Below, piece by piece: positions 1 through 64,000 of a DNA stretch of 64,000 nucleotides. The position numbers were made by a program, and so were the translations under genes. Every line of letters starts with the position of its first letter. The first letter of the stretch is position 1. Location of the stretch: contig JAVZCB010000001.1 in the NCBI GenBank assembly GCA_038874595.1, positions 1 to 64,000 on the forward strand. The letters run 5' to 3'. The notes below the pieces were generated by a model. The model had not been told where the DNA came from. It saw only the letters and a list, made by a program, of their open reading frames with translations, and ran no database searches. This DNA comes from Candidatus Micrarchaeia archaeon. Its GTDB lineage: Archaea > Micrarchaeota > Micrarchaeia > CAILAH01.

Positions 1-339
1 ATGCAGGAGGTATTTGGCCTTGGTAATAACATGGATGTATGCAAAAATTCAGAGCCCACGCTCATTAACGAGTTTGCAGGGCCTCTAATGAAGGAGACAG
101 GGTTTGGCAGTTTGGGCGGGATACCAATGGAAGGAAAGCTTTCAGAAAAGATAATCTCAAAGGCAGAAAATCTGTCATATAAGGCAAATTCTGATTTTGC
201 AATATTGTTCCTTCGCGTTGGTGTGGAATCAACACTGCTCCCTATGCTTGCGATAATAATTTCTCTTGGGCTCGCACGCGAGTTTGCGCTTCTCCTCGGG
301 AGTGATATAGACTTCTCGCAGCTTATCAGGGTGGTATGA
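1..339 (+). CDS. C-terminal part of a polytopic membrane protein, paralog of the next two genes (5' partial)
   Basis: Ends in a TM helix plus LAREFALLLGSDIDFSQLIRVV, like the C-termini of 340..1482 and 1484..2563. Confidence 0.75.
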   Translation: MQEVFGLGNNMDVCKNSEPTLINEFAGPLMKETGFGSLGGIPMEGKLSEKIISKAENLSYKANSDFAILFLRVGVESTLLPMLAIIISLGLAREFALLLGSDIDFSQLIRVV

Positions 340-1482
340 TTGATAAAGCAGATATTCTTTATTACATTGGCAATGATGCTGGTATTAAGCCCGGTGTATG
401 CAGCAGATGCGTGTAAAGTTGCCCTTTCACAGGACATGCTATCAATATTCTCAATTGGTATCATTATCTCTTTACTGCTTATATCACTGTTTTATATGGC
501 AGGTATCCTTCTCGAAAGCCCTGATGTTGAGGCGACAATGAAAGTTGATTTGCAACAAATTGGCCTGACTTTACTCATTGCAATTATTATTGGTGCATCT
601 CTTCAATTATTATGCTCGATTAATATCACTCCGGTAGGCATTGAGCTTGGCTCAAAGGGCAGCTTAGCTGCATCTGTTGAGAAGAACCTTCTTGCAGCGA
701 CAAAAGTAACATTGCAGGCATATCTTGACATGTCAACCAACATATTTGATTATGCAAGAGTTGGCAGTATCTATGGAGGTATATCATCATTGGGTGTGAG
801 TGTGATGTTTGCCCCATTTTCTATATATAGCACTATTGCACAGGCGCTTGCACCTTTGGCCCAGATGACTCTGATAGCGTATTTCTCTCTCGTGTTCCAG
901 TATTCACTGTTTAAAATCACGCAGAGCACGGTCTTTTTGTATTTACTCCCCATAGGGCTAACGCTGCGTGCATTCCCAATGTTCAGGAAGTTTGGAGGTG
1001 TGCTTGTTGCAGTATGCCTTGGGATGTCTTTTATCTATCCCCTGATAGTGGCGGTTGGTTTTGCAATGCTTGAAAAACCCCCGGAACAGATATACAAACG
1101 CCAAGATAGATTTTGTCATGGCGAAGCTTTGGGTATGAGCTGTTATGAATTTATTGCTCCTACCTCAGTATTGCTCCTTGGATTATCTATTTTATCTTCT
1201 TACGTGACACTGCCTCTTGAAACTGTAGTGATAGGTGCGGTTGCATCATCACTTGCAGCATTAAATGCAGGTTATATATCGCAGCAGCTAGGCCTTGATA
1301 TTGCCCTATCAGGATTCCTTTTGCCACATCTGCGTTATATGTATGCTTCATTTGCAACTATCATAATAATGGCATTCTTTCTTCCAATTCTTGAAGCAAT
1401 GATTGTTAGTGCAATAGTCCGCAGCCTATCTGGCGCAATCGGTGCCGAGACGGACATAAGTGGAATTATGAGGGCGATATGA
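340..1482 (+). CDS. Polytopic membrane protein, possibly CedA/VirB6-like
   Basis: Signal peptide (SPVYA), many TM helices, LPIGLTLRAFPMFRKFGGVLVAVCLGMSFIYP motif shared with the next gene; family assignment is by recall. Confidence 0.6.
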   Translation: MIKQIFFITLAMMLVLSPVYAADACKVALSQDMLSIFSIGIIISLLLISLFYMAGILLESPDVEATMKVDLQQIGLTLLIAIIIGASLQLLCSINITPVGIELGSKGSLAASVEKNLLAATKVTLQAYLDMSTNIFDYARVGSIYGGISSLGVSVMFAPFSIYSTIAQALAPLAQMTLIAYFSLVFQYSLFKITQSTVFLYLLPIGLTLRAFPMFRKFGGVLVAVCLGMSFIYPLIVAVGFAMLEKPPEQIYKRQDRFCHGEALGMSCYEFIAPTSVLLLGLSILSSYVTLPLETVVIGAVASSLAALNAGYISQQLGLDIALSGFLLPHLRYMYASFATIIIMAFFLPILEAMIVSAIVRSLSGAIGAETDISGIMRAI

Positions 1483-1483
1483 T

Positions 1484-2563
1484 ATGATACAGCCTCCTAT
1501 GATTACAGTATTATGGGACACAGCTGCCCAAAACTTTGCAAAAAACCTGCCATTGGAATGGTATGGCGCATCGATGCTCGTTGTAATGATTATTGCATTA
1601 TCCTTGATTCTCATTTTTATGCTGTCCCGCATATTCCAGGCGCATAACCTTGAATCTACAATTAAGCGTGAGCTGTTCCAGCTGGGTGCAACTGTCATAA
1701 TGATAACCCTATTGTTAGGTATACAACAATCCGTGGATAAGTTCCTGATTGCAGGCAACACAGACATACGCGATATGATAAGCGAAAAAGCCGCAGAGGA
1801 GCTTCTTGGTAAAAAGGGGTTTGAAGTTAACATCTTTGATGTCTCATATGTTTACCTAATTTCAACGCAGAAATGCCTGAAAAAGACATATGAAGGATAC
1901 TTAAACGACCAAACAGCTGAGATTTTGTCACGGTTAAGTGCAAGTTTTGATGTCCTGGGAAACCAAATCCCCATGCCTTTAGCCCCGTTATTCATCCCTT
2001 TCTGGAAATCACTTATGACCAGCATTATGCGTGCAGAGGATGTAATGTGGCTTTCAATCGCAACATATTTCCAGATTAATTTCCTGCAGTGGATTGAAGC
2101 GAGCATGGCCACGGTATATTTGCCCATAGGAATACTATTCCGTTCGATTCCGTTCACGCGTGGTGCCGGAGCCGCAATAATGGCAATAGCAATATCCCTA
2201 TATTTCGTATACCCCTTCCTTCTAACAATATTATTCTTCAATGGCCCGCCGCTGCCCCCCGTGTGCGCCGTTTCGGTGACAGCGCCTGAGGAAGGAGGAG
2301 GTACTGCAGCAAAGCCGCCCAAGGTATGCCCAAACGATCCCACCTCAGTCGAGGCCTATTTCAGCACAGGTGGAGGTGCAGGAGGCACTGCAGGCTCATT
2401 GGTACAAAAAATTGATGTATCTGGCTTTGATGCAGTCAGGATGTATGCGTACTATTTCCCGTTTGTTGCGTTTGTGGGCACAGTCATATTTGGACGTTCG
2501 CTTGCTCAAGTCCTTGGCGGTAACATCTCAGACATTGGAAGGGGGATGGTGAGGATAATCTAG
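1484..2563 (+). CDS. Polytopic membrane protein, possibly CedA/VirB6-like
   Basis: Many TM helices, LPIGILFRSIPFTRGAGAAIMAIAISLYFVYP motif; paralog of the previous gene. Confidence 0.6.
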   Translation: MIQPPMITVLWDTAAQNFAKNLPLEWYGASMLVVMIIALSLILIFMLSRIFQAHNLESTIKRELFQLGATVIMITLLLGIQQSVDKFLIAGNTDIRDMISEKAAEELLGKKGFEVNIFDVSYVYLISTQKCLKKTYEGYLNDQTAEILSRLSASFDVLGNQIPMPLAPLFIPFWKSLMTSIMRAEDVMWLSIATYFQINFLQWIEASMATVYLPIGILFRSIPFTRGAGAAIMAIAISLYFVYPFLLTILFFNGPPLPPVCAVSVTAPEEGGGTAAKPPKVCPNDPTSVEAYFSTGGGAGGTAGSLVQKIDVSGFDAVRMYAYYFPFVAFVGTVIFGRSLAQVLGGNISDIGRGMVRII

Positions 2564-2644
2564 CATTTGAGGGTGATAGATAACTTGGGATATTTCATAG
2601 GAGAAGCAGCAGAGATATTTAAGGCCGCAATATAAGGTGATTCA

Positions 2645-3418
2645 TTGAAGCTTGATGATAAGAAACTGGTTATAGCAATATCCATGATGTTTGCATTTGT
2701 ACTTGTAGTGCTCTTTTTCCTTTCACCTCAAAAACAAGATTATCTAAAACCCGGCCCGAACGCCTCTTTTGAGGTGTCATCCCTTTTTGATTCCACTGTA
2801 CAAGATGAAAACGTGACGGCATCATTTCAGGGCCAAACCCCCAATAGCAACGCTACGCCAAACAGCCTATCGGATATGCCAGGAACTGCACAACAAAAAA
2901 ACTGTACACCCTTAGGTGACATCTCAAAGCTAATGCTTATTGGAACTAAATATCTTCTCTATTATGGGGGCAATCCGGTTTATATCCAATCTGCACTTTC
3001 TGGTGTAACAAATGGGAATTACGTAATAAAGGAAAACGTTAAGGCACGGAATGGTGATGAGGTTGTTGAAGCAATCTCTATCAGCGTTTATGATATCAAT
3101 GGGAAATGTATACAAAAGAAGATATCTATTGTTGGGATGGAGCAGTATTTTACTGGTGATAAAGGGACTATACAGTGTGGTGGATATCCTTTATGGGTTG
3201 TGTGTAAGGAGATGATTGATAGCAGCTTTTTTGATAGGAACGATACCGTTGTTATACGTGGTGTGCCATACAAGGTTAAAGTGTTCAAATCCGAAAAAAG
3301 CGAGATATGGGTAGGATACGACCCGCCTATAATGTTCAAGTATTACTTCGATGGTGATACAATGAATAAAAGCTTTTCAGCAGAACTTATCGATATGAAT
3401 TATGGGGGTATAAGATGA
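2645..3418 (+). CDS. Membrane-anchored hypothetical surface protein
   Basis: AGGTGA RBS before TTG, N-terminal TM helix, N/S/T-rich linker; stop overlaps the next start (ATGA). Confidence 0.75.
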   Translation: MKLDDKKLVIAISMMFAFVLVVLFFLSPQKQDYLKPGPNASFEVSSLFDSTVQDENVTASFQGQTPNSNATPNSLSDMPGTAQQKNCTPLGDISKLMLIGTKYLLYYGGNPVYIQSALSGVTNGNYVIKENVKARNGDEVVEAISISVYDINGKCIQKKISIVGMEQYFTGDKGTIQCGGYPLWVVCKEMIDSSFFDRNDTVVIRGVPYKVKVFKSEKSEIWVGYDPPIMFKYYFDGDTMNKSFSAELIDMNYGGIR

Positions 3419-6400
3419 AGAGAGTACTTATTATTTTTGCCTTGTTCCTGGCAGTACTTCTTTCTTCAGGCTGTCTTACATATGATGTCCGGCAGGAGCT
3501 CCCAACCAAGATTGAAGTTACAGAGAAACCAATCACGCCTATTGAATCACCGATTGAATGCAAGACTGCAAGTTGCCTTACTTTCATAAAAGAGGTTGAT
3601 CAGAAGAACCTCAGATGGGAATGCTCACCGCTTTTTAAAGGGGCAAATGATGACCCTGCAGGTACCGTGTATTACCAAGATAAAGGTGATGTGTGCAAAA
3701 CTCTCCCTGCAGCTGATACGCTTTGCCTGCAGTATGACTGTGCTTTCAATAAGGATACCTTTACAGGCTATTATAAGGCATACTACCAATGTTTGGGTGA
3801 AGACGACAGCATTGACAACTGGGGTGTAGGGTATGGGGTTGCATACCCAAACGAAGATGTTTCCTTTTTCAAGATATACACAAAGGGGATAGGCTCTGTA
3901 GGCAGGCTTCCAAGTTATGGCTTTGCGTGTAACGCAATGTCAAGCGAATCCAGAGGGAAGGGTTATAATACATTATGCGATTATCAGGATGGATGTTACA
4001 CGTGTGTTGATTGGGCACTTTTGATAACATACGAGCCGCGCGCCTGCCCGGCAGAGATGCCTATTTTGTACCCCTATAACGCAAAGGGTTTTACTTATAA
4101 TCCAGTGATAAATACAGATGCAAACCCTGGCAGGGAAGTAATACGCGATTTGAGGAAGGATTATACTAAACTTGGCAAGCTCGCTACAGCTTATGCTAAC
4201 AATGTAGCGAAGAATTCTAAGGAAAGTGAGGTGGGTTATGTTAAGGGTTGTGAAGAGATATGCAGCGACCTTGTAAACCATCCAGAGAAGGCAGATGAAT
4301 GTAACAAATGCTCTAAAGAGCATTCTAATGATGAGATTGAAGAGCCCCAGAAAAGCAGTGACAAGCCGGTTGATAGAGGATATACTCTTGCACAATTAAA
4401 TGGTAAATGCAACGGCCTGAACCCGTGCGTGGAGATTGACCGTGCTGGCATAGGCGTTGTCGACAGCTACATTGTAGGCGGTGAAAACACTCAAAATACT
4501 GAGAGCCCGGAATATTCAATTTATACAAGATATGCCAAATGTGACCGTGGTGATTACCCTGGCGAAAAGGGGATGAGGTATTTCATATGCAGCTGCAGGT
4601 GCAAGCAGACAATACGTGCAACGTATGAATGCAGGCGGGCCGGCAATACAACCGCTTACTATTATTCATATTGCAAGGAGTCCAAGGACAAGACGTCACA
4701 GGGCGGTTATGTTTACGAGTTCCATAACTTTAGCGGTGGAGCGTACAAGATAGTGCTTGGAAATGCAACCTCTGAAATCCCAATATTCCTGCTCGGCCAG
4801 GGGCCAACGTTCAAGGATTACGAGCTTGCAAAGAAGTTGTGTGCCCCATCAAATCCTGCGGATGTTACAATAACAGGAGGCAAGCTACCGTTCGTTCCGA
4901 GTAATTTAACTGTGTTTGAAGGTGCACAATTCTGCCTAATTAATAATGGTGCGGGCGCACACAGCGTTTATTCACCTTTAACTATACAGATATATAACCC
5001 ATCAACGAAATCAATAATGAGCTTTACGCAAGATGTGCGAATCGCAAACCTTTCGAGTGGTGCAAGCTCTTGCATTAAGACTGGTGAAGGAACAAATTTC
5101 ACTGTTGGCCAATACACACTTTACTTAGATGATAACAAAATCGCAAAAGCCACTGTTAAAGTTGTAAAGCCAACAACAGGTGCAACGACGGGTGTTGTTA
5201 AGGCAGGTGCGGGAGGCAGGCCAGTATTCCTTTACAATGGTGAGCTTGAGCTTGATGGGGTTTATGCATCCGGCCCGGCTGGTCAAAACACACTGAACAT
5301 AATAGACACCGACGGCAGTGTGCGCAAGGTTAGTGCAGATACAGGTGAGCATACCGATAAGATAGGTAATGTGAAGTTTAGTTATGTTGCGTATACAAGT
5401 GGTGACAAGATAACAATTTCAGGTGAGGGCGAGCCGGTGTTTGCACCACGCGCAATAGTGCTTTCTGCAGGCTCAAAACTATGTGTGGTGAACACAGTTG
5501 AAAGTGGTGCAAAGAACCTGCTCCTCGAGAAAAAGGTAAATTATACACCTGAGACATATGTCCCAATAGCGGCCAAAAGGTCACTTTATGGTCTTGAGTG
5601 CTGTTTTGATATCCCCGACCCTGGTGTGTACCGTGTAAGTGATAGCGATTACCTGAACAGCATGAAAGCGTATGTGGTTGTATTTCCAAGCAAAGTTGCA
5701 CCTTTGATTACAATTAATGATTATGGGTACACACCAATTTCATCCCTTGCCAAGCGTGATGATTATGTATGTATTACTAACCCGATAGGCGCAAATCGCA
5801 CCATATCTTATACCTCTGATAAAGGTGGTAAGGGTACGCTTAAGGTTAGGGCACTTGAAGATTATTGCACCTATGACCTTACAAAAACTGATGCGAACTA
5901 CAATTTCACGGATATGCTTACAGGTGCAAAGTTTTATTTGTCGACCACTTCAGGATCAGTGCTTAACATTGATGTTTATAAGCGCACATTCATCCCAAAG
6001 AATGGGCGGGTTGATAAAGGTGGGCAGGTATGCCTTAATGCAGTAGATTCAAATGTAACTCTGATTTTTGCGCCTGTATCTAAAACATCTGCACTTACAG
6101 GGCAAACGCTTACAGGCCAAACAATCCAGCTTGCACCCGGCCAGAAGCGATGTATTGAAATGAGCACTGAAGGATTATTTACGTTCAGAAATAAAGGCAC
6201 AGGGCTTGACTGTTTTGTTGCGGTCGGTGATAAGGGCGTAGGATACATCGTTAATGGTACTGTAATATATACTCCTTTGGATGTTATGTTTCCAGATTAT
6301 GCGGCTGCATCTACAAACCCATTATATATTGATCTATTTACGAAATATCCCAAGGTTACTTTGCATAATCTAGATGATGTTAGTTATGTGGTTTACAACG

Positions 6401-9400
6401 AGTTGACAATCAGGAACGGGACGGGGTTCAGTACACACCGCCTTGACCTTGTGACCCCGCACACGATAATTTACAATAAAGCGCCATACGATGTTACTAT
6501 AAAGATAATATCACGAGCACTATCTAAAACAGGAAGAACAATAACAATCCCAAAAGGAGGTTACGAGATATACACATATGATTCAGATGCAGGTGATTAT
6601 CGCATCGTGAGTGTTACTAATTTGAATGTTAAGCCCGTTGAAGGTGGTCCGGCAGGGTTAGGCACAAACGTTGATATTAACGGTGAAAAGCTTCTGGACA
6701 GTAGCGGTGTGGTCGTTCCAGCTTCAGGACTAAAAGAAATAACTGTGCGAAGTGTAGGTGGCACGCTCGTAAGCCTGTTCTCTTACACTGGAAGCATAGA
6801 GAATCCATCAACACTCCCTCAAAAGAAAGGTGTTCTGGTAATAAGAGGTAGTGTTGAAGGTGGCGAGTCGGTTGTTGCATCAAAGTTTAATTTTATGAAG
6901 ACGTTGGGGTTTGGTGTGCAAACTTTATCGGGCGTTCCTACAAATGAGGAGTTGATGCAGGCACGCAAGATGCTTGCCATAGATAATTCAATCCCGGTGT
7001 TTTTGTATTCGCGTATTGGAAAGGTTACAGTAGGTCTTGTAGACCCTGCAACAACAGAAACATATCGTATTAATACAGGTGCTCTTGTCAAAGTATCTCT
7101 TGACAGTGATATAAGCAAACAGGAAGTTGTGGTATCAGATAAGAATATTGATCCTTCCAAATATAATGGTGCTTCCAGTCAATGGATTTTTAATATGCCC
7201 ACAAATCCAGTGAATTTTACAATCAAGAAAGGGAGTGTTGAAAAGAAGGTTGAGCTGGTACCACAAACTGCAGTTAAGGAAGTGCGAATGTCTTATACGC
7301 AATATAGGGTAGATACGCACGGTAATGAGAATTATATGTTGCGTGTGCATAACCTTGCAGTTGAGCCGCGTGCAGTCATGCTGCGGCCGAATAAGATAAA
7401 TGAGTACTGCCAGATTGGTGTAGGCAAAATGGAGGAAGACCTTTCAAACATGTGGAGTCCCATAAAGATGCAGGTTTACAAGGTTTACAATGTATCAAAT
7501 AATGATTTGGATGCGCTTGAGAACCACGATTCTTTTGTAAGACAAGGAGTATCAAAAATTACAGATATAACGCTTCTTCCAAATATGGGGTATAAGGATA
7601 TCTCGCTTGAGCTTGGCAGGTCAAAAACTTCTGATAACACTCCTGGCCAGCTTACGCTCAGGGCAAAAGCAGGTAGTACAGCTCCTAATACCCAGGCGTC
7701 TAAGATTTCAACGGAAAATAGGGTTGAGCTTTCACCAGGGTATGTGAGCGGGCTTAAGGATACACAAGCGGTTCGCGTCTATAGGATATTCAGCAGTCAG
7801 GTGCAGGAGGGAGACCCAAAAACTACTATTAATCAAAGGTATCTAGACGTGGGTCTTAGCACTGATGTTTATGGTGGAGAAAAGTACGCGGTTATTGTGC
7901 ACAGGTTTGCTCCACTTACTTACTTGACCGAAAATGAGCTTATCTCTAATATTAATTTGTGGAAAGGAGCAGTGTTTGCCGAGAAAAATTACAACTTACT
8001 TCCACGGGTATGGAAAAACGTATGGGAGGGCGAAAACTTTTACTTGTGGAGTGGTTGCGGCTCAAGCCATCTTATAGTCCCATTCAGTAATGATATATAT
8101 CCAAACGAGTTTGCATATTCTGCTCCAGCCATCTTAGGATTTAAGGGTATGAATAGTTTCCGTGAAGGATATGATAATTACATGCTGCTGAAAACAGCTA
8201 AATATAATTATCCTGTTTTGCCACAGGCAATAGGAAACATCAGGTATAATACTTATACGTTTAAGTTTGTGGATCACTTGGTTCAAGATATAGACTTGAA
8301 TTCAGGAAAATCCTCATCAGAAACGATTGTGCCGACAGCATTTAGAATTACAAACGGTGAGGTACTAACTGAATTCGGTCTTGTGTTTTATGATGAGAAT
8401 AACGGTGATATTCCTTGTGGTAAGATGTACACAGGTTCTAAATTTAGTGAGACAGGAGATTTATTTGGCAGCTATGATGGGGATCCCTTTACAGATAAAA
8501 CACGTTTCAAGTGTGGTACCGGCACTACGGACTATAAAGATGATTATGAAGCAGCAATTAAAGCGCAACTTGATGATAGTCGGTCGTACATAGTGTATAA
8601 TAAATATGGAGGATACTGTTACTTTGGGGATGACCTTAAATTTGAAAATGGTGAATATGTTGAATATGTTGATAATCAAGGATTAGGATTAAAGAACACT
8701 CTATGGTGTCACGTGACAACTAAAGCATATGGAAATAATGGCAGAGCAATTGGTGCTCAAAAAGATGGTAGCTGGAATTTTGCGTATGTGTGGAAAGGCC
8801 TTGGTGATTATAAAGGAGGTTCAGAGAACTACGATAGAGTGATTGAGCTTAAGCTTGATAGTTCGTATGGCAATGAGAGGAGATACTCTTTCATTGCCAA
8901 GCCGTATTATGAGTTTCCAGAACCCGCGTGTGATGTTTCATCTATTCCTACAGGTAATAAATTTGATGGGGGTGTTCCCGAGAATGCATTTGCAGGAGGT
9001 ATTATGTTCCTTTTGAATGATGTATCTCCCGCAAAGAGCAGGTTTGATGAGAACGAAATAGAAAAGGGCACGTCAGAGATGAGTATGGGATATGCGCTAA
9101 CAAACAAGTTTACAATTCCAAACACTCAACTTACTATTGGCCAAAAGGCAGCATGTTTTGGTGAATCCACGTTTGATGGTATCCAGGAGGTTATCGCACC
9201 GCAGGCAGTTAATATATACACACCAGATGCACACGGCGAGTATGCAATTTATGATTCCCCATTCTATCCAAACTTCAAACTGAAAACTAAAGATGGAGAT
9301 ATGTTTTATTATCATCTCTCACCGTTTGCAACTGACAGTGGTAGTGGTAACGTGCGCTCATCACTTGATAAAGGTAAGCTTGGCACTGTTATGTATGATG

Positions 9401-12045
9401 TGCCAAAGACATATGATGGTATACGATATTACCGTGATGCAAGATTTGGCATTAATGATTTCCTTGGGAAAGGCGACTTAATCAAAGACGGTAAAGAGCA
9501 CGTTGCAGATGTATATTTGTACAATCTTACAATTGGCGCGGTTGCTAACGGTGTTGTAACTTCAGTTGATATTGTTGATGTTATGGAAGGTGATTTCCTG
9601 CTTCTTAACAATACAGGTGAAGAGCCGATAGTATGGTATTACGGCATCATTACACCATGTGTGAATAATGATGATATTGAGGATAAAATAAAAGAAAAGA
9701 TGGCCTTCAAATGCGATGCTGGCAAAGAGAAAGATTGCATTACGAACCCGAAGAAATATTCTATCAGTCCGATCGATATGGATAATTATTTAAATGATGT
9801 GGCTGCATCCTCACCAAACTTGGTTTCCCGCGTTGTGATCGCACCTAGGGAGAAGCGTATAGTTGAAACTTCAATGGAAGGTAATGCACCCAACTCAATC
9901 AAATTGGTACTTCCTGCGAATGAGCAGTCTGCAACTTATGTATTTTATAACCCATACTCAGGGAAGAGGATGATGGTGCGTGTTTCGAAACACGTTGAAA
10001 ACATCCTATTACAGATAAACTCGTTCAGCCCGTCGTCAGTTAGCCTGCAGCCGGGCGGCACAGACAGTGAGCTTTGCATTTTGAATAAGGATAAAGTGGA
10101 AAGGAAGATCTTATACGAAACGCTTGATGGAAATATAGAGAAAGAAGTTATCATTAAGCCAGGGAATACTGATTGTAATGTACCTTCGTATTTTAATACA
10201 CATAAAGCTAAAGATGCACTTACAGGTAAATATCTCACAGTTGGCGAAGATAAAATAGGTGGTGATACTGCAATCTCACAGCTAAAGGATATCACAGCTG
10301 CGATTGCACTCTCAAAAGAAGGTGCGGACAACCCGGCGTATAAGTTCCAGGTGTTAAATCCAAAAGCTGCTGCGACACCTGCAATAATAACAACAGAAAT
10401 TATCGATGTTGATGCGATAAACCCAGCTGATGATTCTTCTGGTATTGTAAGGGAAGTTGAAATAATAGAAGGAGTATGTAGGCTGGAGATGATCAGGCAG
10501 GAATCAACAACGTGCGGCCAAACAACATCATCTCAAGCTGAGAACTTGAAGATTGAGATTACTTATGATGATGTTAAGCTGACCGGTTGCTGTTGTAGGC
10601 AGGTTGGCACTTCAACAGAATGCAGGTATGGCCTATCTGAGATTGAGTGCAACACGCTAAGAAAAGCTGGTGGTGGCTGGGGTTACGGCCAGTGCCCGGT
10701 TGGGTGCTGTTGTACTAATGTAAACGGCAATAAGCAATGCGAATATAACGTAGATGAAAATACGTGCAAAAACAGCAAACGCGAATACTCATATTTCTGC
10801 CCAACGAAATCAACTGTATACAAGCAGCGGTGCATTTCAACGTTGCCTTTCTTTATACACATAAAAAGTGGTGAGACAAGCATAGGTTTAGAGCGAATAA
10901 ATAAGATGAAACAGATGATAGATGCGGTTTATGATGGGCTACAGAAGAGCAGTACACTTAAAGATGCTGGTGAGAAGCTTGACCTTATAGGGTATGTTGT
11001 TGTGATTGATGACCCTGGTGTTGGCAAGCGTGGCCAATGCTCATTATCAGGATACATAGATGACTTGCGCAATGTTTCTCAGTATGCTGCCACGAGGTAT
11101 GGCATACCTTCCATGATAATAGGTCTTGGATTGAATAGGAATATCGATGAGAAAAATTCCTGCTGGTCAAACACCGAGCTTGCGGACCAGACGAGAAGAT
11201 TATTTAGTGAGGATATTATGATCATGGTTGGTTCAGGCATAATAGGGATGGGGCAGTACTGCCTCGTTGATACATCTTGCCAACCTTTAACTTCTGGTAA
11301 GGCAGGTGCAGATTATGGGTTGTATTATGACGTTCATACAAGCAGCTCATCACCTTTTGCTTATGGTGTAAACCGGGCAGATGTTATTATTGGAGGTGTA
11401 ACATCTTTCAGTGATTACCTGAGGTCCTTGCCTTCTAGTGCATTTGGGAGTATCACACCAACGTCCACTTTAGAAAGTATTTCCATGCAGCCATCAATAA
11501 CATTACCTACCCGTGCAGAAATTCGCTACAACGTTATGAGAAAGGTTAATGCCAAGACTGGTAATATCACTTATGTTAATGTGAAACCTACTTATGGTAG
11601 CGATTTCACGCTTGGTACACAACCATCATTGCAAGGTAATATCCTTGATAGTAGCACTTTAGGCAATGTACCTACATTGGGTGATCAGGTGGGTGGTTTG
11701 AGTGGAGGTGCGAACTTACAGTACACAAACCTGGTTATTGATTACATCAACTATCTTTCGCAATCTGGTGTTGTTATAAGTGGTCTTAGTGAGGGAAGCA
11801 TATCACTTCCGGCCCTAATAGACCAATTTAATAACATAAATCTGCCTTCTAATGTGCTTTCAGGCACTTACAGGAAAGACCCATATGCGCGAGTATGGTT
11901 TGACCAGTGTGGTAAATATTACTATGAAGGTGAGGGGCAGACTTTAATAATATTCTCAGAGACGGATATACCGAGAGGGCAGCAGGGTAACCAGTGTGAC
12001 CCGTCAAGAATGATGGAGCTTTACAAGAAATACAAATGTGATTAA
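3415..12045 (+). CDS. Giant (2876 aa) predicted lipoprotein / surface protein with cupredoxin-like repeats and Cys-rich modules
   Basis: 8.6-kb uninterrupted ORF; lipobox-like LLSSGC; repeated F/YxP-x-G-x-C-x-N...C...G-x-Y modules. Confidence 0.8.
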   Translation: MKRVLIIFALFLAVLLSSGCLTYDVRQELPTKIEVTEKPITPIESPIECKTASCLTFIKEVDQKNLRWECSPLFKGANDDPAGTVYYQDKGDVCKTLPAADTLCLQYDCAFNKDTFTGYYKAYYQCLGEDDSIDNWGVGYGVAYPNEDVSFFKIYTKGIGSVGRLPSYGFACNAMSSESRGKGYNTLCDYQDGCYTCVDWALLITYEPRACPAEMPILYPYNAKGFTYNPVINTDANPGREVIRDLRKDYTKLGKLATAYANNVAKNSKESEVGYVKGCEEICSDLVNHPEKADECNKCSKEHSNDEIEEPQKSSDKPVDRGYTLAQLNGKCNGLNPCVEIDRAGIGVVDSYIVGGENTQNTESPEYSIYTRYAKCDRGDYPGEKGMRYFICSCRCKQTIRATYECRRAGNTTAYYYSYCKESKDKTSQGGYVYEFHNFSGGAYKIVLGNATSEIPIFLLGQGPTFKDYELAKKLCAPSNPADVTITGGKLPFVPSNLTVFEGAQFCLINNGAGAHSVYSPLTIQIYNPSTKSIMSFTQDVRIANLSSGASSCIKTGEGTNFTVGQYTLYLDDNKIAKATVKVVKPTTGATTGVVKAGAGGRPVFLYNGELELDGVYASGPAGQNTLNIIDTDGSVRKVSADTGEHTDKIGNVKFSYVAYTSGDKITISGEGEPVFAPRAIVLSAGSKLCVVNTVESGAKNLLLEKKVNYTPETYVPIAAKRSLYGLECCFDIPDPGVYRVSDSDYLNSMKAYVVVFPSKVAPLITINDYGYTPISSLAKRDDYVCITNPIGANRTISYTSDKGGKGTLKVRALEDYCTYDLTKTDANYNFTDMLTGAKFYLSTTSGSVLNIDVYKRTFIPKNGRVDKGGQVCLNAVDSNVTLIFAPVSKTSALTGQTLTGQTIQLAPGQKRCIEMSTEGLFTFRNKGTGLDCFVAVGDKGVGYIVNGTVIYTPLDVMFPDYAAASTNPLYIDLFTKYPKVTLHNLDDVSYVVYNELTIRNGTGFSTHRLDLVTPHTIIYNKAPYDVTIKIISRALSKTGRTITIPKGGYEIYTYDSDAGDYRIVSVTNLNVKPVEGGPAGLGTNVDINGEKLLDSSGVVVPASGLKEITVRSVGGTLVSLFSYTGSIENPSTLPQKKGVLVIRGSVEGGESVVASKFNFMKTLGFGVQTLSGVPTNEELMQARKMLAIDNSIPVFLYSRIGKVTVGLVDPATTETYRINTGALVKVSLDSDISKQEVVVSDKNIDPSKYNGASSQWIFNMPTNPVNFTIKKGSVEKKVELVPQTAVKEVRMSYTQYRVDTHGNENYMLRVHNLAVEPRAVMLRPNKINEYCQIGVGKMEEDLSNMWSPIKMQVYKVYNVSNNDLDALENHDSFVRQGVSKITDITLLPNMGYKDISLELGRSKTSDNTPGQLTLRAKAGSTAPNTQASKISTENRVELSPGYVSGLKDTQAVRVYRIFSSQVQEGDPKTTINQRYLDVGLSTDVYGGEKYAVIVHRFAPLTYLTENELISNINLWKGAVFAEKNYNLLPRVWKNVWEGENFYLWSGCGSSHLIVPFSNDIYPNEFAYSAPAILGFKGMNSFREGYDNYMLLKTAKYNYPVLPQAIGNIRYNTYTFKFVDHLVQDIDLNSGKSSSETIVPTAFRITNGEVLTEFGLVFYDENNGDIPCGKMYTGSKFSETGDLFGSYDGDPFTDKTRFKCGTGTTDYKDDYEAAIKAQLDDSRSYIVYNKYGGYCYFGDDLKFENGEYVEYVDNQGLGLKNTLWCHVTTKAYGNNGRAIGAQKDGSWNFAYVWKGLGDYKGGSENYDRVIELKLDSSYGNERRYSFIAKPYYEFPEPACDVSSIPTGNKFDGGVPENAFAGGIMFLLNDVSPAKSRFDENEIEKGTSEMSMGYALTNKFTIPNTQLTIGQKAACFGESTFDGIQEVIAPQAVNIYTPDAHGEYAIYDSPFYPNFKLKTKDGDMFYYHLSPFATDSGSGNVRSSLDKGKLGTVMYDVPKTYDGIRYYRDARFGINDFLGKGDLIKDGKEHVADVYLYNLTIGAVANGVVTSVDIVDVMEGDFLLLNNTGEEPIVWYYGIITPCVNNDDIEDKIKEKMAFKCDAGKEKDCITNPKKYSISPIDMDNYLNDVAASSPNLVSRVVIAPREKRIVETSMEGNAPNSIKLVLPANEQSATYVFYNPYSGKRMMVRVSKHVENILLQINSFSPSSVSLQPGGTDSELCILNKDKVERKILYETLDGNIEKEVIIKPGNTDCNVPSYFNTHKAKDALTGKYLTVGEDKIGGDTAISQLKDITAAIALSKEGADNPAYKFQVLNPKAAATPAIITTEIIDVDAINPADDSSGIVREVEIIEGVCRLEMIRQESTTCGQTTSSQAENLKIEITYDDVKLTGCCCRQVGTSTECRYGLSEIECNTLRKAGGGWGYGQCPVGCCCTNVNGNKQCEYNVDENTCKNSKREYSYFCPTKSTVYKQRCISTLPFFIHIKSGETSIGLERINKMKQMIDAVYDGLQKSSTLKDAGEKLDLIGYVVVIDDPGVGKRGQCSLSGYIDDLRNVSQYAATRYGIPSMIIGLGLNRNIDEKNSCWSNTELADQTRRLFSEDIMIMVGSGIIGMGQYCLVDTSCQPLTSGKAGADYGLYYDVHTSSSSPFAYGVNRADVIIGGVTSFSDYLRSLPSSAFGSITPTSTLESISMQPSITLPTRAEIRYNVMRKVNAKTGNITYVNVKPTYGSDFTLGTQPSLQGNILDSSTLGNVPTLGDQVGGLSGGANLQYTNLVIDYINYLSQSGVVISGLSEGSISLPALIDQFNNINLPSNVLSGTYRKDPYARVWFDQCGKYYYEGEGQTLIIFSETDIPRGQQGNQCDPSRMMELYKKYKCD

Positions 12046-12116
12046 AATGTCAAGCAAGCGCAAAGATTGGTTGTAAGATTGGATTATAATTATTAGCCTA
12101 TGGGGGATGTGTTGTA

Positions 12117-13913
12117 ATGGCGTTGTATGGAAGGGATGATGATTATCTTCAACTCATAGCGATTTTGTTCATAGGATTTTTGGCATTGTTATTTATAACG
12201 CAGGTATGCGGTAAGACCACGCAAGGCGCGTGCCCTGATGGATATTATGAATGTGCCTCCAGCCCGTGTGGTTGTTGTAAGCAAAACACAGATGGGTCTG
12301 TTGATGTATGCTCAGGGTGTGCAGATTATGTAGTTGTTGGTGGTAAATGTTGCAAAAAATCCAATCTTGATGATTGTATTTCATCATATGATGTTTGTGT
12401 ATTTCCAGAATCCTGTGTTTCTGATGCTGATTGTTCTGCTAAATCCTGTCCTAAATCGGTATGTGAAGTGCAACCAGATGGCAAAAATAAATGTAAACCC
12501 TGCGAGAAAGGTGCAGTGTGCAACCCTTCATTAAAGAACTCTTGTTGTGCAGATATGATGTGTGACCCAAAAACAAGTAGGTGCCAGCCGTGTATTGATA
12601 AGGAGTGCCTCACAAATGATGATTGTTGTAATGGGTATTCTTGTAATCCCCAACCTGATAATACGCGCAAATGTGAACCGTGCCTGGACCAGCCGTGTGA
12701 TACGCGCCCCTGCTGTCCAGGGTATGAGTGCAGTGTACAGCCTGGCGGGTCCAAGCTGTGCAAACCGTGTGAAGGTGTGTTATGCACATCTGATAAGGAC
12801 TGTTGTAACAATTATGGCTGTTTTAATGGTAAATGTGCCTCCTGTGTAGCTAAACCGTGCACTAAGAATTCAGATTGCTGCAATGGTTACAGCTGCACAC
12901 TCCAGCGTGACGGTACAAGAAAATGCCAGCCGTGCATTTCAGGTTTGGATTGTACCGGCCAGCAATGCTGCCCGGGCATGCAATGCACACCATACCCTGA
13001 CGGCAGTAATAAATGTATCCCCTGCATAGGTAAAACGTGCACATCCTCATCTGATTGCTGTAAAGGTGATTTTTGTGTTGGTGGGGTATGCACATCGCTC
13101 TCTTCGTGTGTGGGTGTAGGATGTACTACACCAGGTGAACCGTGCAGGCTGTGCTCAAACGTGCAGGACCTTTCCTCATGCTCAAAATGTACCGATAACA
13201 CAATATGTGCGAATGATGGAACAGGTAAATTTGTATGCCAGCCAGCGTGCCAGGATGGAGGAGTGGCGTGTGATACATGCCCAACAGGGTGTTGTGACCC
13301 TCTTACAAACGAGTGCATATGCGGTCCTGGCGAGCACCCGTGTGAAGGTATCGAAGGATGCTCATGCTGTGTATACGGCTCTCAAGTGGTAACAACTTGT
13401 CCAGAAGGGACCTTCTTATGCCCTGGTTATGGGTGCAAAGAGCCTTTTTTGTGTAGTGTTGATCCAATTACTCGCCAAATCAGCTGTACGTTCCCAAGCT
13501 TTGAATGCCCATCTGGAACCTTTGAGTGTACCCAGCAGAAAGGGTCCTGTTGTGCTTATGTTATCCCTGCAAATGCCATTCCACCAAGCATTTCTACAGT
13601 AGACACATCTATCTGTGGTTCAGGATATGGCGTCTTTGTGAATGTAAACATCGGTAGTATATCTTTGAACAAGTATATCTGCTGTGATAAAATCACGTAT
13701 ACATTAACAGGGTCTATGTATACTTATTCGTTCATATGTGGGGGTAAATCATACACTGGCACATCTACCGTATCACCATACGAATATGTTGTTTCAGCAA
13801 AACAGGTATTAGGTGAAGACTTTTGCAAAGAGGCCGTCAAGAGATGTACCGAGTCAGGTGTTGATGTTGATAAATGTTTCAAGCAACCGATTTCTGTAAA
13901 TGTTGGGGGGTAA
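12117..13913 (+). CDS. Cys-rich repeat membrane-anchored protein (598 aa)
   Basis: N-terminal TM; repeated C-x4-5-CC-x-G-x2-C-x3-PDG-x2-KC-x-PC units. Confidence 0.8.
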   Translation: MALYGRDDDYLQLIAILFIGFLALLFITQVCGKTTQGACPDGYYECASSPCGCCKQNTDGSVDVCSGCADYVVVGGKCCKKSNLDDCISSYDVCVFPESCVSDADCSAKSCPKSVCEVQPDGKNKCKPCEKGAVCNPSLKNSCCADMMCDPKTSRCQPCIDKECLTNDDCCNGYSCNPQPDNTRKCEPCLDQPCDTRPCCPGYECSVQPGGSKLCKPCEGVLCTSDKDCCNNYGCFNGKCASCVAKPCTKNSDCCNGYSCTLQRDGTRKCQPCISGLDCTGQQCCPGMQCTPYPDGSNKCIPCIGKTCTSSSDCCKGDFCVGGVCTSLSSCVGVGCTTPGEPCRLCSNVQDLSSCSKCTDNTICANDGTGKFVCQPACQDGGVACDTCPTGCCDPLTNECICGPGEHPCEGIEGCSCCVYGSQVVTTCPEGTFLCPGYGCKEPFLCSVDPITRQISCTFPSFECPSGTFECTQQKGSCCAYVIPANAIPPSISTVDTSICGSGYGVFVNVNIGSISLNKYICCDKITYTLTGSMYTYSFICGGKSYTGTSTVSPYEYVVSAKQVLGEDFCKEAVKRCTESGVDVDKCFKQPISVNVGG

Positions 13914-13917
13914 TGAA

Positions 13918-16900
13918 ATGTCACGTGATGAAGATGAAGGATTGATGCCGATTGCACGTATCATAGTCCTTGTGTTATTAGGCCTTCTTATATTATGGGC
14001 GCTTCTCTCTCTTTTTGGAGGGGGTGTGGAGCAGCCTTGCCCTTCAGAATCTTTTAGCTGTGATATTAGCCAATGCAAATGCTGTGTTAAGGATGGGTTT
14101 GGAAACCTAATCCCGTACTGCGATTCTGCAATCTGTGGGCCCGGATATGTGCTTAATTCCAAGGGAGAATGTTGTAGTGTCAATGATATTTCAAAATGCT
14201 TAAAACAGTCAGAAGTGTGTGTTACCCCCGAGACGTGCAGTGATACGCAGCCGTGCTGTCCCGGATACACTTGTAATTCGGAAGGAAAATGTATTCCGTG
14301 TGCACCGGGACTGCTATGCAACCCATCAGATATCAATTCATGCTGTGCAGGCTTGGCGTGCAATGCAAACGGCAGGTGTGAACCACTTGTGTGTGCATCT
14401 AAGGAATGCCCAACTGTCGGTAAGCCGTGCCAGGTATGTGATGGTGCCGGAAACTGTGCTAATTGTATAGATGGCAGCGTATGTACTTTTAATCCGCAGC
14501 TTAACAAGAAGGTGTGCCAGGTAAACTGCATAAATTCGCCGTGCTCTGCAGAGAAACCGTGTTGTGAAAGTGCACCTTTCTGTGTTAATGGCCTTTGTGC
14601 CAGATGCCCTGCCGGCCAGAAGGAGTGTGATAAGCAGATATGTGCAACAGGGTGCTGTGACGCTGTTACTGGTGAATGTATATGTAACGGGGCATCTTGT
14701 ACATCCGACTTAGACTGTTGCTCTAGCTCAAAATATTGTGTGAATAATAAGTGCGCCAAATGCCCTGCCGGCCAAAAAGAATGCGACCCGCAAATATGTG
14801 CAACAGGGTGTTGTGATGCAGTTACAGGCGAGTGCATCTGTGATGGGCTAGCTTGCAGTTCCGATAACGATTGCTGCAAGTTTGCACCGAATTGTGTTGA
14901 TGGTGTATGCTCAAAATGCCCGGCTGGCCAGGTGCCCTGCCAAACGTGTGCAGGCGGCTGCTGCTTAAAGTCTGGCGGGTGCCCGTCCTGTGAAGGTGTT
15001 TCTTGTACAAAGAGTGAGGATTGCTGTGAATCCTCTCCTTATTGCAATAATGGCCAGTGCGCTGTGTGCCCGCCCGGCCAATATAAATGTGATAAATCTT
15101 TATGCCAAACAGGGTGCTGTGCAGAAGGGACAAACACGTGCCCATCTTGTGAAGGCAAAGCCTGCTCAAAAGACGAGGACTGCAACTGTCCGGATGCGCC
15201 GTTCTGTGTAAACTCTGTATGTAGTAAAACACCTCCGGGCACAACAGAAGATAATACGTGTCCTGACGGCTACAGGAAAACTGATGGTACCTGTTATTTC
15301 TGTTCCGAGCAGTTATGTTTTAGCAGGATGCAATGCTGCCCATCAGCACCATACTGTGTAACCAAGGAAACTAAATCTGATTTTGGTATTACACTAAGGT
15401 TAAGCTATTGCAGCAAATGCCAGCCAGGCCAGGTTACGTGCAGTACGTGCCCAGGCGGCTGTTGCAACCCTGATGGCACTTGCCCATCGTGCAAAGATAT
15501 GCAATGTACATCAGAAAGAGAATGCTGTGCGGCAGCACCATATTGTGTTAACTCAAAGTGCAGCCCGTGCCCTGAAAATGTAATGCCGTGCTTAAATTGT
15601 GATAGTGGATGCTGTGATTATAATGGCCTGTGTATTCCTCTCTTGAAATGTTTGCGACATCCATGTATCTCGGATAATAACTGCTGCCCGTCATCCCCTT
15701 ACTGCGTTGATGGAAGTTGCCAGCAATGCCCAAAAGGCCAGCACCCGTGTAGCCAATCAACATGCCCGACCGGCTGCTGCCTTAACAGTGATAACTCCTG
15801 CCCGGTCAAGCCACCTGAGATATGTACCGACTGCAAGATTACATGCACAAATATTGGCGGGGCATACGATTTGAATGGTGATGGATTTCTTGATGCCCTC
15901 GACCTCAAAGTGTTTGATGAATACTTATCATCCAGTGGCGGCCAGTATGATAAGAGATATGATTTCAATAACGACAAGAAGGTTGATGCTGCTGACAGGC
16001 AATGTTTAGGTGATGCGTGTGCCGGCGGTTGTAAAGTCCTTAACATTTCTTCCGTAAAGACTTGTGTAAACATCTTATCTTACCCACCGGAGGCAAGGGC
16101 TGCGTTGGGCACTCAGATTCATGACAACGTCTCAAAAGTGTTTAATTTTGCCGGGTATGCAAAGATATATTCTGACCATGAAGAAGGGTTTAACGCTTTG
16201 AAACGCGAGGTGATTTTACAGGTTGGTACTTCACAGGGGCAGAGTTTTGTTGGTTGTGTTAGTGGCAGCTGCAACAATGTGTTCACAAGCGGGATAATTG
16301 ACGGCCTTAAAATGTGTGAACTCTACACGTGGTCAAAATGTATGAGCACTTCTTATTGCAATAGTGAGAGTAATAATTACATAAAGGATTTGTGTGATGG
16401 TTGTAAAAAAGCTGGAAAATATGTTTGTAGTAATGTAAACACACTACTTATAAATAGATGTAATACTGACTGGGCTAAAAAGCTTGATAATGATTGTGCA
16501 GGTGATTATAAGAAATGCTTAACTAAAGAGTATACAAACAAGTGGTGCAAATATACAAATGATGACACTCAAAGTAGGTGCGAATCTGTAGTTAATTCAC
16601 TAAGCGGACAACCGAATGGCAAGTTTTATATAGCAGCATTCTCTGAGGTGTGCAACGATGTTGTGCAACCTTATGAGAGTGGCTGGTGTAAGAGTACTAT
16701 AAGCAATTGCCTTGATGCGCTATCTACACCGCTGTTGCTTGTTGAAAGGGGAGACCCATTCTTGTATGGCAGTAAAGATATAATCCAAAAGAGATATTTC
16801 TCGGGGTGCGCATATTTTGCCGACCCGTACGGTGGCAAGATAAAAGTGATGGAGCTTGAACGTACCCCAGGGTGTTCAGATGAGCTGAAACCGAGTGTTG

Positions 16901-17544
16901 CCAAAAATCTTGATACACTTATTGATGATGCATCTGTTGATCTGTTTGCAGAATGCGTATCTAAGAGTTTACCAGAGCAAACAAAAAATGATGGATTTTG
17001 GATGATTGGTTGTATACTTAGTGGTGGTGCATTATGCGCGCAGGAATCCTACTGTATTGAAGGCAGTAGTACTTATAATAAAGAAAAGTGTGATGCGTGC
17101 ATGAGTAAGGTTGGTGCGGGCTGCACCTATCTAAAAGACCATACAGTTATTTACGCGCAGGGCAAGGTGCTTGAGCTTAGCGATATATGCACACAGGATT
17201 ACAAGTCGTGCACAAACCCATCTCCTTGGTGCAACAATTTAGGTAATGCGGCAAAGCAGAATTGTTTGGGGCTTATTTGGGAAGGAAAAATTGACCAGCA
17301 TCTTATACAGGTTTGTGATGTGCTCATCTCACCACTTATTGAAGGGAAATGCAAGAGCTCTTTTGAAACCTGCCTCACATCAACAGCCACGTTTAAGAAT
17401 CTCGTTAGACAGCTGGTGCTTAAGGATTCGGTCGAGCTGCTTGATAAGGGCACAGGTGTTACAAGCAAGCTTGCAACACAGGAAGTATCAAACCTTCCAA
17501 TAATATCTGGTGATGAGTGCCCGTACGGGAAGCTCACAAAATAA
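13918..17544 (+). CDS. Cys-rich repeat membrane-anchored protein with a dockerin/EF-hand-like pair and a duplicated C-terminal domain
   Basis: Start moved to MSRDEDEG; N-terminal TM; ~50-aa CC..APxCVNG..CPxGQ..C..GCC repeats; YDLNGDGFLDALD and YDFNNDKKVDAAD motifs. Confidence 0.8.
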   Translation: MSRDEDEGLMPIARIIVLVLLGLLILWALLSLFGGGVEQPCPSESFSCDISQCKCCVKDGFGNLIPYCDSAICGPGYVLNSKGECCSVNDISKCLKQSEVCVTPETCSDTQPCCPGYTCNSEGKCIPCAPGLLCNPSDINSCCAGLACNANGRCEPLVCASKECPTVGKPCQVCDGAGNCANCIDGSVCTFNPQLNKKVCQVNCINSPCSAEKPCCESAPFCVNGLCARCPAGQKECDKQICATGCCDAVTGECICNGASCTSDLDCCSSSKYCVNNKCAKCPAGQKECDPQICATGCCDAVTGECICDGLACSSDNDCCKFAPNCVDGVCSKCPAGQVPCQTCAGGCCLKSGGCPSCEGVSCTKSEDCCESSPYCNNGQCAVCPPGQYKCDKSLCQTGCCAEGTNTCPSCEGKACSKDEDCNCPDAPFCVNSVCSKTPPGTTEDNTCPDGYRKTDGTCYFCSEQLCFSRMQCCPSAPYCVTKETKSDFGITLRLSYCSKCQPGQVTCSTCPGGCCNPDGTCPSCKDMQCTSERECCAAAPYCVNSKCSPCPENVMPCLNCDSGCCDYNGLCIPLLKCLRHPCISDNNCCPSSPYCVDGSCQQCPKGQHPCSQSTCPTGCCLNSDNSCPVKPPEICTDCKITCTNIGGAYDLNGDGFLDALDLKVFDEYLSSSGGQYDKRYDFNNDKKVDAADRQCLGDACAGGCKVLNISSVKTCVNILSYPPEARAALGTQIHDNVSKVFNFAGYAKIYSDHEEGFNALKREVILQVGTSQGQSFVGCVSGSCNNVFTSGIIDGLKMCELYTWSKCMSTSYCNSESNNYIKDLCDGCKKAGKYVCSNVNTLLINRCNTDWAKKLDNDCAGDYKKCLTKEYTNKWCKYTNDDTQSRCESVVNSLSGQPNGKFYIAAFSEVCNDVVQPYESGWCKSTISNCLDALSTPLLLVERGDPFLYGSKDIIQKRYFSGCAYFADPYGGKIKVMELERTPGCSDELKPSVAKNLDTLIDDASVDLFAECVSKSLPEQTKNDGFWMIGCILSGGALCAQESYCIEGSSTYNKEKCDACMSKVGAGCTYLKDHTVIYAQGKVLELSDICTQDYKSCTNPSPWCNNLGNAAKQNCLGLIWEGKIDQHLIQVCDVLISPLIEGKCKSSFETCLTSTATFKNLVRQLVLKDSVELLDKGTGVTSKLATQEVSNLPIISGDECPYGKLTK
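14604..14850 (+). repeat. Intragenic 156-bp (52-aa) tandem duplication
   Basis: CPAGQKECDxQICATGCCDAVTGECIC occurs twice, 156 nt apart, with mostly synonymous differences. Confidence 0.85.
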
Positions 17545-17623
17545 AAAATAAACCCAGACAACCAGCAACTATCGGCTGCAAATCCATCCATTAGTTTTTG
17601 CCATTTTGTATTTTTCTTTTCTT

Positions 17624-18349
17624 TTACTCTTTTCTCCTGTAGATTTTTCCACCTTCGAACACGTGCTCATTTGGGTATACAACAAGCCCTTTCTCTGTAA
17701 ACCTTAGCGGAACCATTCTTTGTGCATGGTTTGTCCCTCTTAACTTCATCACTTCAAGCGCACGTATCCTATTCTCTGCCTCCCTAATATTGTATAAATA
17801 GATTAGGCCATCACATAATGAGTCCATACCAAACCTGATTTTGTACTCCCTCTCTGAGATGTAAGATTCTGAGCTCATCATAATCGTACATCCCCATTTC
17901 CTAAGCTTGTTAAGGAGCCGTGCAACCTCCTGTCTTCTCTTGTATTCAGTTTCATAAATAAGTGCATAGCTAGTTATTGTGTCTATAGCCACCCTTTTTA
18001 TGTTGTTTTCTTCTATTGTATCGCGTATTATATTCTCATGTGATAGGAAATGCTCAATGTCCTGCGTAGGGTATTCAAGAAAAACTGCCTTGTTTCTCTT
18101 CTCGAGCGATTGCAGGTCCCACCCGTATCTTTGCATATTCTCAAATAACAGGTCTTTAGGCTCTTCAAAGCTTACAAACATGCCACACTCATTGTATCGC
18201 ACTGCACCATTATATATGAATTGGGTAAGGAACGTTGTTTTTCCAGCACCTGCGTTGCCGGCAAGCAAAAGTATCTGCCCTTCTATAAACCCGCCTTCAA
18301 TCATCCCGTCAAGCCCATCTATCCCAGAGGGTATCCTTTTTCTAGTCAT
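17624..18349 (-). CDS. KaiC/RAD55-like RecA-superfamily ATPase (single domain)
   Basis: SGIDGLD, Walker A GNAGAGKT, SFEE, IDT, EVMKLRGT motifs. Confidence 0.9.
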   Translation of the reverse strand: MTRKRIPSGIDGLDGMIEGGFIEGQILLLAGNAGAGKTTFLTQFIYNGAVRYNECGMFVSFEEPKDLLFENMQRYGWDLQSLEKRNKAVFLEYPTQDIEHFLSHENIIRDTIEENNIKRVAIDTITSYALIYETEYKRRQEVARLLNKLRKWGCTIMMSSESYISEREYKIRFGMDSLCDGLIYLYNIREAENRIRALEVMKLRGTNHAQRMVPLRFTEKGLVVYPNEHVFEGGKIYRRKE

Positions 18350-18370
18350 GGATTTAACTACGTAGGAATA

Positions 18371-18378
18371 TTTTTATA
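18371..18378 (+). promoter_or_regulatory. TATA box of the C/D sRNA (divergent promoter shared with the KaiC-like gene)
   Basis: TTTTTATA about 25-30 nt upstream of the predicted sRNA 5' end. Confidence 0.5.
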
Positions 18379-18400
18379 CTTAGATATTCCCTAAATAATA

Positions 18401-18474
18401 GGCAATGACGAGACCACCCCAGATGAGCACGGGCTTGCGCCCGTAGCAATGAATGCCGGAGTAACTTCTGAGCC
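18401..18474 (+). ncRNA. Box C/D methylation-guide sRNA with two guides against 23S rRNA
   Basis: GGC/GCC terminal stem, box C ATGACGA, D' ATGA, C' ATGAATG, D CTGA; guides complementary to CUGGGG(U)GGUC and AAGUUACUCCGG. Confidence 0.8.
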
Positions 18475-18663
18475 CATAAAATTCCAATTTTCTTGTTTTT
18501 TGGATGGTTGATTCAAGGTATATATCAGCAATTAAGACATTTTGCGCGAGTGGCCTGCGCTGGCGCTCTCAATATTATGGTTGCAGAGGGGTGCGAGGGG
18601 CCGGTGCTGGCGGCCCTTCGTAAGCGGAATCCTTTTTATAAATCTTAATACAAAATTACTTCC

Positions 18664-20349
18664 GTGGAAAGCTTATTTCTTGAAATCTCTGTTGTAATGG
18701 TGCTTGCGCTTGTACTATCCATCATTGCAAAAGCGCTTAGGCAGCCAATAATAATAGCCTATCTTTTAACCGGCATTCTTGTTCCTTTGCTTCTTGGCAG
18801 TGTGCAAATATCCTCCTCTTCTTTGGATGCATTTTCACAGATGGGGATAGCATTCCTTCTTTTCATAGTTGGTGTTAATCTTAATCTGGATGTAATAAAG
18901 CGATTAGGCATTGCATCAATTGCAGCAGGGATATTGCAGATGCTTGCAACGGCAGCAGTAATCTTTCTAGCTTTACAGCTAATATCCGTTCAGTTTATAC
19001 CTGCACTATTCCTGGCAGTTGCACTCTCATTCAGTAGCACTGCGGTTGTTGTAAAATTACTCTGGGACAAGGGGGATACATGGAAACTCTACGGCCAGCT
19101 TGCAACAGGTATACTTATTGTTCAAGATATAGTGGCAGTACTTGTTTTGCTTATAATTGCCTCTTTCTCACCATCAACGCCATTTAATGTTGGGCAGTCA
19201 ATAATACTCTGGATGGGAATTGTTGCTCTTCTGTTTGTTGCAACATCATATGTCTTGCCAGCAGTTACTAAGACAATTGCGCGCTCACAGGAATTGCTAT
19301 TTATATTTACAATATGCTGGTGCTTCTTTATTGCATCATTATTTTATATTGTGGGTATAGGGATTGAGATTGGTGCGCTTGTTGCTGGGTTAAGCCTTTC
19401 TACATCAGCATTTCATTATGAGATTGCGGCCCGTATCAAGCCGCTTCGTGATTTTTTCCTTATAATATACTTCTTTGCGCTTGGCGTACAGATGTCTTCA
19501 GGTGTGCTTACAGAGTTTGTATCCCTAATTGCAATTCTTATTATACTGACAATGCTTGCAAAAGTGTTATTTACATTCATTGGCCTCCGCTTGCTTGGGT
19601 ACAACAATAACATAAGCCTTCATGCATCACTTTGCTTATCGCAGGTTAGTGAATTCTCTTTTATACTTGCAGGTGTAGGTGTTGCAGTTGGCTATCTACA
19701 ACTTCCATATATGGCTGTTGCCACGGCGGTTGGCATAATTACAATTGCACTCTCATCATACTTAATACAGTATAGCGATGCAATTTCCCAGGTTATTTTT
19801 GGTGTTAGGCATCAAGCACGTAAGCAGGAAACCAAAGCTGCAGAGATGATTCTGTTGGGGTATAACCGTATAGGATACGATTTGCTTAATTCTCTACAGC
19901 ACATCTCTACAAACTATCTTGTTATTGATTACAACCCTGATATAGTTGCTGACCTGAGAAGGAAAAACGTGCCTGTGATATATGGTGATGCAAGCGATAC
20001 AGATTTTCTATCCAGTATTAATTTTTCAAAATCCAAGCTGGTCATTTCAACAATACCAGATTTATCAACAAACATATTGATTCTTGATCGTATTAAATCT
20101 ACCTCAAAGAAGAATCCCGTGTTTATAGCCATTGCGCACAAGATAGATGACGCCTTAGCACTTTACAATGAGGGTGCGGATTATGTTATTCTCCCGCATT
20201 TCTTGGGTGCGCATTATGTCTCATCACTAATAGAGAAATATGGGCCTAATAAAGACAAATTTAAGGCCGAAAGAGAGAAACACCTAACAGAACTCGAAGC
20301 GCGCCGTATTCTTGGCCACGAGCATCCAGTGCTCGACTTTAAAATATAG
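18664..20349 (+). CDS. CPA2 cation/H+ antiporter with C-terminal KTN/RCK domain (Kef-like)
   Basis: FSSTAVV, ILIVQD, SQVSEF TM motifs; GYNRIG and YGDA in the KTN domain. Confidence 0.9.
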   Translation: MESLFLEISVVMVLALVLSIIAKALRQPIIIAYLLTGILVPLLLGSVQISSSSLDAFSQMGIAFLLFIVGVNLNLDVIKRLGIASIAAGILQMLATAAVIFLALQLISVQFIPALFLAVALSFSSTAVVVKLLWDKGDTWKLYGQLATGILIVQDIVAVLVLLIIASFSPSTPFNVGQSIILWMGIVALLFVATSYVLPAVTKTIARSQELLFIFTICWCFFIASLFYIVGIGIEIGALVAGLSLSTSAFHYEIAARIKPLRDFFLIIYFFALGVQMSSGVLTEFVSLIAILIILTMLAKVLFTFIGLRLLGYNNNISLHASLCLSQVSEFSFILAGVGVAVGYLQLPYMAVATAVGIITIALSSYLIQYSDAISQVIFGVRHQARKQETKAAEMILLGYNRIGYDLLNSLQHISTNYLVIDYNPDIVADLRRKNVPVIYGDASDTDFLSSINFSKSKLVISTIPDLSTNILILDRIKSTSKKNPVFIAIAHKIDDALALYNEGADYVILPHFLGAHYVSSLIEKYGPNKDKFKAEREKHLTELEARRILGHEHPVLDFKI

Positions 20350-20352
20350 CAA

Positions 20353-21690
20353 TCACATAAACTTGAAACCGCTTTTCATCAGCTTTTCAAGTTTTCTGCG
20401 CATACCTCTATCTTTTTTGAAGCCGTACATCATTTTATTAATCATATCAAACTGCCGCAAGAGTTCACGCACATCCGCAACTGTGCATCCAGAGCCTTTG
20501 GCAATCCTGCTAATCCTGCTCGCACTCTTTTTGATTAATTCCGGGTCCTCTCTTTCAGCAGGAGTCATAGAATTTATCATTGCCTCAAATTTCTTCATTT
20601 TCCCTTCGCCCTGCTGAAGTATCTCTTCTGGCACATCCGGCGCGCCCATCATTGAGAATACATCTTTTAGCGGGCCCATCTTCTTGGCAGCTTTTATCTG
20701 CTCAAGAAACGTTTTCATTGTAAGCTTTTCTTCTTTGAGTACCTCTTTGCCGACACCACTCTCAGCTTCAATTGTTTTTACTTTTTCAAGGAGAGCTTCC
20801 AAGTCAGGAAATCCAAGAAGCCGCGCTACGTATTTTTTGCTGTCGTAAGGCCTAAGCTCATCTAAGTGTTCACCAGTCCCAATAAACATGACCTTGGCAT
20901 CTGCATGGTGCGCCGCACTGAGCGCGCCACCAGCCTTTGCACTACCATCGGCTTTTGTAACAATTATTCCATCTACACCGATACCTTCATTGAACGCCCG
21001 CGCCTGCTTGCCAGCTACCTGGCCGATATCCGCACTTACAACAAGTATTTTCTCATCAGGTTTTAGCACAGCAACAATACTTTTCAGCTCATCTATAAGG
21101 TCATTTTCAAGAGCATTCCTTCCAGATGAATCTACAATAATTACGTCACAATTATTCAATTTACGTAATCCATTCTCAACGATTTTTGCAGAATTCTTCT
21201 CATTTTTTTCACCATAAAACTCTAACCCAGCTTTTTCGCATAATTGCTGTAGCTGCTCATATGCAGCAGGCCTGTCAGTATCCGCGCAAATCACAGCAGT
21301 TCTCATACCTTTAGATTTATAGAATTTCCCAAGTTTTGCCGCTGTGGTAGTCTTTCCACTGCCGTACAGCCCCACAAGCAGGATTTTCTTTTTGTCAATC
21401 TTTGGTTCATAGGTTTCTCCAAGCAGCACTACCAGCTCATCATATACTATTTTTACAACCTGCTCTCTGATGGCTAAATCCTTCTTTTTTTCCAGGTCAA
21501 GTGCCTTTTTCTCTATCTCTTTTGTTATTTTTAGCACTAGATGCACATCAACATCAGCAGTGATAAGTGTCCTTTGCAATTCTCTGACAAGCTCTTTAAC
21601 TGCATTTTCATCAATGTATGCTTTTCCGCTGAAACCAGCAATTGCATTGCGTATTCTCCTACCAAGGTCAAGCTCTACGATATCTGTCAC
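20353..21690 (-). CDS. srp54: Signal recognition particle protein SRP54
   Basis: GLYGSGKTTT, DTDRPAA, DSSGR, TKADGSAKAGGALS, Met-rich M domain; GTG start inferred. Confidence 0.97.
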   Translation of the reverse strand: MTDIVELDLGRRIRNAIAGFSGKAYIDENAVKELVRELQRTLITADVDVHLVLKITKEIEKKALDLEKKKDLAIREQVVKIVYDELVVLLGETYEPKIDKKKILLVGLYGSGKTTTAAKLGKFYKSKGMRTAVICADTDRPAAYEQLQQLCEKAGLEFYGEKNEKNSAKIVENGLRKLNNCDVIIVDSSGRNALENDLIDELKSIVAVLKPDEKILVVSADIGQVAGKQARAFNEGIGVDGIIVTKADGSAKAGGALSAAHHADAKVMFIGTGEHLDELRPYDSKKYVARLLGFPDLEALLEKVKTIEAESGVGKEVLKEEKLTMKTFLEQIKAAKKMGPLKDVFSMMGAPDVPEEILQQGEGKMKKFEAMINSMTPAEREDPELIKKSASRISRIAKGSGCTVADVRELLRQFDMINKMMYGFKKDRGMRRKLEKLMKSGFKFM

Positions 21691-21695
21691 CTTCC

Positions 21696-22343
21696 TCAGC
21701 AACCTGAGACAGCAATAATCTCATTTGCACTAACAACGTTGTCAAATATAACATTATCCTTCTGAGTGTCTACGATTATTGCTGGCGCCTTGCTTATATC
21801 ATAGAATGCCATAAATGACTTTATAATAGGCATATCTACATCAATCGGGAAAGAGAAAACTCTAATCCTATCGCACCTTTGCCGTACCTCGTCAAGTATT
21901 CTTCCCTGCGCATAGCACTCAGGGCATTCTTTTTCACTGATATAGAAAAACAGTACGATCTTGTCATTTGTGCTGCATTTCTTTATATACTGTTTCGTTA
22001 GTGAGAGCAATCGTGCGTTTGCAATAAAGTATTCTCTTCTTACACTATCATAATTCTTTAGTATGCTTGTGCTTTTCTGCGCTTCCAGCTCATCCCTGAG
22101 CAGGTATATATCAGAATTGATTGTCTTAATCTGCTGTTCGAGCATCCTGCATGCACGGCTGTCATTCTCTTCAAGATATGTTTGCAGTATGAGAGTGGCT
22201 TCACTATTCTCATTCAGCCTTAGCAGTGCGTTATTCATCTTGGTGTATGTTATCCCCTCAACATAATTCCCTATTATCAGAGAAGTTACAAGTAGGACAA
22301 TCGTTATCAGGCCGGCTTTGATAAATATATCTAGTTTTACCAT
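21696..22343 (-). CDS. Membrane-anchored protein with C-terminal thioredoxin-like CxxC domain
   Basis: N-terminal TM, coiled coil, LFFY..ECPEC, KAPAIIVD. Confidence 0.65.
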   Translation of the reverse strand: MVKLDIFIKAGLITIVLLVTSLIIGNYVEGITYTKMNNALLRLNENSEATLILQTYLEENDSRACRMLEQQIKTINSDIYLLRDELEAQKSTSILKNYDSVRREYFIANARLLSLTKQYIKKCSTNDKIVLFFYISEKECPECYAQGRILDEVRQRCDRIRVFSFPIDVDMPIIKSFMAFYDISKAPAIIVDTQKDNVIFDNVVSANEIIAVSGC

Positions 22344-23659
22344 AAGTAATCACTTCCATATATCTCTTTCAGCAGGCTATATACGTATATCGCTGAGAGG
22401 AAAATGCTGTATACAAACAGGAAGAACAGCATCGCAGGAGCATCCGTAATTGCAAGCTTTTTGTTACCGAGCTTATGGCTGATGATGATTGCATAAATCC
22501 AAGGTATAACTACTATGAGAAACATTATTACGCCAGCTATAGACCCAAACATTCCTGTTATGATGTTTGCTAACGTTAGGCTGTTTGCATTAATATATGT
22601 CATAATGAGCTGGAAATTCCAGAAGCCCGTATAGAGTAGCATATACGCTAAGAAATATATCGTCCCTAGCGCAGCAATCTCACTTGCAAGCGAAAACGGC
22701 ATTATAAACATTCCAAAATAGCCATATTTAGGATTTAGAAACATATCATTATGTTTTGCAATGTTAAACAGCTTGCCCCTGTACCATCTTGTTCTCTGCC
22801 GCCAAAGACCCCCATATGTTTCAGGAACGATCGTATACACAACAGCTTCGTAGGCATAGCTTATCCGGTAACCGTGCTTTCTCAGCCGCCAGGCCATTTC
22901 TAGGTCTTCTGTGATGTTACCAGTATCAAACAGCCCTACCTCAATGAGTGCTTTCCTTCTGAACAGCGTCATTGGCCCTGGCGTCACAAATACAGCATCA
23001 AGTAGGTAGTTGGTAATTGCAGAAAACCCGAACCCTACAAAATACTCAATCTCCTGTACTTTCCCTAATAAAGACTTATTGTTGGAAACCTTAACAAAGC
23101 ATGTAACTGCACCTATTTTATCATCAGCAGCCATTTTACTGGCCATATCCTTTAGCGCGTTTGGAGAGACATACGAGTCTGAATCGATACAAAACACAAA
23201 CTCATTCTTAGCCATCTTTACTCCGTAGTTCAGCGCTTCGGCTTTTCCCTCATTTTTTTCTTTTAGGGCAAGCCTTATTCCTTTTATGTTTTTTAGATAA
23301 TCTCTGGTCCCATCAGTGCTACCATCATCAACAACAATTATCTCGATTTTGTTTGGATAATCAGATTTTTTTACAGATTCAATGGTTTTACCTATGTAAT
23401 CCTTGCAATTGTAAGATGGGATAATAACTGTAACCGGAGGCAAGTGCCCCACCAAAGGTGGCTTGTCATAACTGAATCCCTTTTCAAGATATACCACTAG
23501 TAAGACAGTTGTAATATATAACAGCAGCACATTTGGTATTAGCACTGTCCAATAGTAACCTATAGTATTGAACAGATAATATGCAACAGCCACTGTAACA
23601 AGCAGGAATGTAAAGAATAGGAGAGGTCTCCTGCCAGTTGTTTTTATATCCTTACCCAA
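22337..23659 (-). CDS. Processive GT2 membrane glycosyltransferase (PgaC/cellulose-synthase-like)
   Basis: DDGSTD, GKAEALN, DSD, TEDL, QRTRW motifs with TM helices. Confidence 0.9.
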   Translation of the reverse strand: MGKDIKTTGRRPLLFFTFLLVTVAVAYYLFNTIGYYWTVLIPNVLLLYITTVLLVVYLEKGFSYDKPPLVGHLPPVTVIIPSYNCKDYIGKTIESVKKSDYPNKIEIIVVDDGSTDGTRDYLKNIKGIRLALKEKNEGKAEALNYGVKMAKNEFVFCIDSDSYVSPNALKDMASKMAADDKIGAVTCFVKVSNNKSLLGKVQEIEYFVGFGFSAITNYLLDAVFVTPGPMTLFRRKALIEVGLFDTGNITEDLEMAWRLRKHGYRISYAYEAVVYTIVPETYGGLWRQRTRWYRGKLFNIAKHNDMFLNPKYGYFGMFIMPFSLASEIAALGTIYFLAYMLLYTGFWNFQLIMTYINANSLTLANIITGMFGSIAGVIMFLIVVIPWIYAIIISHKLGNKKLAITDAPAMLFFLFVYSIFLSAIYVYSLLKEIYGSDYLW

Positions 23660-23698
23660 AAGTTACACCTGATATGCTATAATTCAGAAAAAAGGATT

Positions 23699-24271
23699 TT
23701 AAATAACTTTCATTGTCTTATATTTAATGCCCGATATCTCTTTGAATTCTGCTTTTATATCACTGATTTCCTTTCGTATATTGTTGGCAATGCGCTTCAT
23801 CCTTTTTAAATCGTTTTCAGAAGTGTTTTTATCAAGTATCCTCTCACAAAGTGGGCAATGGTATAATAACTCAGATGCCCTATCAAAATCATATGTTTGT
23901 TCGCACCCGCTGCATAGGTATATGCTGTAAATGTCATTATTTTCAAGCCTTCTTTCGATCTCCTCAAGGTCGGTTTTTTTCTTATTTATATATATTTCAA
24001 GCAGCTTGTCTGCCCTGAGGAACCACGCATAGTAATACCACCCGCTATCCTTATCTTTTGACCTGTTGTAATCAATAACACCTGAATTGTGAAGCTTATT
24101 TAATATCATCCTGACGTCAGCAGCACGCATCCCGCATTTTTTGGCCAAGTCTTCATCACTGATTGGCTCAAGAAGCTTTTGCGCCATCATAGGTGCATTC
24201 TCACCTGCGATCTCTTTTAAAAAGAGCTTAATCCCTTCACGGTTGAGCAGCTTGCAGGTCTTACTTCTCAA
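23699..24271 (-). CDS. tfe: Transcription factor E alpha
   Basis: Winged helix DEDLA..VRMILNKL..KDKDSGWYYYAW; Zn ribbon CSGC/CPLC. Confidence 0.9.
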   Translation of the reverse strand: MRSKTCKLLNREGIKLFLKEIAGENAPMMAQKLLEPISDEDLAKKCGMRAADVRMILNKLHNSGVIDYNRSKDKDSGWYYYAWFLRADKLLEIYINKKKTDLEEIERRLENNDIYSIYLCSGCEQTYDFDRASELLYHCPLCERILDKNTSENDLKRMKRIANNIRKEISDIKAEFKEISGIKYKTMKVI

Positions 24272-24362
24272 CTAACTCCCTCCCAGTACGCATACATAAT
24301 TTAGGAGACAATAATATATAAAGATTATTGCAGTTTCAGAATGAATTTGCGTAGCAGTAAAA

Positions 24363-24516
24363 TGCAGGGAGCAGGAATTTCATACTCTTGATGTGATACG
24401 CATCAAAGGTTTTTGAACCTGCGAAGGCGCTAGGCCACCAGATCTCCCATCACGCGTTTGTGATGAAAGCATACGTGCCTTGAGTCTGGCGCGTTTGACC
24501 ACTCCGCCATCCCTGC
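24363..24516 (-). tRNA. tRNA-Leu(CAA) with two introns (37/38: 24444-24478; 59/60: 24377-24411)
   Basis: GCAGGGA/UCCCUGC acceptor, long variable arm; BHB central helices CUCA/UGGG and UUCA/UGAA. Confidence 0.9.
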
Positions 24517-24732
24517 TTGCTAGGGGCAGATTCCTCCCCTAGTACCCCTGATAGTTTTGTGTGCAAGCCACAAAACGACTATTTGCTTATGCGTGTTTGC
24601 TAGGGGCAGATTCCTCCCCTAGTACCCCTGATAGTTTTGTGTGCAAGCCACAAAACGACTATTTGCTTATGCGTGTTTGCTAGGGGCAGATTCCTCCCCT
24701 AGTACCCCTGATAGTTTTGTGTGCAAGCCACA
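24517..24732. repeat. Perfect 80-bp tandem repeat, about 2.7 copies, two hairpins per unit
   Basis: Identical units at 24521, 24601, 24681; CTAGGGG/CCCCTAG and GTTTTGTG/CACAAAAC inverted repeats. Confidence 0.95.
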
Positions 24733-24796
24733 TCCGGTTCTTTGTGTAAAGTTAAGAATCTCAAAACTATTTAAGTTTGCAAGATAGCAACAAATT

Positions 24797-25471
24797 ATGG
24801 TATGGCAAGGTAATGAGAAGTTTATGTCTCATTTAGGGTATTGCCTGCGTATTATGGAAAAGCAAGGGCGCGCACTAGGTGCCCCGGTGTATGCACTTGA
24901 GGATAACTCAAAAGAAAGCCCTTTTAAGATCTTGGTTTATACAATGCTCTCAGCTAGGACAAGGGATGATGCCACAACCACGGCAGCACGGAATCTTTTT
25001 GAATTTGCATCAACCCCTTCAGATATTGCCGCTATGCCGGTTGGCAGAATTGCATCCTTGATAAAACCGGTTGGCTTCTATAAAGTGAAAGCGCGAAATC
25101 TGAAAAATTTATGTACCAAGCTGCTTGAGAAGTTTAACGGTGGTGTGCCAGATACTTTCGAAGGGCTGGTCTCATTACCTGGTGTTGGGGTAAAAACTGC
25201 GAACGTTGTGCTGGCGCGCGCTTTCAACCATGATGTGATAGGTGTTGATACGCACGTACATAGGATATCCAACCGGCTTGGGCTTGTGAAGACGAAAACC
25301 CCTGAAGAGACCGGCAAGCTATTGAACACAGAAATACCAAAAAAATACAGGAACCGCTTTAACAAGGTGTTTGTAGGGTTTGGCCAAACTGTTTGCAAGC
25401 CAATAGCTCCCAAATGTGCGCAATGCAAAATATTAAAATTCTGCCGTCGCGTAGGAGTGTCTTCATTATAG
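24797..25471 (+). CDS. nth: Endonuclease III (HhH-GPD glycosylase, 4Fe-4S)
   Basis: LPGVGVKTA, VDTHVHR, C-x6-C-x2-C-x5-C. Confidence 0.95.
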   Translation: MVWQGNEKFMSHLGYCLRIMEKQGRALGAPVYALEDNSKESPFKILVYTMLSARTRDDATTTAARNLFEFASTPSDIAAMPVGRIASLIKPVGFYKVKARNLKNLCTKLLEKFNGGVPDTFEGLVSLPGVGVKTANVVLARAFNHDVIGVDTHVHRISNRLGLVKTKTPEETGKLLNTEIPKKYRNRFNKVFVGFGQTVCKPIAPKCAQCKILKFCRRVGVSSL

Positions 25472-25515
25472 AAACATTTATAATAATAAGATGAGAAGGA
25501 GTTTATTGGCAGAAG

Positions 25516-26421
25516 GTGAAGAAAATGGTCACGTTTAAGGATGATGATTTTTCAGGAATTAGTATGAGTTTGAGGAAGGCGATTAAGGATGATCTTAAGA
25601 GAGGCGCTACACACACGGAGATTGCATTGAAATTGTTGAATGATGAGGAGACAAAGATACGCATAAACCCAAAGATACTTACTCCCGATGCAGTAATCGC
25701 AAAGTTTGTTGCGGATAACCCAAAGCTTGCCCGTGAGAATAAGGAAGTTCTTATTGAAGCTTCAAAAATAAACTATAGCATTGACAATTCAAATCACAAA
25801 GCATTTGCGATATGGGCGCTTATTTCATCACATCTATTTTATCACGAGATTAGTGGCTCCGGGCTGAAGCATGCCCGTAGTGCTGAAGAGGCGGAATTGG
25901 CTATTAAAGAATTATATGAAGACCTGAGCAAGCTGCTAACTGGTGAAGATGGGAAATATATGAGTGTGATAGCCCAATTCACAGATATGATGGCACAGCA
26001 CACAGCAAATGTAAGAGAGCTGCTTAATCTAGAAGGCCAGAGGATTAAGGAGATATCTTCTTCTCCTGAAAAATCCTTGCGCTTGCTTCACGATGCAGGG
26101 TATAGGGTAATATTCCTTAAGAAGGGGGAGACAATAGATCCTTTCGTATTACACGTTGCGGCAAACCCGCAGAACGAAAAGGTATTTGTTATTGTTAAAG
26201 TTCATGACGGAAAAGTAAAGGTATCGTTGCGTGCAGTCAATGGCAAGATAGGTGCAAATCTTTACCGTTCCCTTAATGAGGAGGAGAAGTCAGCAAGAGG
26301 TGTTAAGGCACTTGAGCTTGATATGTGGAATGGCAGCGCGGTTGCTGGCGGCTCACCAATAGACGGCACGAAAATACCTTTTGATAGGCTCGCGGTTATC
26401 TTATCCAAGCACAGTTGCTGA
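25516..26421 (+). CDS. Hypothetical protein, weak DHHA1-like C-terminus
   Basis: Long ORF; KVSLR...WNGSAVAGGSP. Confidence 0.6.
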   Translation: MKKMVTFKDDDFSGISMSLRKAIKDDLKRGATHTEIALKLLNDEETKIRINPKILTPDAVIAKFVADNPKLARENKEVLIEASKINYSIDNSNHKAFAIWALISSHLFYHEISGSGLKHARSAEEAELAIKELYEDLSKLLTGEDGKYMSVIAQFTDMMAQHTANVRELLNLEGQRIKEISSSPEKSLRLLHDAGYRVIFLKKGETIDPFVLHVAANPQNEKVFVIVKVHDGKVKVSLRAVNGKIGANLYRSLNEEEKSARGVKALELDMWNGSAVAGGSPIDGTKIPFDRLAVILSKHSC

Positions 26422-26423
26422 TT

Positions 26424-27245
26424 TTAAGGATTTTTCTTATCAGTGTTCCAAGATATTTTTTTAAGCAGGTCGATGAGCTTGTTGCTCTCGTCCATGTTTG
26501 TTAGTGTAATCTTAAACTTAGAGTCATGGACAGCCCCTAGCAGCAGTGCTAGCTCATCCTGGTCTTTCAGGTCCTTTAAGAATTTGGAAAATATCTCCTC
26601 ATTAAGTTTGAATTTTTCCCCGCTGTAATTATGTACAAGTATAACACGCATATCTGTGATTTTATCTCCCTTTACAATCTCAAAGAAAGGAACTTTGTTC
26701 TTGTGTTGCTTTTCAACTGCAGCAAAGTTCTTCTCTGTTTTAGGCTCGAGCGCCATAAATTTCATCTTCAGCTCGCGCATGAGATTTAGCCCTTCAATCC
26801 CATCTTTTTTCAGGCTGGGTGAAACCAAGATGGCTTTTGGCCGCATTCCATATTCAATCATATGCTCACGTGCACCAACCGCGAGCAGCGCTAACACTTC
26901 ATTTTTATGGACATCTTTTTTTTCTGAAATTGCAAAATCCTGCAAGTACATTATGCCTGATGATTTTGAATATACAAAATGCGCCACACCTACTGGTTGG
27001 CCAATGTCATTTTTTGAAACTACCATGAAATTAATTGATTTGCTTATCCCGTAATCACGTGTATAGGTTAGCCTGTCAATTATTTCACGCTGCATAAACT
27101 CATTCATGCTTACAGCTTTCATGATATGTGACAGTGCTGCAGCTCTTAGCATCTTATCCGACTCGTTAGATAATGCGAATGGTGTTACAATGTAACCTTT
27201 GCTTAGAGCCTGCTTGGATTGCTGCTCAAGCTCATCATTGTGCAT
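26424..27245 (-). CDS. Hypothetical protein, possibly GNAT-like fold
   Basis: Start moved to MHNDE, downstream of tRNA-Gln; PVGVAHF..IMYLQDFAI pattern. Confidence 0.55.
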   Translation of the reverse strand: MHNDELEQQSKQALSKGYIVTPFALSNESDKMLRAAALSHIMKAVSMNEFMQREIIDRLTYTRDYGISKSINFMVVSKNDIGQPVGVAHFVYSKSSGIMYLQDFAISEKKDVHKNEVLALLAVGAREHMIEYGMRPKAILVSPSLKKDGIEGLNLMRELKMKFMALEPKTEKNFAAVEKQHKNKVPFFEIVKGDKITDMRVILVHNYSGEKFKLNEEIFSKFLKDLKDQDELALLLGAVHDSKFKITLTNMDESNKLIDLLKKISWNTDKKNP

Positions 27246-27276
27246 AACAATCCTACTCTGCAGAATAATAAAAATA

Positions 27277-27377
27277 TAGCCCCGCCAGGATTCGAACCTG
27301 GGTCTATGGGTTTCCTTTGTGGGGTAGCCCTCCCTCACTTCAAAGCCCACCATCCTTGGCCACTAGACGACGGGGCT
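27277..27377 (-). tRNA. tRNA-Gln(UUG) with 28-nt intron at 37/38 (27312-27339)
   Basis: AGCCCCG/CGGGGCU acceptor, GGUUCGAAUCC T-arm, BHB helix CUUU/AAGG. Confidence 0.92.
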
Positions 27378-27414
27378 ATGCAAGAAATACGTAATGAAAG
27401 CTTAATATCCTTCG

Positions 27415-28131
27415 CTAACGGACCTCTCCGTAATTCTCGTGTGCCTTCTTGAAAAGCATATATTTGAGCGTGTTTGTGGTATGGAATTTTATGAATTTCA
27501 AATACCCCCACTTTTTAAGGCGGCGGATGCTCGTGTAGACGCGGGCATTTTCATGGAACATGAACTCCCCTTTACCTGCAAGCCGCATGCTCAGGTCGCC
27601 ATCCTCAAACGTCTGTAAATCCTCACGGAACCCACCACACTTGAAAAAGGCATCCCTCCTAAAGGCGCTGTTTGAGCCGATAAATGCAGGCTTGTTTATC
27701 TTGATTAGGAATTTTATCCAGCTTTCCGTGTAGAGTTTGCTTCCTATGCGCACGAACATGTCCTCGTGCTCGCTAAGCTTTTCTAAAGGAAATATTGGGC
27801 CCGTTGCCGCGATTACACTCTTCTTACTGAAAGCATCCGCATATGCTGCGAGTAGTGTACGGGATGCAACGCTGTCCCCATCAAGAAAAACAAGATTTCT
27901 GCCTTTTGATGCCTTCGCACCCGTATTCCTTCCTAGCGAGATGCCTTTATCACATAGCACAACTTTATCGGCATATTTCTCGGCTATCCGTACCGTGCCA
28001 TCAGTGCTATGACTGTCTGCAACAATTACTTCATATGACTCATCGGTTTGCTGATTATGAAGCGAGAGCAGGCATCTTTCGATATGTTTTGCCTCATTTA
28101 ATGTAGGTATGATTACAGAGAAAGTTACCAT
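27415..28131 (-). CDS. GT2 glycosyltransferase
   Basis: SVIIPTLNE, DSHSTD, FLDGD, ED, TSIRR. Confidence 0.92.
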   Translation of the reverse strand: MVTFSVIIPTLNEAKHIERCLLSLHNQQTDESYEVIVADSHSTDGTVRIAEKYADKVVLCDKGISLGRNTGAKASKGRNLVFLDGDSVASRTLLAAYADAFSKKSVIAATGPIFPLEKLSEHEDMFVRIGSKLYTESWIKFLIKINKPAFIGSNSAFRRDAFFKCGGFREDLQTFEDGDLSMRLAGKGEFMFHENARVYTSIRRLKKWGYLKFIKFHTTNTLKYMLFKKAHENYGEVR

Positions 28132-28184
28132 TTAATCTAAATGGCCATTTAAAAAATAAAAGCATTGCTGTAAGGCTGTGATAA

Positions 28185-28478
28185 TTAGAATACGTTTTCA
28201 GTCTCTATGACTATCTCCCCATCCTTCTCTATTACCACCACACACGCGAGTCTCTTATCTTCGCTTGCACCACTTATCTCCAATGTTTTTTTCTCTACTT
28301 CGGTCTTTTGATTAAGGAATTCCATTCCTTTAACAATCTTTACAACACAGCTGCCGCACCTGCCAACACCACATGGGAAGTATACACCAATTCCATTATC
28401 TTCAATCACTTTCCTTAGATGCGTTCCGGCAGGAACATCAACTGTCTTATTATCATTTACGAATGTGATTTTTGCCAT
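28185..28478 (-). CDS. 2Fe-2S ferredoxin
   Basis: CGVGRCGSC...RLAC. Confidence 0.92.
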   Translation of the reverse strand: MAKITFVNDNKTVDVPAGTHLRKVIEDNGIGVYFPCGVGRCGSCVVKIVKGMEFLNQKTEVEKKTLEISGASEDKRLACVVVIEKDGEIVIETENVF

Positions 28479-28536
28479 GTTATCACTATGTTATTTTTCT
28501 GCATAATGCTTTTTAAATTAAACAGGATATGGCCCG

Positions 28537-28712
28537 GCTACTTATGTGCTATGGAGGAATAAATGCTCTAACACTTTCCTGTGATACACCCCTGAGAGCT
28601 GCGGCTGCTACTTATGCGATATGCAGGAATAAATGCTCTAACCCAGATATTTAAGGCCGCTTGATTTTGCGCACGCACTAGTTATGCGGCTGAGTGCTGG
28701 AACGGCTATAAC
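28537..28712. repeat. Degenerate array of 36-bp repeats with 34-bp unique spacers (70-bp period)
   Basis: Copies at 28537 and 28607 differ at 3 of 36 nt; a third in-register copy at 28677 matches 20 of 36. Confidence 0.65.
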
Positions 28713-28894
28713 ATATAGGCTATATATACCTCTTAAACCGTTTCTGTATAGGTTTCTATCAAAGAAAGATTAGGATTTGGCTTACAAGTATGCAGTATCT
28801 TTATTGCTCACCTCAGGCCAGAACTTATTAAATTTACCGTGGCAAAAAGAAGGTTTAGAGGGGCATTCGCCTCCCAGCGGTGAGGATAAGGCAA

Positions 28895-29087
28895 GCCTCC
28901 GTAGCTCAGTGGTAGAGCGCTCGCCTCGTATATGGGCTATGGGGAAGTACCCCCTTCCTATAAAAGAAAGCGAGAGGCCAAGGGTTCAAAGTGAGGTTGC
29001 ATCCTCCCATTGCACTCCCTGAAAACTTCGCTTTGTAGGCTAAGGATGCAGTGGGAATGTTTCTTCCTGAAAATCCCTTCGGGGGCT
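28895..29087 (+). tRNA. tRNA-Thr(CGU) with two introns (37/38: 28931-28968; 59/60: 28991-29073)
   Basis: GCCUCCG/CGGGGGC acceptor with U73, CUCGC/GCGAG anticodon stem, AAGGG/CCCUU T-stem, UUCA/UGAA BHB helix. Confidence 0.88.
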
Positions 29088-29091
29088 TTAT

Positions 29092-29919
29092 ATGAAGGAT
29101 ATAGGAATAATTGGTATTGGAAGAGTTGGCGGCCTTCTGGCGTATAATCTTCTGAGTAAGGGCTACAATGTAAAGGCCAATGATGTAGTTGAATCGTATG
29201 CCCGTGGCCAGGTTTTGGACCTTAAGCATGCATTTGCATTCAGCAATGTTTCTGTGGAATTCGCGAAGATAGAGGAGATGCTTGATTCAAAAGTCATAGT
29301 CATTACTGCTGGGTTCCCGCGAGTACCTAATGAAACTCGCGCTAACCTTATGTCCAGGAATAGGACAGTGATTCAAAGTATTCTTGAAAAGCTAAGCGGG
29401 TATGGGGGTACCATTATTACGGTAACAAATCCCGTAGATGCGATAAACACATTAGCGGCCGAAAAGTTTGGGCGTGAAAAGGCATTTGGATTTGGTAATA
29501 CGCTTGATACTGCACGGCTCGTGAGTATTACCGGTGGTGCACTTGATTTTGTAATCGGTGAGCACGGTGAGAATTTTGTCCCCATCCTTTCAAATAAGAA
29601 TACCGATCGTGATAATATCGTTGAGAAAGTGAGGTCAGAAAACCAGTTCGTTGTTGAAAACAAGAAAGGAACAGAATATGCACCAGCATATCATCTTGCT
29701 GAGCTTGCATCTGCAATTGCTGAAGGTGGTGAGTTCACTACGTACGTTTCTGTGTTATGCAACGGCGAATTTGGTGTTGATGGCATCTCAATAGGAGTGC
29801 CTGTTCGTATCCGTGCCGGAAAGCTTCATAGTATTAGTGAGTGCCATCTTGATGATTGGGAAAGGAATCGGTTTGTTATGGGTGTTGAGTCAATAAAAAA
29901 AGCAGTTATGCAAAAGTAG
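29092..29919 (+). CDS. mdh: Malate dehydrogenase (LDH/MDH family)
   Basis: GIGRVG, TAGFPR..TR, VTNPVD, LDTAR, GEHG; Arg at the substrate-specificity site. Confidence 0.8.
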   Translation: MKDIGIIGIGRVGGLLAYNLLSKGYNVKANDVVESYARGQVLDLKHAFAFSNVSVEFAKIEEMLDSKVIVITAGFPRVPNETRANLMSRNRTVIQSILEKLSGYGGTIITVTNPVDAINTLAAEKFGREKAFGFGNTLDTARLVSITGGALDFVIGEHGENFVPILSNKNTDRDNIVEKVRSENQFVVENKKGTEYAPAYHLAELASAIAEGGEFTTYVSVLCNGEFGVDGISIGVPVRIRAGKLHSISECHLDDWERNRFVMGVESIKKAVMQK

Positions 29920-29921
29920 TT

Positions 29922-30647
29922 TTACTTAGGGCTATCAGCTTCTTTAAGAGCCAGTGAGAGTTCTATCACACTCATGATTGCATTCATAGTCTCGTAATCG
30001 TGTATGCGCCCTATATCTGCCCAGTACTCAGTGAATTTATACCCACTGATTTTCTTGCCCTGCTCAAGCAGGCGCGGGAACACGTGCTTTGCAAAATCCT
30101 CTTTCGGGTTGATATAATCAAATATCTCCGGCTCAAGGATGTATATACCTGCATTTATCAGATTTGATAGTATCGGCTTTTCCATAAATGTGCTTATAGT
30201 ATCATCGTCATTTAGGCCCACGATCCCATACTCAACAGGTGTGCCCTGCATTTTTAGCGCGATTGTTGCGATGTTATTTTTCTTCTTATGGAAGGCTAAC
30301 ATCTCATCAACATTTATTGCTGTTATATGGTCCCCCATCCCAACAAAAAATGTTTCTGTGAGTTTGTTTTTTGCACCGAGCACCGAGCCGGCAGTATTCA
30401 ATTTCTCATTCTCAATTACATACTCAATGTTAACACCAAATTTTGAGCCGTCCCCAAAATAATCAAATATCTTATCGTGCAGGTATCCAACGGTCAATAT
30501 AAAATCCCGAATACCATACCGCTTGAGGTTGAGCAGCACAAACTCAAGTATGGGCCTGTTTCCTAGGCGCAGCATCGGTTTAGGGATGTTGTATGTATAT
30601 GGCCTCAGGCGGGTCCCTTCACCACCGCACAATATTACAGCTTTCAT
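29922..30647 (-). CDS. Sugar-phosphate nucleotidyltransferase
   Basis: GGEGTRLRPYT..PKPM, EKP, WADIG. Confidence 0.93.
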   Translation of the reverse strand: MKAVILCGGEGTRLRPYTYNIPKPMLRLGNRPILEFVLLNLKRYGIRDFILTVGYLHDKIFDYFGDGSKFGVNIEYVIENEKLNTAGSVLGAKNKLTETFFVGMGDHITAINVDEMLAFHKKKNNIATIALKMQGTPVEYGIVGLNDDDTISTFMEKPILSNLINAGIYILEPEIFDYINPKEDFAKHVFPRLLEQGKKISGYKFTEYWADIGRIHDYETMNAIMSVIELSLALKEADSPK

Positions 30648-30668
30648 TTCATAACCTCCAAATTATCA

Positions 30669-31811
30669 TTAATCAGATTTTCTGATTTCCTTTTCCCAGC
30701 GTTGAAATTTACCATCAAAACGCTCGATTGTGTCAAGTATCTTTTCAGTAGAGTGGCCATCCCCGTATGGGTTTGGGGCGGAAGCCATTCTCGTGTACAC
30801 CTCTTTGTTCTCAAGCACGTTTTTTGTTTCGTGGATTATGTCCTCTTTTTTAAATCCGATGCACTTGTTTGAGCCTGTTGCAAGCGTCTCGGGCCTATCC
30901 GTTACATAGCGCAAAGTCAAGCAAGGTATGTGCATGCAGGCAGTCTCCTCTTGAAGCCCGCCGCTATCTGTGAGTACCAGGTCAGATGATTTTACAAGAG
31001 ATAATACATCAGTATATTTTTCAAGCGAGGGGTATGCCCATATGATATGACTAGCTGATGTAAGACGGTCAAGATATCCGTATTCCTTTGCGGCGCGCTG
31101 TGTCCCTGGCAGCACAGCACAAAATATTGTATACTCCTTAAGTGCAAGGAGGGCCTCAAATATGCCTTCCATACGTTGCCTGCTCATTGTGTTTTCGCGC
31201 CTGTGTGCCGAGAAAAATATAAGCTTCTTTCCAGCAGGGATTTTGAGCTGTTCCCTGATTTTTGGGTTTTTGTTACCGTAAATCCTGACAGCATCAACAA
31301 TGGTGTTGCCAACAACGAATATCCTGTCCTTTGGGAAACCTTCATTCAAGAGGTTTTTGTAGTTTGTCTCAGTAGCCGGGAAGTAAAGTGAGGATGCCGC
31401 ATCTGCACATCTTGTGCAAATCTGCTCCGGAAACGGCTCCCACGAATGCGTACGCAGCCCAGATTCAATATGGCCTACGGGAATCAAGCATAACGCGCTT
31501 GCAATTGATGCAAACAGTGCAGTAAAGGTATCCCCGTGTACAAGCACGATATCTGGCATTTCATTGCGCAGGATTGGTTCAAGCTTTGTTATGACGCCGC
31601 TACCTATTTCACACGGTGTGCCTCGCACATCTAAAGAATAATGCGGCCTCTCAATACCAAGGTCATCAAACACGCCAGAAAACAGTTCCCTGTCATAATG
31701 CTGCCCGGTCCATACGATGATATTTGTATGGCCGCGCCGTTTTGCTTCGCTTATTATTGGTGCCATCTTTATTATCTCAGGCCGTGTGCCCATACAGTGC
31801 ATTATTTTCAT
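30669..31811 (-). CDS. wecB: UDP-N-acetylglucosamine 2-epimerase (non-hydrolysing)
   Basis: GTRPEIIK, GQHYD, HIESGLR, HRREN, DSGGLQEE, NPYGDG. Confidence 0.95.
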   Translation of the reverse strand: MKIMHCMGTRPEIIKMAPIISEAKRRGHTNIIVWTGQHYDRELFSGVFDDLGIERPHYSLDVRGTPCEIGSGVITKLEPILRNEMPDIVLVHGDTFTALFASIASALCLIPVGHIESGLRTHSWEPFPEQICTRCADAASSLYFPATETNYKNLLNEGFPKDRIFVVGNTIVDAVRIYGNKNPKIREQLKIPAGKKLIFFSAHRRENTMSRQRMEGIFEALLALKEYTIFCAVLPGTQRAAKEYGYLDRLTSASHIIWAYPSLEKYTDVLSLVKSSDLVLTDSGGLQEETACMHIPCLTLRYVTDRPETLATGSNKCIGFKKEDIIHETKNVLENKEVYTRMASAPNPYGDGHSTEKILDTIERFDGKFQRWEKEIRKSD

Positions 31812-32572
31812 TTTAACCTCTCCACATCTTTCCATTCAGAAGTAAATACAAACCCGCCCAGCCTGCCCTGTGAAGCTAGAAGCGGGAACACATCCCTTTC
31901 AAGCGAGCCTATCACAGGAAGATATTCAAAAATATCAGCACCCATCACATACAGTCCAGTGCTTATGATATTGCTGCGGGATTTTTTTGTCTTCTCGTGG
32001 AACCCTAGTATATCATTACCCTCCATCTCAACCGTCCCATATTCAGATGCTAAACTGCTTTCTCTTACTGCTATGGTTGCCACCTTGCCACTTCTCTCGT
32101 GCTGTAGCACCATTGAAGGCAAATCAAATCCAAATAAAGAATCTGCATTTGCAACAATAAACGTTAGCCCAACAAGCTGGCGGCAGCCATGCAATGCACC
32201 TGCAGTGCCAGATGGTTTCTGCTCAAGGAGGTAGTATATCTTCACATTGAATCTGGAGCCGTCACCGAAATATTCGCGTATGCGCTGCTCCTTTGAGTCT
32301 AGTGTTATAATAAACCTATTTATGCCATACTGTGCCATCCATTTGATAAGAGATTGCAGGACGGGGTGGCCGTTGTGCAATCGCATTGCCTTTTCCTCGC
32401 CTTTGGGGCCGCCTGCCAGTATAACAGCGGTGGTAACATTGCCCCTGAGCGCTTTTCTTAGGAGAAGCTCAATGGCCTGAGAACGGCTACGCACTTCCTT
32501 TCCATCAATAGTGCGTTCTACCTCTCTGAGCAGCTGTGGGTCTATTGAGATTGCTATTTTTTCCTGTTTCAT
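31808..32572 (-). CDS. Ribbon-helix-helix domain fused to a degenerate nucleotidyltransferase domain
   Basis: KIAISID..RSRSQAIELLLR RHH; NTP-transferase body lacking the GxGTR(L) signature. Confidence 0.8.
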   Translation of the reverse strand: MKQEKIAISIDPQLLREVERTIDGKEVRSRSQAIELLLRKALRGNVTTAVILAGGPKGEEKAMRLHNGHPVLQSLIKWMAQYGINRFIITLDSKEQRIREYFGDGSRFNVKIYYLLEQKPSGTAGALHGCRQLVGLTFIVANADSLFGFDLPSMVLQHERSGKVATIAVRESSLASEYGTVEMEGNDILGFHEKTKKSRSNIISTGLYVMGADIFEYLPVIGSLERDVFPLLASQGRLGGFVFTSEWKDVERLK

Positions 32573-32645
32573 ACCAGGTATTACTAAACGATGTAAGATT
32601 TATAATACTTTCTAGCATAATAGTATACAAGCGCCAGTTCATCAA

Positions 32646-32999
32646 TCACCTTCTATTTTTCAATTGTGAGTATGCTTGTATTGACTCTTTCATTGTCCAT
32701 ACTGCATATGCGGTAGCAAAAAGAAAGAATGCGATTGCAATCTCTTCAACAGGGTCCCACGGGAACCACGGCAGTGCCGAAAGCACCCTGATAACCATAA
32801 TTCCAGCCATTATGAGGAATGCATATGCAAGGAATCTCATAGTGCGTGAAAGGCTTCTCCCTTGAAGTTGGATTGCATATTCGATCAGTGATTTTGCAAT
32901 TATGAGTGCAATAAGCATATTGATAAGCTGCATTGCAAGCAGAAGCGGCTGGTTGCTGTAAATTCCAATTATGGTATTTATGAGCTGGTCGCTTACCAT
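32646..32999 (-). CDS. Small membrane protein
   Basis: Three hydrophobic helices. Confidence 0.7.
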   Translation of the reverse strand: MVSDQLINTIIGIYSNQPLLLAMQLINMLIALIIAKSLIEYAIQLQGRSLSRTMRFLAYAFLIMAGIMVIRVLSALPWFPWDPVEEIAIAFFLFATAYAVWTMKESIQAYSQLKNRR

Positions 33000-33038
33000 A
33001 TGCCTAAATCACGGTGAAATTATATAAACAAGCAAAAA

Positions 33039-33228
33039 TGCCAAGGGGGGGATTTTCAGGACGCTAGTTATAAGCCCCTTTGAACCCCCGACTTCCAGAT
33101 TGCCCAGAAACGCCTTATATATCATCGCACGTTTAAAGTGCTCATAACTCACAAGACACGAAAGGGACCGGAGCCCCCAGCCCTTTTCTTATGAGTCTGG
33201 CGCTCTAGCCAGGCTGAGCTACCTTGGC
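33039..33228 (-). tRNA. Elongator tRNA-Met(CAU) with two introns (37/38: 33101-33189; 59/60: 33053-33078)
   Basis: GCCAAGG/CCUUGGC acceptor, CCAGA/UCUGG anticodon stem, BHB helices CUCA/UGGG and UUCA/UGAA. Confidence 0.9.
33119..33156 (-). ncRNA. Intron-encoded K-turn (D'/C'-type) guide element antisense to the host pre-tRNA anticodon
   Basis: UCUUGUGAGUU-AUGA-GCAC(loop)GUGC-GAU-GA; guide pairs with GACUCAUA|AGA; N+5 position is C34. Confidence 0.65.
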
Positions 33229-33300
33229 ATTATAGGTGAGCTATTTCTTAATAAGAAAGTATTTAAAGGGTTAATAGCAATGTATATTGGGTGCATATTT

Positions 33301-35133
33301 ATGGTCAATGGAAAAAAGGTGATTGGGACACCAAAACTCACACTCACAAAAGAACAAATGGATGCGCTTAATGATTTTGCTGACGAGATAGAAAAGATAG
33401 ACCTTAAGCCAATTCCAAAAAAGCGATTATGGAGAGGTCACCATTATATGGGTGGTGCGAACGGGGTCATAAGCGACCTTGAGCTTAAGAGGCTCAACCT
33501 GCCGAGTGAGATTGAGAAGATGCAGCGGTTTATGAACCTGCTTGTAGATATAAAGTTCCTTTCGGTACAGCAGCTTAACGTCAGTGGGACTTATTCACGT
33601 GCGACGTTTGAGAGCGTGAAATCATTGCAGACAGAGCTTAACAGGTTTCTGGCAGAAAAGAAGAAAGGTGTGTATGTCCCTCCATCACAGGAAGAGAAGA
33701 AGGCAGTGGCAGCAGCCGTTGCGAAAATTGCAAAGAGTGAAGAATCCCTAAAAGGCAATATTTTCAATGCTCCTGAGGGGAAGGAGTTTGAGACCAGGAT
33801 TGGAAAGTTTACCTATAAGGTCAGGATGGGTACAAAATCCAAAGATGGAAACAACCGGGTAGGCTTTGCTGAAGTTTTTGATGAAGACGGTAATAGGCTT
33901 AAGAAAATCGCATTCACGGTTGATAAGAAGACTGGAAAAATTTATGCTGAGGGTACAATGCTTTATAGGATTCTAGTGGATGGCTATATAGGTATTGAGA
34001 CGCTAAGAGCAATGGTTGCATATCTTAAGGAAAAGACCACAATCGAGAAAGAGCTGCCTTTGCCAAAGCCAATACATCTAAGCATGAAAGTTGGGTACTC
34101 CTTTATTCCTGAGCTCATAGCAAACTGGCCCTATGAGAAGGAGGCACTTATTATCATAATAGGAAACAAAACGTTGCAAAAGAATAGTAAGCTGATTGAT
34201 ACGATAAACATGGTGCTATGGAATATGCCCTATGATGCTGAGAAATCCATACGTGAAAATCCTCCTTTTGTTGAAATAGATGGAAAAAGGTATTCTGCAA
34301 CCTGGCAGGGCTTAAGACAGGCATATATGGATGGCGTTGATGTTGACAAATTCCTGAAAGAATGGATAAATGTGCTTAAGAAGAATCCACTTACAAAAGA
34401 CCTGGTGGAGAAAGCTGAGAAAGGAAAATTAAAGAAACCTGATACACCAGTGAATTTCTTTATTACAGGCGAAATGAAGGGAACATTTGAAGGGGGGAAT
34501 ATTGGAGTTGATTTAAGTGATATTTCAGGCCTTTTTGGGCAGGCGAAGAGGAATATCGAGCAGAATTTCAGCGATAATGCGTTTAGGAAGGAGATGATCT
34601 CAGAAGTCAATAGATTACAGGCGATGGTTGAAAATGAGGCTATGAATGTTCTGCACAAGGTTGAGAAAGAGAAAGGCGAGTCTTCAATAAAAGATAGATT
34701 TATAGAAGAGCTTAACAATAATCGAGTGCTGAGAAATAGCATATACTTAATGTATAATTATTTTGGAGAATTGCCTGGGTCACTGAGTTATATCAGGCTT
34801 GATGTTACTTATACTGGGATAAACACAAAAGAAGAGATGCGCCTAAGATTGAAAGAATTCATAGATATTCAGCTCGCCAAAAATAAGAATTTGGTTGAGA
34901 AGACCTTCAAAGATGCTGGTATGTACAATGAAAATCCGATACGCATGGCGGAAAAGTTTATGGATAAATACTGTGTATATGAAGGCGGAAGGGTGCTGAT
35001 AAACCTAGATAAAATCGAATCAAAAGATATGAGGTCTTTTGCACTGCTCTTTAGATGGGAGCTGTATAAGACGCAGATTAATGCGGTGGAAAAAAAGCAG
35101 GAGGAGAAAAAAGCAGTTGCCCAAACAAATTGA
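33301..35133 (+). CDS. Hypothetical protein with a split peptidoglycan-binding-like (PGBD) domain
   Basis: EIEKMQRFMNLL..VSGTYSRATFESVKSLQ and VDGYIGIETLRAM; start moved to MVNGKK. Confidence 0.6.
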   Translation: MVNGKKVIGTPKLTLTKEQMDALNDFADEIEKIDLKPIPKKRLWRGHHYMGGANGVISDLELKRLNLPSEIEKMQRFMNLLVDIKFLSVQQLNVSGTYSRATFESVKSLQTELNRFLAEKKKGVYVPPSQEEKKAVAAAVAKIAKSEESLKGNIFNAPEGKEFETRIGKFTYKVRMGTKSKDGNNRVGFAEVFDEDGNRLKKIAFTVDKKTGKIYAEGTMLYRILVDGYIGIETLRAMVAYLKEKTTIEKELPLPKPIHLSMKVGYSFIPELIANWPYEKEALIIIIGNKTLQKNSKLIDTINMVLWNMPYDAEKSIRENPPFVEIDGKRYSATWQGLRQAYMDGVDVDKFLKEWINVLKKNPLTKDLVEKAEKGKLKKPDTPVNFFITGEMKGTFEGGNIGVDLSDISGLFGQAKRNIEQNFSDNAFRKEMISEVNRLQAMVENEAMNVLHKVEKEKGESSIKDRFIEELNNNRVLRNSIYLMYNYFGELPGSLSYIRLDVTYTGINTKEEMRLRLKEFIDIQLAKNKNLVEKTFKDAGMYNENPIRMAEKFMDKYCVYEGGRVLINLDKIESKDMRSFALLFRWELYKTQINAVEKKQEEKKAVAQTN

Positions 35134-35135
35134 GT

Positions 35136-35396
35136 TTACAATTCTTTTTTTAACCATTCATACTGCGGTTTTAATTGTGTTTGGTTATAATAATATATTG
35201 AATCATTTACGAGCCACAGGTCGGTGCTTTGCATTGTTTTTATGGTGCTTGAATAATCCTGGAACTGTAGGTAGTAATGGTTGGTTAATAGCACAATCAA
35301 TAGGAGAAGCATAAGCAGTGATAGTGCCGGCTCCAAAGATATTATAAATCCACGTTTGCTTTCTGATATACCTACGTTGATTCTGTAAGTTCTCAA
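35136..35396 (-). CDS. Pilin-like protein (class III signal peptide)
   Basis: KRG/FIISLE followed by a hydrophobic helix; start uncertain. Confidence 0.6.
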   Translation of the reverse strand: MRTYRINVGISESKRGFIISLEPALSLLMLLLLIVLLTNHYYLQFQDYSSTIKTMQSTDLWLVNDSIYYYNQTQLKPQYEWLKKEL

Positions 35397-35397
35397 T

Positions 35398-35763
35398 TCA
35401 GCACACCTCAAGTATTCCAACTTCTTTTATGTCCTTAACATAAACTCCTCGTTTTACGCAGATTAAACTTTGTGGGCCGCCATAGTAATACCCGGATGTT
35501 GTTCTTAATGATACATTTTGTGGCTTTAATGTCTGCAATTTTGCAAGCGTAATCTCGTTGTCCCTCCCTTCAGATAACTGAGATAACACACCATAACTGC
35601 GCGCAATCACAGATGCAATCTGATTGCTTGCTTTTAAGTTATTGTTTGCGCTTGATGTGATTACTGATGCTACATCAGTACATACTACCAGCATAAATAG
35701 CACTAATATAAATGCAATTATCAGGTCAATGTCAAGTATCCCGAGGTTTCTAATCTCCACCAC
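35398..35763 (-). CDS. Pilin-like protein
   Basis: RNLG/ILDID followed by a hydrophobic helix; GTG start inferred. Confidence 0.55.
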   Translation of the reverse strand: MVEIRNLGILDIDLIIAFILVLFMLVVCTDVASVITSSANNNLKASNQIASVIARSYGVLSQLSEGRDNEITLAKLQTLKPQNVSLRTTSGYYYGGPQSLICVKRGVYVKDIKEVGILEVC

Positions 35764-36046
35764 CTTGTCTCTTGTATATCTCAGCTGAAGTGATAACATT
35801 ATTTTCCCTGCAAACGGAAGCATTACCTACTGAGCAGGTTAGGTGCGGGTTGAAATAACCATGCATAATTGTGTATGAATATGCTGTTGCAATCAGTGCC
35901 GTTGATGTTGCGCGTTTTTCCAAGCATGCCATCGTAATTCCTTTTGACTGCTTATCCAAAACTGCTCCAAGCGATGCCTGAAATATTGCAACTATCATTA
36001 TTAATAAGAGAATCCCTATGAGTGCTTCAACACTTATGCTTGTCAT
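35750..36046 (-). CDS. Pilin-like small protein
   Basis: SISVE followed by an N-terminal hydrophobic helix. Confidence 0.55.
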   Translation of the reverse strand: MTSISVEALIGILLLIMIVAIFQASLGAVLDKQSKGITMACLEKRATSTALIATAYSYTIMHGYFNPHLTCSVGNASVCRENNVITSAEIYKRQGGGD

Positions 36047-36056
36047 AGTTATACCT

Positions 36057-36662
36057 TCATCTTACCTGAATATTTCTAAGTATATCTACATCATATATCT
36101 CGTGTTCTTTATCTGCAATCGTAATGCCTATCGCTGGCATCAGCACAGATAAGTCCTCAGTTGTTTCCAAATTCCCCCTCCCTATATTTATCCTTCCTGT
36201 AACTTGGTCTACAACAATGACAGATGAGCAGGCGTGCATTTCAACTCCAACTCCACGCACGCGTATAACCACCTTATCGTGTGGCTCAAATACTAAAGGA
36301 GGTTTTGTGCTCAGCCCAGCTTTTGCAGATTCAAGCATAAAATCAAGCGATGGGGTAGCTATATATCCGCACCATATATCAATTTTATATTCATTATCTT
36401 GCTCAACAATCGATTCAAAATTCTCAAGTCTTTGCGCGACCTCTTCAATTTTTTTGTAAGGTTCAGTTTCTCTGGTTGGTGTTGTTAGTACATTTTGTAT
36501 GCCACGTTTTATCTTTATCTTTTTATCATAAAATTTTTGGAGGTGATTTGTCTGCTCTTCCAGATAATATGAGGATTTTATTTCAGCATTGTAATACGTA
36601 TATATGACCACAAGAAACTCTGCTAAGAGCATAACAAGCAGGAACGAGAGTATGCCCCTCAC
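36057..36662 (-). CDS. Pilin-like / class III signal peptide protein
   Basis: MRG/ILSFL followed by a hydrophobic helix. Confidence 0.6.
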   Translation of the reverse strand: MRGILSFLLVMLLAEFLVVIYTYYNAEIKSSYYLEEQTNHLQKFYDKKIKIKRGIQNVLTTPTRETEPYKKIEEVAQRLENFESIVEQDNEYKIDIWCGYIATPSLDFMLESAKAGLSTKPPLVFEPHDKVVIRVRGVGVEMHACSSVIVVDQVTGRINIGRGNLETTEDLSVLMPAIGITIADKEHEIYDVDILRNIQVR

Positions 36663-36708
36663 ACAATCACATATGTTTTTAAATTGTCATTCTTTAAAAG
36701 AGTGATAT

Positions 36709-36851
36709 AGCGGGGTAGGGCAGCCTGGAGTGCCCGCCGGGCTCATAGCAGGGAGGTATTCCGTTCCCTGTAACCCTGGTAGTTTTTGTTTCGTAAAAGT
36801 AAACTACCTGGAGAAACCCGGAGGCCGTTGGTTCAAATCCAACCCCCGCTA
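36709..36851 (+). tRNA. Initiator tRNA-Met(CAU) with 68-nt intron at 37/38 (36748-36815)
   Basis: A1-U72 AGCGGGG/CCCCGCU acceptor, three G-C pairs in the anticodon stem. Confidence 0.93.
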
Positions 36852-36874
36852 TTCTTGTTTTTCTAAGTGATCAA

Positions 36875-37465
36875 ATGGGTACTATAATAGGAATAGACCT
36901 TGCAGGTAGTGAGAAAAGAGATAGTGGTCTTGCCATAATGAGAAAAAATGTGTTCATTCATGTTGGAATTGTTCACACAGATAATGAGATACTAAAAATA
37001 ATCAAAGAAGCAAAACCAAAACTGGTTGCCATAGATGCACCGCTCACATTACCTAAAGGAAGGAAAAGTATAAATCAAAAAAATGATGTGCATTTTAGGG
37101 AGTGTGATATACAATTAAGAGAACGTAGGATACGGTTTTTCCCCATAACACTTGGCCCGATGCGAATGCTTACTAAAAGGGGAATAAAATTGAAAAAACA
37201 AATTGAAAAGCAAAGAAGGAGGGTAATTGAAGTGTTCCCGGGCGCCAGCTATGATATATGGAATGTTGAACGAAAAAATAAAGGGAAAATATTAGGATTA
37301 TTCAAAAAGATGGGGTTTAAATTTGTAAAGAGGGTGTACACGCAGGATGAGATAGATGCAATGTGTTGTGCAATAACCGGGCTGTTTGCATTAAAGAAAA
37401 AAGCAACCTCCCTGAATGGAAAAGATGGGTGTATATTTATACCAAAATTATTTTCAAAAGTTTAG
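36875..37465 (+). CDS. DUF429-type predicted nuclease (RNase H-like fold)
   Basis: GIDLA, AIDAPL, RECD, IEVFPGA, DEIDA. Confidence 0.8.
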   Translation: MGTIIGIDLAGSEKRDSGLAIMRKNVFIHVGIVHTDNEILKIIKEAKPKLVAIDAPLTLPKGRKSINQKNDVHFRECDIQLRERRIRFFPITLGPMRMLTKRGIKLKKQIEKQRRRVIEVFPGASYDIWNVERKNKGKILGLFKKMGFKFVKRVYTQDEIDAMCCAITGLFALKKKATSLNGKDGCIFIPKLFSKV

Positions 37466-37935
37466 TGCTTTTTAAAGGGATTGTACTCAGAACTGTGCTT
37501 GTATGTAGCCAGTATGACATAGGTTGATGTCCTTATAACTCCAGGAGTGTTTTGTATTTTTGCAATTACTTCTGTTAATTCGTTTATGTCTTTCACTTCA
37601 ACAAATGCAATTGCATCGCTCGGCCCGGCAGTTCCATATAACGCAATAAGCTGTGGAATATGCAAAATTCCACTAACTTGCCCATTCTTACCAACGTTTA
37701 AGACATTCACCCCGCGCGTTTTCATCATAATAGCAGCCCGCAGTTTAAGCCCAAGCTTACTGTAATCTATGTCCGCTGAGTATCTCCTTATTACACCTTC
37801 CCTTTCAAGCCTCTTTATTCTTAGCATTACCGTATTTGGATGTGCTTTTAATTTCTCTGCGATCTCCTTGTATGAAAGGTTTGCGTGTTCACGCAATTCG
37901 CGCAATATCCCAATATCTAAATCGTCAACTTTCAT
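37462..37935 (-). CDS. Lrp/AsnC transcription regulator
   Basis: DDLDIGIL..SYKEIA..RIKRLEREGVI HTH with a C-terminal RAM domain. Confidence 0.93.
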   Translation of the reverse strand: MKVDDLDIGILRELREHANLSYKEIAEKLKAHPNTVMLRIKRLEREGVIRRYSADIDYSKLGLKLRAAIMMKTRGVNVLNVGKNGQVSGILHIPQLIALYGTAGPSDAIAFVEVKDINELTEVIAKIQNTPGVIRTSTYVILATYKHSSEYNPFKKH

Positions 37936-37944
37936 CAGAGCACC

Positions 37945-38880
37945 TTACCATTCTATATCATCTTCCTCTTTGCTTTCTTGGTTGTTGAGAGCGTATTCTA
38001 TAATGTTCCAACCTCTTGCCGTTTTGTTAAGCAAATATTCCTCTCTCATGTTCTCATCGTCAATTTTTATATTTGTAATCACTTTATACCCACCACATTC
38101 CAACGGAGTATCATCACATTTTTTTTGCATGTTGTTTATGATCTCAAGTCTAATTTCTATATCTCTTCCTATGCCATTTTTAATATCCTCAATAAACTTT
38201 TTATATAGCGTCAAATTCTCATTATTCAGAGAAACTTCAAAACTGCTTGGCTTTTTTTGATACATATTATCTGCAATTATTTTTACACGGCCCTTTTCAA
38301 AGTAAACAAAAATGATATCTTTATTATCGCTATCTACATAGACTTGAGAGTATTGTGCGCTCTTATCATGTAAGTTTATTTTATAAGAAGGGTGAGTAGG
38401 CTTTTTGAATAAAATATCTTCGATGTGTCGGATTTCTATACTCACGTTGCTATACTCGCAAACATATTCTCCAAAAATATACAAATTATTACTTGTAATT
38501 TTGTTCACACAAATAGTATCCTCGTTTATAGAATATACTGCTTGGAGCACTTTTTTATCTTCTTCTGGTAACGTATACATGTAATATATTCCTTTTCCAA
38601 AGAGATACGAATACGATCCAGAGTGGGATAAATCTGTATCAATTATGCTGGAACAACCTGTGTTGATAATTTTGATTTGGGATTCATCATCTATGGATGT
38701 AGTTATAATTCCCTCTGCCATTACAGGCCTGCTCAGGAAAAGAGATGCGGCAATCAACCCGCCTGCAGCAATCTTCTTTAGAGCGTTCTTTGGTTTTAGA
38801 TTGTTGAGTTTATTTTTTACAAAGTCTTTTATCTTACCAATTTTTCCTTTTTCGTTTTCAACTTTTTTTATTTCATACAT
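37945..38880 (-). CDS. Secreted hypothetical protein, shared-leader family member 3
   Basis: Long Lys-rich n-region, then LIAASLFLSRPVMA/EG; AT-rich. Confidence 0.75.
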   Translation of the reverse strand: MYEIKKVENEKGKIGKIKDFVKNKLNNLKPKNALKKIAAGGLIAASLFLSRPVMAEGIITTSIDDESQIKIINTGCSSIIDTDLSHSGSYSYLFGKGIYYMYTLPEEDKKVLQAVYSINEDTICVNKITSNNLYIFGEYVCEYSNVSIEIRHIEDILFKKPTHPSYKINLHDKSAQYSQVYVDSDNKDIIFVYFEKGRVKIIADNMYQKKPSSFEVSLNNENLTLYKKFIEDIKNGIGRDIEIRLEIINNMQKKCDDTPLECGGYKVITNIKIDDENMREEYLLNKTARGWNIIEYALNNQESKEEDDIEW

Positions 38881-38894
38881 ATTTTACCACCTTT

Positions 38895-39866
38895 TCATAA
38901 TCTTGTACCAACAGACCCAAAATCTACAGGTACATCAAATTCTACTGATTTTTTTGAGTATTTTATTGAATGATTGCCAGATAGTGGGTTTATTATAAGT
39001 ATATTTTCATACTCTCTGCTTCCCTCTAAAATCAGTTCTATGTTTCCATTGTTGAATAATATTATAGAATACCTAAGATTTTTGATATACTTTTGCCATA
39101 ACAAACTAGCACTGTTATTGACATTATTGATTTTGTATGCGTATAATTTGTAGCCAGTAGCATTACCCTCTTTATCTTCAAATTTTCTAAGTGCAAAAAT
39201 ATAGTTTTTTGAATTTATTTTAGCACAGTAGATATCCGTAATATATATAGAGTCATAGTTTAAGGATAGTGAGTTGCATTTTTCATTGATTAAACTATTA
39301 AGCAGTGTGTTTTCAAATCCAGCGTATATTTCTTTGTTGTTTTTTGTGAGATACAGGTACAAATTAATTAGGTCTGCTTTATTGCATATTTTTAATGTTG
39401 TTTTGTTTTCGTTTTCATTTTCGTTTTCATTGTTCATCATAAAAACTACATTTTCAAAATTGTTTTTGTCTTCCTCTTGATCATTATTGATTTTTTTGCA
39501 TATGTATTCAGTGTTTTGGTATGGGATTTCAATACGGTTATTGTTTGCATCTTTGAAAACAATCACTTTGATAGGAACATTACTTTTTTCATTCGTATCT
39601 TTTTTTTCTTCGAAGCTTACTTTAACTTCGTTGCGAGGTTCTTCAGCCATCACCGGTTGTTTGAGGAATAGCGATGCAGCCATCATGCCATAAAACCCAT
39701 ATGTTGCAGTTTTTTTCAATTTCTCCTTAATGTTTGCAAACCGTCCGGTGTTTTTTTCTTTTACTACTTTTGCGCCAAGCTTTCCTTTGAAGAACTCTTT
39801 TGCTCCCGCAAAGAGATTTTTTTCCTTTTTAATTCCGATCTTTTTGAATTCATTCATATGCTTCAC
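38895..39866 (-). CDS. Secreted hypothetical protein, shared-leader family member 2
   Basis: KKTATYGFYGMMAASLFLKQPVMA/EE; AT-rich. Confidence 0.75.
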   Translation of the reverse strand: MKHMNEFKKIGIKKEKNLFAGAKEFFKGKLGAKVVKEKNTGRFANIKEKLKKTATYGFYGMMAASLFLKQPVMAEEPRNEVKVSFEEKKDTNEKSNVPIKVIVFKDANNNRIEIPYQNTEYICKKINNDQEEDKNNFENVVFMMNNENENENENKTTLKICNKADLINLYLYLTKNNKEIYAGFENTLLNSLINEKCNSLSLNYDSIYITDIYCAKINSKNYIFALRKFEDKEGNATGYKLYAYKINNVNNSASLLWQKYIKNLRYSIILFNNGNIELILEGSREYENILIINPLSGNHSIKYSKKSVEFDVPVDFGSVGTRL

Positions 39867-40725
39867 CTATACCAATTTTTTTAGTGTTAATCGAACTTAC
39901 TTCTTTTTTATTTGTACGATTTACTGCGCTTACATTCGTTTTATCACTATTCAAACACTTACTAATATTGAATGTATGAAAATCCTTTCCTACGGAATAC
40001 TGCAGATTTCCACCATCATAAAGTAGTGGGTCTTCACCATATATGGTTTTATTGCATAGATTTTTGATGTCGTTCTCGGTTTTGTAAACATGCAGGATAT
40101 ATTTCAAAATACTATTTCTGTCTTTTTCTAGTGCCAAAAAATACTTATCCGGTCCTTTTACAAAACATGCTTTATCTACGATGTTGTTGTTTTCTACACT
40201 TTGGCATTCTTCTTTAATCAGCATATCAAATTGGTCCTCGTCATACCTTGTATACATGCTATATCTGAATTGAGATGCTTTGTAGCTATTTGGGGAAGGC
40301 GCATATTTCCCAAGGATTTTCAGCAAGGTCCCAGTATTACATATAAAAGAGGTCACTTCCTGGTTTTGGGATTTTTTCAAAAATATGAGCTGCTCGTTAA
40401 AGGGAACTCCTTTATAATCATAGCATTTTACCATCTCTATATCTTCTGGTATTTTGATTTTCAATAGATACTCTTCTTTATTATTCCCCCTGAAAAAAAT
40501 CAACTCGTTATCATTCTTAGGGTTTTCTCTCACCTGCTCTATATTTAAGTTTTTGTAATTTTCTTCTGCCATTACCGGCGGTTTCATAAAAATAGACACA
40601 GCCATCAAGCCGTAGAGCCCATACTTCGCGGCCTTTTTTGTTGCTGATTTTATTTTTTCGAAAAGGCTTTTTCTTGGCCTATCAATATCAATACTCTCCG
40701 GGTTTTTGTGTTTGATGTTTTTCAT
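39850..40725 (-). CDS. Secreted hypothetical protein, shared-leader family member 1
   Basis: KKAAKYGLYGLMAVSIFMKPPVMA/EE; AT-rich. Confidence 0.75.
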   Translation of the reverse strand: MKNIKHKNPESIDIDRPRKSLFEKIKSATKKAAKYGLYGLMAVSIFMKPPVMAEENYKNLNIEQVRENPKNDNELIFFRGNNKEEYLLKIKIPEDIEMVKCYDYKGVPFNEQLIFLKKSQNQEVTSFICNTGTLLKILGKYAPSPNSYKASQFRYSMYTRYDEDQFDMLIKEECQSVENNNIVDKACFVKGPDKYFLALEKDRNSILKYILHVYKTENDIKNLCNKTIYGEDPLLYDGGNLQYSVGKDFHTFNISKCLNSDKTNVSAVNRTNKKEVSSINTKKIGIGEAYE

Positions 40726-40912
40726 GATTTGTTATTAGCATGTTAAATTTTATAAACTTTTTTGTTTTTTTTGTGTAAAACCACAAAAAATAAATATTAT
40801 ATTGTAAAAAATAACAAAATCATGTCTAGGTTCAATACATAAAAACGTCGTATTATCTGTCTAAGCATTGCACATTTTACTTGCTTATAAAATAGCACCT
40901 ATATAATTAGTC

Positions 40913-41377
40913 ATGGCAAAGGTGTATTCTGTTCTGTATGAGGGCAGGTTTGAGGATGGCCAGGTTTTTGATGCGTCAGAAGAAGGCGCACCGCTTGTTT
41001 TTATTGGCGGTGCGGGGATGGTTATAGAAGGTTTTGAAAAAGGCATAGAAGGTATGGAGCCTGGCCAAGAAAAGGAAATAATAATCCCTCCTGAGGAGGG
41101 ATATGGCTACGCACATAAGGAGCTAATCATCAAGATGCCGAAAAGTGTCCTCGAAGGCATGCCTGATGTGCGTCCCGGCATGGAGATTGTGGCAACATTG
41201 GAAAACGGTGAGCAGGTACCTGTGAAGGTCTTATCGCTAGATGAGAGCACAGTAACGTTTGATTTCAATCATCCGCTTGCAGGCAAGACGCTCATTTTTA
41301 GGATTAAGCTTCTTGACAAGCACGAGGCAACGGATGAGGAGCTCGAGCAATTTTTTGGGGAGAGGAATACACAATAA
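40913..41377 (+). CDS. FKBP-type peptidyl-prolyl isomerase (SlyD-like)
   Basis: YEGRFEDGQVFD, IPPEEGYG, DFNHPLAGKTL. Confidence 0.93.
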   Translation: MAKVYSVLYEGRFEDGQVFDASEEGAPLVFIGGAGMVIEGFEKGIEGMEPGQEKEIIIPPEEGYGYAHKELIIKMPKSVLEGMPDVRPGMEIVATLENGEQVPVKVLSLDESTVTFDFNHPLAGKTLIFRIKLLDKHEATDEELEQFFGERNTQ

Positions 41378-41415
41378 GTAGGATGCTTTATAATTTTACT
41401 AACTTATTTTATTTG

Positions 41416-41988
41416 ATGTCTATTGAAGACATAGCTGCAAAGGTTAAAGTATGTACAAAGTGCTCTTTGTGCAAGACGAGGATAAAAGCCGTACCCGGCG
41501 AAGGTAATTCAAACGCTAAAATAATGCTAATCGGTGAGGCGCCTGGTGCAAGTGAGGATGAGCAGGGTAAGCCATTTGTTGGTGCTGCTGGCAAACTGCT
41601 TAACCAAATGCTTGAAAATGCAGGGCTTAAGCGGGAGGATGTATTTATAACAAACATAGTAAAGTGTAGACCGCCCGGGAACCGGGACCCGTTGCCAGAG
41701 GAAAAGACTGCCTGTTCACCTTATCTTGATGCACAAATTGAGGCAATACAACCAGCTGTGATAGTTTGCCTTGGCAGGCACTCTGCTGAATATATGTTCA
41801 GTAAGTTTGGGATCGAGTTCCCAGGTATTACTAAAGCACGCGGCCAGCCTCGCAAGGTGGATTCACTTTTTGGCCATTTTATACTGTTCCCAACCTATCA
41901 CCCCGCTGCAACGATTTATAACCAGCAGCTTAGACCGGTTTTGGAGAGTGATTTTAAGGTGCTTGCAGGGTTAGTGAAAGCATATTGA
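41416..41988 (+). CDS. Family 4 uracil-DNA glycosylase
   Basis: CTKCSLC, GEAPG, PFVG, KCRPPGNR, HPAA. Confidence 0.95.
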   Translation: MSIEDIAAKVKVCTKCSLCKTRIKAVPGEGNSNAKIMLIGEAPGASEDEQGKPFVGAAGKLLNQMLENAGLKREDVFITNIVKCRPPGNRDPLPEEKTACSPYLDAQIEAIQPAVIVCLGRHSAEYMFSKFGIEFPGITKARGQPRKVDSLFGHFILFPTYHPAATIYNQQLRPVLESDFKVLAGLVKAY

Positions 41989-42070
41989 GCAAAATATTTT
42001 AACTTCTGATACTCTGATGTAAAATTAATTGAAGCATATATAAGCTTTTTCTATTTTAACTATACCACAC

Positions 42071-42421
42071 GGGCCAGTAGCTCAGCCTGGTCAGAGCGGC
42101 GGTCTTATATGGCTCCGTCTGATAAAGTATGTAAGACTCAGGCTAAGAGAGCCGTAGGTCGGGAGTTCAAAGCACTGATGGAAGGGGGCACATCCCCCTC
42201 GCACATTCGCACTTGCGAATGGCGCATCGTTTGGCTTTGCCAAACGATTGTCCCTCGTGTGGTCTACACCTAACCCCCTGAGATATGGAGGAGGTGTAGC
42301 ACTGATGGAAGGGGCACATCCCCCTTCTCAACCCACCTATCCCCTATGAGGGTTTGGGTGTGCGAAAGAAGTGGATTTGGGTTCCTCTCCACACTTTAGT
42401 TTGAAAATCTCCCCTGGCCCA
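42071..42421 (+). tRNA. tRNA-Ile(UAU) with two introns (37/38: 42110-42149; 59/60: 42172-42407, 236 nt)
   Basis: GGGCCAG/CUGGCCC-A acceptor, GGGAG/CUCCC T-stem, BHB helices CUUA/UAAG and UUCA/UGAA; TATATAA upstream. Confidence 0.85.
42172..42325 (+). repeat. ~27-bp palindromic direct repeat inside the tRNA-Ile intron
   Basis: GCACTGATGGAAGGGG(G)CACATCCCCCT at 42172 and 42299. Confidence 0.9.
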
Positions 42422-42430
42422 CTTAGAAAA

Positions 42431-42751
42431 ATGACAAGAAGAAGGCTAAGCGCGAAGAAGAAAGGCGTCGCATCAGACATCGCTCGCGAGAGGGTTATTA
42501 CCCTCCTGCAACTTGCCAAGAAGATGCTGGGGCAAGGGAGGGATGATGTCGCGAAACGCTACTGCTCTCTTGCGCGAAAAATCCAGCTCAGGTACAGGGT
42601 CAGGCTGCCCCGCAAGGGTCGGCTTGAATACTGTAAGAAATGCTTTATTCCCTGGGTTCCTGGAAAGAGCGTACGCGTCAGGCTCGATAGCAATCGGCGT
42701 TGCGTTGAGTATGCATGTGTATGCGGCCATAAGAAAAGGATAGTTTATTAG
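42431..42751 (+). CDS. rnp4: RNase P protein Rpp21
   Basis: IARERV..L, RY..LARKI, CKKC...CVCG zinc ribbon. Confidence 0.9.
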   Translation: MTRRRLSAKKKGVASDIARERVITLLQLAKKMLGQGRDDVAKRYCSLARKIQLRYRVRLPRKGRLEYCKKCFIPWVPGKSVRVRLDSNRRCVEYACVCGHKKRIVY

Positions 42752-42758
42752 AGGTGTA

Positions 42759-43181
42759 ATGATGGTAGGAGTATATGAAGTTGATGCAAACCGGCTTATA
42801 GCCGTTTTGGCAAAGAAACTTGAATCTGATGGAGTCGTTGCGCCGCCGGCCTACATAAAGTACGTGAAGACAGGGTCTCACGTTGAGTTTGGTCCTGAAG
42901 ATAAGAAGTTCTGGTATAAGAGGTGTGCCTCCATATTAAGGCAGGCATATGTTTATGGTACTATAAGTGTGGGAGGGTTGCGCAGGCATTATGGTGGTAG
43001 GAAAAGGCACGTTGTAAGGCGTTCTCATCATCGTGATGCTGGCGGGGCGATAATCCGTCGGGCGATGCAACAGCTTGAGAAAGCAGGGCTCTTGAAGAAA
43101 GAGGCCAAGGGCAGGTCGCTTACCCCGGCAGGTAGGAAGATGGTTGATGCCGCATGCAAGGAGGCAGGAAAAAGTGAGTGA
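42759..43181 (+). CDS. rps19e: Ribosomal protein eS19
   Basis: VKTG, WYKRCASILR, YGGRK, QQLEKAG. Confidence 0.97.
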   Translation: MMVGVYEVDANRLIAVLAKKLESDGVVAPPAYIKYVKTGSHVEFGPEDKKFWYKRCASILRQAYVYGTISVGGLRRHYGGRKRHVVRRSHHRDAGGAIIRRAMQQLEKAGLLKKEAKGRSLTPAGRKMVDAACKEAGKSE

Positions 43182-43182
43182 A

Positions 43183-43485
43183 ATGGATGACGATGAGCTG
43201 GAAGAGCTCCGGAAGAGAAAATTGCAGGAACAATATCAGGCCGCGTACCTTGAGCAGAAGTTGAAGGAGGTTATGCAGACCTTCTTGGAAGGCGCGGCGT
43301 ACGAGCGCGCAATGAATATCAGGAGTGTCAACCCAACGCTTTACAGGCAGCTTGCAATGGTGATTGCCCAACTTGCTGATAGCGGTCGACTGAGCAGGAA
43401 GCTCACCGAGAAAGAGCTCTTAGTTATTCTGTCGCGGTTAAGTGGCAGTAGGCGCGATCCTACGATTGAGATAAGGAGGAAGTGA
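43183..43485 (+). CDS. PDCD5/TFAR19-like DNA-binding protein
   Basis: [25 protein letters not shown]-terminus; conserved position after rps19e. Confidence 0.9.
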
Positions 43486-43489
43486 TTAT

Positions 43490-43672
43490 ATGAAGAATGT
43501 AGATTATAGGCGTAAGAAAAAGGTTATGCTTGCAAAAAAGAGGAAGCAGAACAGGCGCGTGCCAATGTTTGTGATTGCCAGGACAAAAAGGAAGGTATCT
43601 GACAATCCGAAGAGAAGGCACTGGAGGTCAAGAAAGCTCGGCCTCAGCAAAGAGAAATTAAGAAAGATGTAG
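43490..43672 (+). CDS. rpl39e: Ribosomal protein eL39
   Basis: [15 protein letters not shown]. Confidence 0.95.
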
Positions 43673-43682
43673 GTGTGTGTAT

Positions 43683-44147
43683 ATGGATGAAAGGCTTTAC
43701 ACAATAAGTTTTAGCAAGATATACTCGCTTGGCAGGCACAGGGAGCGTGCGCGGAAGGCAATAAAATACTTACGTGCATTCTCTGCGAGGCATATGAAGA
43801 CAACGGAAGATAAGGTTGTCATAGGTACAGATGTGAACGAGTACGTGTGGAGGAATGGTATCCAAAGGCCTCCAAGAAAAATCCGTGTGAAGATGATGAA
43901 GGATAAGGATGGGACAGTGATGGTGTCCTTGGAGCAGCCTGCTGCTAAGGCAGAAGAAAAACAGCCTCAAGTTAAGAAAGAGAAAGCGGTCAAGCAGCCA
44001 ACAAAAATAAAGGCAGAGCAGAAAAAGCCTGCTGCCAAGCCTGAGAATAAGAAAACAGAACCAAAACAGAAAGAGCCTCCACTGAAATCTGGTGTTGTGA
44101 AGGCTGAAAGTGAGAAGGCAGCTCAGGCATCAGGTGCCGGGCAGTAG
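43683..44147 (+). CDS. rpl31e: Ribosomal protein eL31 with a Lys/Glu/Pro-rich C-terminal tail
   Basis: ERLYTI, RARKAI, RHMK, WRNGIQRPPRKIRV. Confidence 0.95.
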   Translation: MDERLYTISFSKIYSLGRHRERARKAIKYLRAFSARHMKTTEDKVVIGTDVNEYVWRNGIQRPPRKIRVKMMKDKDGTVMVSLEQPAAKAEEKQPQVKKEKAVKQPTKIKAEQKKPAAKPENKKTEPKQKEPPLKSGVVKAESEKAAQASGAGQ

Positions 44148-44166
44148 TGCAGGAAGTTGTTGGAAG

Positions 44167-44835
44167 ATGATAAAGCTAAACTTCTATGGCAATCCATACA
44201 TAGGTGTCTATGCAAAAGCAAGCGACCGTGTTGCGCTTATACCTCAAGATGCCCTTGATAAGTTTGAGGATTCTATCAGGCAACGCCTCAAAGTTGAAGT
44301 TTATAGGGCAACCATCGCATCTTCTGGCATACTTGGTATTTACACGGCGATGAATTCAAACGGTATTGTTGTTCCGAACCTGGCGTATAAGGATGAAGTG
44401 CATGCGCTCAGGAAGGAGACAGGAATGAATGTTTGCCAGCTGGATACCAAGTCAAACGCGATAGGCAATGTTATATGCTGTAACGATAAAGGAGCGATTG
44501 TATCAGATCTCCTTGAGAAATCAAATATAAAGAAGATTGAGGACTGCCTTGGTGTCGAGGCGGTCCAGCTTAGGATTGCCGGGTTTGCAACGGTTGGTGT
44601 TGCGTGCATAGCAACAAACAAAGGGCTTGTGGCACATAACAATATCTCCGATGATGAGCTGAAACAAATAGAGGAGGTACTGGGTGTTGATGGGATAAAT
44701 TCAAGTGTCAATATGGGGTTCCCGTTTCCTGCGTATGGCATTGTTGCGAACTCAAACGGGTATGTGGTTGGCGAGAAGACCTCAGGTATTGAGCTGATGC
44801 GCATTGAGCGTGGGTTAGGGTTTACAAAGAAGTGA
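44167..44835 (+). CDS. eif6: Translation initiation factor 6
   Basis: GNPYIGVY, NSNG/NDKG/TNKG repeats, GIELMRIE. Confidence 0.95.
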   Translation: MIKLNFYGNPYIGVYAKASDRVALIPQDALDKFEDSIRQRLKVEVYRATIASSGILGIYTAMNSNGIVVPNLAYKDEVHALRKETGMNVCQLDTKSNAIGNVICCNDKGAIVSDLLEKSNIKKIEDCLGVEAVQLRIAGFATVGVACIATNKGLVAHNNISDDELKQIEEVLGVDGINSSVNMGFPFPAYGIVANSNGYVVGEKTSGIELMRIERGLGFTKK

Positions 44836-44839
44836 TAGT

Positions 44840-45172
44840 ATGGTGCAGCCTGTTGTTTCATATGAAGATTTTCAGAAATTAGATATCAGGGTAGTGCGCA
44901 TAACCTCTGTTGAAAAAGTTGACAAGAGCGAGAAATTGCTTAAGCTTATTGTTAATACTGGGGAAGATGAGAGGGTGGTACTTGCAGGCATAGCACGCGA
45001 TTATGACCCAGATGAGCTTATAGGGCGCAAGGTGGTTGCAGTTTTAAACATGGAGCCTAGGCGCATTCTTGGTATTGAGTCAAAAGGTATGTTACTGGCA
45101 GCTGAAGAGGATGCCTTGCTATCTCTTCTCGTGCCAGATAAAGATGTTTCTGAAGGAAGCAGGATAGGGTGA
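44840..45172 (+). CDS. Stand-alone tRNA-binding OB-fold protein (Trbp111 / MetRS C-terminal-like)
   Basis: DFQKLDIRV, KLLKL, NMEPR, ESKGMLLA. Confidence 0.9.
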   Translation: MVQPVVSYEDFQKLDIRVVRITSVEKVDKSEKLLKLIVNTGEDERVVLAGIARDYDPDELIGRKVVAVLNMEPRRILGIESKGMLLAAEEDALLSLLVPDKDVSEGSRIG

Positions 45173-45176
45173 TTGT

Positions 45177-45353
45177 ATGAAATATGAGGTTTTGGGAAAT
45201 ATAAACATTAAGGGTGAGCTGAGGAAGTTCTGCATCGATATTGATGCTGCTAGTGAGAAGCATGCAAGGGACAAGGTAGCAGCATTTTTTGGCAGCAAGT
45301 ACGGCGTGAAAAGGAACGCAGTAAAAATCACAGAAGTTAAGAAGGGTGCATAA
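45177..45353 (+). CDS. rpl18a: Ribosomal protein eL20 (LX/L18ae); not in the ORF track (58 aa)
   Basis: Translated by hand: MKYEVLG..KFCIDIDAASEKHARDKVAAFFGSKYGVKRNAVKI; conserved position before pfdA. Confidence 0.9.
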   Translation: MKYEVLGNINIKGELRKFCIDIDAASEKHARDKVAAFFGSKYGVKRNAVKITEVKKGA

Positions 45354-45354
45354 A

Positions 45355-45756
45355 ATGGAGATTAATCGTGAGGAGATACAAAAGATTGCAATGGAGGCAG
45401 AGAATCTCCAAAGGATGCAGAAGGCCATAAAAGACCAGATAGTTGCTCTTAGCATGGCTTCACTTGAAGCGAGCGTGACAATGAACTCGCTTGAGAGCCT
45501 TAAAGGTGGTGAGAACTCTTTGGTTTCGCTTGGGTCAGGTGTGTTCTCGCACGGCACGGTTGGCAATGTAGATTTGGTCCTTGTTGATATTGGAGGTGGG
45601 GTCTACGGTGAATTCCCCAAGGCAAAGGCGATCGAGCTGTTAAAGAAGAGAATTGAGGATACGAAGACCGTAACAGCAAAGCTAGAAGCAGACCTGCACA
45701 AAATCGAATCATCGCTTGTTGAGCTTGAGAACCGTGCACGTAAGTTTATTCAATAA
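45355..45756 (+). CDS. pfdA: Prefoldin alpha subunit
   Basis: Coiled coils flanking LVSLGSGVF and VLVDIGGGVY hairpins. Confidence 0.93.
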   Translation: MEINREEIQKIAMEAENLQRMQKAIKDQIVALSMASLEASVTMNSLESLKGGENSLVSLGSGVFSHGTVGNVDLVLVDIGGGVYGEFPKAKAIELLKKRIEDTKTVTAKLEADLHKIESSLVELENRARKFIQ

Positions 45757-45773
45757 TCGGCGGCTGATGTCGT

Positions 45774-47126
45774 ATGTGGGACCTTCTCAAATCCAAGATT
45801 TCTAATTTTATATCAAAGATTACTGGTGAGGAGGAAGGGAAGAAGAAAGAGGAGGCGGCCTTACGGGGGCAGGAACCAGGGAAAGACACACAACCCTCAA
45901 AGGAAGAACTGGTTGAGAGGGAAGAATTGAAAACGGACATAGCTCAAGCGATTGCGCCTGCGGAAAAACCTGAAATAAAGAAAGAAGATGACATCGAGGT
46001 GGAACACTTACAGGAACAAATCTCTCATGTTGAAGAGAAGAAGGAGATTCCAAAACCACACATACCATTATCACCAGATGAGCAGAGGGGCGAGGTAACA
46101 TCTTCTGTGCCCACTGCTCCTGTAAACAAGGATATTACAATTGGACGGCTTGAAGGGCAAAAAACCCCTGCTACGCCAGATGTGGAGAGTAAGACATCTG
46201 TTTCTGCCACGCCATCCAGCCAGAGTGCAGGGATAGAGATTAAGGTGGGCCTTGCAGATAAGCTTAAGAAAGCAGTTCTTGGAAAGATTAAGCTTAGCAG
46301 GGAAAAGATTGAAGAGATAACAGATGAATTAGAGTTTTCATTGATTCAGGCAGATGTGCATCCGGATGTTGCCGTAGAGGTATGCAGCAAAATCAAGGAA
46401 AGGATGGCTGATAAAGAGTTTTCGCGCGGTGATTTAGAGAACGAGATACGTGAAATACTGAGAGAGGTTTTTGAGAAGGAGGCATTTGGCGATAACAAGG
46501 TTTTTGACCTGATTGAGAAGGTCAGGCAAGGAAAAAAGCCTTACAAAATCTTGTTTGTTGGGCCCAACGGTGCAGGCAAGACAACTACCATAGCAAAGGT
46601 TGCGAGGATGCTTCTGGATGCCGGGTTTACAGTGGTAATTTCAGCTTCTGATACATTCAGGGCGGCCGCGATAGAGCAGACCGAAGAGCACGGCAAGCGC
46701 CTGGGAGTGCGCGTAATAAGGCAGAATTATGGTGCAGATGCTGCCGCAGTGGCGTTTGATGCAATAAAGCATGCTGAGGCAAACAATATTGATGTGGTTT
46801 TGATTGACAGTGCAGGAAGGCAGGATACTAATTTCAACCTGTTAAAAGAGCTGCAGAAGATTAACCGGATATCCACTCCAGATTTGAGGATTTTCGTAGG
46901 AGAATCAATTGCAGGCAATTCTTTATACCAGCAGGTAGGTAAATTCAAGGAAATGATTGGGCTTGATGGTGTTATTCTCACAAAAGCTGATTGCGATGCC
47001 AAAGGTGGCACGGCAATTTCAATTCTGAGGGAGACGGGTGTCCCAATAATTTATTTGGGTATGGGGCAGTCATATACAGATTTAAAGAAGTTTGACCCTA
47101 GCTACATAATAAACAACATAGTGTAA
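45774..47126 (+). CDS. ftsY: SRP receptor FtsY
   Basis: Acidic N-domain, GPNGAGKTTT, DTFRAAA, DSAGR, TKAD..AKGG. Confidence 0.97.
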   Translation: MWDLLKSKISNFISKITGEEEGKKKEEAALRGQEPGKDTQPSKEELVEREELKTDIAQAIAPAEKPEIKKEDDIEVEHLQEQISHVEEKKEIPKPHIPLSPDEQRGEVTSSVPTAPVNKDITIGRLEGQKTPATPDVESKTSVSATPSSQSAGIEIKVGLADKLKKAVLGKIKLSREKIEEITDELEFSLIQADVHPDVAVEVCSKIKERMADKEFSRGDLENEIREILREVFEKEAFGDNKVFDLIEKVRQGKKPYKILFVGPNGAGKTTTIAKVARMLLDAGFTVVISASDTFRAAAIEQTEEHGKRLGVRVIRQNYGADAAAVAFDAIKHAEANNIDVVLIDSAGRQDTNFNLLKELQKINRISTPDLRIFVGESIAGNSLYQQVGKFKEMIGLDGVILTKADCDAKGGTAISILRETGVPIIYLGMGQSYTDLKKFDPSYIINNIV

Positions 47127-47163
47127 ATCCAATAAAATTAAATTAAAAAGAATTAGTTCTTTC

Positions 47164-47766
47164 TTATGCTTCAGAATAGCAGTAACTGGTAAGTAACTCC
47201 ACCATATCCATTTTATTCATAAGTTTCGCGCGGTCAATAGCACTCCTGCCAGACGCATCTGTCAGTTTTGGCTCTGCACCTGCATTTATCAGTACCTGTG
47301 CCGTCTTCTTATTTCCATGTATGGACATCATAAGTGCATCGCAGCCGTGCATATCAACCGCTTTAACGTTTGCCCCATTCTCGATTAAGAATTTAACAAG
47401 CTCAGTGTTCCCGCTCATCGAAGCCCACATAAGTGGCGTCTGCCCAAACTCATCTGCGGCATTTACGCTTGCACCAAGCTTAACCAGGAACATTGCAAGC
47501 TCAGTTTGGTCAGTTATCACTGCGAGCATCAATGCAGTTCTCGAGAAAGCATCCCGCGCATTCACATCCGCGCCATTTTTGATTGCATTAACCGCCCCAC
47601 AGACATTCTTATGCTTAATACAATCGATTAATTCCGCGCTCATTCTTTTTCTCAGTTCGTCCTTTTGCAAAACAGATAAGAACGGCCTTGCATTAGGGTT
47701 GATTGGTGCCCCCGCGTTCGATAGCTCCTTGCGTTTCTCCTCTAAACTAACCACAGATATTGCCAT
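47164..47766 (-). CDS. Ankyrin-repeat protein
   Basis: About four repeats (GADVNA, TALMLA, GQTPLMWA, LIENGANV); AGGAG RBS before ATG at 47766. Confidence 0.9.
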   Translation of the reverse strand: MAISVVSLEEKRKELSNAGAPINPNARPFLSVLQKDELRKRMSAELIDCIKHKNVCGAVNAIKNGADVNARDAFSRTALMLAVITDQTELAMFLVKLGASVNAADEFGQTPLMWASMSGNTELVKFLIENGANVKAVDMHGCDALMMSIHGNKKTAQVLINAGAEPKLTDASGRSAIDRAKLMNKMDMVELLTSYCYSEA

Positions 47767-47969
47767 AGCAATCCACTCCTTTTTGCAAGATGCACAGCTA
47801 ATTACAGCTAGCACCCATGCACTGCCGGCCGAAAAGTTGCTCCACCTTGGCCGCACCAACCCGTGTACACACACAAAAATGAGGTTGGTCTTACAGCAGG
47901 TAGTATTATGTGCCATAACTTTTTAAATATAATTGGATAAAAATTTACTTCTGAAATTTTGGTAAAGAA

Positions 47970-48188
47970 TTAAGAAAGTGCTTTTTTAACAGCGTTCTCG
48001 TCTGCTAGTTCGACAACGTTGTCGAGCAATTCAAGATGCTTTATGTTAACTTTTCTTGTTCCTTTCTTTCGTGTTGCAGTCATCACTTCGACGAAAGACC
48101 CATCAAGCACCTTCGTGATAATACACTTCGTACCTGCATCACGGCCCTTGAGCTTCACACACACCCTACCAGGTTCTATCCCTTTCAT
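47970..48188 (-). CDS. rpl14e: Ribosomal protein eL14
   Basis: GRVCVKLKGRDAG, NIKHLE. Confidence 0.95.
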   Translation of the reverse strand: MKGIEPGRVCVKLKGRDAGTKCIITKVLDGSFVEVMTATRKKGTRKVNIKHLELLDNVVELADENAVKKALS

Positions 48189-48194
48189 AAAATA

Positions 48195-48710
48195 TCACCT
48201 TACCACTTTCGCTGCTTCAATTATTATTTTTGCGGCTTTTTCAGGTTCGATATGCTCTGTGTTTATGCATATGTGGAACCTATTAATATCGTCAATATTT
48301 ATCCTGTATAGCTTTATATATCTCTCTCTGTTTTGCTGGTCTTTCTTATGTACGATCTTACGCGCGCTATATATAGATATATTGTCTCTCTTTGCGACCC
48401 TCTCGGCACGTATCTTTTCATTTGCATAAAGCCATACATTCAGGTCAGCGTTTGCAAACCATGGCGCCAGCCAGGTGCTCGTTACGAAAGATTTATGCTT
48501 TTTCATCTCAGCGATTTGTTTTCTGTCAAGCTCAATATCAAACCGCTTATCTTTAGCAGCCATCTCCTGGAATTTAAGCAGGGAGATACCGCGCGCTTTT
48601 GCCTCATCCTTCATGGAAAAAGCTATGTTTGGCACCTTCAATTTTTTGGATATTATGCCTGCAATTGTTGTTTTACCGGCACCAGTTAGGCCAGAGATAG
48701 CAATTTTCAT
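48195..48710 (-). CDS. cmk: Cytidylate kinase (archaeal type)
   Basis: ISGLTGAGKTT, RAERVAKRD; operon position. Confidence 0.9.
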   Translation of the reverse strand: MKIAISGLTGAGKTTIAGIISKKLKVPNIAFSMKDEAKARGISLLKFQEMAAKDKRFDIELDRKQIAEMKKHKSFVTSTWLAPWFANADLNVWLYANEKIRAERVAKRDNISIYSARKIVHKKDQQNRERYIKLYRINIDDINRFHICINTEHIEPEKAAKIIIEAAKVVR

Positions 48711-49010
48711 TTAGAGGTACCTCTGGAAAACAAGCGGCACATCGGCTGCTTTCATATCATTTTCTTTAACTCTTGCCCTGTACATAATTACGCGCTCACT
48801 GCACTTGTGGCATAGGTAACCTCCAAACGGCCTTTCAGGCCTCTTCTCGGTCTTTCTCAGCGAACGCGCATATGCAGTACCTTTAAGTGGTGCTTTGCAT
48901 ATCCCGCAACGCGGCTTATGCTTTTTTGCGTTCTTGATTAGCTTTTTGAGCACACCTCCAGGTGTTCTCCTGTAAACTTTCTTCTTAACCCTCTCTTTTG
49001 GTTTTACCAT
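48711..49010 (-). CDS. rpl34e: Ribosomal protein eL34
   Basis: RTPGG, CGIC, RPERPFGGYLCHKC. Confidence 0.95.
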   Translation of the reverse strand: MVKPKERVKKKVYRRTPGGVLKKLIKNAKKHKPRCGICKAPLKGTAYARSLRKTEKRPERPFGGYLCHKCSERVIMYRARVKENDMKAADVPLVFQRYL

Positions 49011-49497
49011 TCGTCTTACCTCCTAACTTAACCTGAGCCACCAGGCTCACGAGCATAAATGATATCCAGAACCACGCTACCGGCCCGAAAGATGTCCTCC
49101 AATTTATGAGTTCCCCGTGATTGAATGGGATTGGCAATGCAATCGGTGTGTGTATAATATAATCAAAGAAGTGCACATAGAGCTGGCTCGCAATCAAGGA
49201 TGTCACGAGCAGTAGGGGAAGTGTGAACAGCATCGGTTTTAGCTGCATCTTGAGCATATCCATAGCCATCTGGTTCATCTTACTCTCATACTCTTTGAGC
49301 TCTTTATCCCTGTGCGCCTTTGCAGCATCAAAGTATTTTTTTTGTATTGCTCTCATTTCTTCTTGCATTTCTTTGTTTTTTTCCATAACCAATTTCATAC
49401 CGCCAATCTCATACACAATATACCTAAACACAAGTGCATATGCACCAGCCAGGATACATATGATGATTGTTACCATTTGTGGATCGAACATACTCAC
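48985..49497 (-). CDS. DUF106 (EMC3/TMCO1, Oxa1 superfamily) membrane protein
   Basis: TM, coiled coil, MQLKPM, TM and WF motif; located after adk. Confidence 0.88.
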   Translation of the reverse strand: MSMFDPQMVTIIICILAGAYALVFRYIVYEIGGMKLVMEKNKEMQEEMRAIQKKYFDAAKAHRDKELKEYESKMNQMAMDMLKMQLKPMLFTLPLLLVTSLIASQLYVHFFDYIIHTPIALPIPFNHGELINWRTSFGPVAWFWISFMLVSLVAQVKLGGKTNGKTKREG

Positions 49498-49502
49498 ACC
49501 AC

Positions 49503-50060
49503 TTATCCTCTAGGTTTTACGCTTTCCTCAAACTCCTTTATTGCATCTTCTAATTTGCCGTCTTCATTAATTATAAACTTTACTGGCGCATTCGCCTGAG
49601 ATGCATAGGTACATACAAGCGACAGGTTTATTTCCTCATGAAACTTTATCTGCTCAAGCGTCTCAATATCTCTTTTCCGTGACTTGTCACGCATTCTTCT
49701 TGACAAGATCGTCTCCATCGACGCGTGTATATACACAAATGCATCCACTTTGATTTTAGAGAGTATGTAGTATGGAAATCCTGGATAATATCCATCTACA
49801 GTCTTGACGGATGCATGTGTATCAACTATTGTATCCCGGTCGTACTTAAGAAGTGCGTTTGCCGCTTTGCTCTGCAGCTCACGGAACTTATCGCGCGTGA
49901 GGTTTCGCATCTCATCACGGTTTTTCAGGCCGTATTCCTTTTGTGCAATCTCATACATCAGTGTTCCAAAGTTGATAACCTTTGCATCAGGATGCCTGCG
50001 GACAAACTCATCGATTATAGAGCTTTTGCCTGCCCCAGGCGTTCCCATAACTATTATCAT
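49503..50060 (-). CDS. adkA: Adenylate kinase (archaeal type)
   Basis: GTPGAGKS, NFG, RDEMR, DTH, GYYPG. Confidence 0.95.
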   Translation of the reverse strand: MIIVMGTPGAGKSSIIDEFVRRHPDAKVINFGTLMYEIAQKEYGLKNRDEMRNLTRDKFRELQSKAANALLKYDRDTIVDTHASVKTVDGYYPGFPYYILSKIKVDAFVYIHASMETILSRRMRDKSRKRDIETLEQIKFHEEINLSLVCTYASQANAPVKFIINEDGKLEDAIKEFEESVKPRG

Positions 50061-50063
50061 CAG

Positions 50064-51533
50064 CTATTCCTCTCCCATCATCTTCCTAAGTGCAGGGTAC
50101 ATCTCAAACATCTGTCTTGACTGCATCTCCTCATACGTTCTGTGCAGTATTCCTGCCGTAAGCAGGATACCGGTACCAGTTCCGAGTGCACCAGTCAGGT
50201 CCGCCATCCCAGCAAGTAACCCGACAAAGCCGCTACCAAGGATTGTAATTACAGGTATATACTTTGAGAGTATTCCCTCTATCATCCTTGGGTCTCTTCT
50301 AAACCCTGGTACTGACAGCCCAACATTCTTGAGCTGGCCGGCAACATCACGCGCTGTCATCCCGGATGTTTCAGTCCAGAGATACCCAAATATAATTGAC
50401 ATGATAACAAGCGCCACAACATACATAAGTGCATGTATGTACTCAGGAACAATGACTGCACCTATGAATGGCACCATCCACGTGTTACTGCTTGTAAGCA
50501 TCAGGTTTATGTAAACCGGGATACCTCCTGCAAGCGCAATCGGGTTTGGGAATGAAGGGCTGATAAGGTAAAACAACCCGCCCACAAGCCGGCCTGTGGG
50601 GTCATATACTGCAATGAAATCCGAGAAAGGCACACCGCCAATCTCAAACGTCAATCCTGCAAGCATGCGCCCAAGCAACTGTATCGCCGAGATGAACGCA
50701 AAAGCCAGGATGACTGGCATGTTTGAAGTATAGAGGAACTTGATAGGGAACCTGCCTCCATACCCACGTGCCCTCTCGAACGCGAGCGGCACCTCAACCT
50801 TAATGTTTTCAGCATATACTGAAACTGCAAGCACGAGCAGTGTTGCTATTATTGGCACGAGTGTCAATATTGCGGATGGGATGGCGTTTGCGCCACCTTC
50901 TGCAAGGTGATATATCACCGTATTTGATGCAGGGATGCCTCCATACCCAGTTAGTATTCCTATAAGCCCAGAGACTACTGAAAGTGATACTCCAGCAGCA
51001 ATGAACAGCCCAATACCGCTTCCGATACCGTATTTAGATACTACTTCATCAAAATACAATAGCAGTATCGAGCCAAGCGCCACTTGCAAAGCTACGATTA
51101 TGCGCGTCCCCGTATCACCAAATATAGGGTCAATTGTCATAAGGTTTGTATATATGTATGCCTCAAAGAGCGCAAGTATGATTGCCAGGAGCTTTTGAGT
51201 ACCTTGAAACAGCGCCTTGTTTTTTGGTACGGATAGGTCAAGATTGATTATCTTTGCGCCTACGAATAGCTGCAGGAATATTGATGCAAGCACGATAGGC
51301 CCAATACCTGTTGTTAAGAGCGAACCCATCTTTGATGCCAGCACCATCTGCAGGAACTCTGTCTGCGTATCCTTGCTTGCCACAACACCTACCGGGTAAA
51401 TGTGGTACATAACAAAGAAAAGCACAAGCACAGCTGCCGTAAAAAACAGCCTTTCATTAAGCGTTGGCTGGATTAGCGGTGCCTTAACCTCCGGCAGGCG
51501 CTCAATTATAGGGCGTAGCTGTTCAAGACCCAT
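50064..51533 (-). CDS. secY: Preprotein translocase SecY
   Basis: GIGPIV, GIGSGIGLFI, PIKFLYTSNMP, PGFRRD, GTGILL. Confidence 0.98.
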   Translation of the reverse strand: MGLEQLRPIIERLPEVKAPLIQPTLNERLFFTAAVLVLFFVMYHIYPVGVVASKDTQTEFLQMVLASKMGSLLTTGIGPIVLASIFLQLFVGAKIINLDLSVPKNKALFQGTQKLLAIILALFEAYIYTNLMTIDPIFGDTGTRIIVALQVALGSILLLYFDEVVSKYGIGSGIGLFIAAGVSLSVVSGLIGILTGYGGIPASNTVIYHLAEGGANAIPSAILTLVPIIATLLVLAVSVYAENIKVEVPLAFERARGYGGRFPIKFLYTSNMPVILAFAFISAIQLLGRMLAGLTFEIGGVPFSDFIAVYDPTGRLVGGLFYLISPSFPNPIALAGGIPVYINLMLTSSNTWMVPFIGAVIVPEYIHALMYVVALVIMSIIFGYLWTETSGMTARDVAGQLKNVGLSVPGFRRDPRMIEGILSKYIPVITILGSGFVGLLAGMADLTGALGTGTGILLTAGILHRTYEEMQSRQMFEMYPALRKMMGEE

Positions 51534-51957
51534 TCTTTTCTACCTCAAACTGTTTTGTCTCGCCACCCGCCTGCTCTATCTTGTCAACAGCGGATTTTGA
51601 GAAAGCTCTCGCCTCAACGACAGCGGGGTACAAAAGCCGGCCTGCACCCAGAACTTTGCCGTCGAATTTGAAATAGTACACATTATCTTTCTTGCCAACT
51701 TTGCCTCCCTCAATAAGCCGTGATATCTCAGTTAGGTTAATTACATCTAATCTGGCCCTGGCCTTGTTCACAAAACCAGACCTTCCTATCGAATCCCTTT
51801 CAAACTTGAGTGTGTATGTCTTCTTATGCTTCCAGGCACCACCGCGGCCAACACCTCCGCGAGTTCCTGAACCCCTGCCTTTTTTCTTGTTGCCTCTTCC
51901 GTTGTGCCTACTCGCAAGGAATTTTGTCTTTTTCATCTTCTTATGAGTCCTTACCAT
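51523..51957 (-). CDS. rpl15: Ribosomal protein uL15
   Basis: RGSGTRGGVG, KVLGAG, FSKSAVDKIE. Confidence 0.95.
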   Translation of the reverse strand: MVRTHKKMKKTKFLASRHNGRGNKKKGRGSGTRGGVGRGGAWKHKKTYTLKFERDSIGRSGFVNKARARLDVINLTEISRLIEGGKVGKKDNVYYFKFDGKVLGAGRLLYPAVVEARAFSKSAVDKIEQAGGETKQFEVEKNGS

Positions 51958-52415
51958 TACATCATCCTCCTCAGCAAGTCATTTATTTTCTCACCGCGGT
52001 AGCCAAGCGCACCTCGCGGGTATGGGAGCTTTGTAATCTTATATCCTCCACGTGGCGGGCTAAGGCGCAGCACCTTTTTAAGACCGGCATCTTTTAGCTT
52101 TACCTTCCCGGAAAGTATCGCTTCGGCAAGCTTATCAAACCCATCATACCCTTTTGACTTGAGGTATTCAAGGGTTAGCCTCTTGTTGCCAGGGAGCCGC
52201 CCGCGTTTCTCAAGCATCTTTGCAAGCACATCGCTTGACAGCTCGCCCCACGTCACGTAATCCTTACACACATTAAGCGTACCGCGAATTTGCGGCGTTT
52301 CATTAAGTATCACACAATGGTTTATGCGTGTCAGCGAGAGCACTTCCAACGCACCCTTAATTTCAGGGCGTATGCCTGTCCTTCCGCGGACACGAACTAC
52401 TGCTAAGTATGGCAT
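51957..52415 (-). CDS. rpl30: Ribosomal protein uL30
   Basis: AVVRVRG, YVTWGE, RLSPPRGG, LGYRG. Confidence 0.97.
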   Translation of the reverse strand: MPYLAVVRVRGRTGIRPEIKGALEVLSLTRINHCVILNETPQIRGTLNVCKDYVTWGELSSDVLAKMLEKRGRLPGNKRLTLEYLKSKGYDGFDKLAEAILSGKVKLKDAGLKKVLRLSPPRGGYKITKLPYPRGALGYRGEKINDLLRRMM

Positions 52416-52420
52416 CTAAA

Positions 52421-53149
52421 TCACTCCTCCGACCAGTCCCTACCGGACTGCATATTATAAAGTTCCCTAAGCGCATTGTATACTGCAACAGCAGTGTTAT
52501 ATTTTGTAGATGTATGCCCTTTTGCGGTTGACCATACATCACTTAGGCCCGCTTTTGCAAGCACTTTCCTGACTATTGAGTTCCCAACTATACCAACACC
52601 GCGCGGTGCCGGCCTTAGTGTTACTCGTACACTGCCGCACTTTCCAGTAACCTCCACAGGTATGCTGTGTTTTGTACCGCAGCCACATTCCCATGACCCA
52701 CAGCCAAACGGAATGCTTATAATATTCCTTTTAGCCGTCTTAACCGCATTTTCAATTGCAGGCCGTGCCTCATCAGATTTCCCGGAGCCAATACCCACGT
52801 GCCCGTGGCCATCACCTACAACAACAACAGCACGGAACTTCATCTTTCTGCCAGAATCTGTAGTTCTTTGTGTAGTACCAAGTTTGATAAGCTCATCGTG
52901 CAGCTCTGGAAGCAGCTTATCCACAATCTCAGGCTCAAGGATTTTCTCACCGTTAAGCAGGATTTCATCAATGTTTGTTATCTGGCCGTTTGCAACCTTC
53001 CTGCCAAGCTCTGTTTTTGGTGCCCAAACGGACAACATATCCCGTGCACTTGGCTCGTCCCTATTCTTGGACTTCCCATCCCTACCGCTTCCTTGGCGCT
53101 TAAACCTTCTCTGGTTTCTTGGATTTCCAGTATTAGTGTTTTCGGACAT
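52421..53149 (-). CDS. rps5: Ribosomal protein uS5
   Basis: WAPKTELGR, QRTTDSGR, GCGSWE, PAPRGVG. Confidence 0.97.
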   Translation of the reverse strand: MSENTNTGNPRNQRRFKRQGSGRDGKSKNRDEPSARDMLSVWAPKTELGRKVANGQITNIDEILLNGEKILEPEIVDKLLPELHDELIKLGTTQRTTDSGRKMKFRAVVVVGDGHGHVGIGSGKSDEARPAIENAVKTAKRNIISIPFGCGSWECGCGTKHSIPVEVTGKCGSVRVTLRPAPRGVGIVGNSIVRKVLAKAGLSDVWSTAKGHTSTKYNTAVAVYNALRELYNMQSGRDWSEE

Positions 53150-53157
53150 AATACCAC

Positions 53158-53730
53158 CTACAATTTGCTTTTCAGCGAATCAATAAGCTTTGGTAGCTCC
53201 TCTGGCGCAACACCTTTCTTCAGGTATTGTGAGAACCTTTTCTTGTATTCTTCAGGTGAAGACCCTTTCAGCAAACGTGCATATTCCGCAATATGCTTGC
53301 CCATAAACCTATCATTATCAAATACAGACTCATCATGCGGTACATCCAGCCCAGCATCTAGTGCGCCTTTTAGCACAGCAAACGCAAAAGAGGCCTTTGC
53401 AGGGGTTTTTCTGCCCATATCAAGTACGGCCTTTTTAACGCCTTTTTTCAATGCATCCTTAGCTGCCTTATAGCCGATGAGGTATGCCGCGGGCAAGCTT
53501 TTTGCAAGAGGCATCCCTACCTTCTGCAAATCGCTTGAGGTTGCCATTGAGACTATTTTATCGCCATTTGCACCAAACGAAACGACTTGTGCAATTATGC
53601 GTTTTGAAGTCTTGCGTGCAACCAGCCTGTCACCAAACTTCAGAAGTGCAAGACGCTTCTTGTAATCAGTCTTACCAATGCGTCTCCTTCTAAAAGGTAC
53701 TTTATAAGTGCTTCTTGTTGCCTTTGCCAT
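53158..53730 (-). CDS. rpl18: Ribosomal protein uL18
   Basis: FRRRRIGKTDY..RL, PAAYLIG, GALDAGL. Confidence 0.97.
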   Translation of the reverse strand: MAKATRSTYKVPFRRRRIGKTDYKKRLALLKFGDRLVARKTSKRIIAQVVSFGANGDKIVSMATSSDLQKVGMPLAKSLPAAYLIGYKAAKDALKKGVKKAVLDMGRKTPAKASFAFAVLKGALDAGLDVPHDESVFDNDRFMGKHIAEYARLLKGSSPEEYKKRFSQYLKKGVAPEELPKLIDSLKSKL

Positions 53731-53734
53731 ATGA

Positions 53735-54166
53735 TCACTTCATAAGGTTGTTGTCTTTTATATAGTGCGAGAGCTGTGCCCTCGACTTGAACATGCCACC
53801 CTTAATTTTAAGGTATATGCTGCGATACGCGCCGGGTTTGAGTGCGGGCTTGAGCTGCCTTAACATTTCCCTTTGAGCGCGCGTATGCAGTGTCCATATT
53901 TTCTTTTGCAGGGATTTCTTATGCCCTTTCCTGCTACCCTCCTTTTTTCTTCCTTTCCTGCGCAGCTCATCATTCATCCTGCCGCGAGCTCTTGATGTTC
54001 CCCTGGCGGGTCTAGCACTTATTACGCCCTGCATTATGAGCGCACGCACATCATCCCTTGTAAGTGCAGAAGCTGCATCGGATATCCTTTCGGGGTTAAT
54101 CCAGATTGCTGATTCACCTCGCTTTAATATTCCAGCAGCCATTCTCCTAACAGTTCTTATGCTCAT
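53735..54166 (-). CDS. rpl19e: Ribosomal protein eL19
   Basis: RMAA..WINP, TRDDVR, GSRKG, KGGMF. Confidence 0.96.
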   Translation of the reverse strand: MSIRTVRRMAAGILKRGESAIWINPERISDAASALTRDDVRALIMQGVISARPARGTSRARGRMNDELRRKGRKKEGSRKGHKKSLQKKIWTLHTRAQREMLRQLKPALKPGAYRSIYLKIKGGMFKSRAQLSHYIKDNNLMK

Positions 54167-54180
54167 ACAAACACCATTTT

Positions 54181-54552
54181 CTAATTAAGCACTTTAAGCT
54201 TGAGCTCTTCAGCTTTCTTTGTGATTATCTCACGCTTTTTCTTGCCAACACACGCAGAAATGCGGATTGCAACACTGTCATTTTGGCTTATCTTGCTAAG
54301 GTCCGCCGGTGAGCGTACGAGAATTTCCCTATACCCTGATGGGTGCACACCCCTTATTTTACGTGTGTTCTTGAAACCTACGTTTGGTAATGCACCAGCA
54401 GGCATGCGGTGTGACCTCTGCTTATTATCAATACCGCGTGGCTTTCTCCACTTATCTTCAAGCCTGCTCCTCTTGGTCCTGCCAACATTAGGCCTCTTGA
54501 AGCGTGGGTGCCATTTTTTCATTGAACGCAGCTTTTTTGGCTTGATTATCAT
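54181..54552 (-). CDS. rpl32e: Ribosomal protein eL32
   Basis: WRKPRGIDNKQR, HPSG. Confidence 0.97.
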   Translation of the reverse strand: MIIKPKKLRSMKKWHPRFKRPNVGRTKRSRLEDKWRKPRGIDNKQRSHRMPAGALPNVGFKNTRKIRGVHPSGYREILVRSPADLSKISQNDSVAIRISACVGKKKREIITKKAEELKLKVLN

Positions 54553-55046
54553 TTCCTCACCTTGTAAATCCCATCCTGGAATATCCTGTCATCCCAAGTC
54601 TTAACCTTAGTTGCCTGGCGCAGGTTTGCAGCGGTCTGGCCAACAGCATAAATATCTGGGCCTTCAATCTCAATATCCTGGCCCTTCACAGTAACCTTTG
54701 TTTTCCCTTCAATCTTTGCAAGGCGGTCCGTCTTCTCACCAAGGAAGTTCTTTATGTGAACCATATCACCCTTTACCTCAATCTTCATCGGGAAGTGCGC
54801 AAAAACCGCTCTCATAACCTGCTTATGGCCAGTAGTGACACCTACAAACGCATTACGGATGTGGGCACTATATGTGTTGGCAAGCACGTTAGCGCCGGTC
54901 ACAGTAATCTTCTCACCATCAATCTTTACACTAATTTTCTTTGAAGGGAAGCTTACAGCCACTTCTCCCTTTGGGCCTTTTACTATGATATGACCTGCAT
55001 CGGCAGACGCAGAAACCCCTTTTGGTATTTCTATGACTTCATCCAT
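54549..55046 (-). CDS. rpl6: Ribosomal protein uL6
   Basis: KGPKG, AHFPM, NFLGEK, DDRIFQDGIY; start reassigned. Confidence 0.96.
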   Translation of the reverse strand: MDEVIEIPKGVSASADAGHIIVKGPKGEVAVSFPSKKISVKIDGEKITVTGANVLANTYSAHIRNAFVGVTTGHKQVMRAVFAHFPMKIEVKGDMVHIKNFLGEKTDRLAKIEGKTKVTVKGQDIEIEGPDIYAVGQTAANLRQATKVKTWDDRIFQDGIYKVRK

Positions 55047-55057
55047 CAGCATCACCC

Positions 55058-55444
55058 TTAGTATACGAACGCTATAAGCCTGCCACCCAGGTTTTTTGCC
55101 CGTGCCTCCCTGTTTGTCATTAGCCCCTGTGAGGTTGATACAACCAATATACCAAAGTCTTTGGATAACACATATCTTTCTTCCCACTTCACCCATTCAT
55201 CTGCCTGAACTGCAAACCTTGGCTTTATGACACCACAGTTGTTTATAGGCCCTATCCCATTCACAATTAACTCATTACCGCGGCCGTCTTTTTTCTCTTC
55301 GTATGATGCGATATAACCATGACGCTTGAGTATTTCAAGCACACCTATAAGCAGCTTAGAAGAGGGCCTTATTACACAGCTGCGCAGTCCGATATGCTTG
55401 TGTGTTTTTATTACGTTGAGACCTTGAGCTAATACATCCATCAT
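55058..55444 (-). CDS. rps8: Ribosomal protein uS8
   Basis: PSSKL, INNCGVIKPRF, STSQG, GGRLIAFVY. Confidence 0.97.
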   Translation of the reverse strand: MMDVLAQGLNVIKTHKHIGLRSCVIRPSSKLLIGVLEILKRHGYIASYEEKKDGRGNELIVNGIGPINNCGVIKPRFAVQADEWVKWEERYVLSKDFGILVVSTSQGLMTNREARAKNLGGRLIAFVY

Positions 55445-55450
55445 AACACC

Positions 55451-55618
55451 TCAATATTTCCGGAAGCCCATCTGCTCCCCGTAATCGCGCAGGCATCTCC
55501 TGCACACATTAAGATTATACTTGCGGATAAGCCCGCGGGCAGTACCGCAGAATCTGCACTTCCTGTTTCCCTTACCCTTAAACTTCGACAAATATCTCTT
55601 TTCTTCCTTATCATTCAT
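55451..55618 (-). CDS. rps14: Ribosomal protein uS14
   Basis: CRFCG..LIRKYNL.VCRRC. Confidence 0.95.
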   Translation of the reverse strand: MNDKEEKRYLSKFKGKGNRKCRFCGTARGLIRKYNLNVCRRCLRDYGEQMGFRKY

Positions 55619-55628
55619 CCAATCACCA

Positions 55629-56153
55629 TCACTCTGTTTCAGCACCGGAGAGTACTTTCACACCGAATGCCTTTGAGACAAACTCCTGCGCTTCTGAATC
55701 TTGGATAATATGCTTCTTACCGATTGCAGCAGCACTTATCTTTCTATTGGCTACGCGGTAGCCGGGCCTTTTAAGTGATACACATACATCAAACCCCAGC
55801 ATCCCGATTTTTGGGTCATATTTTACACCTGGGAAATCGATATACTCTTTGACACCGAATGCAAAATTGCCCCTGCCGTCAAAAGATGAAGCGCGTATTT
55901 TCCTGCCAACCGCTTCAAACGCCTTTTTCAGGAATGTTTCAGCATCAGTGCCGCGTAGCGTAACTTTCGTTCCGATAGGCAGGCCTTTCCTCAGCCCCCA
56001 CGTGGGATTTCTTGTACGCGAGGTAGTGCGCACGGCTTTTCTTCCCGTGAGCCTCTCTATCAGTGCAACTGCATTGTCAAGAGGCTCCCCTGCCTTGCCT
56101 ACACCGATATTCACAACAATTTTATCTATACGGATATCCTTCATTGAAGCCAT
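55629..56153 (-). CDS. rpl5: Ribosomal protein uL5
   Basis: VNIGVG, KVTLRG, GNFAFG, YDPKIG. Confidence 0.97.
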   Translation of the reverse strand: MASMKDIRIDKIVVNIGVGKAGEPLDNAVALIERLTGRKAVRTTSRTRNPTWGLRKGLPIGTKVTLRGTDAETFLKKAFEAVGRKIRASSFDGRGNFAFGVKEYIDFPGVKYDPKIGMLGFDVCVSLKRPGYRVANRKISAAAIGKKHIIQDSEAQEFVSKAFGVKVLSGAETE

Positions 56154-56166
56154 AATCATAACCCCC

Positions 56167-56850
56167 TTATCCAATCGCGTACAGGTAGTGCAGTACTGTC
56201 ATTATATCCTCCCCACTATCTGTTTTCACAAATGCCTTTGCACGTGCCTCAACGGAACCAGGTGTAATACTCTGCAATGTGCAGTGTACACCAGCGTTTT
56301 TTCCTGCAAGTATTATGCACTTGCTTCCTTCCTTAAGAGGTATGTGCCCAAGTATTTTATTGTCTGGGATTGACACCTTGAGCGAGTCGCCCACATTGTA
56401 CTTATTGTCACTTATGATTGTCCGCCCATCACTCAATGCAAGCTGTGTTCTACCGCCTTTAATTGTGCGCTTGCCAGTTATCTTTAGCAGCTTATAATTG
56501 CGGTCTTCCCTCTTAGGTACAAGCCTACCGTGTGAATCAAGGTCCATATAATAAGTGGTGTTGTTGTCAGAGAGCTGGATTACATCCATAAATCCTATCG
56601 GGAATTTTGGGTTCTTGACAACACGCCCGTCAACCTTTATCCTACCCTCTTTGCACAGTTTGATTGCTTCTTTTGCGCGTGTTGCAATGCCCAATACCTC
56701 GCGCAACAGCACTGCAAGCGCAATACTATCACTAGCTTTGTGGGGCCCAACACCGGGCTTGATAAGCCAGACATTCTTTTTCTTGGCGATAGCTATACGC
56801 GCAGTTGCATTCAAACGCTTAAGGCTTTTAGTGTTTCCATGTTTTGCCAT
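56167..56850 (-). CDS. rps4e: Ribosomal protein eS4
   Basis: LKRL, GPH, VDG..FPIGFMDV, DGR. Confidence 0.96.
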   Translation of the reverse strand: MAKHGNTKSLKRLNATARIAIAKKKNVWLIKPGVGPHKASDSIALAVLLREVLGIATRAKEAIKLCKEGRIKVDGRVVKNPKFPIGFMDVIQLSDNNTTYYMDLDSHGRLVPKREDRNYKLLKITGKRTIKGGRTQLALSDGRTIISDNKYNVGDSLKVSIPDNKILGHIPLKEGSKCIILAGKNAGVHCTLQSITPGSVEARAKAFVKTDSGEDIMTVLHYLYAIG

Positions 56851-56861
56851 CGTTTACACCT

Positions 56862-57209
56862 TTATTTTGTTGATGCTTTAGGTGCTTCCACCTCAAGCTT
56901 TGTTATCATAAGGTTTGAAGGGTCAACTAAAAGCGGCTTTTCCTTCCCATCCATTTTTTTTGCCATCAACCCTTCAATGGCGACTTTCCTATTTTTCAGA
57001 TAAACCGAAGTCACCTTGCCTTCCCTGCCTTTCATCTCACCACGCATCACTTTCACCACGTATCCTTTCTTGACACGGAGCGAGCGCTTCCCAACAGTCT
57101 TGCGCAGCTCTTTTGATACATGTGCAGAGACCATATCCTGCTTTTTATGCAGTGGTGAAACAACCAAGTATTTTCTCTGTTTTTTGCACTTGCTTGCACG
57201 AATAACCAT
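56862..57209 (-). CDS. rpl24: Ribosomal protein uL24
   Basis: KQRK, PLH, V.VMRG, PSNLMITKL. Confidence 0.95.
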   Translation of the reverse strand: MVIRASKCKKQRKYLVVSPLHKKQDMVSAHVSKELRKTVGKRSLRVKKGYVVKVMRGEMKGREGKVTSVYLKNRKVAIEGLMAKKMDGKEKPLLVDPSNLMITKLEVEAPKASTK

Positions 57210-57608
57210 CTAAATCACCGCTGCAGCAATCGCCGCCACCTTCGGGTACCTTTCAGCAACCTCTCTTGCAATCGCACCTTTAATTTCGCTACCTTTTGGA
57301 AGGCCACCTTCATCAATCAGGACAGCAGCATTATCCTCAAATGCGATGTGCACGCCGTTTGCGCGCCGGAACTCCTTCTTCTGTCGTATTATGGTGGCGC
57401 GCTCAATTTTCTTTCTCATCTTAGGATTGCCTTTCTTAACGGATACAATTACCACATCACATATCCCAGCAGCAGGGTATGTCGACTTGGAAGCCCTGTA
57501 TCTAATAACACCAATTATCTGCAGGATTTTTGCACCGCTGTTATCATCACATACCAATTGTGCGCCAAGCGGTAGCGCCCTTGTGATCGAGCTTGTTAAT
57601 CCTCTCAT
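57210..57608 (-). CDS. rpl14: Ribosomal protein uL14
   Basis: DNSGAK, SVKKG, FEDNAAV. Confidence 0.97.
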   Translation of the reverse strand: MRGLTSSITRALPLGAQLVCDDNSGAKILQIIGVIRYRASKSTYPAAGICDVVIVSVKKGNPKMRKKIERATIIRQKKEFRRANGVHIAFEDNAAVLIDEGGLPKGSEIKGAIAREVAERYPKVAAIAAAVI

Positions 57609-57638
57609 CAAAACCAACCTCCATCTTTATTCATACAC

Positions 57639-57929
57639 CTACTGGCCAACCTTTTCTATAACCACCCAGTGCTTTGTCTTGCTTAACCGCCTGCATTGTT
57701 TTAGCCGCACAATATCACCAGGTTCAACATTCATACACTCAGGCAGGTGTGCGTGCAGCTTTGAGCGCTTTTTTGCATACCTTTCATACTTAGGAATGAA
57801 AGTTGTATACTCTCTCTCAACAACGACAGTTCTCCTAGCCTTATTGCTCACCACGGTACCTGTAATTTCAAGACCGTATGTGCTGAGACTGCCGTGAACA
57901 GGACATCTTTCATCGTTGCATTCAGCCAT
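57639..57929 (-). CDS. rps17: Ribosomal protein uS17
   Basis: CNDERCPVHG, PKYERY, CRRLSKTK. Confidence 0.97.
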   Translation of the reverse strand: MAECNDERCPVHGSLSTYGLEITGTVVSNKARRTVVVEREYTTFIPKYERYAKKRSKLHAHLPECMNVEPGDIVRLKQCRRLSKTKHWVVIEKVGQ

Positions 57930-58117
57930 TATTATACACCTTCTTTTTAACATAACCACAAATAGAGAGGGTCATTATAGCCATCCTCAGCAAGCCCTTG
58001 ATATTAAACTCAAGCAGCGCCCGAATAGCTTCTATTGGGTTAACCCATCTCAGGTATCTATTTTAAAAAGGTTAGTTTTTTAAAGGTTTATTTATAGTAT
58101 GCGACGAGGGGGCCTAA

Positions 58118-58783
58118 ATGCAGGAGATGCACATCTTTTTTGATATTGACAATACGCTTTTTCCAACAAGCCATTTCCTTAGGATGGCAGACCAGAACGC
58201 AGTGAATGCCATGATATCAAAGGGCCTGGATTGCAGTTTTGCCAAGGGGATACGCGAGCTGCGCCAAATAATAATGGAGAAAGGGTCAAATTACCCAAAT
58301 CATTTTGATTTGCTTGTTGAGCGCGTCAACGGAAAAAAGGAAATTAAGATTGTTGCAGCAGGTGTTATGGCGTACCATAATACAAAGAATGCAATGTCCC
58401 CTTATCCAGAAGTCCCACGGGTGCTTATGGCACTGCACGATGCAGGCCACCACCTGCATATAGCATCAGAAGGTATCGAGATAAAGCAGTGGGATAAGCT
58501 GCTTCGCCTTGGCATAGATATTTACTTTGAGGATGTTTACGTAACAAATGCAAAAGATGTGCAGTTCTACAAGCGCATAATCAGGCAGTGCAATCTTGAC
58601 CCTTCACATTGTGTTATGATAGGGGACAGGCCAAGCAAGGATACGGAGCCTGCAATGTGCGCAGGCATGTATGGGATTCGTATCAAACGAGGTAAATATT
58701 CCAATGAGGCCGGCAAGTGCCACAAGGAAATAAGAACGCTAACTCCGCTGCCAAAAATCATAAGTGGGCTCTTGAACCAATAG
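58118..58783 (+). CDS. HAD-superfamily hydrolase
   Basis: FDIDNTL, KQWDKL, MIGD..KD. Confidence 0.9.
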   Translation: MQEMHIFFDIDNTLFPTSHFLRMADQNAVNAMISKGLDCSFAKGIRELRQIIMEKGSNYPNHFDLLVERVNGKKEIKIVAAGVMAYHNTKNAMSPYPEVPRVLMALHDAGHHLHIASEGIEIKQWDKLLRLGIDIYFEDVYVTNAKDVQFYKRIIRQCNLDPSHCVMIGDRPSKDTEPAMCAGMYGIRIKRGKYSNEAGKCHKEIRTLTPLPKIISGLLNQ

Positions 58784-58804
58784 TTACCGGTTTTGTATTT
58801 GCAA

Positions 58805-59719
58805 TTACTTCTGCCCCTTTTTGCCAGTTAGCATGTAATAAATAGGTGAAGTTGATGGTATTGAGATTGATTTTAAAGCCTGGTTTTTTGTAGTTGCGTT
58901 CCAGTCAAGAATCACGCCGGAGGCGTTTTCAAGCACGAATTCATATCTGAAAACCGACACTGCAGCTTTTGATGAGCACGGTGTTGGGCCAGCAGTGTAT
59001 ACCCATACATGTAATATATCCCCACCCGGCAGGTATGAGTTTGCACCTACGCGGTGCTTGTATTCGTAACCGCACGCATCTTCAGAGATAAGCTTGCACA
59101 TCGCAATGTAATCGTAGTTATCGAGCTTATACCCGTACCCGGCAAGTGCATACTTCCCATCACTCGTCTCAATATAACTGGCATTCCGTTCATGAGTGGG
59201 CAGTTTCTCACATCCGAACACGCTTAGCTCAGTATAGGTCTTTTCCTCAGCCAAGCATACGCGTGAGTTACGCGATTTTGTGTTGTAATCAAGACACGAG
59301 AATGCATAACTCTTGTTAAGTATGGGGAGTATTAGATGATTTGCCTCTGTGCGGTGTACGGAGTATAGATACGCCTCATACTCTTCAGCGGGCACACTCC
59401 CACTGAATTTTGGTATCGGGTCATCAAAATAGATGTATACCCCACTTTCGTTTACGATCTCGTGTACGCTAAAGTTTTTTCCAGTGTATTCGTTCCGGAT
59501 TGTAATCCTGCTGCTTACATTTAGCTTTTCGGTTTCAGTGGGCGCCTCTTTATTCTTTTGTAAAGTAGTATCAACAAATTGCCCACCATCAGTTAGCAAG
59601 CCCCCTGTAGTATTATAAGTGGTGTTTTGAGCGTTATTGATCGGCAATTCTTGTACGCATCCTATAAGGGAGATGCACACAATCAGCGCAATAAAAATAA
59701 GGCAAAAGTACCTTCTCAT
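58805..59719 (-). CDS. Predicted lipoprotein, function unknown
   Basis: Signal peptide with lipobox-like LIGC and a T/N-rich linker. Confidence 0.7.
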   Translation of the reverse strand: MRRYFCLIFIALIVCISLIGCVQELPINNAQNTTYNTTGGLLTDGGQFVDTTLQKNKEAPTETEKLNVSSRITIRNEYTGKNFSVHEIVNESGVYIYFDDPIPKFSGSVPAEEYEAYLYSVHRTEANHLILPILNKSYAFSCLDYNTKSRNSRVCLAEEKTYTELSVFGCEKLPTHERNASYIETSDGKYALAGYGYKLDNYDYIAMCKLISEDACGYEYKHRVGANSYLPGGDILHVWVYTAGPTPCSSKAAVSVFRYEFVLENASGVILDWNATTKNQALKSISIPSTSPIYYMLTGKKGQK

Positions 59720-59722
59720 TGT

Positions 59723-59923
59723 TTATGACCTTGCAAGCTTTACATCATCTTCAACAACAGTTTTCCTGCCAGCGTGCCGCGCTAGCTTGATTGCCTTTGT
59801 TGCAATCTTGATTGCTTCCTCCTCAAGCACATCTATCATTGCATCAATAGCACCATCGCTTACCCGCTCTGCACCTGCACGTTTCATAAGCCTCTCAATG
59901 GGGGCTCTTGGAATATCCGCCAT
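59723..59923 (-). CDS. Archaeal histone (HMf-type)
   Basis: PRAPIERL..AGAERVS..HAGRKTV..DVKLA. Confidence 0.97.
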   Translation of the reverse strand: MADIPRAPIERLMKRAGAERVSDGAIDAMIDVLEEEAIKIATKAIKLARHAGRKTVVEDDVKLARS

Positions 59924-59968
59924 CCAACCACCTTTAAGGTTTAATAATGTGATAAAACCTTATATAGG

Positions 59969-61444
59969 TTGATGGCACTCAGGGAAGGTGTAGAGCCTCG
60001 CAAATACCAAAAAGAGATAGCAGAGAGCGCCTTACGCCACGGTAACACGCTGGTTGTGCTTCCAACAGGTATGGGCAAGACGCTAATAGCTGTTTTGGTT
60101 ATTGAAAGGAAGGTGCAGGAAGGTGCTGTGTTGTTTCTTGCACCTACCAAGCCGCTCGTAAGCCAGCACCTGAAAACAATAAGAGACCTGCTCCCCGGCG
60201 TTGATGCAATTGCAATCACCGGTGAGATGGGAAAAAATGCACGGAAGGAGCTCTGGAAATCGCATGATATAATAGTTGCAACACCACAGACTGTTGAGAG
60301 CGACCTGGATATAATTGATAAGGGCAGGTTTTCCCTTCTTGTAATAGATGAGGTTCACAAGGCGATTGGGAAGTACGCATATACAGAGGTTGCGCAGGAG
60401 TTCAGGCCATATGCAATGATTCTTGGGCTGACAGCATCACCCGGCGGTAAAAAGGCAAAGATAGAGGAGATAACAAGCACACTTGGGATAGTCAATGTTG
60501 AAAGCAGGGACCATCTTGATGAGGATGTGCGGCCTTACGTTAAAGAGATGGATATTGACTGGATAGAAGTTGATGAGCTTCCTGAATATGTTGAGGCAAA
60601 GAAACAGCTGCGTGCACTCCTTGACTGGTACATAGGCATGGTAAGGCATTATGGGTTTTCAGTGTATGCAAAAAGCAGGAAATCTATGATACTTGCACAA
60701 CAGTCAATCATGAAGAGCAGGCTGAAGAGCAAGTATCATGCGCTGAAGTATTTGAGCGCAGCAATAAACCTTGATTATGCGATTGAGATGCTTGAGACGC
60801 AGAGTATGGATGCATTTTTAACGTATACAGCCAGCCTGGAAAGCAGGGAGACGAAGGGCGCACAGCTGCTTTCCAGGGATGGGCGCTTGCATGATATAAT
60901 AGCATATGTGCGGCAGCACAAGGTTATCCACCCAAAGATGCAAAAACTTGTTGAGCTGATTGAGGCCGACAAGAGCGCAAAATACATTGTGTTTTCACAG
61001 TATACCGCACAGATAGAGTACTTGGAGAGGGCGCTTGCACTGTTTGGGTTCAGGTGCAGGAAGTTTATGGGGCAGCGCCGTGGGTTTACAAGAAAACAGC
61101 AGCTTGAGGCAATTGAGCAGTTCAGGAATGGTGAGTTTGACGTGCTCATTGCAAGCTCAATAGGCGAGGAAGGGCTGGATATCCCTTCAGTGGATTATGT
61201 AATATTCTACGAGCCAATCCCAAGCGAGATAAGAAGCATACAGCGTAGGGGTCGTGCAGGCAGGGCAAAGAAAGGGTTTGTGCGCGTATTAATTACAAGG
61301 GGCACGCGTGATGAGGCGGCGTATTATGTCTCACAGCGCAAAGAAAAGCGCATGAAGCACATAATCAACAGGATGAAGGCCGGCAATTCAGGTATCCTGC
61401 GCGGGCGCAAGCTGACCGGCACGCTTATGGATTATATGCATTAG
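59969..61444 (+). CDS. Hef/Mph1/FANCM-like SF2 helicase without nuclease domain
   Basis: PRKYQ, PTGMGKT, DEVH, TASPG, GEEGLD, QRRGRAGR. Confidence 0.9.
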   Translation: MMALREGVEPRKYQKEIAESALRHGNTLVVLPTGMGKTLIAVLVIERKVQEGAVLFLAPTKPLVSQHLKTIRDLLPGVDAIAITGEMGKNARKELWKSHDIIVATPQTVESDLDIIDKGRFSLLVIDEVHKAIGKYAYTEVAQEFRPYAMILGLTASPGGKKAKIEEITSTLGIVNVESRDHLDEDVRPYVKEMDIDWIEVDELPEYVEAKKQLRALLDWYIGMVRHYGFSVYAKSRKSMILAQQSIMKSRLKSKYHALKYLSAAINLDYAIEMLETQSMDAFLTYTASLESRETKGAQLLSRDGRLHDIIAYVRQHKVIHPKMQKLVELIEADKSAKYIVFSQYTAQIEYLERALALFGFRCRKFMGQRRGFTRKQQLEAIEQFRNGEFDVLIASSIGEEGLDIPSVDYVIFYEPIPSEIRSIQRRGRAGRAKKGFVRVLITRGTRDEAAYYVSQRKEKRMKHIINRMKAGNSGILRGRKLTGTLMDYMH

Positions 61445-61484
61445 TCAATCATTCAGGACCAAAACTCTGACACACTATCGCAAC

Positions 61485-61748
61485 TTACAGCAGGAAATCC
61501 TTTGATGCCTTTCCCTTTGGAAAGACAGGGATGCCCTTTGCCCTCACAGGCAATCCGGTTTCTTCGGCAACCGCAGACAATTCGTTTATTGGTATAAGCA
61601 TATCACAATCAAGCAGCTTGTAAGGCCCGGCAGCGGACGGCTCTGCAACCATCCTGAAGACAACACGCTGGTATATCCCGCCCGCCCTTTTCACGCGCAG
61701 TATCACCGACCCGCCCGCCTTGAAATCAATATGCTTTTGAGATGCCAC
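61485..61748 (-). CDS. Small hypothetical protein
   Basis: GGTGA RBS before GTG; co-oriented downstream of rnhC. Confidence 0.55.
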   Translation of the reverse strand: MASQKHIDFKAGGSVILRVKRAGGIYQRVVFRMVAEPSAAGPYKLLDCDMLIPINELSAVAEETGLPVRAKGIPVFPKGKASKDFLL

Positions 61749-61761
61749 ACAATCACCATTT

Positions 61762-62607
61762 TTAACCAATACTCTTACCTTCTTTATATCCTGTAAGATA
61801 ACTAACTTTGCAGAATTCATTCCTTTTCCTGTGCACAGCAATCTTATCTTTTGTGAGTTTTCTTATGTTTATCTTCTCGGATGTTTCATAGCTCGCCAGC
61901 CATTTTTCATACTCGCTTTTTGCAATTATGCTCGCTGCTGCAACAGACTCAAACCTTTCTGCCCGTGTTGTGGTAATTATGTTTATGTTTAAATGGGCCT
62001 GCTTAAGCGCCTCCTCAAGTTTTAAATCGTTACGTTTGCTTCCAAACTTATCAATTATCACGGTGCATTTTTCATTTGTATCTATTTTTTCGAGAAGCTT
62101 GCTTATTGCCGAAGCGTGCATTTCAGTGAGCAGGTCGTTGAGGTTGCCGCTGCGGAATTTTTCATTAAAGTCGCGTGGTGATAGCACACGCACAGCATAC
62201 GGATAAGTGCGTGCAATTCTTGATACTTCAGCGAGCTGGCCGCGCGATAACTCCTTGCTATCCATAACTCCGCAGAACCTTGCAAGTGCACGGTCTTCAG
62301 GTGTCCTGAGCAGCACAGCAGCTACAACCATTGGTCCCAGCAGCTCTCCCTTCCCAGCCTCATCAGAGCCTATAACCGGCCCGTCAAACCCGTCGCGTGA
62401 GGTAATGAACTCAATTATCTTATTACGCATTTCCCCCTCTGGCTTTTCAGAGAACACAACTTTGCCACTGTTGTATATCACAACCAGCGCACGCCCAATC
62501 TTATACCTGCCAAATTCATACTCGCTTGCAGTTTTGAGGCGATGGATTTCAGGAAATAATTGTGTAAACTCAGGCAACTGCTCTGGTGAGAGTTGTATTG
62601 TATGCAT
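61762..62607 (-). CDS. rnhC: Ribonuclease HIII
   Basis: N-terminal TBP-like YNSGKVVF domain; IGSDEAGKG, DSK, IDKF, VAAASIIA. Confidence 0.8.
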   Translation of the reverse strand: MHTIQLSPEQLPEFTQLFPEIHRLKTASEYEFGRYKIGRALVVIYNSGKVVFSEKPEGEMRNKIIEFITSRDGFDGPVIGSDEAGKGELLGPMVVAAVLLRTPEDRALARFCGVMDSKELSRGQLAEVSRIARTYPYAVRVLSPRDFNEKFRSGNLNDLLTEMHASAISKLLEKIDTNEKCTVIIDKFGSKRNDLKLEEALKQAHLNINIITTTRAERFESVAAASIIAKSEYEKWLASYETSEKINIRKLTKDKIAVHRKRNEFCKVSYLTGYKEGKSIG

Positions 62608-62658
62608 TGGTGATACTTCTGCACAAATGATTTAAAGTTATGGCACAAAGAAAAAACG

Positions 62659-63171
62659 ATGGTCCAGTACCCAATCCCATTTGTTGCCGGGATAATAGAG
62701 AAGAAGATTAATGGCAGGACGCACATCTTGCTGCAGACACGCTGGAAATTCAGTGTTAGCCCAAAATATTCTGGGCTGTATGAGCTGCCAGGCGGTGCGG
62801 TTGAAGCCGGGGAGAACGTGTATGATGCACTTAAGCGTGAGATTAAGGAAGAGACAAACCTTGATGTGAAGCGGTTTATAAACCTCAATGTCACTGATGA
62901 CATAAGCAATATAGATGGTGATTCCGCGTTTGGCTTTATGCCGTTCTGCTGTACCCAGATGACAAAGCCAATTTATTTTGTTGGGTTATTTTTTGTGTGC
63001 GAGGCTGAGGAAGGCCAGTTGGTTGCAGGCAAGGATGAGGCAAAGGACCCTCACTGGGTCAGTTTGGACGATCTTGCTGTAATGCTCAGGAAAGAGCGTA
63101 GGAAATTCTTTACGCCGCACCTTCCAGCGCTTGATATGTACATGCAGTTGCGTGGTGGCAGCATGCAATAA
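62659..63171 (+). CDS. NUDIX hydrolase
   Basis: GGAVEAGE...ALKREIKEETNL Nudix box. Confidence 0.93.
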   Translation: MVQYPIPFVAGIIEKKINGRTHILLQTRWKFSVSPKYSGLYELPGGAVEAGENVYDALKREIKEETNLDVKRFINLNVTDDISNIDGDSAFGFMPFCCTQMTKPIYFVGLFFVCEAEEGQLVAGKDEAKDPHWVSLDDLAVMLRKERRKFFTPHLPALDMYMQLRGGSMQ

Positions 63172-63196
63172 ACATTACCTTGCGGGAAGTTAGCGG

Positions 63197-64000
63197 CTAT
63201 TTTTGCAGGATACCGCTTGTGGAGATTTCTAGTATGAGGTATATTATGTAGAACAGCAGGAGGTATAACCCTTCCTGGCGTGTAAGTATCCTTCCGGAGC
63301 GCAGGAAGTAAATGAGCAGTGCACCCGCAAAGAACATCATCCCGCCAGTAACGTATATGTAGGTGGGATTAAAATTAATTGGGTGTATCAGTGCAACTAT
63401 ACCTAACAGTATCGTTGCGTCTATTATTACGTTGCCCAGTATATCCCCGAGTGCAAGCTCACTATGGTTTGATGTTACTGCTTTGATTGAGAACACGAGT
63501 TCAGGCATGCATGTACCAATTGCAACAAGCGTGAGTGCTATCAGGAAAGGTGGCACACCTATCTCGGTTGCAAAGCTAACACTGAACTTGACAGTGTAGT
63601 ATGCTCCACCAATCAGTGCGATAATGGTTACCACCAACAGCACCAGATTGGCAATCCAGCTAAGGTTTTCAGCATGGTTAAATTTCCTGCTGAATCTTTT
63701 CCTTTGCATCAGGAGTGTTGTAAAGAACAGCAAACCGCTTATGATTAGTATAAGGCCGTCAAAGCGCGTTATGTTTCCATCAAAGCCCAAGAGCAAAGGA
63801 ACAAGGAGCAGTATGAGATAGAAGAAGTTGCTTTTCAGAATTTCACTTTTTACAGTTATCCCATTTTTTGAGAATAATGCAACTACCCCAAACACCATTG
63901 CCAGGTCTGCAACGTTTGAGCCAAGAAGTGTGCCGAGCCCAAATTCGGGTGTGCCTTCAAGCGCGGAAACTATAGATACCATAGCTTCAGGAAAGCAGGA
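63197..64000 (-). CDS. Ca2+/Na+ antiporter (CaCA, YrbG-like), 5' partial
   Basis: LGSNV, GTCMPEL, GDILGN alpha repeats. Confidence 0.88.
   Translation of the reverse strand, partial: SCFPEAMVSIVSALEGTPEFGLGTLLGSNVADLAMVFGVVALFSKNGITVKSEILKSNFFYLILLLVPLLLGFDGNITRFDGLILIISGLLFFTTLLMQRKRFSRKFNHAENLSWIANLVLLVVTIIALIGGAYYTVKFSVSFATEIGVPPFLIALTLVAIGTCMPELVFSIKAVTSNHSELALGDILGNVIIDATILLGIVALIHPINFNPTYIYVTGGMMFFAGALLIYFLRSGRILTRQEGLYLLLFYIIYLILEISTSGILQK

Follow-up and report, generated by a model that had tools for sequence, protein, structure and literature searches.

Six tRNA genes lie in the 64,000-nt stretch of Candidatus Micrarchaeia DNA analyzed here (hereafter the window), and each of them carries one or two introns (Table 1). 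An acceptor/T-arm finder combined with a parser placed six introns at position 37/38 and four in the T-loop at 59/60, with sizes of 26-236 nt. Default ARAGORN called no tRNA on the unspliced window, and an Rfam search of the window recovered Gln alone (tRNA model, 50.9 bits). After in-silico splicing, ARAGORN called all six window genes as standard tRNAs with the expected anticodons. Parsing and splicing together thus confirm the inventory of six split tRNAs and ten introns given by a first-pass annotation of the sequence.

Table 1. Coordinates of the tRNA genes, their introns and associated elements; positions without a contig prefix are those of the window
Feature	Position	Strand or orientation	Basis or remark
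tRNA-Leu(CAA)	24363-24516	-	finder + parser; ARAGORN on spliced product: tRNA-Leu(caa)
Leu-CAA 37/38 intron	24444-24478	-	35 nt
Leu-CAA 59/60 intron	24377-24411	-	35 nt
Module A array, Leu leader	24517-24732	+	2.7 perfect 80-nt units, one module copy each
tRNA-Gln(UUG)	27277-27377	-	
Gln 37/38 intron	27312-27339	-	28 nt
Thr leader hairpin	28855-28880	+	weak; seen in sequence
tRNA-Thr(CGU)	28895-29087	+	finder + parser; ARAGORN after splicing
Thr-CGU 37/38 intron	28931-28968	+	38 nt
Thr-CGU 59/60 intron	28991-29073	+	83 nt
Elongator tRNA-Met(CAU)	33039-33228	-	finder + parser; ARAGORN after splicing
Met-CAU 37/38 intron	33101-33189	-	89 nt
Met-CAU 59/60 intron	33053-33078	-	26 nt; strict hBHBh'
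Met intron conserved core	33121-33156	-	11-nt antisense element, D'-like box, 4-bp stem with loop, C'-like box
Met intron purine/pyrimidine-arm hairpin	33160-33188	-	intron nt 2-30; variable insert
Initiator tRNA-Met (iMet)	36709-36851	+	
iMet 37/38 intron	36748-36815	+	68 nt
tRNA-Ile(UAU)	42071-42421	+	finder + parser; ARAGORN after splicing
Ile-UAU 37/38 intron	42110-42149	+	40 nt; conserved
Ile-UAU 59/60 intron	42172-42407	+	236 nt; modular
Shared block, start of Ile T-loop intron	42171-42291	+	121 nt; common to other tRNA introns
Weaker block copy	C2:44092-44190	inverted	Cys-GCA intron
Weaker block copy	C1:202306-202465		Ile-GAU T-loop intron
Weaker block copy	C3:148982-149150		a Leu intron
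Weaker block copy	C3:54630-54760		Ser trailer

Split tRNA genes and the splicing motif

Across the whole genome 41 tRNA genes were found, 36 of which are interrupted (88%). At that rate the chance that all six window genes are split is ~0.46, so the window is not special and the pattern extends beyond it. ARAGORN called a standard tRNA for each of the 38 genes parsed genome-wide once the introns were removed. T-loop introns are present in 20 tRNA genes of the genome, about half of the set, and the longest tRNA intron is 386 nt, as against 236 nt in the window.

All four T-loop introns of the window end in UGAAAW (UGAAAA in three, UGAAAU in one), as had been claimed. In all 20 T-loop introns of the genome, positions -6 to -3 pair with T-loop positions 54-57, with at least three Watson-Crick pairs plus G-U, and the outer helix is the 5-bp T stem; the central helix has four of four pairs in all four window cases. 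UGAA pairs with a T-loop UUCA, and CGAA occurs only in His and Asp, where the loop is UUCG. In the predicted pre-tRNA fold, U54-A57 would be held by the UGAA of the intron, the first 3-nt bulge would consist of A58, A59 and intron nucleotide 1, and the second of the last two intron bases (AA) and U60. The common ending follows from the UGAA pairing and the AA bulge after it: UGAAAW is a splicing constraint, with a compensatory CGAA where the loop is UUCG. Among 37/38 introns, too, an AA bulge is the most frequent ending (17 of 29 genome-wide).

At 37/38, the BHB central helix has four of four pairs (G-U counted) in Ile, Met, Gln and Leu, and is weaker in iMet (three of four) and Thr (two of four, a relaxed form). 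A contiguous inner helix h' is found, within the window, only in the two Met introns, with 4 bp each. The other eight introns of the ten lack the strict hBHBh' form and are of the relaxed hBH type, with a local hairpin instead.

The first-pass annotation had suggested a Micrarchaeota-like lineage with a broad-specificity splicing endonuclease, and the EndA gene agrees with this. EndA domains lie at C7:3-733, in a gene that in this assembly is truncated at the contig start and interrupted by a 10-N gap. The orthologue in the relative G002 has 392 aa, is 95% identical over the part retained here, and its alignment with the ARMAN-2 epsilon2 enzyme (PDB 4fz2) spans the full length (E = 1.8e-124), which types the enzyme as ARMAN-2-type epsilon2. 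The epsilon2 endonuclease is reported to tolerate relaxed BHB forms (PMC3239211). RtcB ligase is encoded (572 bits), and RNase P RNA is present in the genome. The epsilon2-type endonuclease would cut relaxed motifs at any position, and RtcB would ligate the exons. The window introns are probably ordinary members of the genome-wide BHB tRNA intron set of a Micrarchaeota-type (DPANN) archaeon. The same probability applies to the explanation as a whole, which combines BHB introns, selfish or neutral repeats and a Met guide.

Hairpins and repeats in the discarded parts of pre-tRNAs

A GGG(G)/CCC(C) hairpin had been described as recurring in the Gln, Thr, Met, iMet and Ile introns and in the Leu and Thr leaders. 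The recurrence stands. By RNAfold, a hairpin of 6 bp or more opens eight of the ten window introns, starting at nucleotide 1-4; genome-wide, such a starting hairpin is present in 39 of 49 introns, compared with 20.0 +/- 3.6 in shuffles. The purine fraction of the 5' arm is 0.83-0.88 in Gln, Met and iMet and 0.64 in Thr. Two GGGG/CCCC hairpins lie further inside the Ile T-loop intron, and the Leu leader has one per 80-nt unit. The strict form, a GGG:CCC stem that runs for 5 bp or more without interruption, is less general than had been claimed, being present in three of ten window introns (null 1.07; 22 of 500 shuffles as high, p ~0.04). Genome-wide, 19 of 43 strict hairpins lie around tRNA genes, in regions that make up 2.2% of the genome. 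The Thr leader hairpin is visible but weak; it has no significant alignment or profile match, no family search backs it, and it is at most a decayed module copy.

One repeat family, module A, consists of a hairpin H1, an ACCCC-GG-AGUUUU tail and a second hairpin H2. Nine copies in the genome reach E <= 3e-5, each of them at a tRNA gene. H1 pairing is preserved by compensatory change (82% of cells are paired and 20 double changes occur; none of 500 shuffles scores as high). Selection on an RNA product, instead of on a DNA palindrome, could be the cause of such changes. The Leu leader array (TRF: period 80, 2.7 copies, 100% matches; nhmmer E = 3e-11, 3e-11 and 1e-8 for its units) begins 4 nt from tRNA position +1 and is antisense to the tRNA, as are all five leader loci in this genome. 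Four of the five lie 1-4 nt from tRNA +1 and the one at Leu-UAA lies 90 nt away; module A also abuts position +1 at one locus in G007. This placement is tighter than simple insertion tolerance predicts. The iMet 37/38 intron is a single sense copy (nhmmer E = 1.6e-8; alignment A1). Intron copies begin at intron nucleotide 1-2 and are mostly sense (2 of 2 here, 5 of 7 in relatives). Copies in G001 are also found at non-tRNA intergenic sites, some of them far from any tRNA.

A second link between introns is the 121-nt block of the Ile T-loop intron, which is 100% identical to G000:C3:129011-129131, within the 205-nt 37/38 intron of tRNA-Arg(GCG). This identity connects a 59/60 intron with a 37/38 intron. 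The Ile gene used as a query in G001 gave 24 matches, mostly to its module part. The profile matches, the shared block and the compensatory changes in H1 establish that the spreading hairpin module proposed in the first-pass annotation is real, and the module A tail and H2, together with the 121-nt identity, are motifs that introns share beyond what the BHB imposes.

It could still be argued that no element is shared and that the hairpins are independent, convergent GC-rich stems, an inner helix beside the 5' bulge that BHB introns of a thermophile need. In short introns the starting hairpin simply is the inner BHB helix, most window introns have no significant sequence match among all introns, leaders and trailers, and the excess of strict hairpins in the window is marginal. 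As a complete explanation, however, this is refuted by the 121-nt identity and by module A profile matches of E = 1e-8 to 1e-12, which extend over a non-BHB tail and a second hairpin. The copies in leaders and trailers, where a BHB is unneeded, and the matches in G001 likewise count against convergence, which is very unlikely as a general account. It is preferred for five introns alone, namely the two from Leu, the T-loop introns of Thr and Met, and the 37/38 intron of Ile, which have no detectable relatives among other introns.

The hairpins are better seen, on balance, as being of three kinds: BHB-adjacent helices, hairpin-led repeat copies and decayed remnants. In short introns the starting hairpin would be the inner BHB helix and would follow from the splicing motif; the Gln intron has a hairpin at nucleotides 2-21 and the BHB 3' strand and little besides, and the Thr 37/38 intron has a 32-nt hairpin starting at nucleotide 1. 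In longer introns a local hairpin would directly follow the 5' bulge, a place that calls for a helix, and may stand in for the inner helix. Most of these longer-intron hairpins would be short palindromic hairpin-led repeats residing in discarded pre-tRNA parts (intron starts, leaders and trailers), and some would be eroded remnants of such copies.

Comparison among relatives revealed turnover: hairpin modules and T-loop introns have been gained, lost, replaced and tandemly amplified between same-genus genomes. The Leu T-loop intron is unrelated in sequence in the same-genus G002, and the orthologous leader there lacks the array and has a promoter-like A/T box directly upstream. The Ile T-loop intron of G002, the closest relative, is an unrelated 31 nt, compared with 236 nt here. 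In G001 the Thr 37/38 intron starts alike and is also led by a hairpin, but it is longer, and the gene lacks a T-loop intron; G006 and G007 have Thr T-loop introns of unrelated sequence. Full module A copies occupy the same intron start in the Gln orthologues of G001, G007 and G008, and the Gln intron is absent in G005 and class-level relatives. iMet is intronless in G009, G018 and G020; in G005, G006 and G008 it carries different modules or tandem arrays, and in G001, G003 and G007 a T-loop intron. The 37/38 introns of iMet, Gln and Thr, module-built in this family, do not occur in class-level relatives. Against this background, the Leu 37/38 intron is conserved in G002, G006 and G005, and bases 1-101 of the Ile gene, a segment that includes the 37/38 intron, show 74-92% identity across 11 relatives, and it is fairly likely that a minority of 37/38 introns are old and sequence-conserved. 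Because the repeats and T-loop introns differ between same-genus genomes, the repeats behave as selfish elements and not as conserved cargo. They may act as selfish or neutral DNA that is copied between introns at different positions and amplified in tandem, and would have no function of their own.

Bacterial REP/BIME, MITE-like and E. coli tRNA-linked repeats are short, non-coding, multi-copy imperfect palindromes; their stems are kept by compensatory change, and they are concentrated in non-coding DNA and vary between close strains. By analogy, the repeats described here, with their multi-copy non-coding palindromes, compensated stem and strain variation, may be comparable elements. They differ from REP/BIME in that no RAYT/Y1-type transposase was detected, in their archaeal host, and in their sites inside or against tRNA genes.

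A more active role has some appeal: the repeats could target the places where tRNAs are matured (the RNase P site, the 5' splice site and T-loop 59/60) and create new BHB introns by a DNA-level or RNA-mediated route. All nine module A copies are at tRNA genes, leader copies mostly start 1-4 nt from +1 and intron copies at nucleotide 1-2, T-loop introns are present, absent or wholly different within one genus, the module-built iMet, Gln and Thr introns are missing in class-level relatives, and the repeated unit in the His T-loop intron bears its own UGAAAU-like end. While these data are consistent with an intron-making element, a search of the 93.5% complete genome with PF01797, PF07282 and PF00589 found no transposase or integrase match (Y1 transposase, TnpB or tyrosine recombinase), no terminal inverted repeats were seen, and no target-site duplication was visible between filled and empty Thr T-loop and Leu leader sites. 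Moreover, some G001 copies are far from any tRNA, orientation within long introns is not fixed, and the close fit at the junctions could stem from selection favoring a helix next to the cleavage site, with no targeting involved. Active intron making is therefore a doubtful possibility. The repeats are multi-copy and differ in presence between close relatives, as mobile repeats do; since no transposase or integrase was found, the label "mobile" derives from copy patterns alone.

A guide-like element in the Met intron

Only the Met tRNA intron carries a conserved guide-RNA-like element. Its core is kept in 11 of 12 orthologues across the class. A D'-like box, which reads AUGA here and CUGA in most relatives, and a GAUGAU C'-like box are arranged in K-turn geometry, forming one K-turn-like D'/C' pair with a covarying stem. 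The antisense element makes 8-10 pairs with G30-A37 plus intron nucleotides 1-3, and this pairing covaries with intron nucleotides 1-3 through compensatory changes. Known guides have an antisense of ~10 nt whose fifth nucleotide upstream of D/D' faces the target; in the same way, 11 of 12 orthologues place C34, at the methylation position, opposite the fifth nucleotide from the D'-like box. The Met intron showed no terminal C and D boxes, and a strict C/D scan of the genome identified one canonical full C/D sRNA only, outside introns. Fibrillarin, Nop5 and L7Ae are all encoded. These data suggest that the Met intron probably carries a half box-C/D-like guide for 2'-O-methylation of C34 before splicing. 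Methylation would have to precede splicing since the antisense pairs across the exon-intron junction of the pre-tRNA.

Guides of this type are known from an intron-encoded box C/D in pre-tRNA-Trp and from the stand-alone sR49 and sR-tMet, which serve Cm34 in pre-tRNA-Met; a 2008 survey described the tRNA-Met guide of the archaea it covered as "always exonic", that is, a separate sRNA (PMC2584109; PMC4033218). The Met antisense resembles them in crossing the exon-intron junction and in placing C34 five nucleotides from a D-type box. Unlike the known tRNA-Met guides, the candidate described here lies inside the Met intron itself and has one K-turn (D'/C'-like). The C/D-like layout proposed for the Thr T-loop intron is not conserved, and the intron is absent from the same-genus G001.

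The neighboring hairpin of the Met intron (11 bp, 5' arm 83% purine by RNAfold) is variable. Different hairpin modules occupy this position in G003, G006, G007 and G008, and there is none in G001, G004, G005, G013, G015 and G018.

The first-pass annotation had proposed that tRNA splicing serves to produce small structured or guide RNAs. In its broad form, splicing and leader removal would release structured, possibly circular, small RNAs, and the module itself would function as RNA, for example as a scaffold for protein binding or for a guide. The maintained H1 pairing, the mostly sense orientation of intron copies, the presence of C/D RNP proteins and of RtcB, which circularizes introns, and the Met element itself are consistent with this model. 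However, module presence, copy number and type vary at orthologous sites in same-genus genomes, all five leader loci are antisense to the tRNA transcript, and copies in G001 occupy non-tRNA intergenic sites. The module A alignment contains no conserved single-stranded antisense segment or box motif in common, and the sole canonical C/D sRNA of the strict scan is not intronic. Functional cargo in general is therefore unlikely: turnover, antisense leader copies and non-tRNA copies in the sister genome speak against a general rule, and the proposal survives for the Met 37/38 intron only.

Relation to known archaeal systems

ARMAN-2, Candidatus Micrarchaeum acidiphilum, has disrupted tRNA genes and an epsilon2 EndA (Fujishima et al. 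2011, PMC3239211), whose structure is 4FZ2 (PMC3488258). For ARMAN-2, 59/60 introns with relaxed hBH motifs, several introns per gene, and a tRNA-Ile(UAU) that replaces the agmatidine route are reported. Relaxed 59/60 introns, multi-intron genes and tRNA-Ile(UAU) are common to both organisms. The EndA architecture is the same, with three units and roughly 390 aa matching over the full length. Split genes make up 88% here as opposed to 56% in ARMAN-2, with half of the genes here having a 59/60 intron; introns here reach 386 nt and many are module-built, and neither property is mentioned in the passages on ARMAN-2 that were compared (PMC3239211).

Near-identical introns in different tRNA genes or positions were read as recent spread by a DNA-level mechanism in a 2010 study, as outlined in a later summary (PMC4090602). 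Evidence of this kind is seen here in the 121 nt that are identical between a 59/60 intron and a 37/38 intron. The present system differs in phylum and endonuclease type, in that its units are sub-intron hairpin modules that are tandemly amplified, and in that modules also occur in leaders (inverted), trailers and some non-tRNA spacers. In another known intron-rich system most tRNA genes are interrupted and recent gains have recurred at BHB-capable sites, as here; unlike in that system, intron-to-intron copying and repeat modules are directly visible here. The system of this archaeon is a variant of known archaeal intron proliferation and transposition.

Interrupted tRNA genes and the splicing enzyme

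The studied genome (G000; 0.92 Mb in seven contigs, C1 to C7, 93.5% complete) was searched with a custom finder that looks for a T-arm together with a 7-bp acceptor stem and permits gaps, and with a separate anticodon-arm parser that required tolerance for 27:43 mismatches. Finder and parser return six tRNA genes in the window and none besides: Leu-CAA, Thr-CGU, Met-CAU and Ile-UAU with two introns each, and Gln-UUG and iMet with one each. This matches the first-pass annotation, which had counted ten introns of 26-236 nt in six tRNAs, six at position 37/38 in the anticodon loop and four at 59/60 in the T-loop. Once spliced by script, all six genes are recognised by ARAGORN as normal tRNAs with the expected anticodons, as are 38/38 parsed genes genome-wide. 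The finder gives a total of 41 tRNA genes and one further candidate for the genome, with only five genes uninterrupted. Introns lie at 59/60 in 20 genes and, among parsed genes, at 37/38 in 29; three more genes, which the parser left unparsed, have D-loop introns, and a candidate at C2:18751 was dropped. At a genome-wide split rate of 88%, the chance that all six tRNA genes of a window are split is about 0.46. The D-loop introns extend the range of intron positions in this genome past 37/38 and 59/60.

Default ARAGORN calls no tRNA in the window, intron-permitting ARAGORN assigned wrong identities to several genes, among them iMet (as Ser) and two called 'Pyl', and Rfam detects 1/6 of the window tRNAs at gathering score and 2/6 at E <= 10. 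Standard tRNA finders overlook nearly all such genes, so that tRNA counts of such genomes are badly underestimated.

The broad-specificity splicing endonuclease (EndA) that had been associated with introns of this kind could be typed. The sole EndA gene of the genome lies at the start of contig C7 (locus L002) and is broken by the contig end and a 10-N gap, so the full three-unit form can be read only in relatives. The orthologue in G002, which with G001 belongs to the same genus, has 392 aa and 95% identity over the retained part, and its end-to-end match with PDB 4fz2, the three-unit epsilon2 enzyme of ARMAN-2 (E = 1.8e-124), assigns the architecture to epsilon2. The EndA open frame measures 383-540 aa in 20/20 relatives with a match. 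The genome also encodes the ligase RtcB, RNase P RNA, fibrillarin, Nop5 and L7Ae. Processing of leader hairpins by EndA at the tRNA 5' end, in place of an absent RNase P, was ruled out, since RNase P RNA is present and the geometry is not compatible with the bulge-helix-bulge (BHB) splicing motif.

The closest precedents are the tRNA set of ARMAN-2 and intron transposition in Thermoproteales. ARMAN-2 has 43 tRNA genes, 56% of them disrupted, with 59/60 introns of a relaxed hBH type and a tRNA-Ile(UAU) without TiaS (Fujishima et al. 2011, PMC3239211). The basic system was therefore already known, and the present genome is a more extreme case.

Coordinates of features in the window (contig C1, positions 1-64000) and elsewhere in the genome
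Feature	Position	Strand	Description
Leu-CAA 37/38 intron	24444-24478	-	alternative folds
Leu-CAA leader array	24517-24732		80 nt x 2.7, 100% identity
Direct repeats upstream of tRNA-Thr	~28525-28715	+	2, possibly 3, repeats of ~36-40 nt, spacing ~80 nt
Met 37/38 intron core	33121-33156		11-nt antisense element; D'-like box (AUGA or CUGA); short stem; C'-like box, GAUGAU type
Ile-UAU 37/38 intron	42110-42149	+	40 nt
Ile T-loop intron repeat	42171-42291		copied segment, 121 nt
tRNA-Arg(GCG) 37/38 intron repeat	C3:129011-129131		match to the Ile segment
Leu gene with an added D-loop-region intron	C3:148867-149234		
Ser-like gene with an added D-loop-region intron	C3:108053-108239		
Val-like gene with an added D-loop-region intron	C4:107767-107924		
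EndA domains (L002)	C7:3-733		broken gene
Box C/D sRNA candidate	C7:1508-1564		canonical; near L002

Intron ends and intron-start hairpins

The recurrent UGAAAW ending of T-loop introns, and much of the hairpin recurrence noted from the sequence, follow from the BHB motif handled by a known enzyme type. In 20/20 T-loop introns of the genome, positions -6 to -3 are paired with T-loop nucleotides 54-57. The outer helix is the T stem, bulge 1 consists of A58, A59 and intron nucleotide 1, and bulge 2 consists of the last two intron bases and U60. Opposite a UUCA T-loop the intron strand reads UGAA, UGGA or UGAG, while CGAA occurs only in His and Asp, the two tRNAs with a UUCG loop, which is direct covariation. 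UGAAAW was ruled out as a cargo motif because it covaries with the T-loop sequence. The pairing strand is followed by AA in 17/20 T-loop introns; since AA is also found in 17/29 introns at 37/38, it reflects a general bulge preference in this genome and not a T-loop signature.

In RNAfold predictions, 39/49 introns of the genome (8/10 in the window) open with a simple hairpin of 6 bp or more that begins in the first four bases, against 20.0 +/- 3.6 in dinucleotide shuffles (maximum 29). Contiguous inner pairing is present in the window in the two Met introns only; in the 26-nt Met T-loop intron, as in short introns generally, the starting hairpin is the canonical inner helix. The other window introns have a local hairpin after the 5' bulge. 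We infer that this hairpin stands in for the BHB inner helix, a substitution that would explain its retention exactly beside the 5' bulge. If a hairpin is strictly required to have an unbroken stem of 5 bp or more that includes GGG:CCC, 3/10 window introns contain one with 1.07 expected, a marginal excess (p ~0.04). Genome-wide, 19/43 purine-armed hairpins of this strict kind whose stem reaches 7 bp or more map to the 2.2% of the genome surrounding tRNA genes.

Starting hairpins of opposite polarity, in which the 5' arm is pyrimidine-rich (CUUUUUCUUU-type) and the 3' arm purine-rich, are found in seven introns of the genome (1.9 expected; for example C1:93393, C2:556, C2:115085 and C6:35067) and in none in the window. 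The Leu-CAA 37/38 intron can fold either as a BHB or as a hairpin of 10 bp, the 3' strand of which runs up to the 3' splice site, and both folds are preserved in G002 and G006 with compensatory changes.

Conserved introns and a guide-like core in tRNA-Met

The six window tRNA genes were each compared with 20 relatives (G001 to G020). Of the 37/38 introns, three are old and have conserved sequences: that of Met, across the class; that of Ile-UAU, where bases 1-101 have 74-92% identity in 11 genomes; and that of Leu-CAA, in G002, G006 and G005. Judged by sequence comparison, the 37/38 introns of iMet, Gln and Thr are younger. These three genes are intron-free in several class-level relatives (Gln also in the family member G005), and within the family their introns contain differing modules or tandem arrays. 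The Ile-UAU intron, conserved in 11 relatives of which some are from other families, forms a hairpin with a covarying stem and an AUAUA-rich loop beside a conserved CUGA. This intron may be needed for an anticodon modification that stops UAU from reading AUG.

The Met 37/38 intron consists of a variable 5' hairpin insert, missing in G001, G004, G005, G013, G015 and G018, and a conserved core. The core stem varies in sequence with complementarity retained, and the arrangement has K-turn geometry. G30-A37 and intron bases 1-3 are the pairing partners of the antisense element, which covaries with bases 1-3 and faces C34 with its fifth nucleotide from the D'-like box. The core is kept in 11/12 orthologues and lost in G014. 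In the tRNA-Met of this class-level relative (L024), the intron is replaced by a ~130-nt A-rich low-complexity tract. Terminal C and D boxes were not found in the Met intron, and a strict scan for canonical C/D sRNAs returned one locus, on contig C7 outside introns.

In archaeal elongator tRNA-Met, Cm34 formation is directed by a box C/D RNA whose pairing spans the exon-intron junction, and a 2008 survey described the tRNA-Met guide as 'always exonic', a separate sRNA, unlike the intronic tRNA-Trp guide (PMC2584109; PMC4033218). In contrast to these stand-alone guides, the putative guide described here lies within the Met intron, which thus carries a candidate Cm34 guide on sequence grounds. 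Since the surveyed Met guides were always separate, an intron-borne half guide would, if functional, be a new arrangement. A C/D guide in the Thr T-loop intron was ruled out, as G001 lacks this intron and those of G006 and G007 are unrelated to it. The suggestion that introns carry guide cargo is supported for the Met intron only, with its conserved guide-like element; elsewhere hairpin modules turn over and the Thr layout is not conserved.

Repeat families, turnover and intron arrival

When each window intron was compared by BLAST and Smith-Waterman with all introns, leaders and trailers, the Ile T-loop intron and the Leu leader alone gave significant matches, with a marginal one for the iMet intron. 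Two repeat families are demonstrable in the window, module A and the Ile T-loop intron family. In module A, a first hairpin (H1) is followed by the tail ACCCC-GG-AGUUUU and then by another hairpin, which is A/U-rich. Searching the genome with a profile made from six copies gives nine at E <= 3e-5, every one at a tRNA gene. The units of the Leu-CAA leader array account for three, four more are in the Pro-GGG, Leu-CAG, Leu-GAG and Leu-UAA leaders, and the last two are in the iMet intron and the Val-GAC T-loop intron. H1 pairing is maintained by compensatory change: across 15 aligned copies from five genomes, 82% of cells are paired, with double changes at 6/9 pairs, and this level of pairing was reached by 0/500 shuffles. 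Leader copies are antisense to the tRNA and lie 1-4 nt from position +1 at 4/5 loci; the two intron copies are sense and begin at intron nucleotide 1-2. A strict orientation rule (introns sense, leaders antisense) describes 7/7 loci in this genome and is broken by relatives, where modules within introns are sense in five cases and antisense in two.

The segment shared by the Ile T-loop intron and the tRNA-Arg(GCG) 37/38 intron is 100% identical over its whole length. Weaker copies of this family occur in the Cys-GCA intron (inverted), the Ile-GAU T-loop intron, one Leu intron and a Ser trailer. In G001, about 11/17 Ile-type copies are inside or next to tRNA genes, with about six in other spacers, and at least two module A copies are distant from tRNAs, which rules out an exclusive link between repeats and tRNAs; a G007 copy of module A adjoins a tRNA-Leu 5' end. 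The starting hairpins of the Gln, Thr and Met 37/38 introns have no significant similarity elsewhere in the studied genome. Full modules occupy matching positions in relatives (for example in the Gln intron of G001, G007 and G008 and in the G001 Thr intron), so these hairpins read as short or eroded copies. The Thr-leader hairpin, which had been listed as a further instance of the recurring hairpin, finds no support in similarity or profile searches. The spreading hairpin module proposed at first pass is nonetheless real, in the form of repeat families at several tRNA genes. Its behaviour is that of a selfish palindromic repeat that gathers in discarded pre-tRNA parts, not that of conserved cargo.

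T-loop introns are patchy and non-homologous even inside the genus. G001 lacks the Thr T-loop intron and has T-loop introns in iMet and Gln, neither of which is present in G000. The Leu T-loop introns of G000 and G002 are unrelated, although the exons and 37/38 intron are 93% identical, and the Ile T-loop intron measures 31 nt in G002 and 236 nt in G000, again unrelated. The Leu leader array is lacking in G002, where the tRNA is immediately preceded by an A/T-rich promoter-like box.

Y1 transposase, TnpB and tyrosine recombinase were not detected in the genome at its 93.5% completeness. A PF00589 match is absent throughout (so no XerA-type recombinase is detected) and is present in 14/14 control genomes. 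The direct repeats upstream of tRNA-Thr sit in a long spacer and do not overlap the region of the leader hairpin. Short cassettes next to tRNA genes in relatives end in a duplicate of the 15-18 bases at the start or the 8-25 bases at the end of that tRNA (L044, G005 iMet; L056, G005 Ile; L036, G019 Thr; L051, G009 iMet; L096, G001); they look like miniature attachment-site duplications or 'tRNA-linked repeats'.

The analysis parts constraint, in the UGAA strand and the bulge-adjacent hairpin, from cargo. Thermoproteales work infers intron transposition and gives no mechanism (PMC4090602), and a 2026 Asgard census reported repeated tRNA intron gains whose route of arrival was not found. The intron-to-intron copying seen here bears directly on that missing route. 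The evidence consists of 121-nt, 100% copying between introns at different tRNA positions, repeat modules exactly at RNA cut sites, and full turnover of T-loop introns inside one genus; with these three, intron arrival becomes testable by comparative and population genomics. A tentative reading, which we consider rather unlikely, is that hairpin-led repeats act as agents of BHB intron birth, landing or being copied at the RNase P site, the 5' splice site and T-loop 59/60 with no recognisable transposase, and carrying or acquiring the strand that completes the BHB. Introns would then still be arising and being exchanged within the genus and, if this is true, the genus would be a tractable system in which the arrival of archaeal tRNA introns could be followed live.

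Follow-up and report, generated by a model that had tools for sequence, protein, structure and literature searches.

The window, by which we mean the whole 64,000-nt stretch of DNA analysed here, contains an elongator tRNA-Met(CAU) gene that is interrupted by two introns (Table 1). The exons, assigned by hand reading, were joined in silico and gave a perfect cloverleaf, which ARAGORN labels as tRNA-Met(CAU). The G1-C72 pair and the CCAGA/UCUGG anticodon stem identify it as the elongator and not the initiator tRNA. In its unspliced form, the gene was missed by both programs applied to the window: ARAGORN reported no tRNA, and the sole Rfam match was a tRNA-Gln at 27277-27377. In genomes with genes that are invisible to ARAGORN and Rfam in this way, tRNA-Met would score as missing. 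The genome comprises 918 kb on 7 contigs with 44% G+C and an estimated completeness of 93.5%, and many of its tRNA genes carry introns. An initiator-type tRNA-Met with A1-U72 and GGG/CCC anticodon-stem pairs lies at 36709-36851 on the plus strand of the window; it also has an intervening sequence and is mislabelled by ARAGORN as tRNA-Ser(aga) with a 68-nt intron.

Table 1 Features of the elongator tRNA-Met gene, its intron-borne module, and the related tRNA-Leu(UAA) gene. Features are window positions unless a contig is named
Feature	Position	Strand	Remark
Elongator tRNA-Met(CAU) gene, two introns	33228-33039	minus	hand reading
tRNA-Met exons	33228-33190, 33100-33079, 33052-33039	minus	hand reading
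Target strand, G30-A37 plus intron bases 1-3, GACUCAUA|AGA	33197-33187	minus	wobble C34 = 33193
Intron 1, 89 nt	33189-33101	minus	canonical 37/38 position
5' hairpin insertion, GAAA-GGGCUGG...CCGGUCC-UUUC	33188-33160	minus	from folds
Guide UCUUGUGAGUU, 11 nt	33156-33146	minus	directly 5' of AUGA
Box D-like AUGA	33145-33142	minus	non-bulged K-turn strand
K-turn C-stem hairpin, GCAC-UUUAAAC-GUGC	33141-33127	minus	GCAC 33141-33138, GUGC 33130-33127
Box C-like strand	33126-33119	minus	bulge GAU 33126-33124, GA 33123-33122, then UAU
"Anti-guide" stretch UAUAUAAGGCG after box C	33121-33111	minus	target mimic, from folds
Intron 2, 26 nt	33078-33053	minus	T-loop 59/60; outside the guide module
tRNA-Leu(UAA) gene, 115-nt intron with sister module	G000:C1:122396-122597 (locus L100:1470-1671)	plus	outside the window

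The splice motif of intron 1 is a bulge-helix-bulge. Its central helix is formed by CUCA (tRNA positions 32-35) and UGGG (33106-33103) and its inner helix by GAAA and UUUC, and it is exactly the minimum-energy fold given by ViennaRNA. A CUGA at the end of intron 2 was considered as a box D and rejected, as it is explained by the UUCA/UGAA helix of that intron's own splice motif.

In canonical archaeal box C/D sRNAs, box C (RUGAUGA) and box D (CUGA) form a K-turn with a 3-nt bulge and tandem G.A pairs. The guide is about 10-12 nt long and lies directly upstream of box D, and the target nucleotide is opposite its fifth base. Intron 1 has a comparable arrangement. The orientation is that of a K-turn, since the non-bulged strand ends in GA before a canonical stem and the other strand consists of the stem, a 3-nt bulge and GA. 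The guide forms 11 pairs, 2 of them G-U, with a target strand that crosses the exon-intron junction, and C34 is opposite the fifth guide base upstream of AUGA (N+5), as checked by hand and by script. An earlier sequence-only reading had described the 89-nt intron, AUGA, the GCAC/GUGC stem, the GAU bulge and the following GA, together with an 11-mer that pairs across the 5' exon-intron junction with two G-U pairs and places C34 at the fifth base. All elements were found on the minus strand where it had put them, its duplex held pair by pair, and its register was correct. It had also seen no second canonical C/D pair in the intron, and we found none: neither a second RUGAUGA/CUGA pair nor a second K-turn is present in intron 1 or in the T-loop intron. 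A second box pair is likewise absent from the introns of compact relatives, which can be as short as about 33-45 nt. No box D follows the stretch behind box C, and this stretch does not complement tRNA positions 38-44. Compared with a canonical sRNA, the intron has the K-turn boxes (with the AUGA variant) and a guide in the N+5 register and lacks the second, C'/D' motif. As in the self-guiding pre-tRNA-Trp type, the guide is located in the anticodon-loop intron of its own target, and its duplex crosses the junction. Mononucleotide shuffling of the intron produced a same-register guide adjoining a K-turn-like hairpin in 52 of 300,000 cases (1.7e-4 per intron). A chance origin is ruled out by the conservation of the module in relatives.

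In a pattern scan that covered one genome for each prokaryotic species, 58 loci matched. Candidatus Micrarchaeota (DPANN) account for 48 of them, all tRNA-Met genes, among them those in the complete genomes of Fermentimicrarchaeum limneticum and ARM-1, and the other 10 are chance matches in bacteria. The module is common to 51 distinct Micrarchaeota tRNA-Met introns from many families. In all 51, a guide ending in UGAGU(U/G/A) is followed by NNGA, a hairpin whose first pairs are G-C and C-G, a 3-nt bulge and GA, and the N+5 register is constant; the parse itself demanded these shared features, and so did, for a large part of the introns, the collecting pattern, which fixed the register and the first two stem pairs. 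Box D reads AUGA in 32 introns, CUGA in 9, AGGA in 4, UUGA in 3 and otherwise in 3, its GA being fixed by the parse. The choice of bulge was left free by the parse and is GAU in 37 introns and AAU in 14. Beyond its first two pairs, the stem varies in a compensatory manner. Base pair 3 occurs as four Watson-Crick types and is paired in 40 of 47 introns, base pair 4 occurs as six pair types and is paired in 26 of 26, and none of 5000 shuffles matched the paired count at either position.

A second sample, 40 relatives gathered by plain similarity to the gene, is free of the bias of the collecting pattern. An intron-bearing elongator tRNA-Met was readable at 19 loci in this sample (our own included); 16 carry the module and 3 carry none. 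One same-family relative among the 16, which is outside the 51-intron set, has a UGU bulge. Insertions are found at three places only, namely the target-guide loop, the K-turn hairpin loop and the region 3' of box C, a pattern expected from functional constraint on the rest of the module. Where our gene has its 5' hairpin insertion, compact relatives have a 3-nt loop. The sequence-only reading had proposed that relatives' tRNA-Met introns be aligned as a check. The comparison of the parsed introns shows a conserved guide and a covarying K-turn stem, and the conservation across 51 introns together with this covariation strengthens its view of a single-K-turn, single-guide RNA, which our analysis supports. 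Covariation at the tRNA-Met junction is not taken as support, the test being uninformative for this tRNA: past A38, the pairing extends into the intron by about 2 bp, no better than with random partners. The GGCG of the stretch after box C could pair with tRNA positions 25-28, and GGCG/GGCA at this place tracks CGCC/UGCC at positions 25-28 in 17 of 21 sequences, but the 17 fits trace to a single phylogenetic split. A TATA-like motif after box C was also rejected as an internal promoter, its spacing to the 3' exon being different in Met and Leu introns.

A sister module is found in the 115-nt intron of the tRNA-Leu(UAA) gene. It consists of CGUCUUAAGUU, AUGA, the hairpin CCUCU-GAAA-AGAGG, GAU and GA, and U34 is at N+5. 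By exact pattern, it occurs in 7 of 9 genomes of the family (our own included) and in none of the other sampled families. Its hairpin shows compensatory changes (CCUCU/AGAGG, CUCCC/GGGAG, UCCCA/UGGGA and CCCUC/GAGGG). At its 5' end, the guide changes in concert with the first bases of the intron, UGCC occurring with GGCA and UAUU with AAUA. This covariation shows the unspliced precursor to be the pairing partner of the Leu(UAA) guide.

A separate sR-tMet, for which the sequence-only reading had suggested a search, was not found in the genome (93.5% complete), where a scan for complements next to NNGA gave 62 matches, none with a box C, against 55 in the reversed genome. Generic genome scans for a K-turn hairpin with a nearby complement performed no better than the reversed-genome control (329, 266 and 106 matches against 371, 198 and 74), and their matches within tRNAs were confined to Met and Leu(UAA). 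The match at C2:18866 was discarded as a guide; it is the acceptor stem of a tRNA-Glu with a T-loop intron. This tRNA-Glu(UUC) gene (G000:C2:18755-18880, plus strand) contains a T-loop intron of about 47 nt. No convincing rRNA target emerged for the tRNA-Met intron guide, the best candidate being a 10/11 match with G-U at the target base, in a region unmatched by the relatives' guides. The genome also contains two canonical two-guide box C/D sRNAs, at C7:1508 (plus) and near C3:132707 (C3:~132600-132740, minus). In the latter, a long D'-C' hairpin forms a K-turn, not a K-loop, like the intron modules. One guide of the C7 sRNA pairs 12/12 with 23S rRNA (gene position 2535), a score no higher than that of the best shuffled guide.

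Next, we consider the proteins of the box C/D particle. The sequence-only reading would have been given up if the genome had no fibrillarin or Nop5. Both are encoded, as is L7Ae (99 bits), and fibrillarin is full length (264 bits; C2:173837-174484), but Nop5 is found without its fibrillarin-binding domain. The single Nop5 homologue, of 343 aa (G000:C6:21935-22966, minus strand; locus L033:1216-2247), matches the 417-position aNOP56 model over positions 127-409 only, and its alignment to S. solfataricus Nop5 (3id5) is limited to residues 127-377. Coiled-coil and C-terminal domain are preserved and an Arg/Gly/Glu-rich tail is added, while the fibrillarin-binding N-terminal domain is absent. The same holds across the class: in all 40 sampled Micrarchaeia relatives, the Nop5 match is limited to ~100-410 of the 417-position aNOP56 model. 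Coding sequence for the N-terminal domain was found neither upstream of nop5 nor beside the fibrillarin gene, which is on another contig and not adjacent to nop5. A genome-wide search with NF011121 and PF08156 gave no such domain either, but since PF08156 fails on the archaeal controls, this negative carries no information. The truncation weakens the assumption that fibrillarin is delivered in the textbook manner.

The guide:target pairing was compared with the splice motif by folding. The splice-competent bulge-helix-bulge fold and the guide:target fold are nearly equal in predicted energy (-35.9 versus -34.8 kcal/mol). The guide:target fold buries the 5' splice site. As both folds use the same anticodon bases, they cannot coexist, and this mutual exclusion suggests that methylation comes first and splicing second. 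The cis guide:target hairpin is capped by the 5' hairpin insertion, whose outer pairs also serve as the h' helix of the splice motif. In compact relatives, a single hairpin is formed by the target ACUCAUAAGC and the guide (GCUU.AUGAGU) around a 3-nt loop. The minimum-energy fold of the anticodon arm plus intron has the C34:guide pair in 32 of 50 relatives. In the free intron of our gene, the probability that the guide is unpaired is near 0, and it is predicted to pair with the target mimic UAUAUAAGGC downstream of box C. Such sequestration speaks against a simple mode of action in trans in this family, unless the RNA is remodelled by proteins.

On the sequence evidence, intron 1 is probably a single-K-turn self-guide for Cm34 of its own elongator pre-tRNA-Met, that is, a minimal guide of the box C/D type with one K-turn in place of two. 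L7Ae would be expected to bind the K-turn made of AUGA, the GCAC/GUGC stem, the GAU bulge and GA. The 11 bases 5' of AUGA would pair with the anticodon loop and the first intron bases and thereby place C34 opposite the fifth guide base, the position that a box C/D particle 2'-O-methylates, and the product would be Cm34. The substrate is most likely the unspliced pre-tRNA folded on itself, in which methylation would be followed by refolding and then by splicing. It is mainly the truncation of Nop5, here and in all 40 relatives, that keeps us from a firmer wording of the methylation reading. Two further points against it are that there is one motif only and that box D is mostly AUGA, not CUGA. 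In the archaeal systems studied, methylation is efficient only when symmetric C/D and C'/D' motifs are juxtaposed (Tran 2003 and Rashid 2003, cited by PMC3608112).

A rival reading is that the K-turn serves a purpose other than methylation. It could recruit L7Ae, perhaps with the short Nop5, for the chaperoning of the pre-tRNA, for the timing or licensing of splicing by masking of the splice site, or for stabilization of the excised intron, and the complementarity to the anticodon would then be part of the intron's structure. The lack of a fibrillarin dock on Nop5 throughout the class fits such a role, as do the mutually exclusive folds and the high stability of the intron RNA in Nanoarchaeum equitans; tRNA introns often pair with the anticodon, and many K-turns bound by L7Ae are not part of guides (PMC5539422). 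However, the splice motif pairs a different segment, UGGG, with the anticodon loop, so that the guide is a second, separate complement. Moreover, the distance between guide and box brings position 34 to N+5 in both tRNA-Met and tRNA-Leu(UAA), the same positions are ribose-methylated by box C/D guides in other archaea (PMC7994747, PMC2584109), and fibrillarin has been kept at full length. We regard a purely non-methylating role as quite unlikely. Still further from our reading is the idea that the module has no function now, being either what is left of a decaying intron sRNA that once had two guides or a chance likeness. The single box pair, the non-canonical box D and the mobile-looking hairpins that invade the intron would suit a relic. 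The module is nevertheless found in 51 distinct introns of many families with compensatory stem changes and a fixed register, it arises by chance at only 1.7e-4 per intron, and insertions are tolerated at loops only, which makes this explanation highly improbable.

A different question is whether a true Cm34 guide acts in trans only. Excised, possibly circularised introns could pair up on a Nop5 dimer, which would restore the two-K-turn symmetry, and could methylate other pre-tRNA-Met molecules or mature tRNA-Met. The coiled-coil region of Nop5 is kept, and the nine exon bases 30-38 alone can pair with the guide. Furthermore, the N. equitans intron RNA occurs free and in abundance, and in vitro the Haloferax guide from the tRNA-Trp intron works in trans (Singh 2004, summarised in PMC4090602 and PMC2584109). 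Action in trans only is nonetheless unlikely in our view. The target-guide hairpin of compact relatives, with its 3-nt loop, strongly favours an intramolecular duplex, and for the free intron of our gene, folding predicts that the target mimic further downstream ties up the whole guide. In addition, the Leu(UAA) guides covary with intron bases, so that at least the unspliced precursor is a substrate. We therefore keep self-guidance of the pre-tRNA as the preferred reading.

Box C/D guides within introns have a precedent in tRNA-Trp. Clouet d'Orval is said to have described, in 2001, a box C/D guide in the euryarchaeal pre-tRNA-Trp intron. Like the module described here, the guide of Haloferax volcanii and Pyrococcus (sR50) resides in the 37/38 intron of its own target and has C34 at N+5, and its duplex extends across the exon-intron junction in competition with the splice motif. 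In contrast, it is a full C/D plus C'/D' RNA with two guides (Cm34 and Um39), whereas the intron studied here has one K-turn and one guide and belongs to another tRNA. For Cm34 of elongator tRNA-Met, a stand-alone guide was reportedly found by Joardar in 2011. Pyrococcus sR49 and Haloferax sR-tMet have the same target as our module, and the Haloferax substrate is also an intron-containing precursor (PMC2584109), but they are encoded by separate genes and act in trans, whereas the module here is inside the intron. According to Grosjean et al. (2008), the guide for tRNA-Met is not located in an intron (PMC2584109), and in reviews up to 2024, the tRNA-Trp intron is the sole intron-borne guide named (PMC4090602, PMC11408192).

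The closest relative is an RNA of N. equitans. Randau (2012; Genome Biol 13:R63, PMC3491384) found that a stable RNA is formed by the 66-nt intron of its elongator tRNA-Met. This RNA has a single box D, a single variant box C and a GC hairpin and was termed "potentially" a C/D sRNA (PMC3491384); it is represented by 31,500 reads, and its target is listed as "no prediction" (PMC3491384, supplementary table). We parsed the published sequence as CUAUGAGCU, CUGA, CCC-GAAA-GGG, GAU and GA. In this parse, the C of CUCAUA, which is C34, is paired with the fifth base 5' of CUGA. The host tRNA, the class of intron position, the order of guide, box D, GC hairpin and box C, and the single box pair are the same as in our intron. 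The N. equitans RNA differs in that it comes from another DPANN phylum, has a canonical CUGA, is 66 nt long and is abundant by RNA-seq, while ours is known from sequence alone. The sequence-only reading had set the intronic location against the separate Pyrococcus and Haloferax guides, but the N. equitans intron RNA is a precedent for it. RNAs of this kind are thus already known, but the self-target and the occurrence throughout another phylum seem not to have been described in the literature searched. We would place the element, as a phylum-wide member, in the class whose first example came from N. equitans, and regard it as a single-K-turn relative of the tRNA-Trp intron guide. What is added here is the target, its own C34, the covariation, the Leu(UAA) sister module, the competition between nearly isoenergetic folds and the caveat on Nop5.

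A single K-turn is also a feature of half-mer box C/D RNAs, which assemble with L7Ae, Nop5 and fibrillarin in crystals according to PMC6239191 and PMC3608112. The synthetic half-mers of Xue 2010, as summarised in PMC6239191, likewise place one K-turn and one guide on the target. They are laboratory constructs that were combined with full-length Nop5, whereas the module here is natural, lies in cis with its target, and belongs to a lineage whose Nop5 has no N-terminal domain.

If the module works as proposed, a tRNA intron would gain a concrete function beyond tRNA-Trp, the sole textbook case, and the abundant N. equitans RNA that was published without a target would be assigned one. It would also provide a natural half-mer guide with which the need for two K-turns in box C/D methylation could be probed. 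Taken with the loss of Nop5's fibrillarin dock throughout the lineage, the module raises a testable question about enzyme assembly in an archaeon with a reduced genome. More tentatively, Micrarchaeota, and probably other DPANN archaea, might run stripped-down cis guides of the methylate-then-splice kind, with one K-turn, in Met and Leu(UAA) and with a Nop5 that lacks the fibrillarin dock; we see this generalization as possible, though on the doubtful side. If it is true, site-specific 2'-O-methylation can do without two-K-turn symmetry and without the N-terminal domain of Nop5, and the guide is the reason why these tRNA introns are kept.

Several other tRNA introns of the genome contain repeated sequences. 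Among the repeated hairpin elements is a CACUGAUGG...CCUCGUGUGGUCUACACC unit that the Leu(UAA) intron shares with the Cys(GCA) intron, where it is present twice, and the 386-nt Val(CAC) intron has three tandem copies of a repeat unit. The tRNA loci with shared repeats are all outside the window (G000:C1:122396-122597, G000:C3:128966-129245 and G000:C1:143491-143951). These repeated hairpins look like mobile or amplifying intron modules. The 16S rRNA match (G000:C3:81098-83186, minus strand) spans 2089 nt against a model of 1478 positions, which corresponds to one or more insertions totalling about 600 nt, possibly rRNA introns.

Follow-up and report, generated by a model that had tools for sequence, protein, structure and literature searches.

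The closest described counterparts of the tRNA insert analysed here are the 59/60 BHB introns of ARMAN-2 (Micrarchaeum), which it resembles in position, BHB, enzyme type and lineage, and epsilon2-type EndA has been reported to cut introns at this site (PMC3239211, PMC5829648). Published archaeal tRNA introns measure 11–129 nt, with medians of 12–25 nt (PMC4090602), those of Asgard archaea have a median of 22–23 nt, and a 2026 census of the latter found no general route by which introns arrive (10.64898/2026.10.13.758758). Compared with the introns of ARMAN-2 and the published archaeal range, that of tRNA-Ile(UAU) is 236 nt long and consists of dispersed repeats. Transposed introns of near-identical sequence occur in different tRNAs and at different positions in Thermoproteales (Fujishima et al. 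2010, in PMC4090602), and the 120 nt that are identical between the Ile 59/60 and Arg 37/38 introns recall them; in the account given in PMC4090602, however, the shared units are whole short introns, whereas here parts are shared and also stand inverted, nested, in tandem and outside introns. The box C/D introns of tRNA-Trp are likewise longer than usual and internally structured, but they are conserved and come with boxes and targets (PMC4090602), and the 236-nt intron has neither. Our literature search, which most subscription journals lay beyond, found no paper describing tRNA introns built from repeats. By its predicted junctions the insert belongs to the archaeal BHB introns, and we read it as a spliceable intron whose interior is probably (about 0.78) near-neutral cargo of small dispersed DNA repeats sheltered by splicing.

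The window, the whole stretch of 64,000 nt that was analysed, corresponds to positions 1–64000 of contig 1 of a 918-kb genome (G000; completeness 93.5%), and the ribosomal protein S19e encoded in it points to a Micrarchaeota affinity. Gene order at the locus (uracil-DNA glycosylase, tRNA-Ile(UAU), Rpp21, S19e) is the same in relatives. Neither ARAGORN nor Rfam detects the tRNA gene, which is laid out as follows.

42071–42421, plus strand: tRNA-Ile(UAU) gene with two introns, CCA not encoded (assigned from the cloverleaf after splicing, conservation and the lack of TiaS)
42071–42109, plus strand: exon 1, tRNA positions 1–37
42110–42149, plus strand: canonical 37/38 BHB intron of 40 nt, homologous across Micrarchaeia
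42150–42171, plus strand: exon 2, positions 38–59, with one strand of the BHB central helix at 42166–42169
42172–42407, plus strand: 59/60 BHB intron of 236 nt, a repeat mosaic
42408–42421, plus strand: exon 3, positions 60–73
42431–42751, plus strand: Rpp21 gene (RNase P subunit), 10 nt 3′ of the tRNA, given as context

Removal of both introns (40 nt and 236 nt) yields a perfect cloverleaf with the anticodon UAU. Exon 2 ends in A59 (42171) and exon 3 begins with U60 (42408), and the bounds that the first-pass annotation had given for a 236-nt insert in the T-loop of tRNA-Ile, 42172–42407, are exact. The whole gene is letter-identical in GCA_038891275.1 and in Logan SRR27730023, whose loci around the gene are 99.75% identical to the window, which indicates that both are strains separate from that of the window. 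A metagenome scan for the exon–intron junction returned a single match, which was unrelated and due to chance. At the level of sequence, the insert is confirmed as a real BHB intron at 59/60 of tRNA-Ile(UAU).

The helix proposed to resemble that of sibling 59/60 introns was recovered in the full pre-tRNA: 42166–42169 pairs with 42402–42405 (P = 0.93 at 37 °C and 0.65 at 75 °C) through 4/4 Watson-Crick pairs, with 3-nt bulges at both junctions. Together with the T stem (P = 0.99 in the whole precursor) this central helix dominates the fold, and the intron-side helix is weak (P = 0.2), so that the BHB would have a relaxed, hBH-like form. Across the genome, a perfect 4-bp central helix was found in 21 of 22 59/60 (T-loop) introns as against 2.4% of internal 4-mers, and compensatory changes of the helix were identified in the 59/60 introns of tRNA-His and tRNA-Asp; selection acts on the intron junctions, and the ends are the only part under constraint. 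EndA is represented by two pieces matching residues 151–387 of the ARMAN-2 epsilon2 EndA 4FZ2 (E 2e-43 and 1e-40), which flank a 10-N scaffold gap (L032:340–349, on G000:C7), with the N-terminal unit beyond the contig. An apparent frameshift in the gene is this gap, and a frameshifted EndA was rejected. The encoded enzyme is of the epsilon2 type and is predicted to be able to cut non-canonical sites. An epsilon2-type EndA reads the junction BHB alone, the length and content of an intron being invisible to it, and an excised BHB intron should be circularised by ligation and then discarded. We infer that the 236-nt intron would be spliced regardless of its content. In two other introns of the genome the nominal junctions pair poorly: the central helix has 0/4 pairs in the 37/38 intron of tRNA-Val(CAC) (G000:C1:143528–143913) and 2/4 in that of tRNA-Arg(GCG) (C3:129002–129206), and both may rely on other pairings, made with internal repeats.

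The host tRNA is itself unusual, as tRNA-Ile(UAU) has been found in only 2 of 167 archaeal genomes (PMC6000648), and it is conserved across the Micrarchaeia sampled. The only CAU tRNAs found in the genome are the initiator and the elongator, and tRNA-Ile(UAU) is probably the sole decoder of AUA. None of the nine genomes of the order has TiaS, and AUA outnumbers the other Ile codons (8,527 occurrences in long ORFs), so the cell almost certainly depends on this tRNA. The suggestion that the gene might be a pseudogene beside another intact AUA decoder does not apply, given no TiaS and only two CAU tRNAs. The lack of TiaS in nine of nine genomes, with tRNA-Ile(UAU) in many Micrarchaeia, amounts to a lineage-wide alternative reading of AUA, previously known from only two archaea (PMC6000648).

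We parsed 54 introns in 43 tRNA genes of the genome, two tRNA-Tyr introns being read by eye, and obtained a median length of 48 nt. Ten introns exceed the published maximum of 129 nt, and the longest, that of tRNA-Val(CAC), reaches 386 nt; the exceptional length that the first-pass annotation saw in the tRNA-Ile insert is contradicted within its own genome. At 236 nt the intron nearly doubles the published length range; it is one good example of about ten in the genome and not a one-off. Compared across MAGs for length and modules, the orthologous 59/60 intron ranges from 0 to 247 nt with a variable interior: among relatives its length is 0, 31, 66, 116, 139 or 153 nt and its content is for the most part unrelated, and within one sister species its length is 70, 98, 245 or 247 nt, and there flanks 97–99.8% identical enclose an interior that has been replaced wholesale. 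Since length and content vary both between and within species, the interior of the 236-nt intron is not a conserved RNA. The 37/38 intron of the same gene has recognisable homologues throughout the relatives. Additional insertions were noted elsewhere in tRNA genes, namely T-stem introns in tRNA-Ile(UAU) of one relative (G004) and tRNA-Arg(UCU) of another (G003), giving three introns per gene, and D-loop insertions in tRNA-Leu(UAG) (C3:148867–148950) and tRNA-Ser(CGA) (C3:108160–108239).

Comparison of the intron with the rest of the genome resolved it into the following blocks.

42172–42291, plus strand: 120-nt block that recurs at 100% identity within the 37/38 intron of tRNA-Arg(GCG) (G000:C3:129011–129130, minus strand)
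42173–42199, plus strand: left part of the first copy of head H1, with the fixed end and a G/C hairpin (duplex part of a predicted minus-strand triplex)
42200–42250, plus strand: module X, a 51-nt double hairpin inserted in H1
42251–42278, plus strand: right part of head H1, with the duplex remainder, a linker and the third-strand segment (42264–42278)
42279–42299, plus strand: loop and fold-back copy pairing with 42264–42271 (hairpin B)
42300–42327, plus strand: second H1 left part, terminating in an 8-nt microhomology (42320–42327)
42320–42407, plus strand: 88-nt block of subfamily H2, including the 3′ BHB strand (42402–42405)

Inverted copies of 42172–42291 are present in the introns of tRNA-Cys (85% identity) and tRNA-Tyr (77%). 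The H2 block matches the terminal part of the 59/60 intron of tRNA-Ile(GAU) at 78 of 91 aligned columns (86%) and is also found in tRNA-Leu(UAG), and it is in the C-rich microhomology at 42320–42327 that the Arg-type and Ile(GAU)-type blocks meet. H1 is split cleanly by X, and once X is taken out H1 does not differ from the first unit of the Arg(GCG) intron. X itself is dispersed over about 40 places in G000 and its congener G001, also outside H1 and inside other hairpins. A reading of X as a nested BHB intron was rejected on inspection, as no central helix was seen at its ends. Some X modules lie inside long ORFs (G001:C13:7768–7844, C37:25129–25176 and C41:17346–17393), perhaps as in-frame insertions or perhaps because the ORFs are shadow ORFs. 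ARAGORN wrongly calls a ‘tRNA-Cys’ at C3:128967; G37 and A20 identify the gene as tRNA-Arg(GCG), and tRNA-Cys is in fact encoded on C2.

Several structural features listed by the first-pass annotation were borne out by this dissection. The roughly seven hairpins are all present in the MFE fold of the insert (z = −4.8 against 200 shuffles) and also form when the entire precursor is folded, the palindromic unit of about 27 nt said to recur at 42172 and 42299 is a 28-nt repeat of 96% identity, and the 11-nt repeat CACCTAWCCCC is present at both 42267 and 42334. A long-range UCGCACA/UGUGCGA stem (42199–42205/42359–42365) was rejected, with a pairing probability of only 0.01–0.05. As the 11-nt repeats belong to two repeat subfamilies, they point to recombination between families more than to internal duplication. 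The proposed growth of the intron by duplication or accretion of hairpin modules is supported and can be specified: modules from other loci were joined at microhomology, and one was nested in another. In G001 the orthologous intron begins with an H2-type head. On the simplest history, an intron of the Ile(GAU) type acquired an Arg(GCG)-type block on its 5′ side; the order of assembly is uncertain because an H1+X intron occupies the same tRNA-Ile(UAU) site in a more distant species (L165). Because donors are identifiable, recent (120 nt identical in two tRNAs) and polymorphic within species, intron gain and growth can be traced and tested here. The failure of ARAGORN and Rfam to detect such genes implies that the tRNA sets of DPANN are under-annotated.

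Heads of this repeat family occur in both orientations in introns, leaders, trailers and gene ends, and have a fixed and a variable end. When the C-rich strand is read as the sense strand, they begin 0–2 nt from the 5′ splice site in a dozen introns or directly follow a tRNA 3′ end; in the opposite orientation they end at position 38, or at G1 in leaders (Cys, Phe, two Ser, Leu). Heads of G001 are also situated at stop codons and adjoining other genes. H1 insertions at tRNA 3′ ends are bordered by direct repeats of 9–21 bp, and only 2 of 27 H1 matches lie within long ORFs, though these make up 87% of the DNA. Tandem arrays of repeat units were found in Val, Leu, Ile(GAU) and His as well as in leaders. 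The family is matched in seven of nine genomes of the order, an exact H1 18-mer was found in two other species among 185,579 and in none of the viral contigs searched, and on these counts the family is confined to this lineage. REP/BIME and IS200/IS605-derived elements consist of small palindromic modules that lie at gene ends in either orientation and build up mosaics and tandem arrays. The present repeats resemble them in all these respects; they differ in that no Y1/RAYT is found in the nine genomes and in that variable repeats of 9–21 bp misfit Y1 insertion.

Other repeated structures were noted near tRNA genes. A perfect 80-bp tandem repeat of 2.7 copies abuts G1 of tRNA-Leu(CAA) in the window (24517–24732), with a hairpin resembling an inverted head at the end of each unit. 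Units of 55–111 bp downstream of tRNA genes repeat the tRNA 3′ ends (G000:C2:669–815, C3:54785–54987, C4:79070–79181 and C6:28409–28680), and some of these units enclose H1 heads. The 59/60 introns of tRNA-Gly(UCC) and tRNA-Gly(CCC) are 98% identical (G000:C1:134489–134584 and C6:35081–35178), and part of this intron stands alone at C2:26557–26593.

The arrangement of the heads corresponds to a predicted intrastrand triplex. A heuristic script written for this analysis identified nine class I purine-motif matches in G000, eight of them at tRNA loci, and 17 in G001, compared with none in 11 shuffles; the same scan gave no class II or IV triplexes, all purine-motif matches being class I. In 45 of 81 triads T faces A, which fits the G-rich strand only. 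Among 18 heads chosen by homology, each scored higher with its own third strand than crosswise (8.17 versus 6.75, p about 5e-5), a p-value overstated by the shared descent of the copies, and with the score lowered by a mis-parsed row for the tRNA-Ile(UAU) locus; spacer lengths covary in the same heads (rho 0.73). A G-to-A change in the duplex is mirrored by the third strand in two subfamilies, and the heads exhibit three-strand covariation. Both heads of the 236-nt intron, in their present form, fail the scan, the first being split by X and the second a hybrid. The G-rich strand is the template strand in tRNA-Ile(UAU). RNA reportedly does not adopt purine-motif triplexes, and DNA polymerase is blocked in vitro by PIT elements (PMC4666352). 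This suggests that the conserved structure of the head is of a DNA type, a triplex predicted for the G-rich sequence of the non-transcribed strand, and with its three-strand covariation it would suggest a biological role for intrastrand DNA triplexes. The BoxC/PIT/TMECO repeats of E. coli are intergenic and G/C-rich, combine a hairpin with a mirror third strand and have no linked transposase; the heads resemble them in purine-motif potential (at the level of the family), in the lack of strand bias and in a tie to local variability (PMC4666352). TMECO is, however, of class II with its own consensus (PMC4666352), and the heads are of class I and unrelated in sequence. Also unlike TMECO, the heads are concentrated at tRNA processing sites and possess fixed ends and direct repeats, and we do not consider them members of the BoxC/PIT repeats.

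We propose the following origin for the intron. EndA would cut by the BHB alone, and intron content would be tolerated. A head would fold on the G-rich single DNA strand into a hairpin with an antiparallel third strand (class I purine-motif triplex) and would use its fixed end to insert at the boundaries of tRNA processing, from which it is cut away as the tRNA matures. Shared C-run microhomologies would then allow copies to recombine, and folded blocks would duplicate by slippage, as the tandem arrays imply; at tRNA-Ile(UAU) a 3′ block of the Ile(GAU) type would have received an Arg(GCG)-type block ahead of it. For the arrival step, movement of a non-autonomous element in trans by a nuclease or transposase has somewhat less than an even chance, polymerase stalling and template switching with host enzymes only is a substantial though lesser possibility, and an RNA intermediate is rather improbable. 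A more specific form, in which the heads are non-autonomous mobile DNA with the triple helix as signal, inserted enzymatically by the fixed end at tRNA processing junctions and thereby creating and enlarging introns, is offered tentatively and is itself doubtful. Y1 transposases (RAYT/TnpA) were found in none of the nine genomes of the order (61–93% complete), and a tyrosine integrase is absent from G000. Other mobiliser candidates comprise an RT in one of nine genomes (DGR), TnpB in two and IS110 in two; no repeat modules lie beside the RT, TnpB or IS110 genes, and no candidate mobiliser tracks the repeats.

Transposition at the RNA level is an unlikely alternative, in which EndA and RtcB would re-ligate excised introns into pre-tRNAs, RT would copy them back and rolling-circle copying would yield the tandem units. 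It would explain why heads adjoin RNA processing sites almost exactly and why one intron start is common to 59/60 and 37/38 of different tRNAs, and a fixed and a variable end with variable direct repeats resemble target-primed reverse transcription, but it is difficult to reconcile with inverted copies in Cys, Tyr and leaders, with copies at stop codons, with repeat units that are parts of introns and not whole circles, and with the lack of an RT in G000, the sole RT in the order being the DGR enzyme.

Very unlikely, in our view, is the notion that the tRNA carries a functional structured RNA, the excised 236-nt circle, which would act as guide, scaffold or regulator. The strong fold (z = −4.8), an invariant sequence in three assemblies with flanks that differ by 0.25%, box C/D-like words inside and the precedent of the C/D guide in tRNA-Trp introns (PMC4090602) would be expected of such an RNA. 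Its interior is unconserved between or within species, however, and a 70-nt allele in the sister species already suggests that strains may lack the interior without cost; modules occur antisense and outside tRNAs, box-like words are lost in family variants, the genome holds no guide target, and the sense circle has no ORF over 32 codons. Rfam covariance models, group I and II included, gave no match to the intron at E up to 5. The structured circular RNA envisaged by the first-pass annotation is not supported, as the interior is swapped between strains and the conserved structure of the repeats is of a type reportedly not adopted by RNA. A C/D guide intron was rejected on the absence of an Rfam match, of any 12-nt target in the genome and of conserved boxes, and a coding circle on the length of its ORFs.

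That short repeats were misassembled, or that the tRNA gene is dead, is barely credible. An exact repeat of 120 nt might misguide an assembler working from short reads, and relatives show contig breaks at the locus; misassembly is nevertheless made unlikely by an identical gene in two independent assemblies with 99.75% identical loci and by conserved gene order, and death of the gene by a BHB and exons that are perfect, the lack of TiaS, the presence of only two CAU tRNAs and 8,527 AUA codons in long ORFs.

Three further loci were noted. At tRNA-Ala(UGC) (G000:C3:80600–80856, minus strand) a 5′ half and the start of a repeat-filled intron are followed by 23S rRNA sequence; a matching 3′ half was not found in the assembly, consistent with collapse, deletion or a split gene. 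The DGR of G001 (L213:1255–2535, on C26) comprises an RT, a 53-nt template/variable repeat pair and a 268-aa target gene. The window also carries, at 3415–12045, a 2,876-aa ORF followed by ORFs of 598 aa and 1,214 aa.
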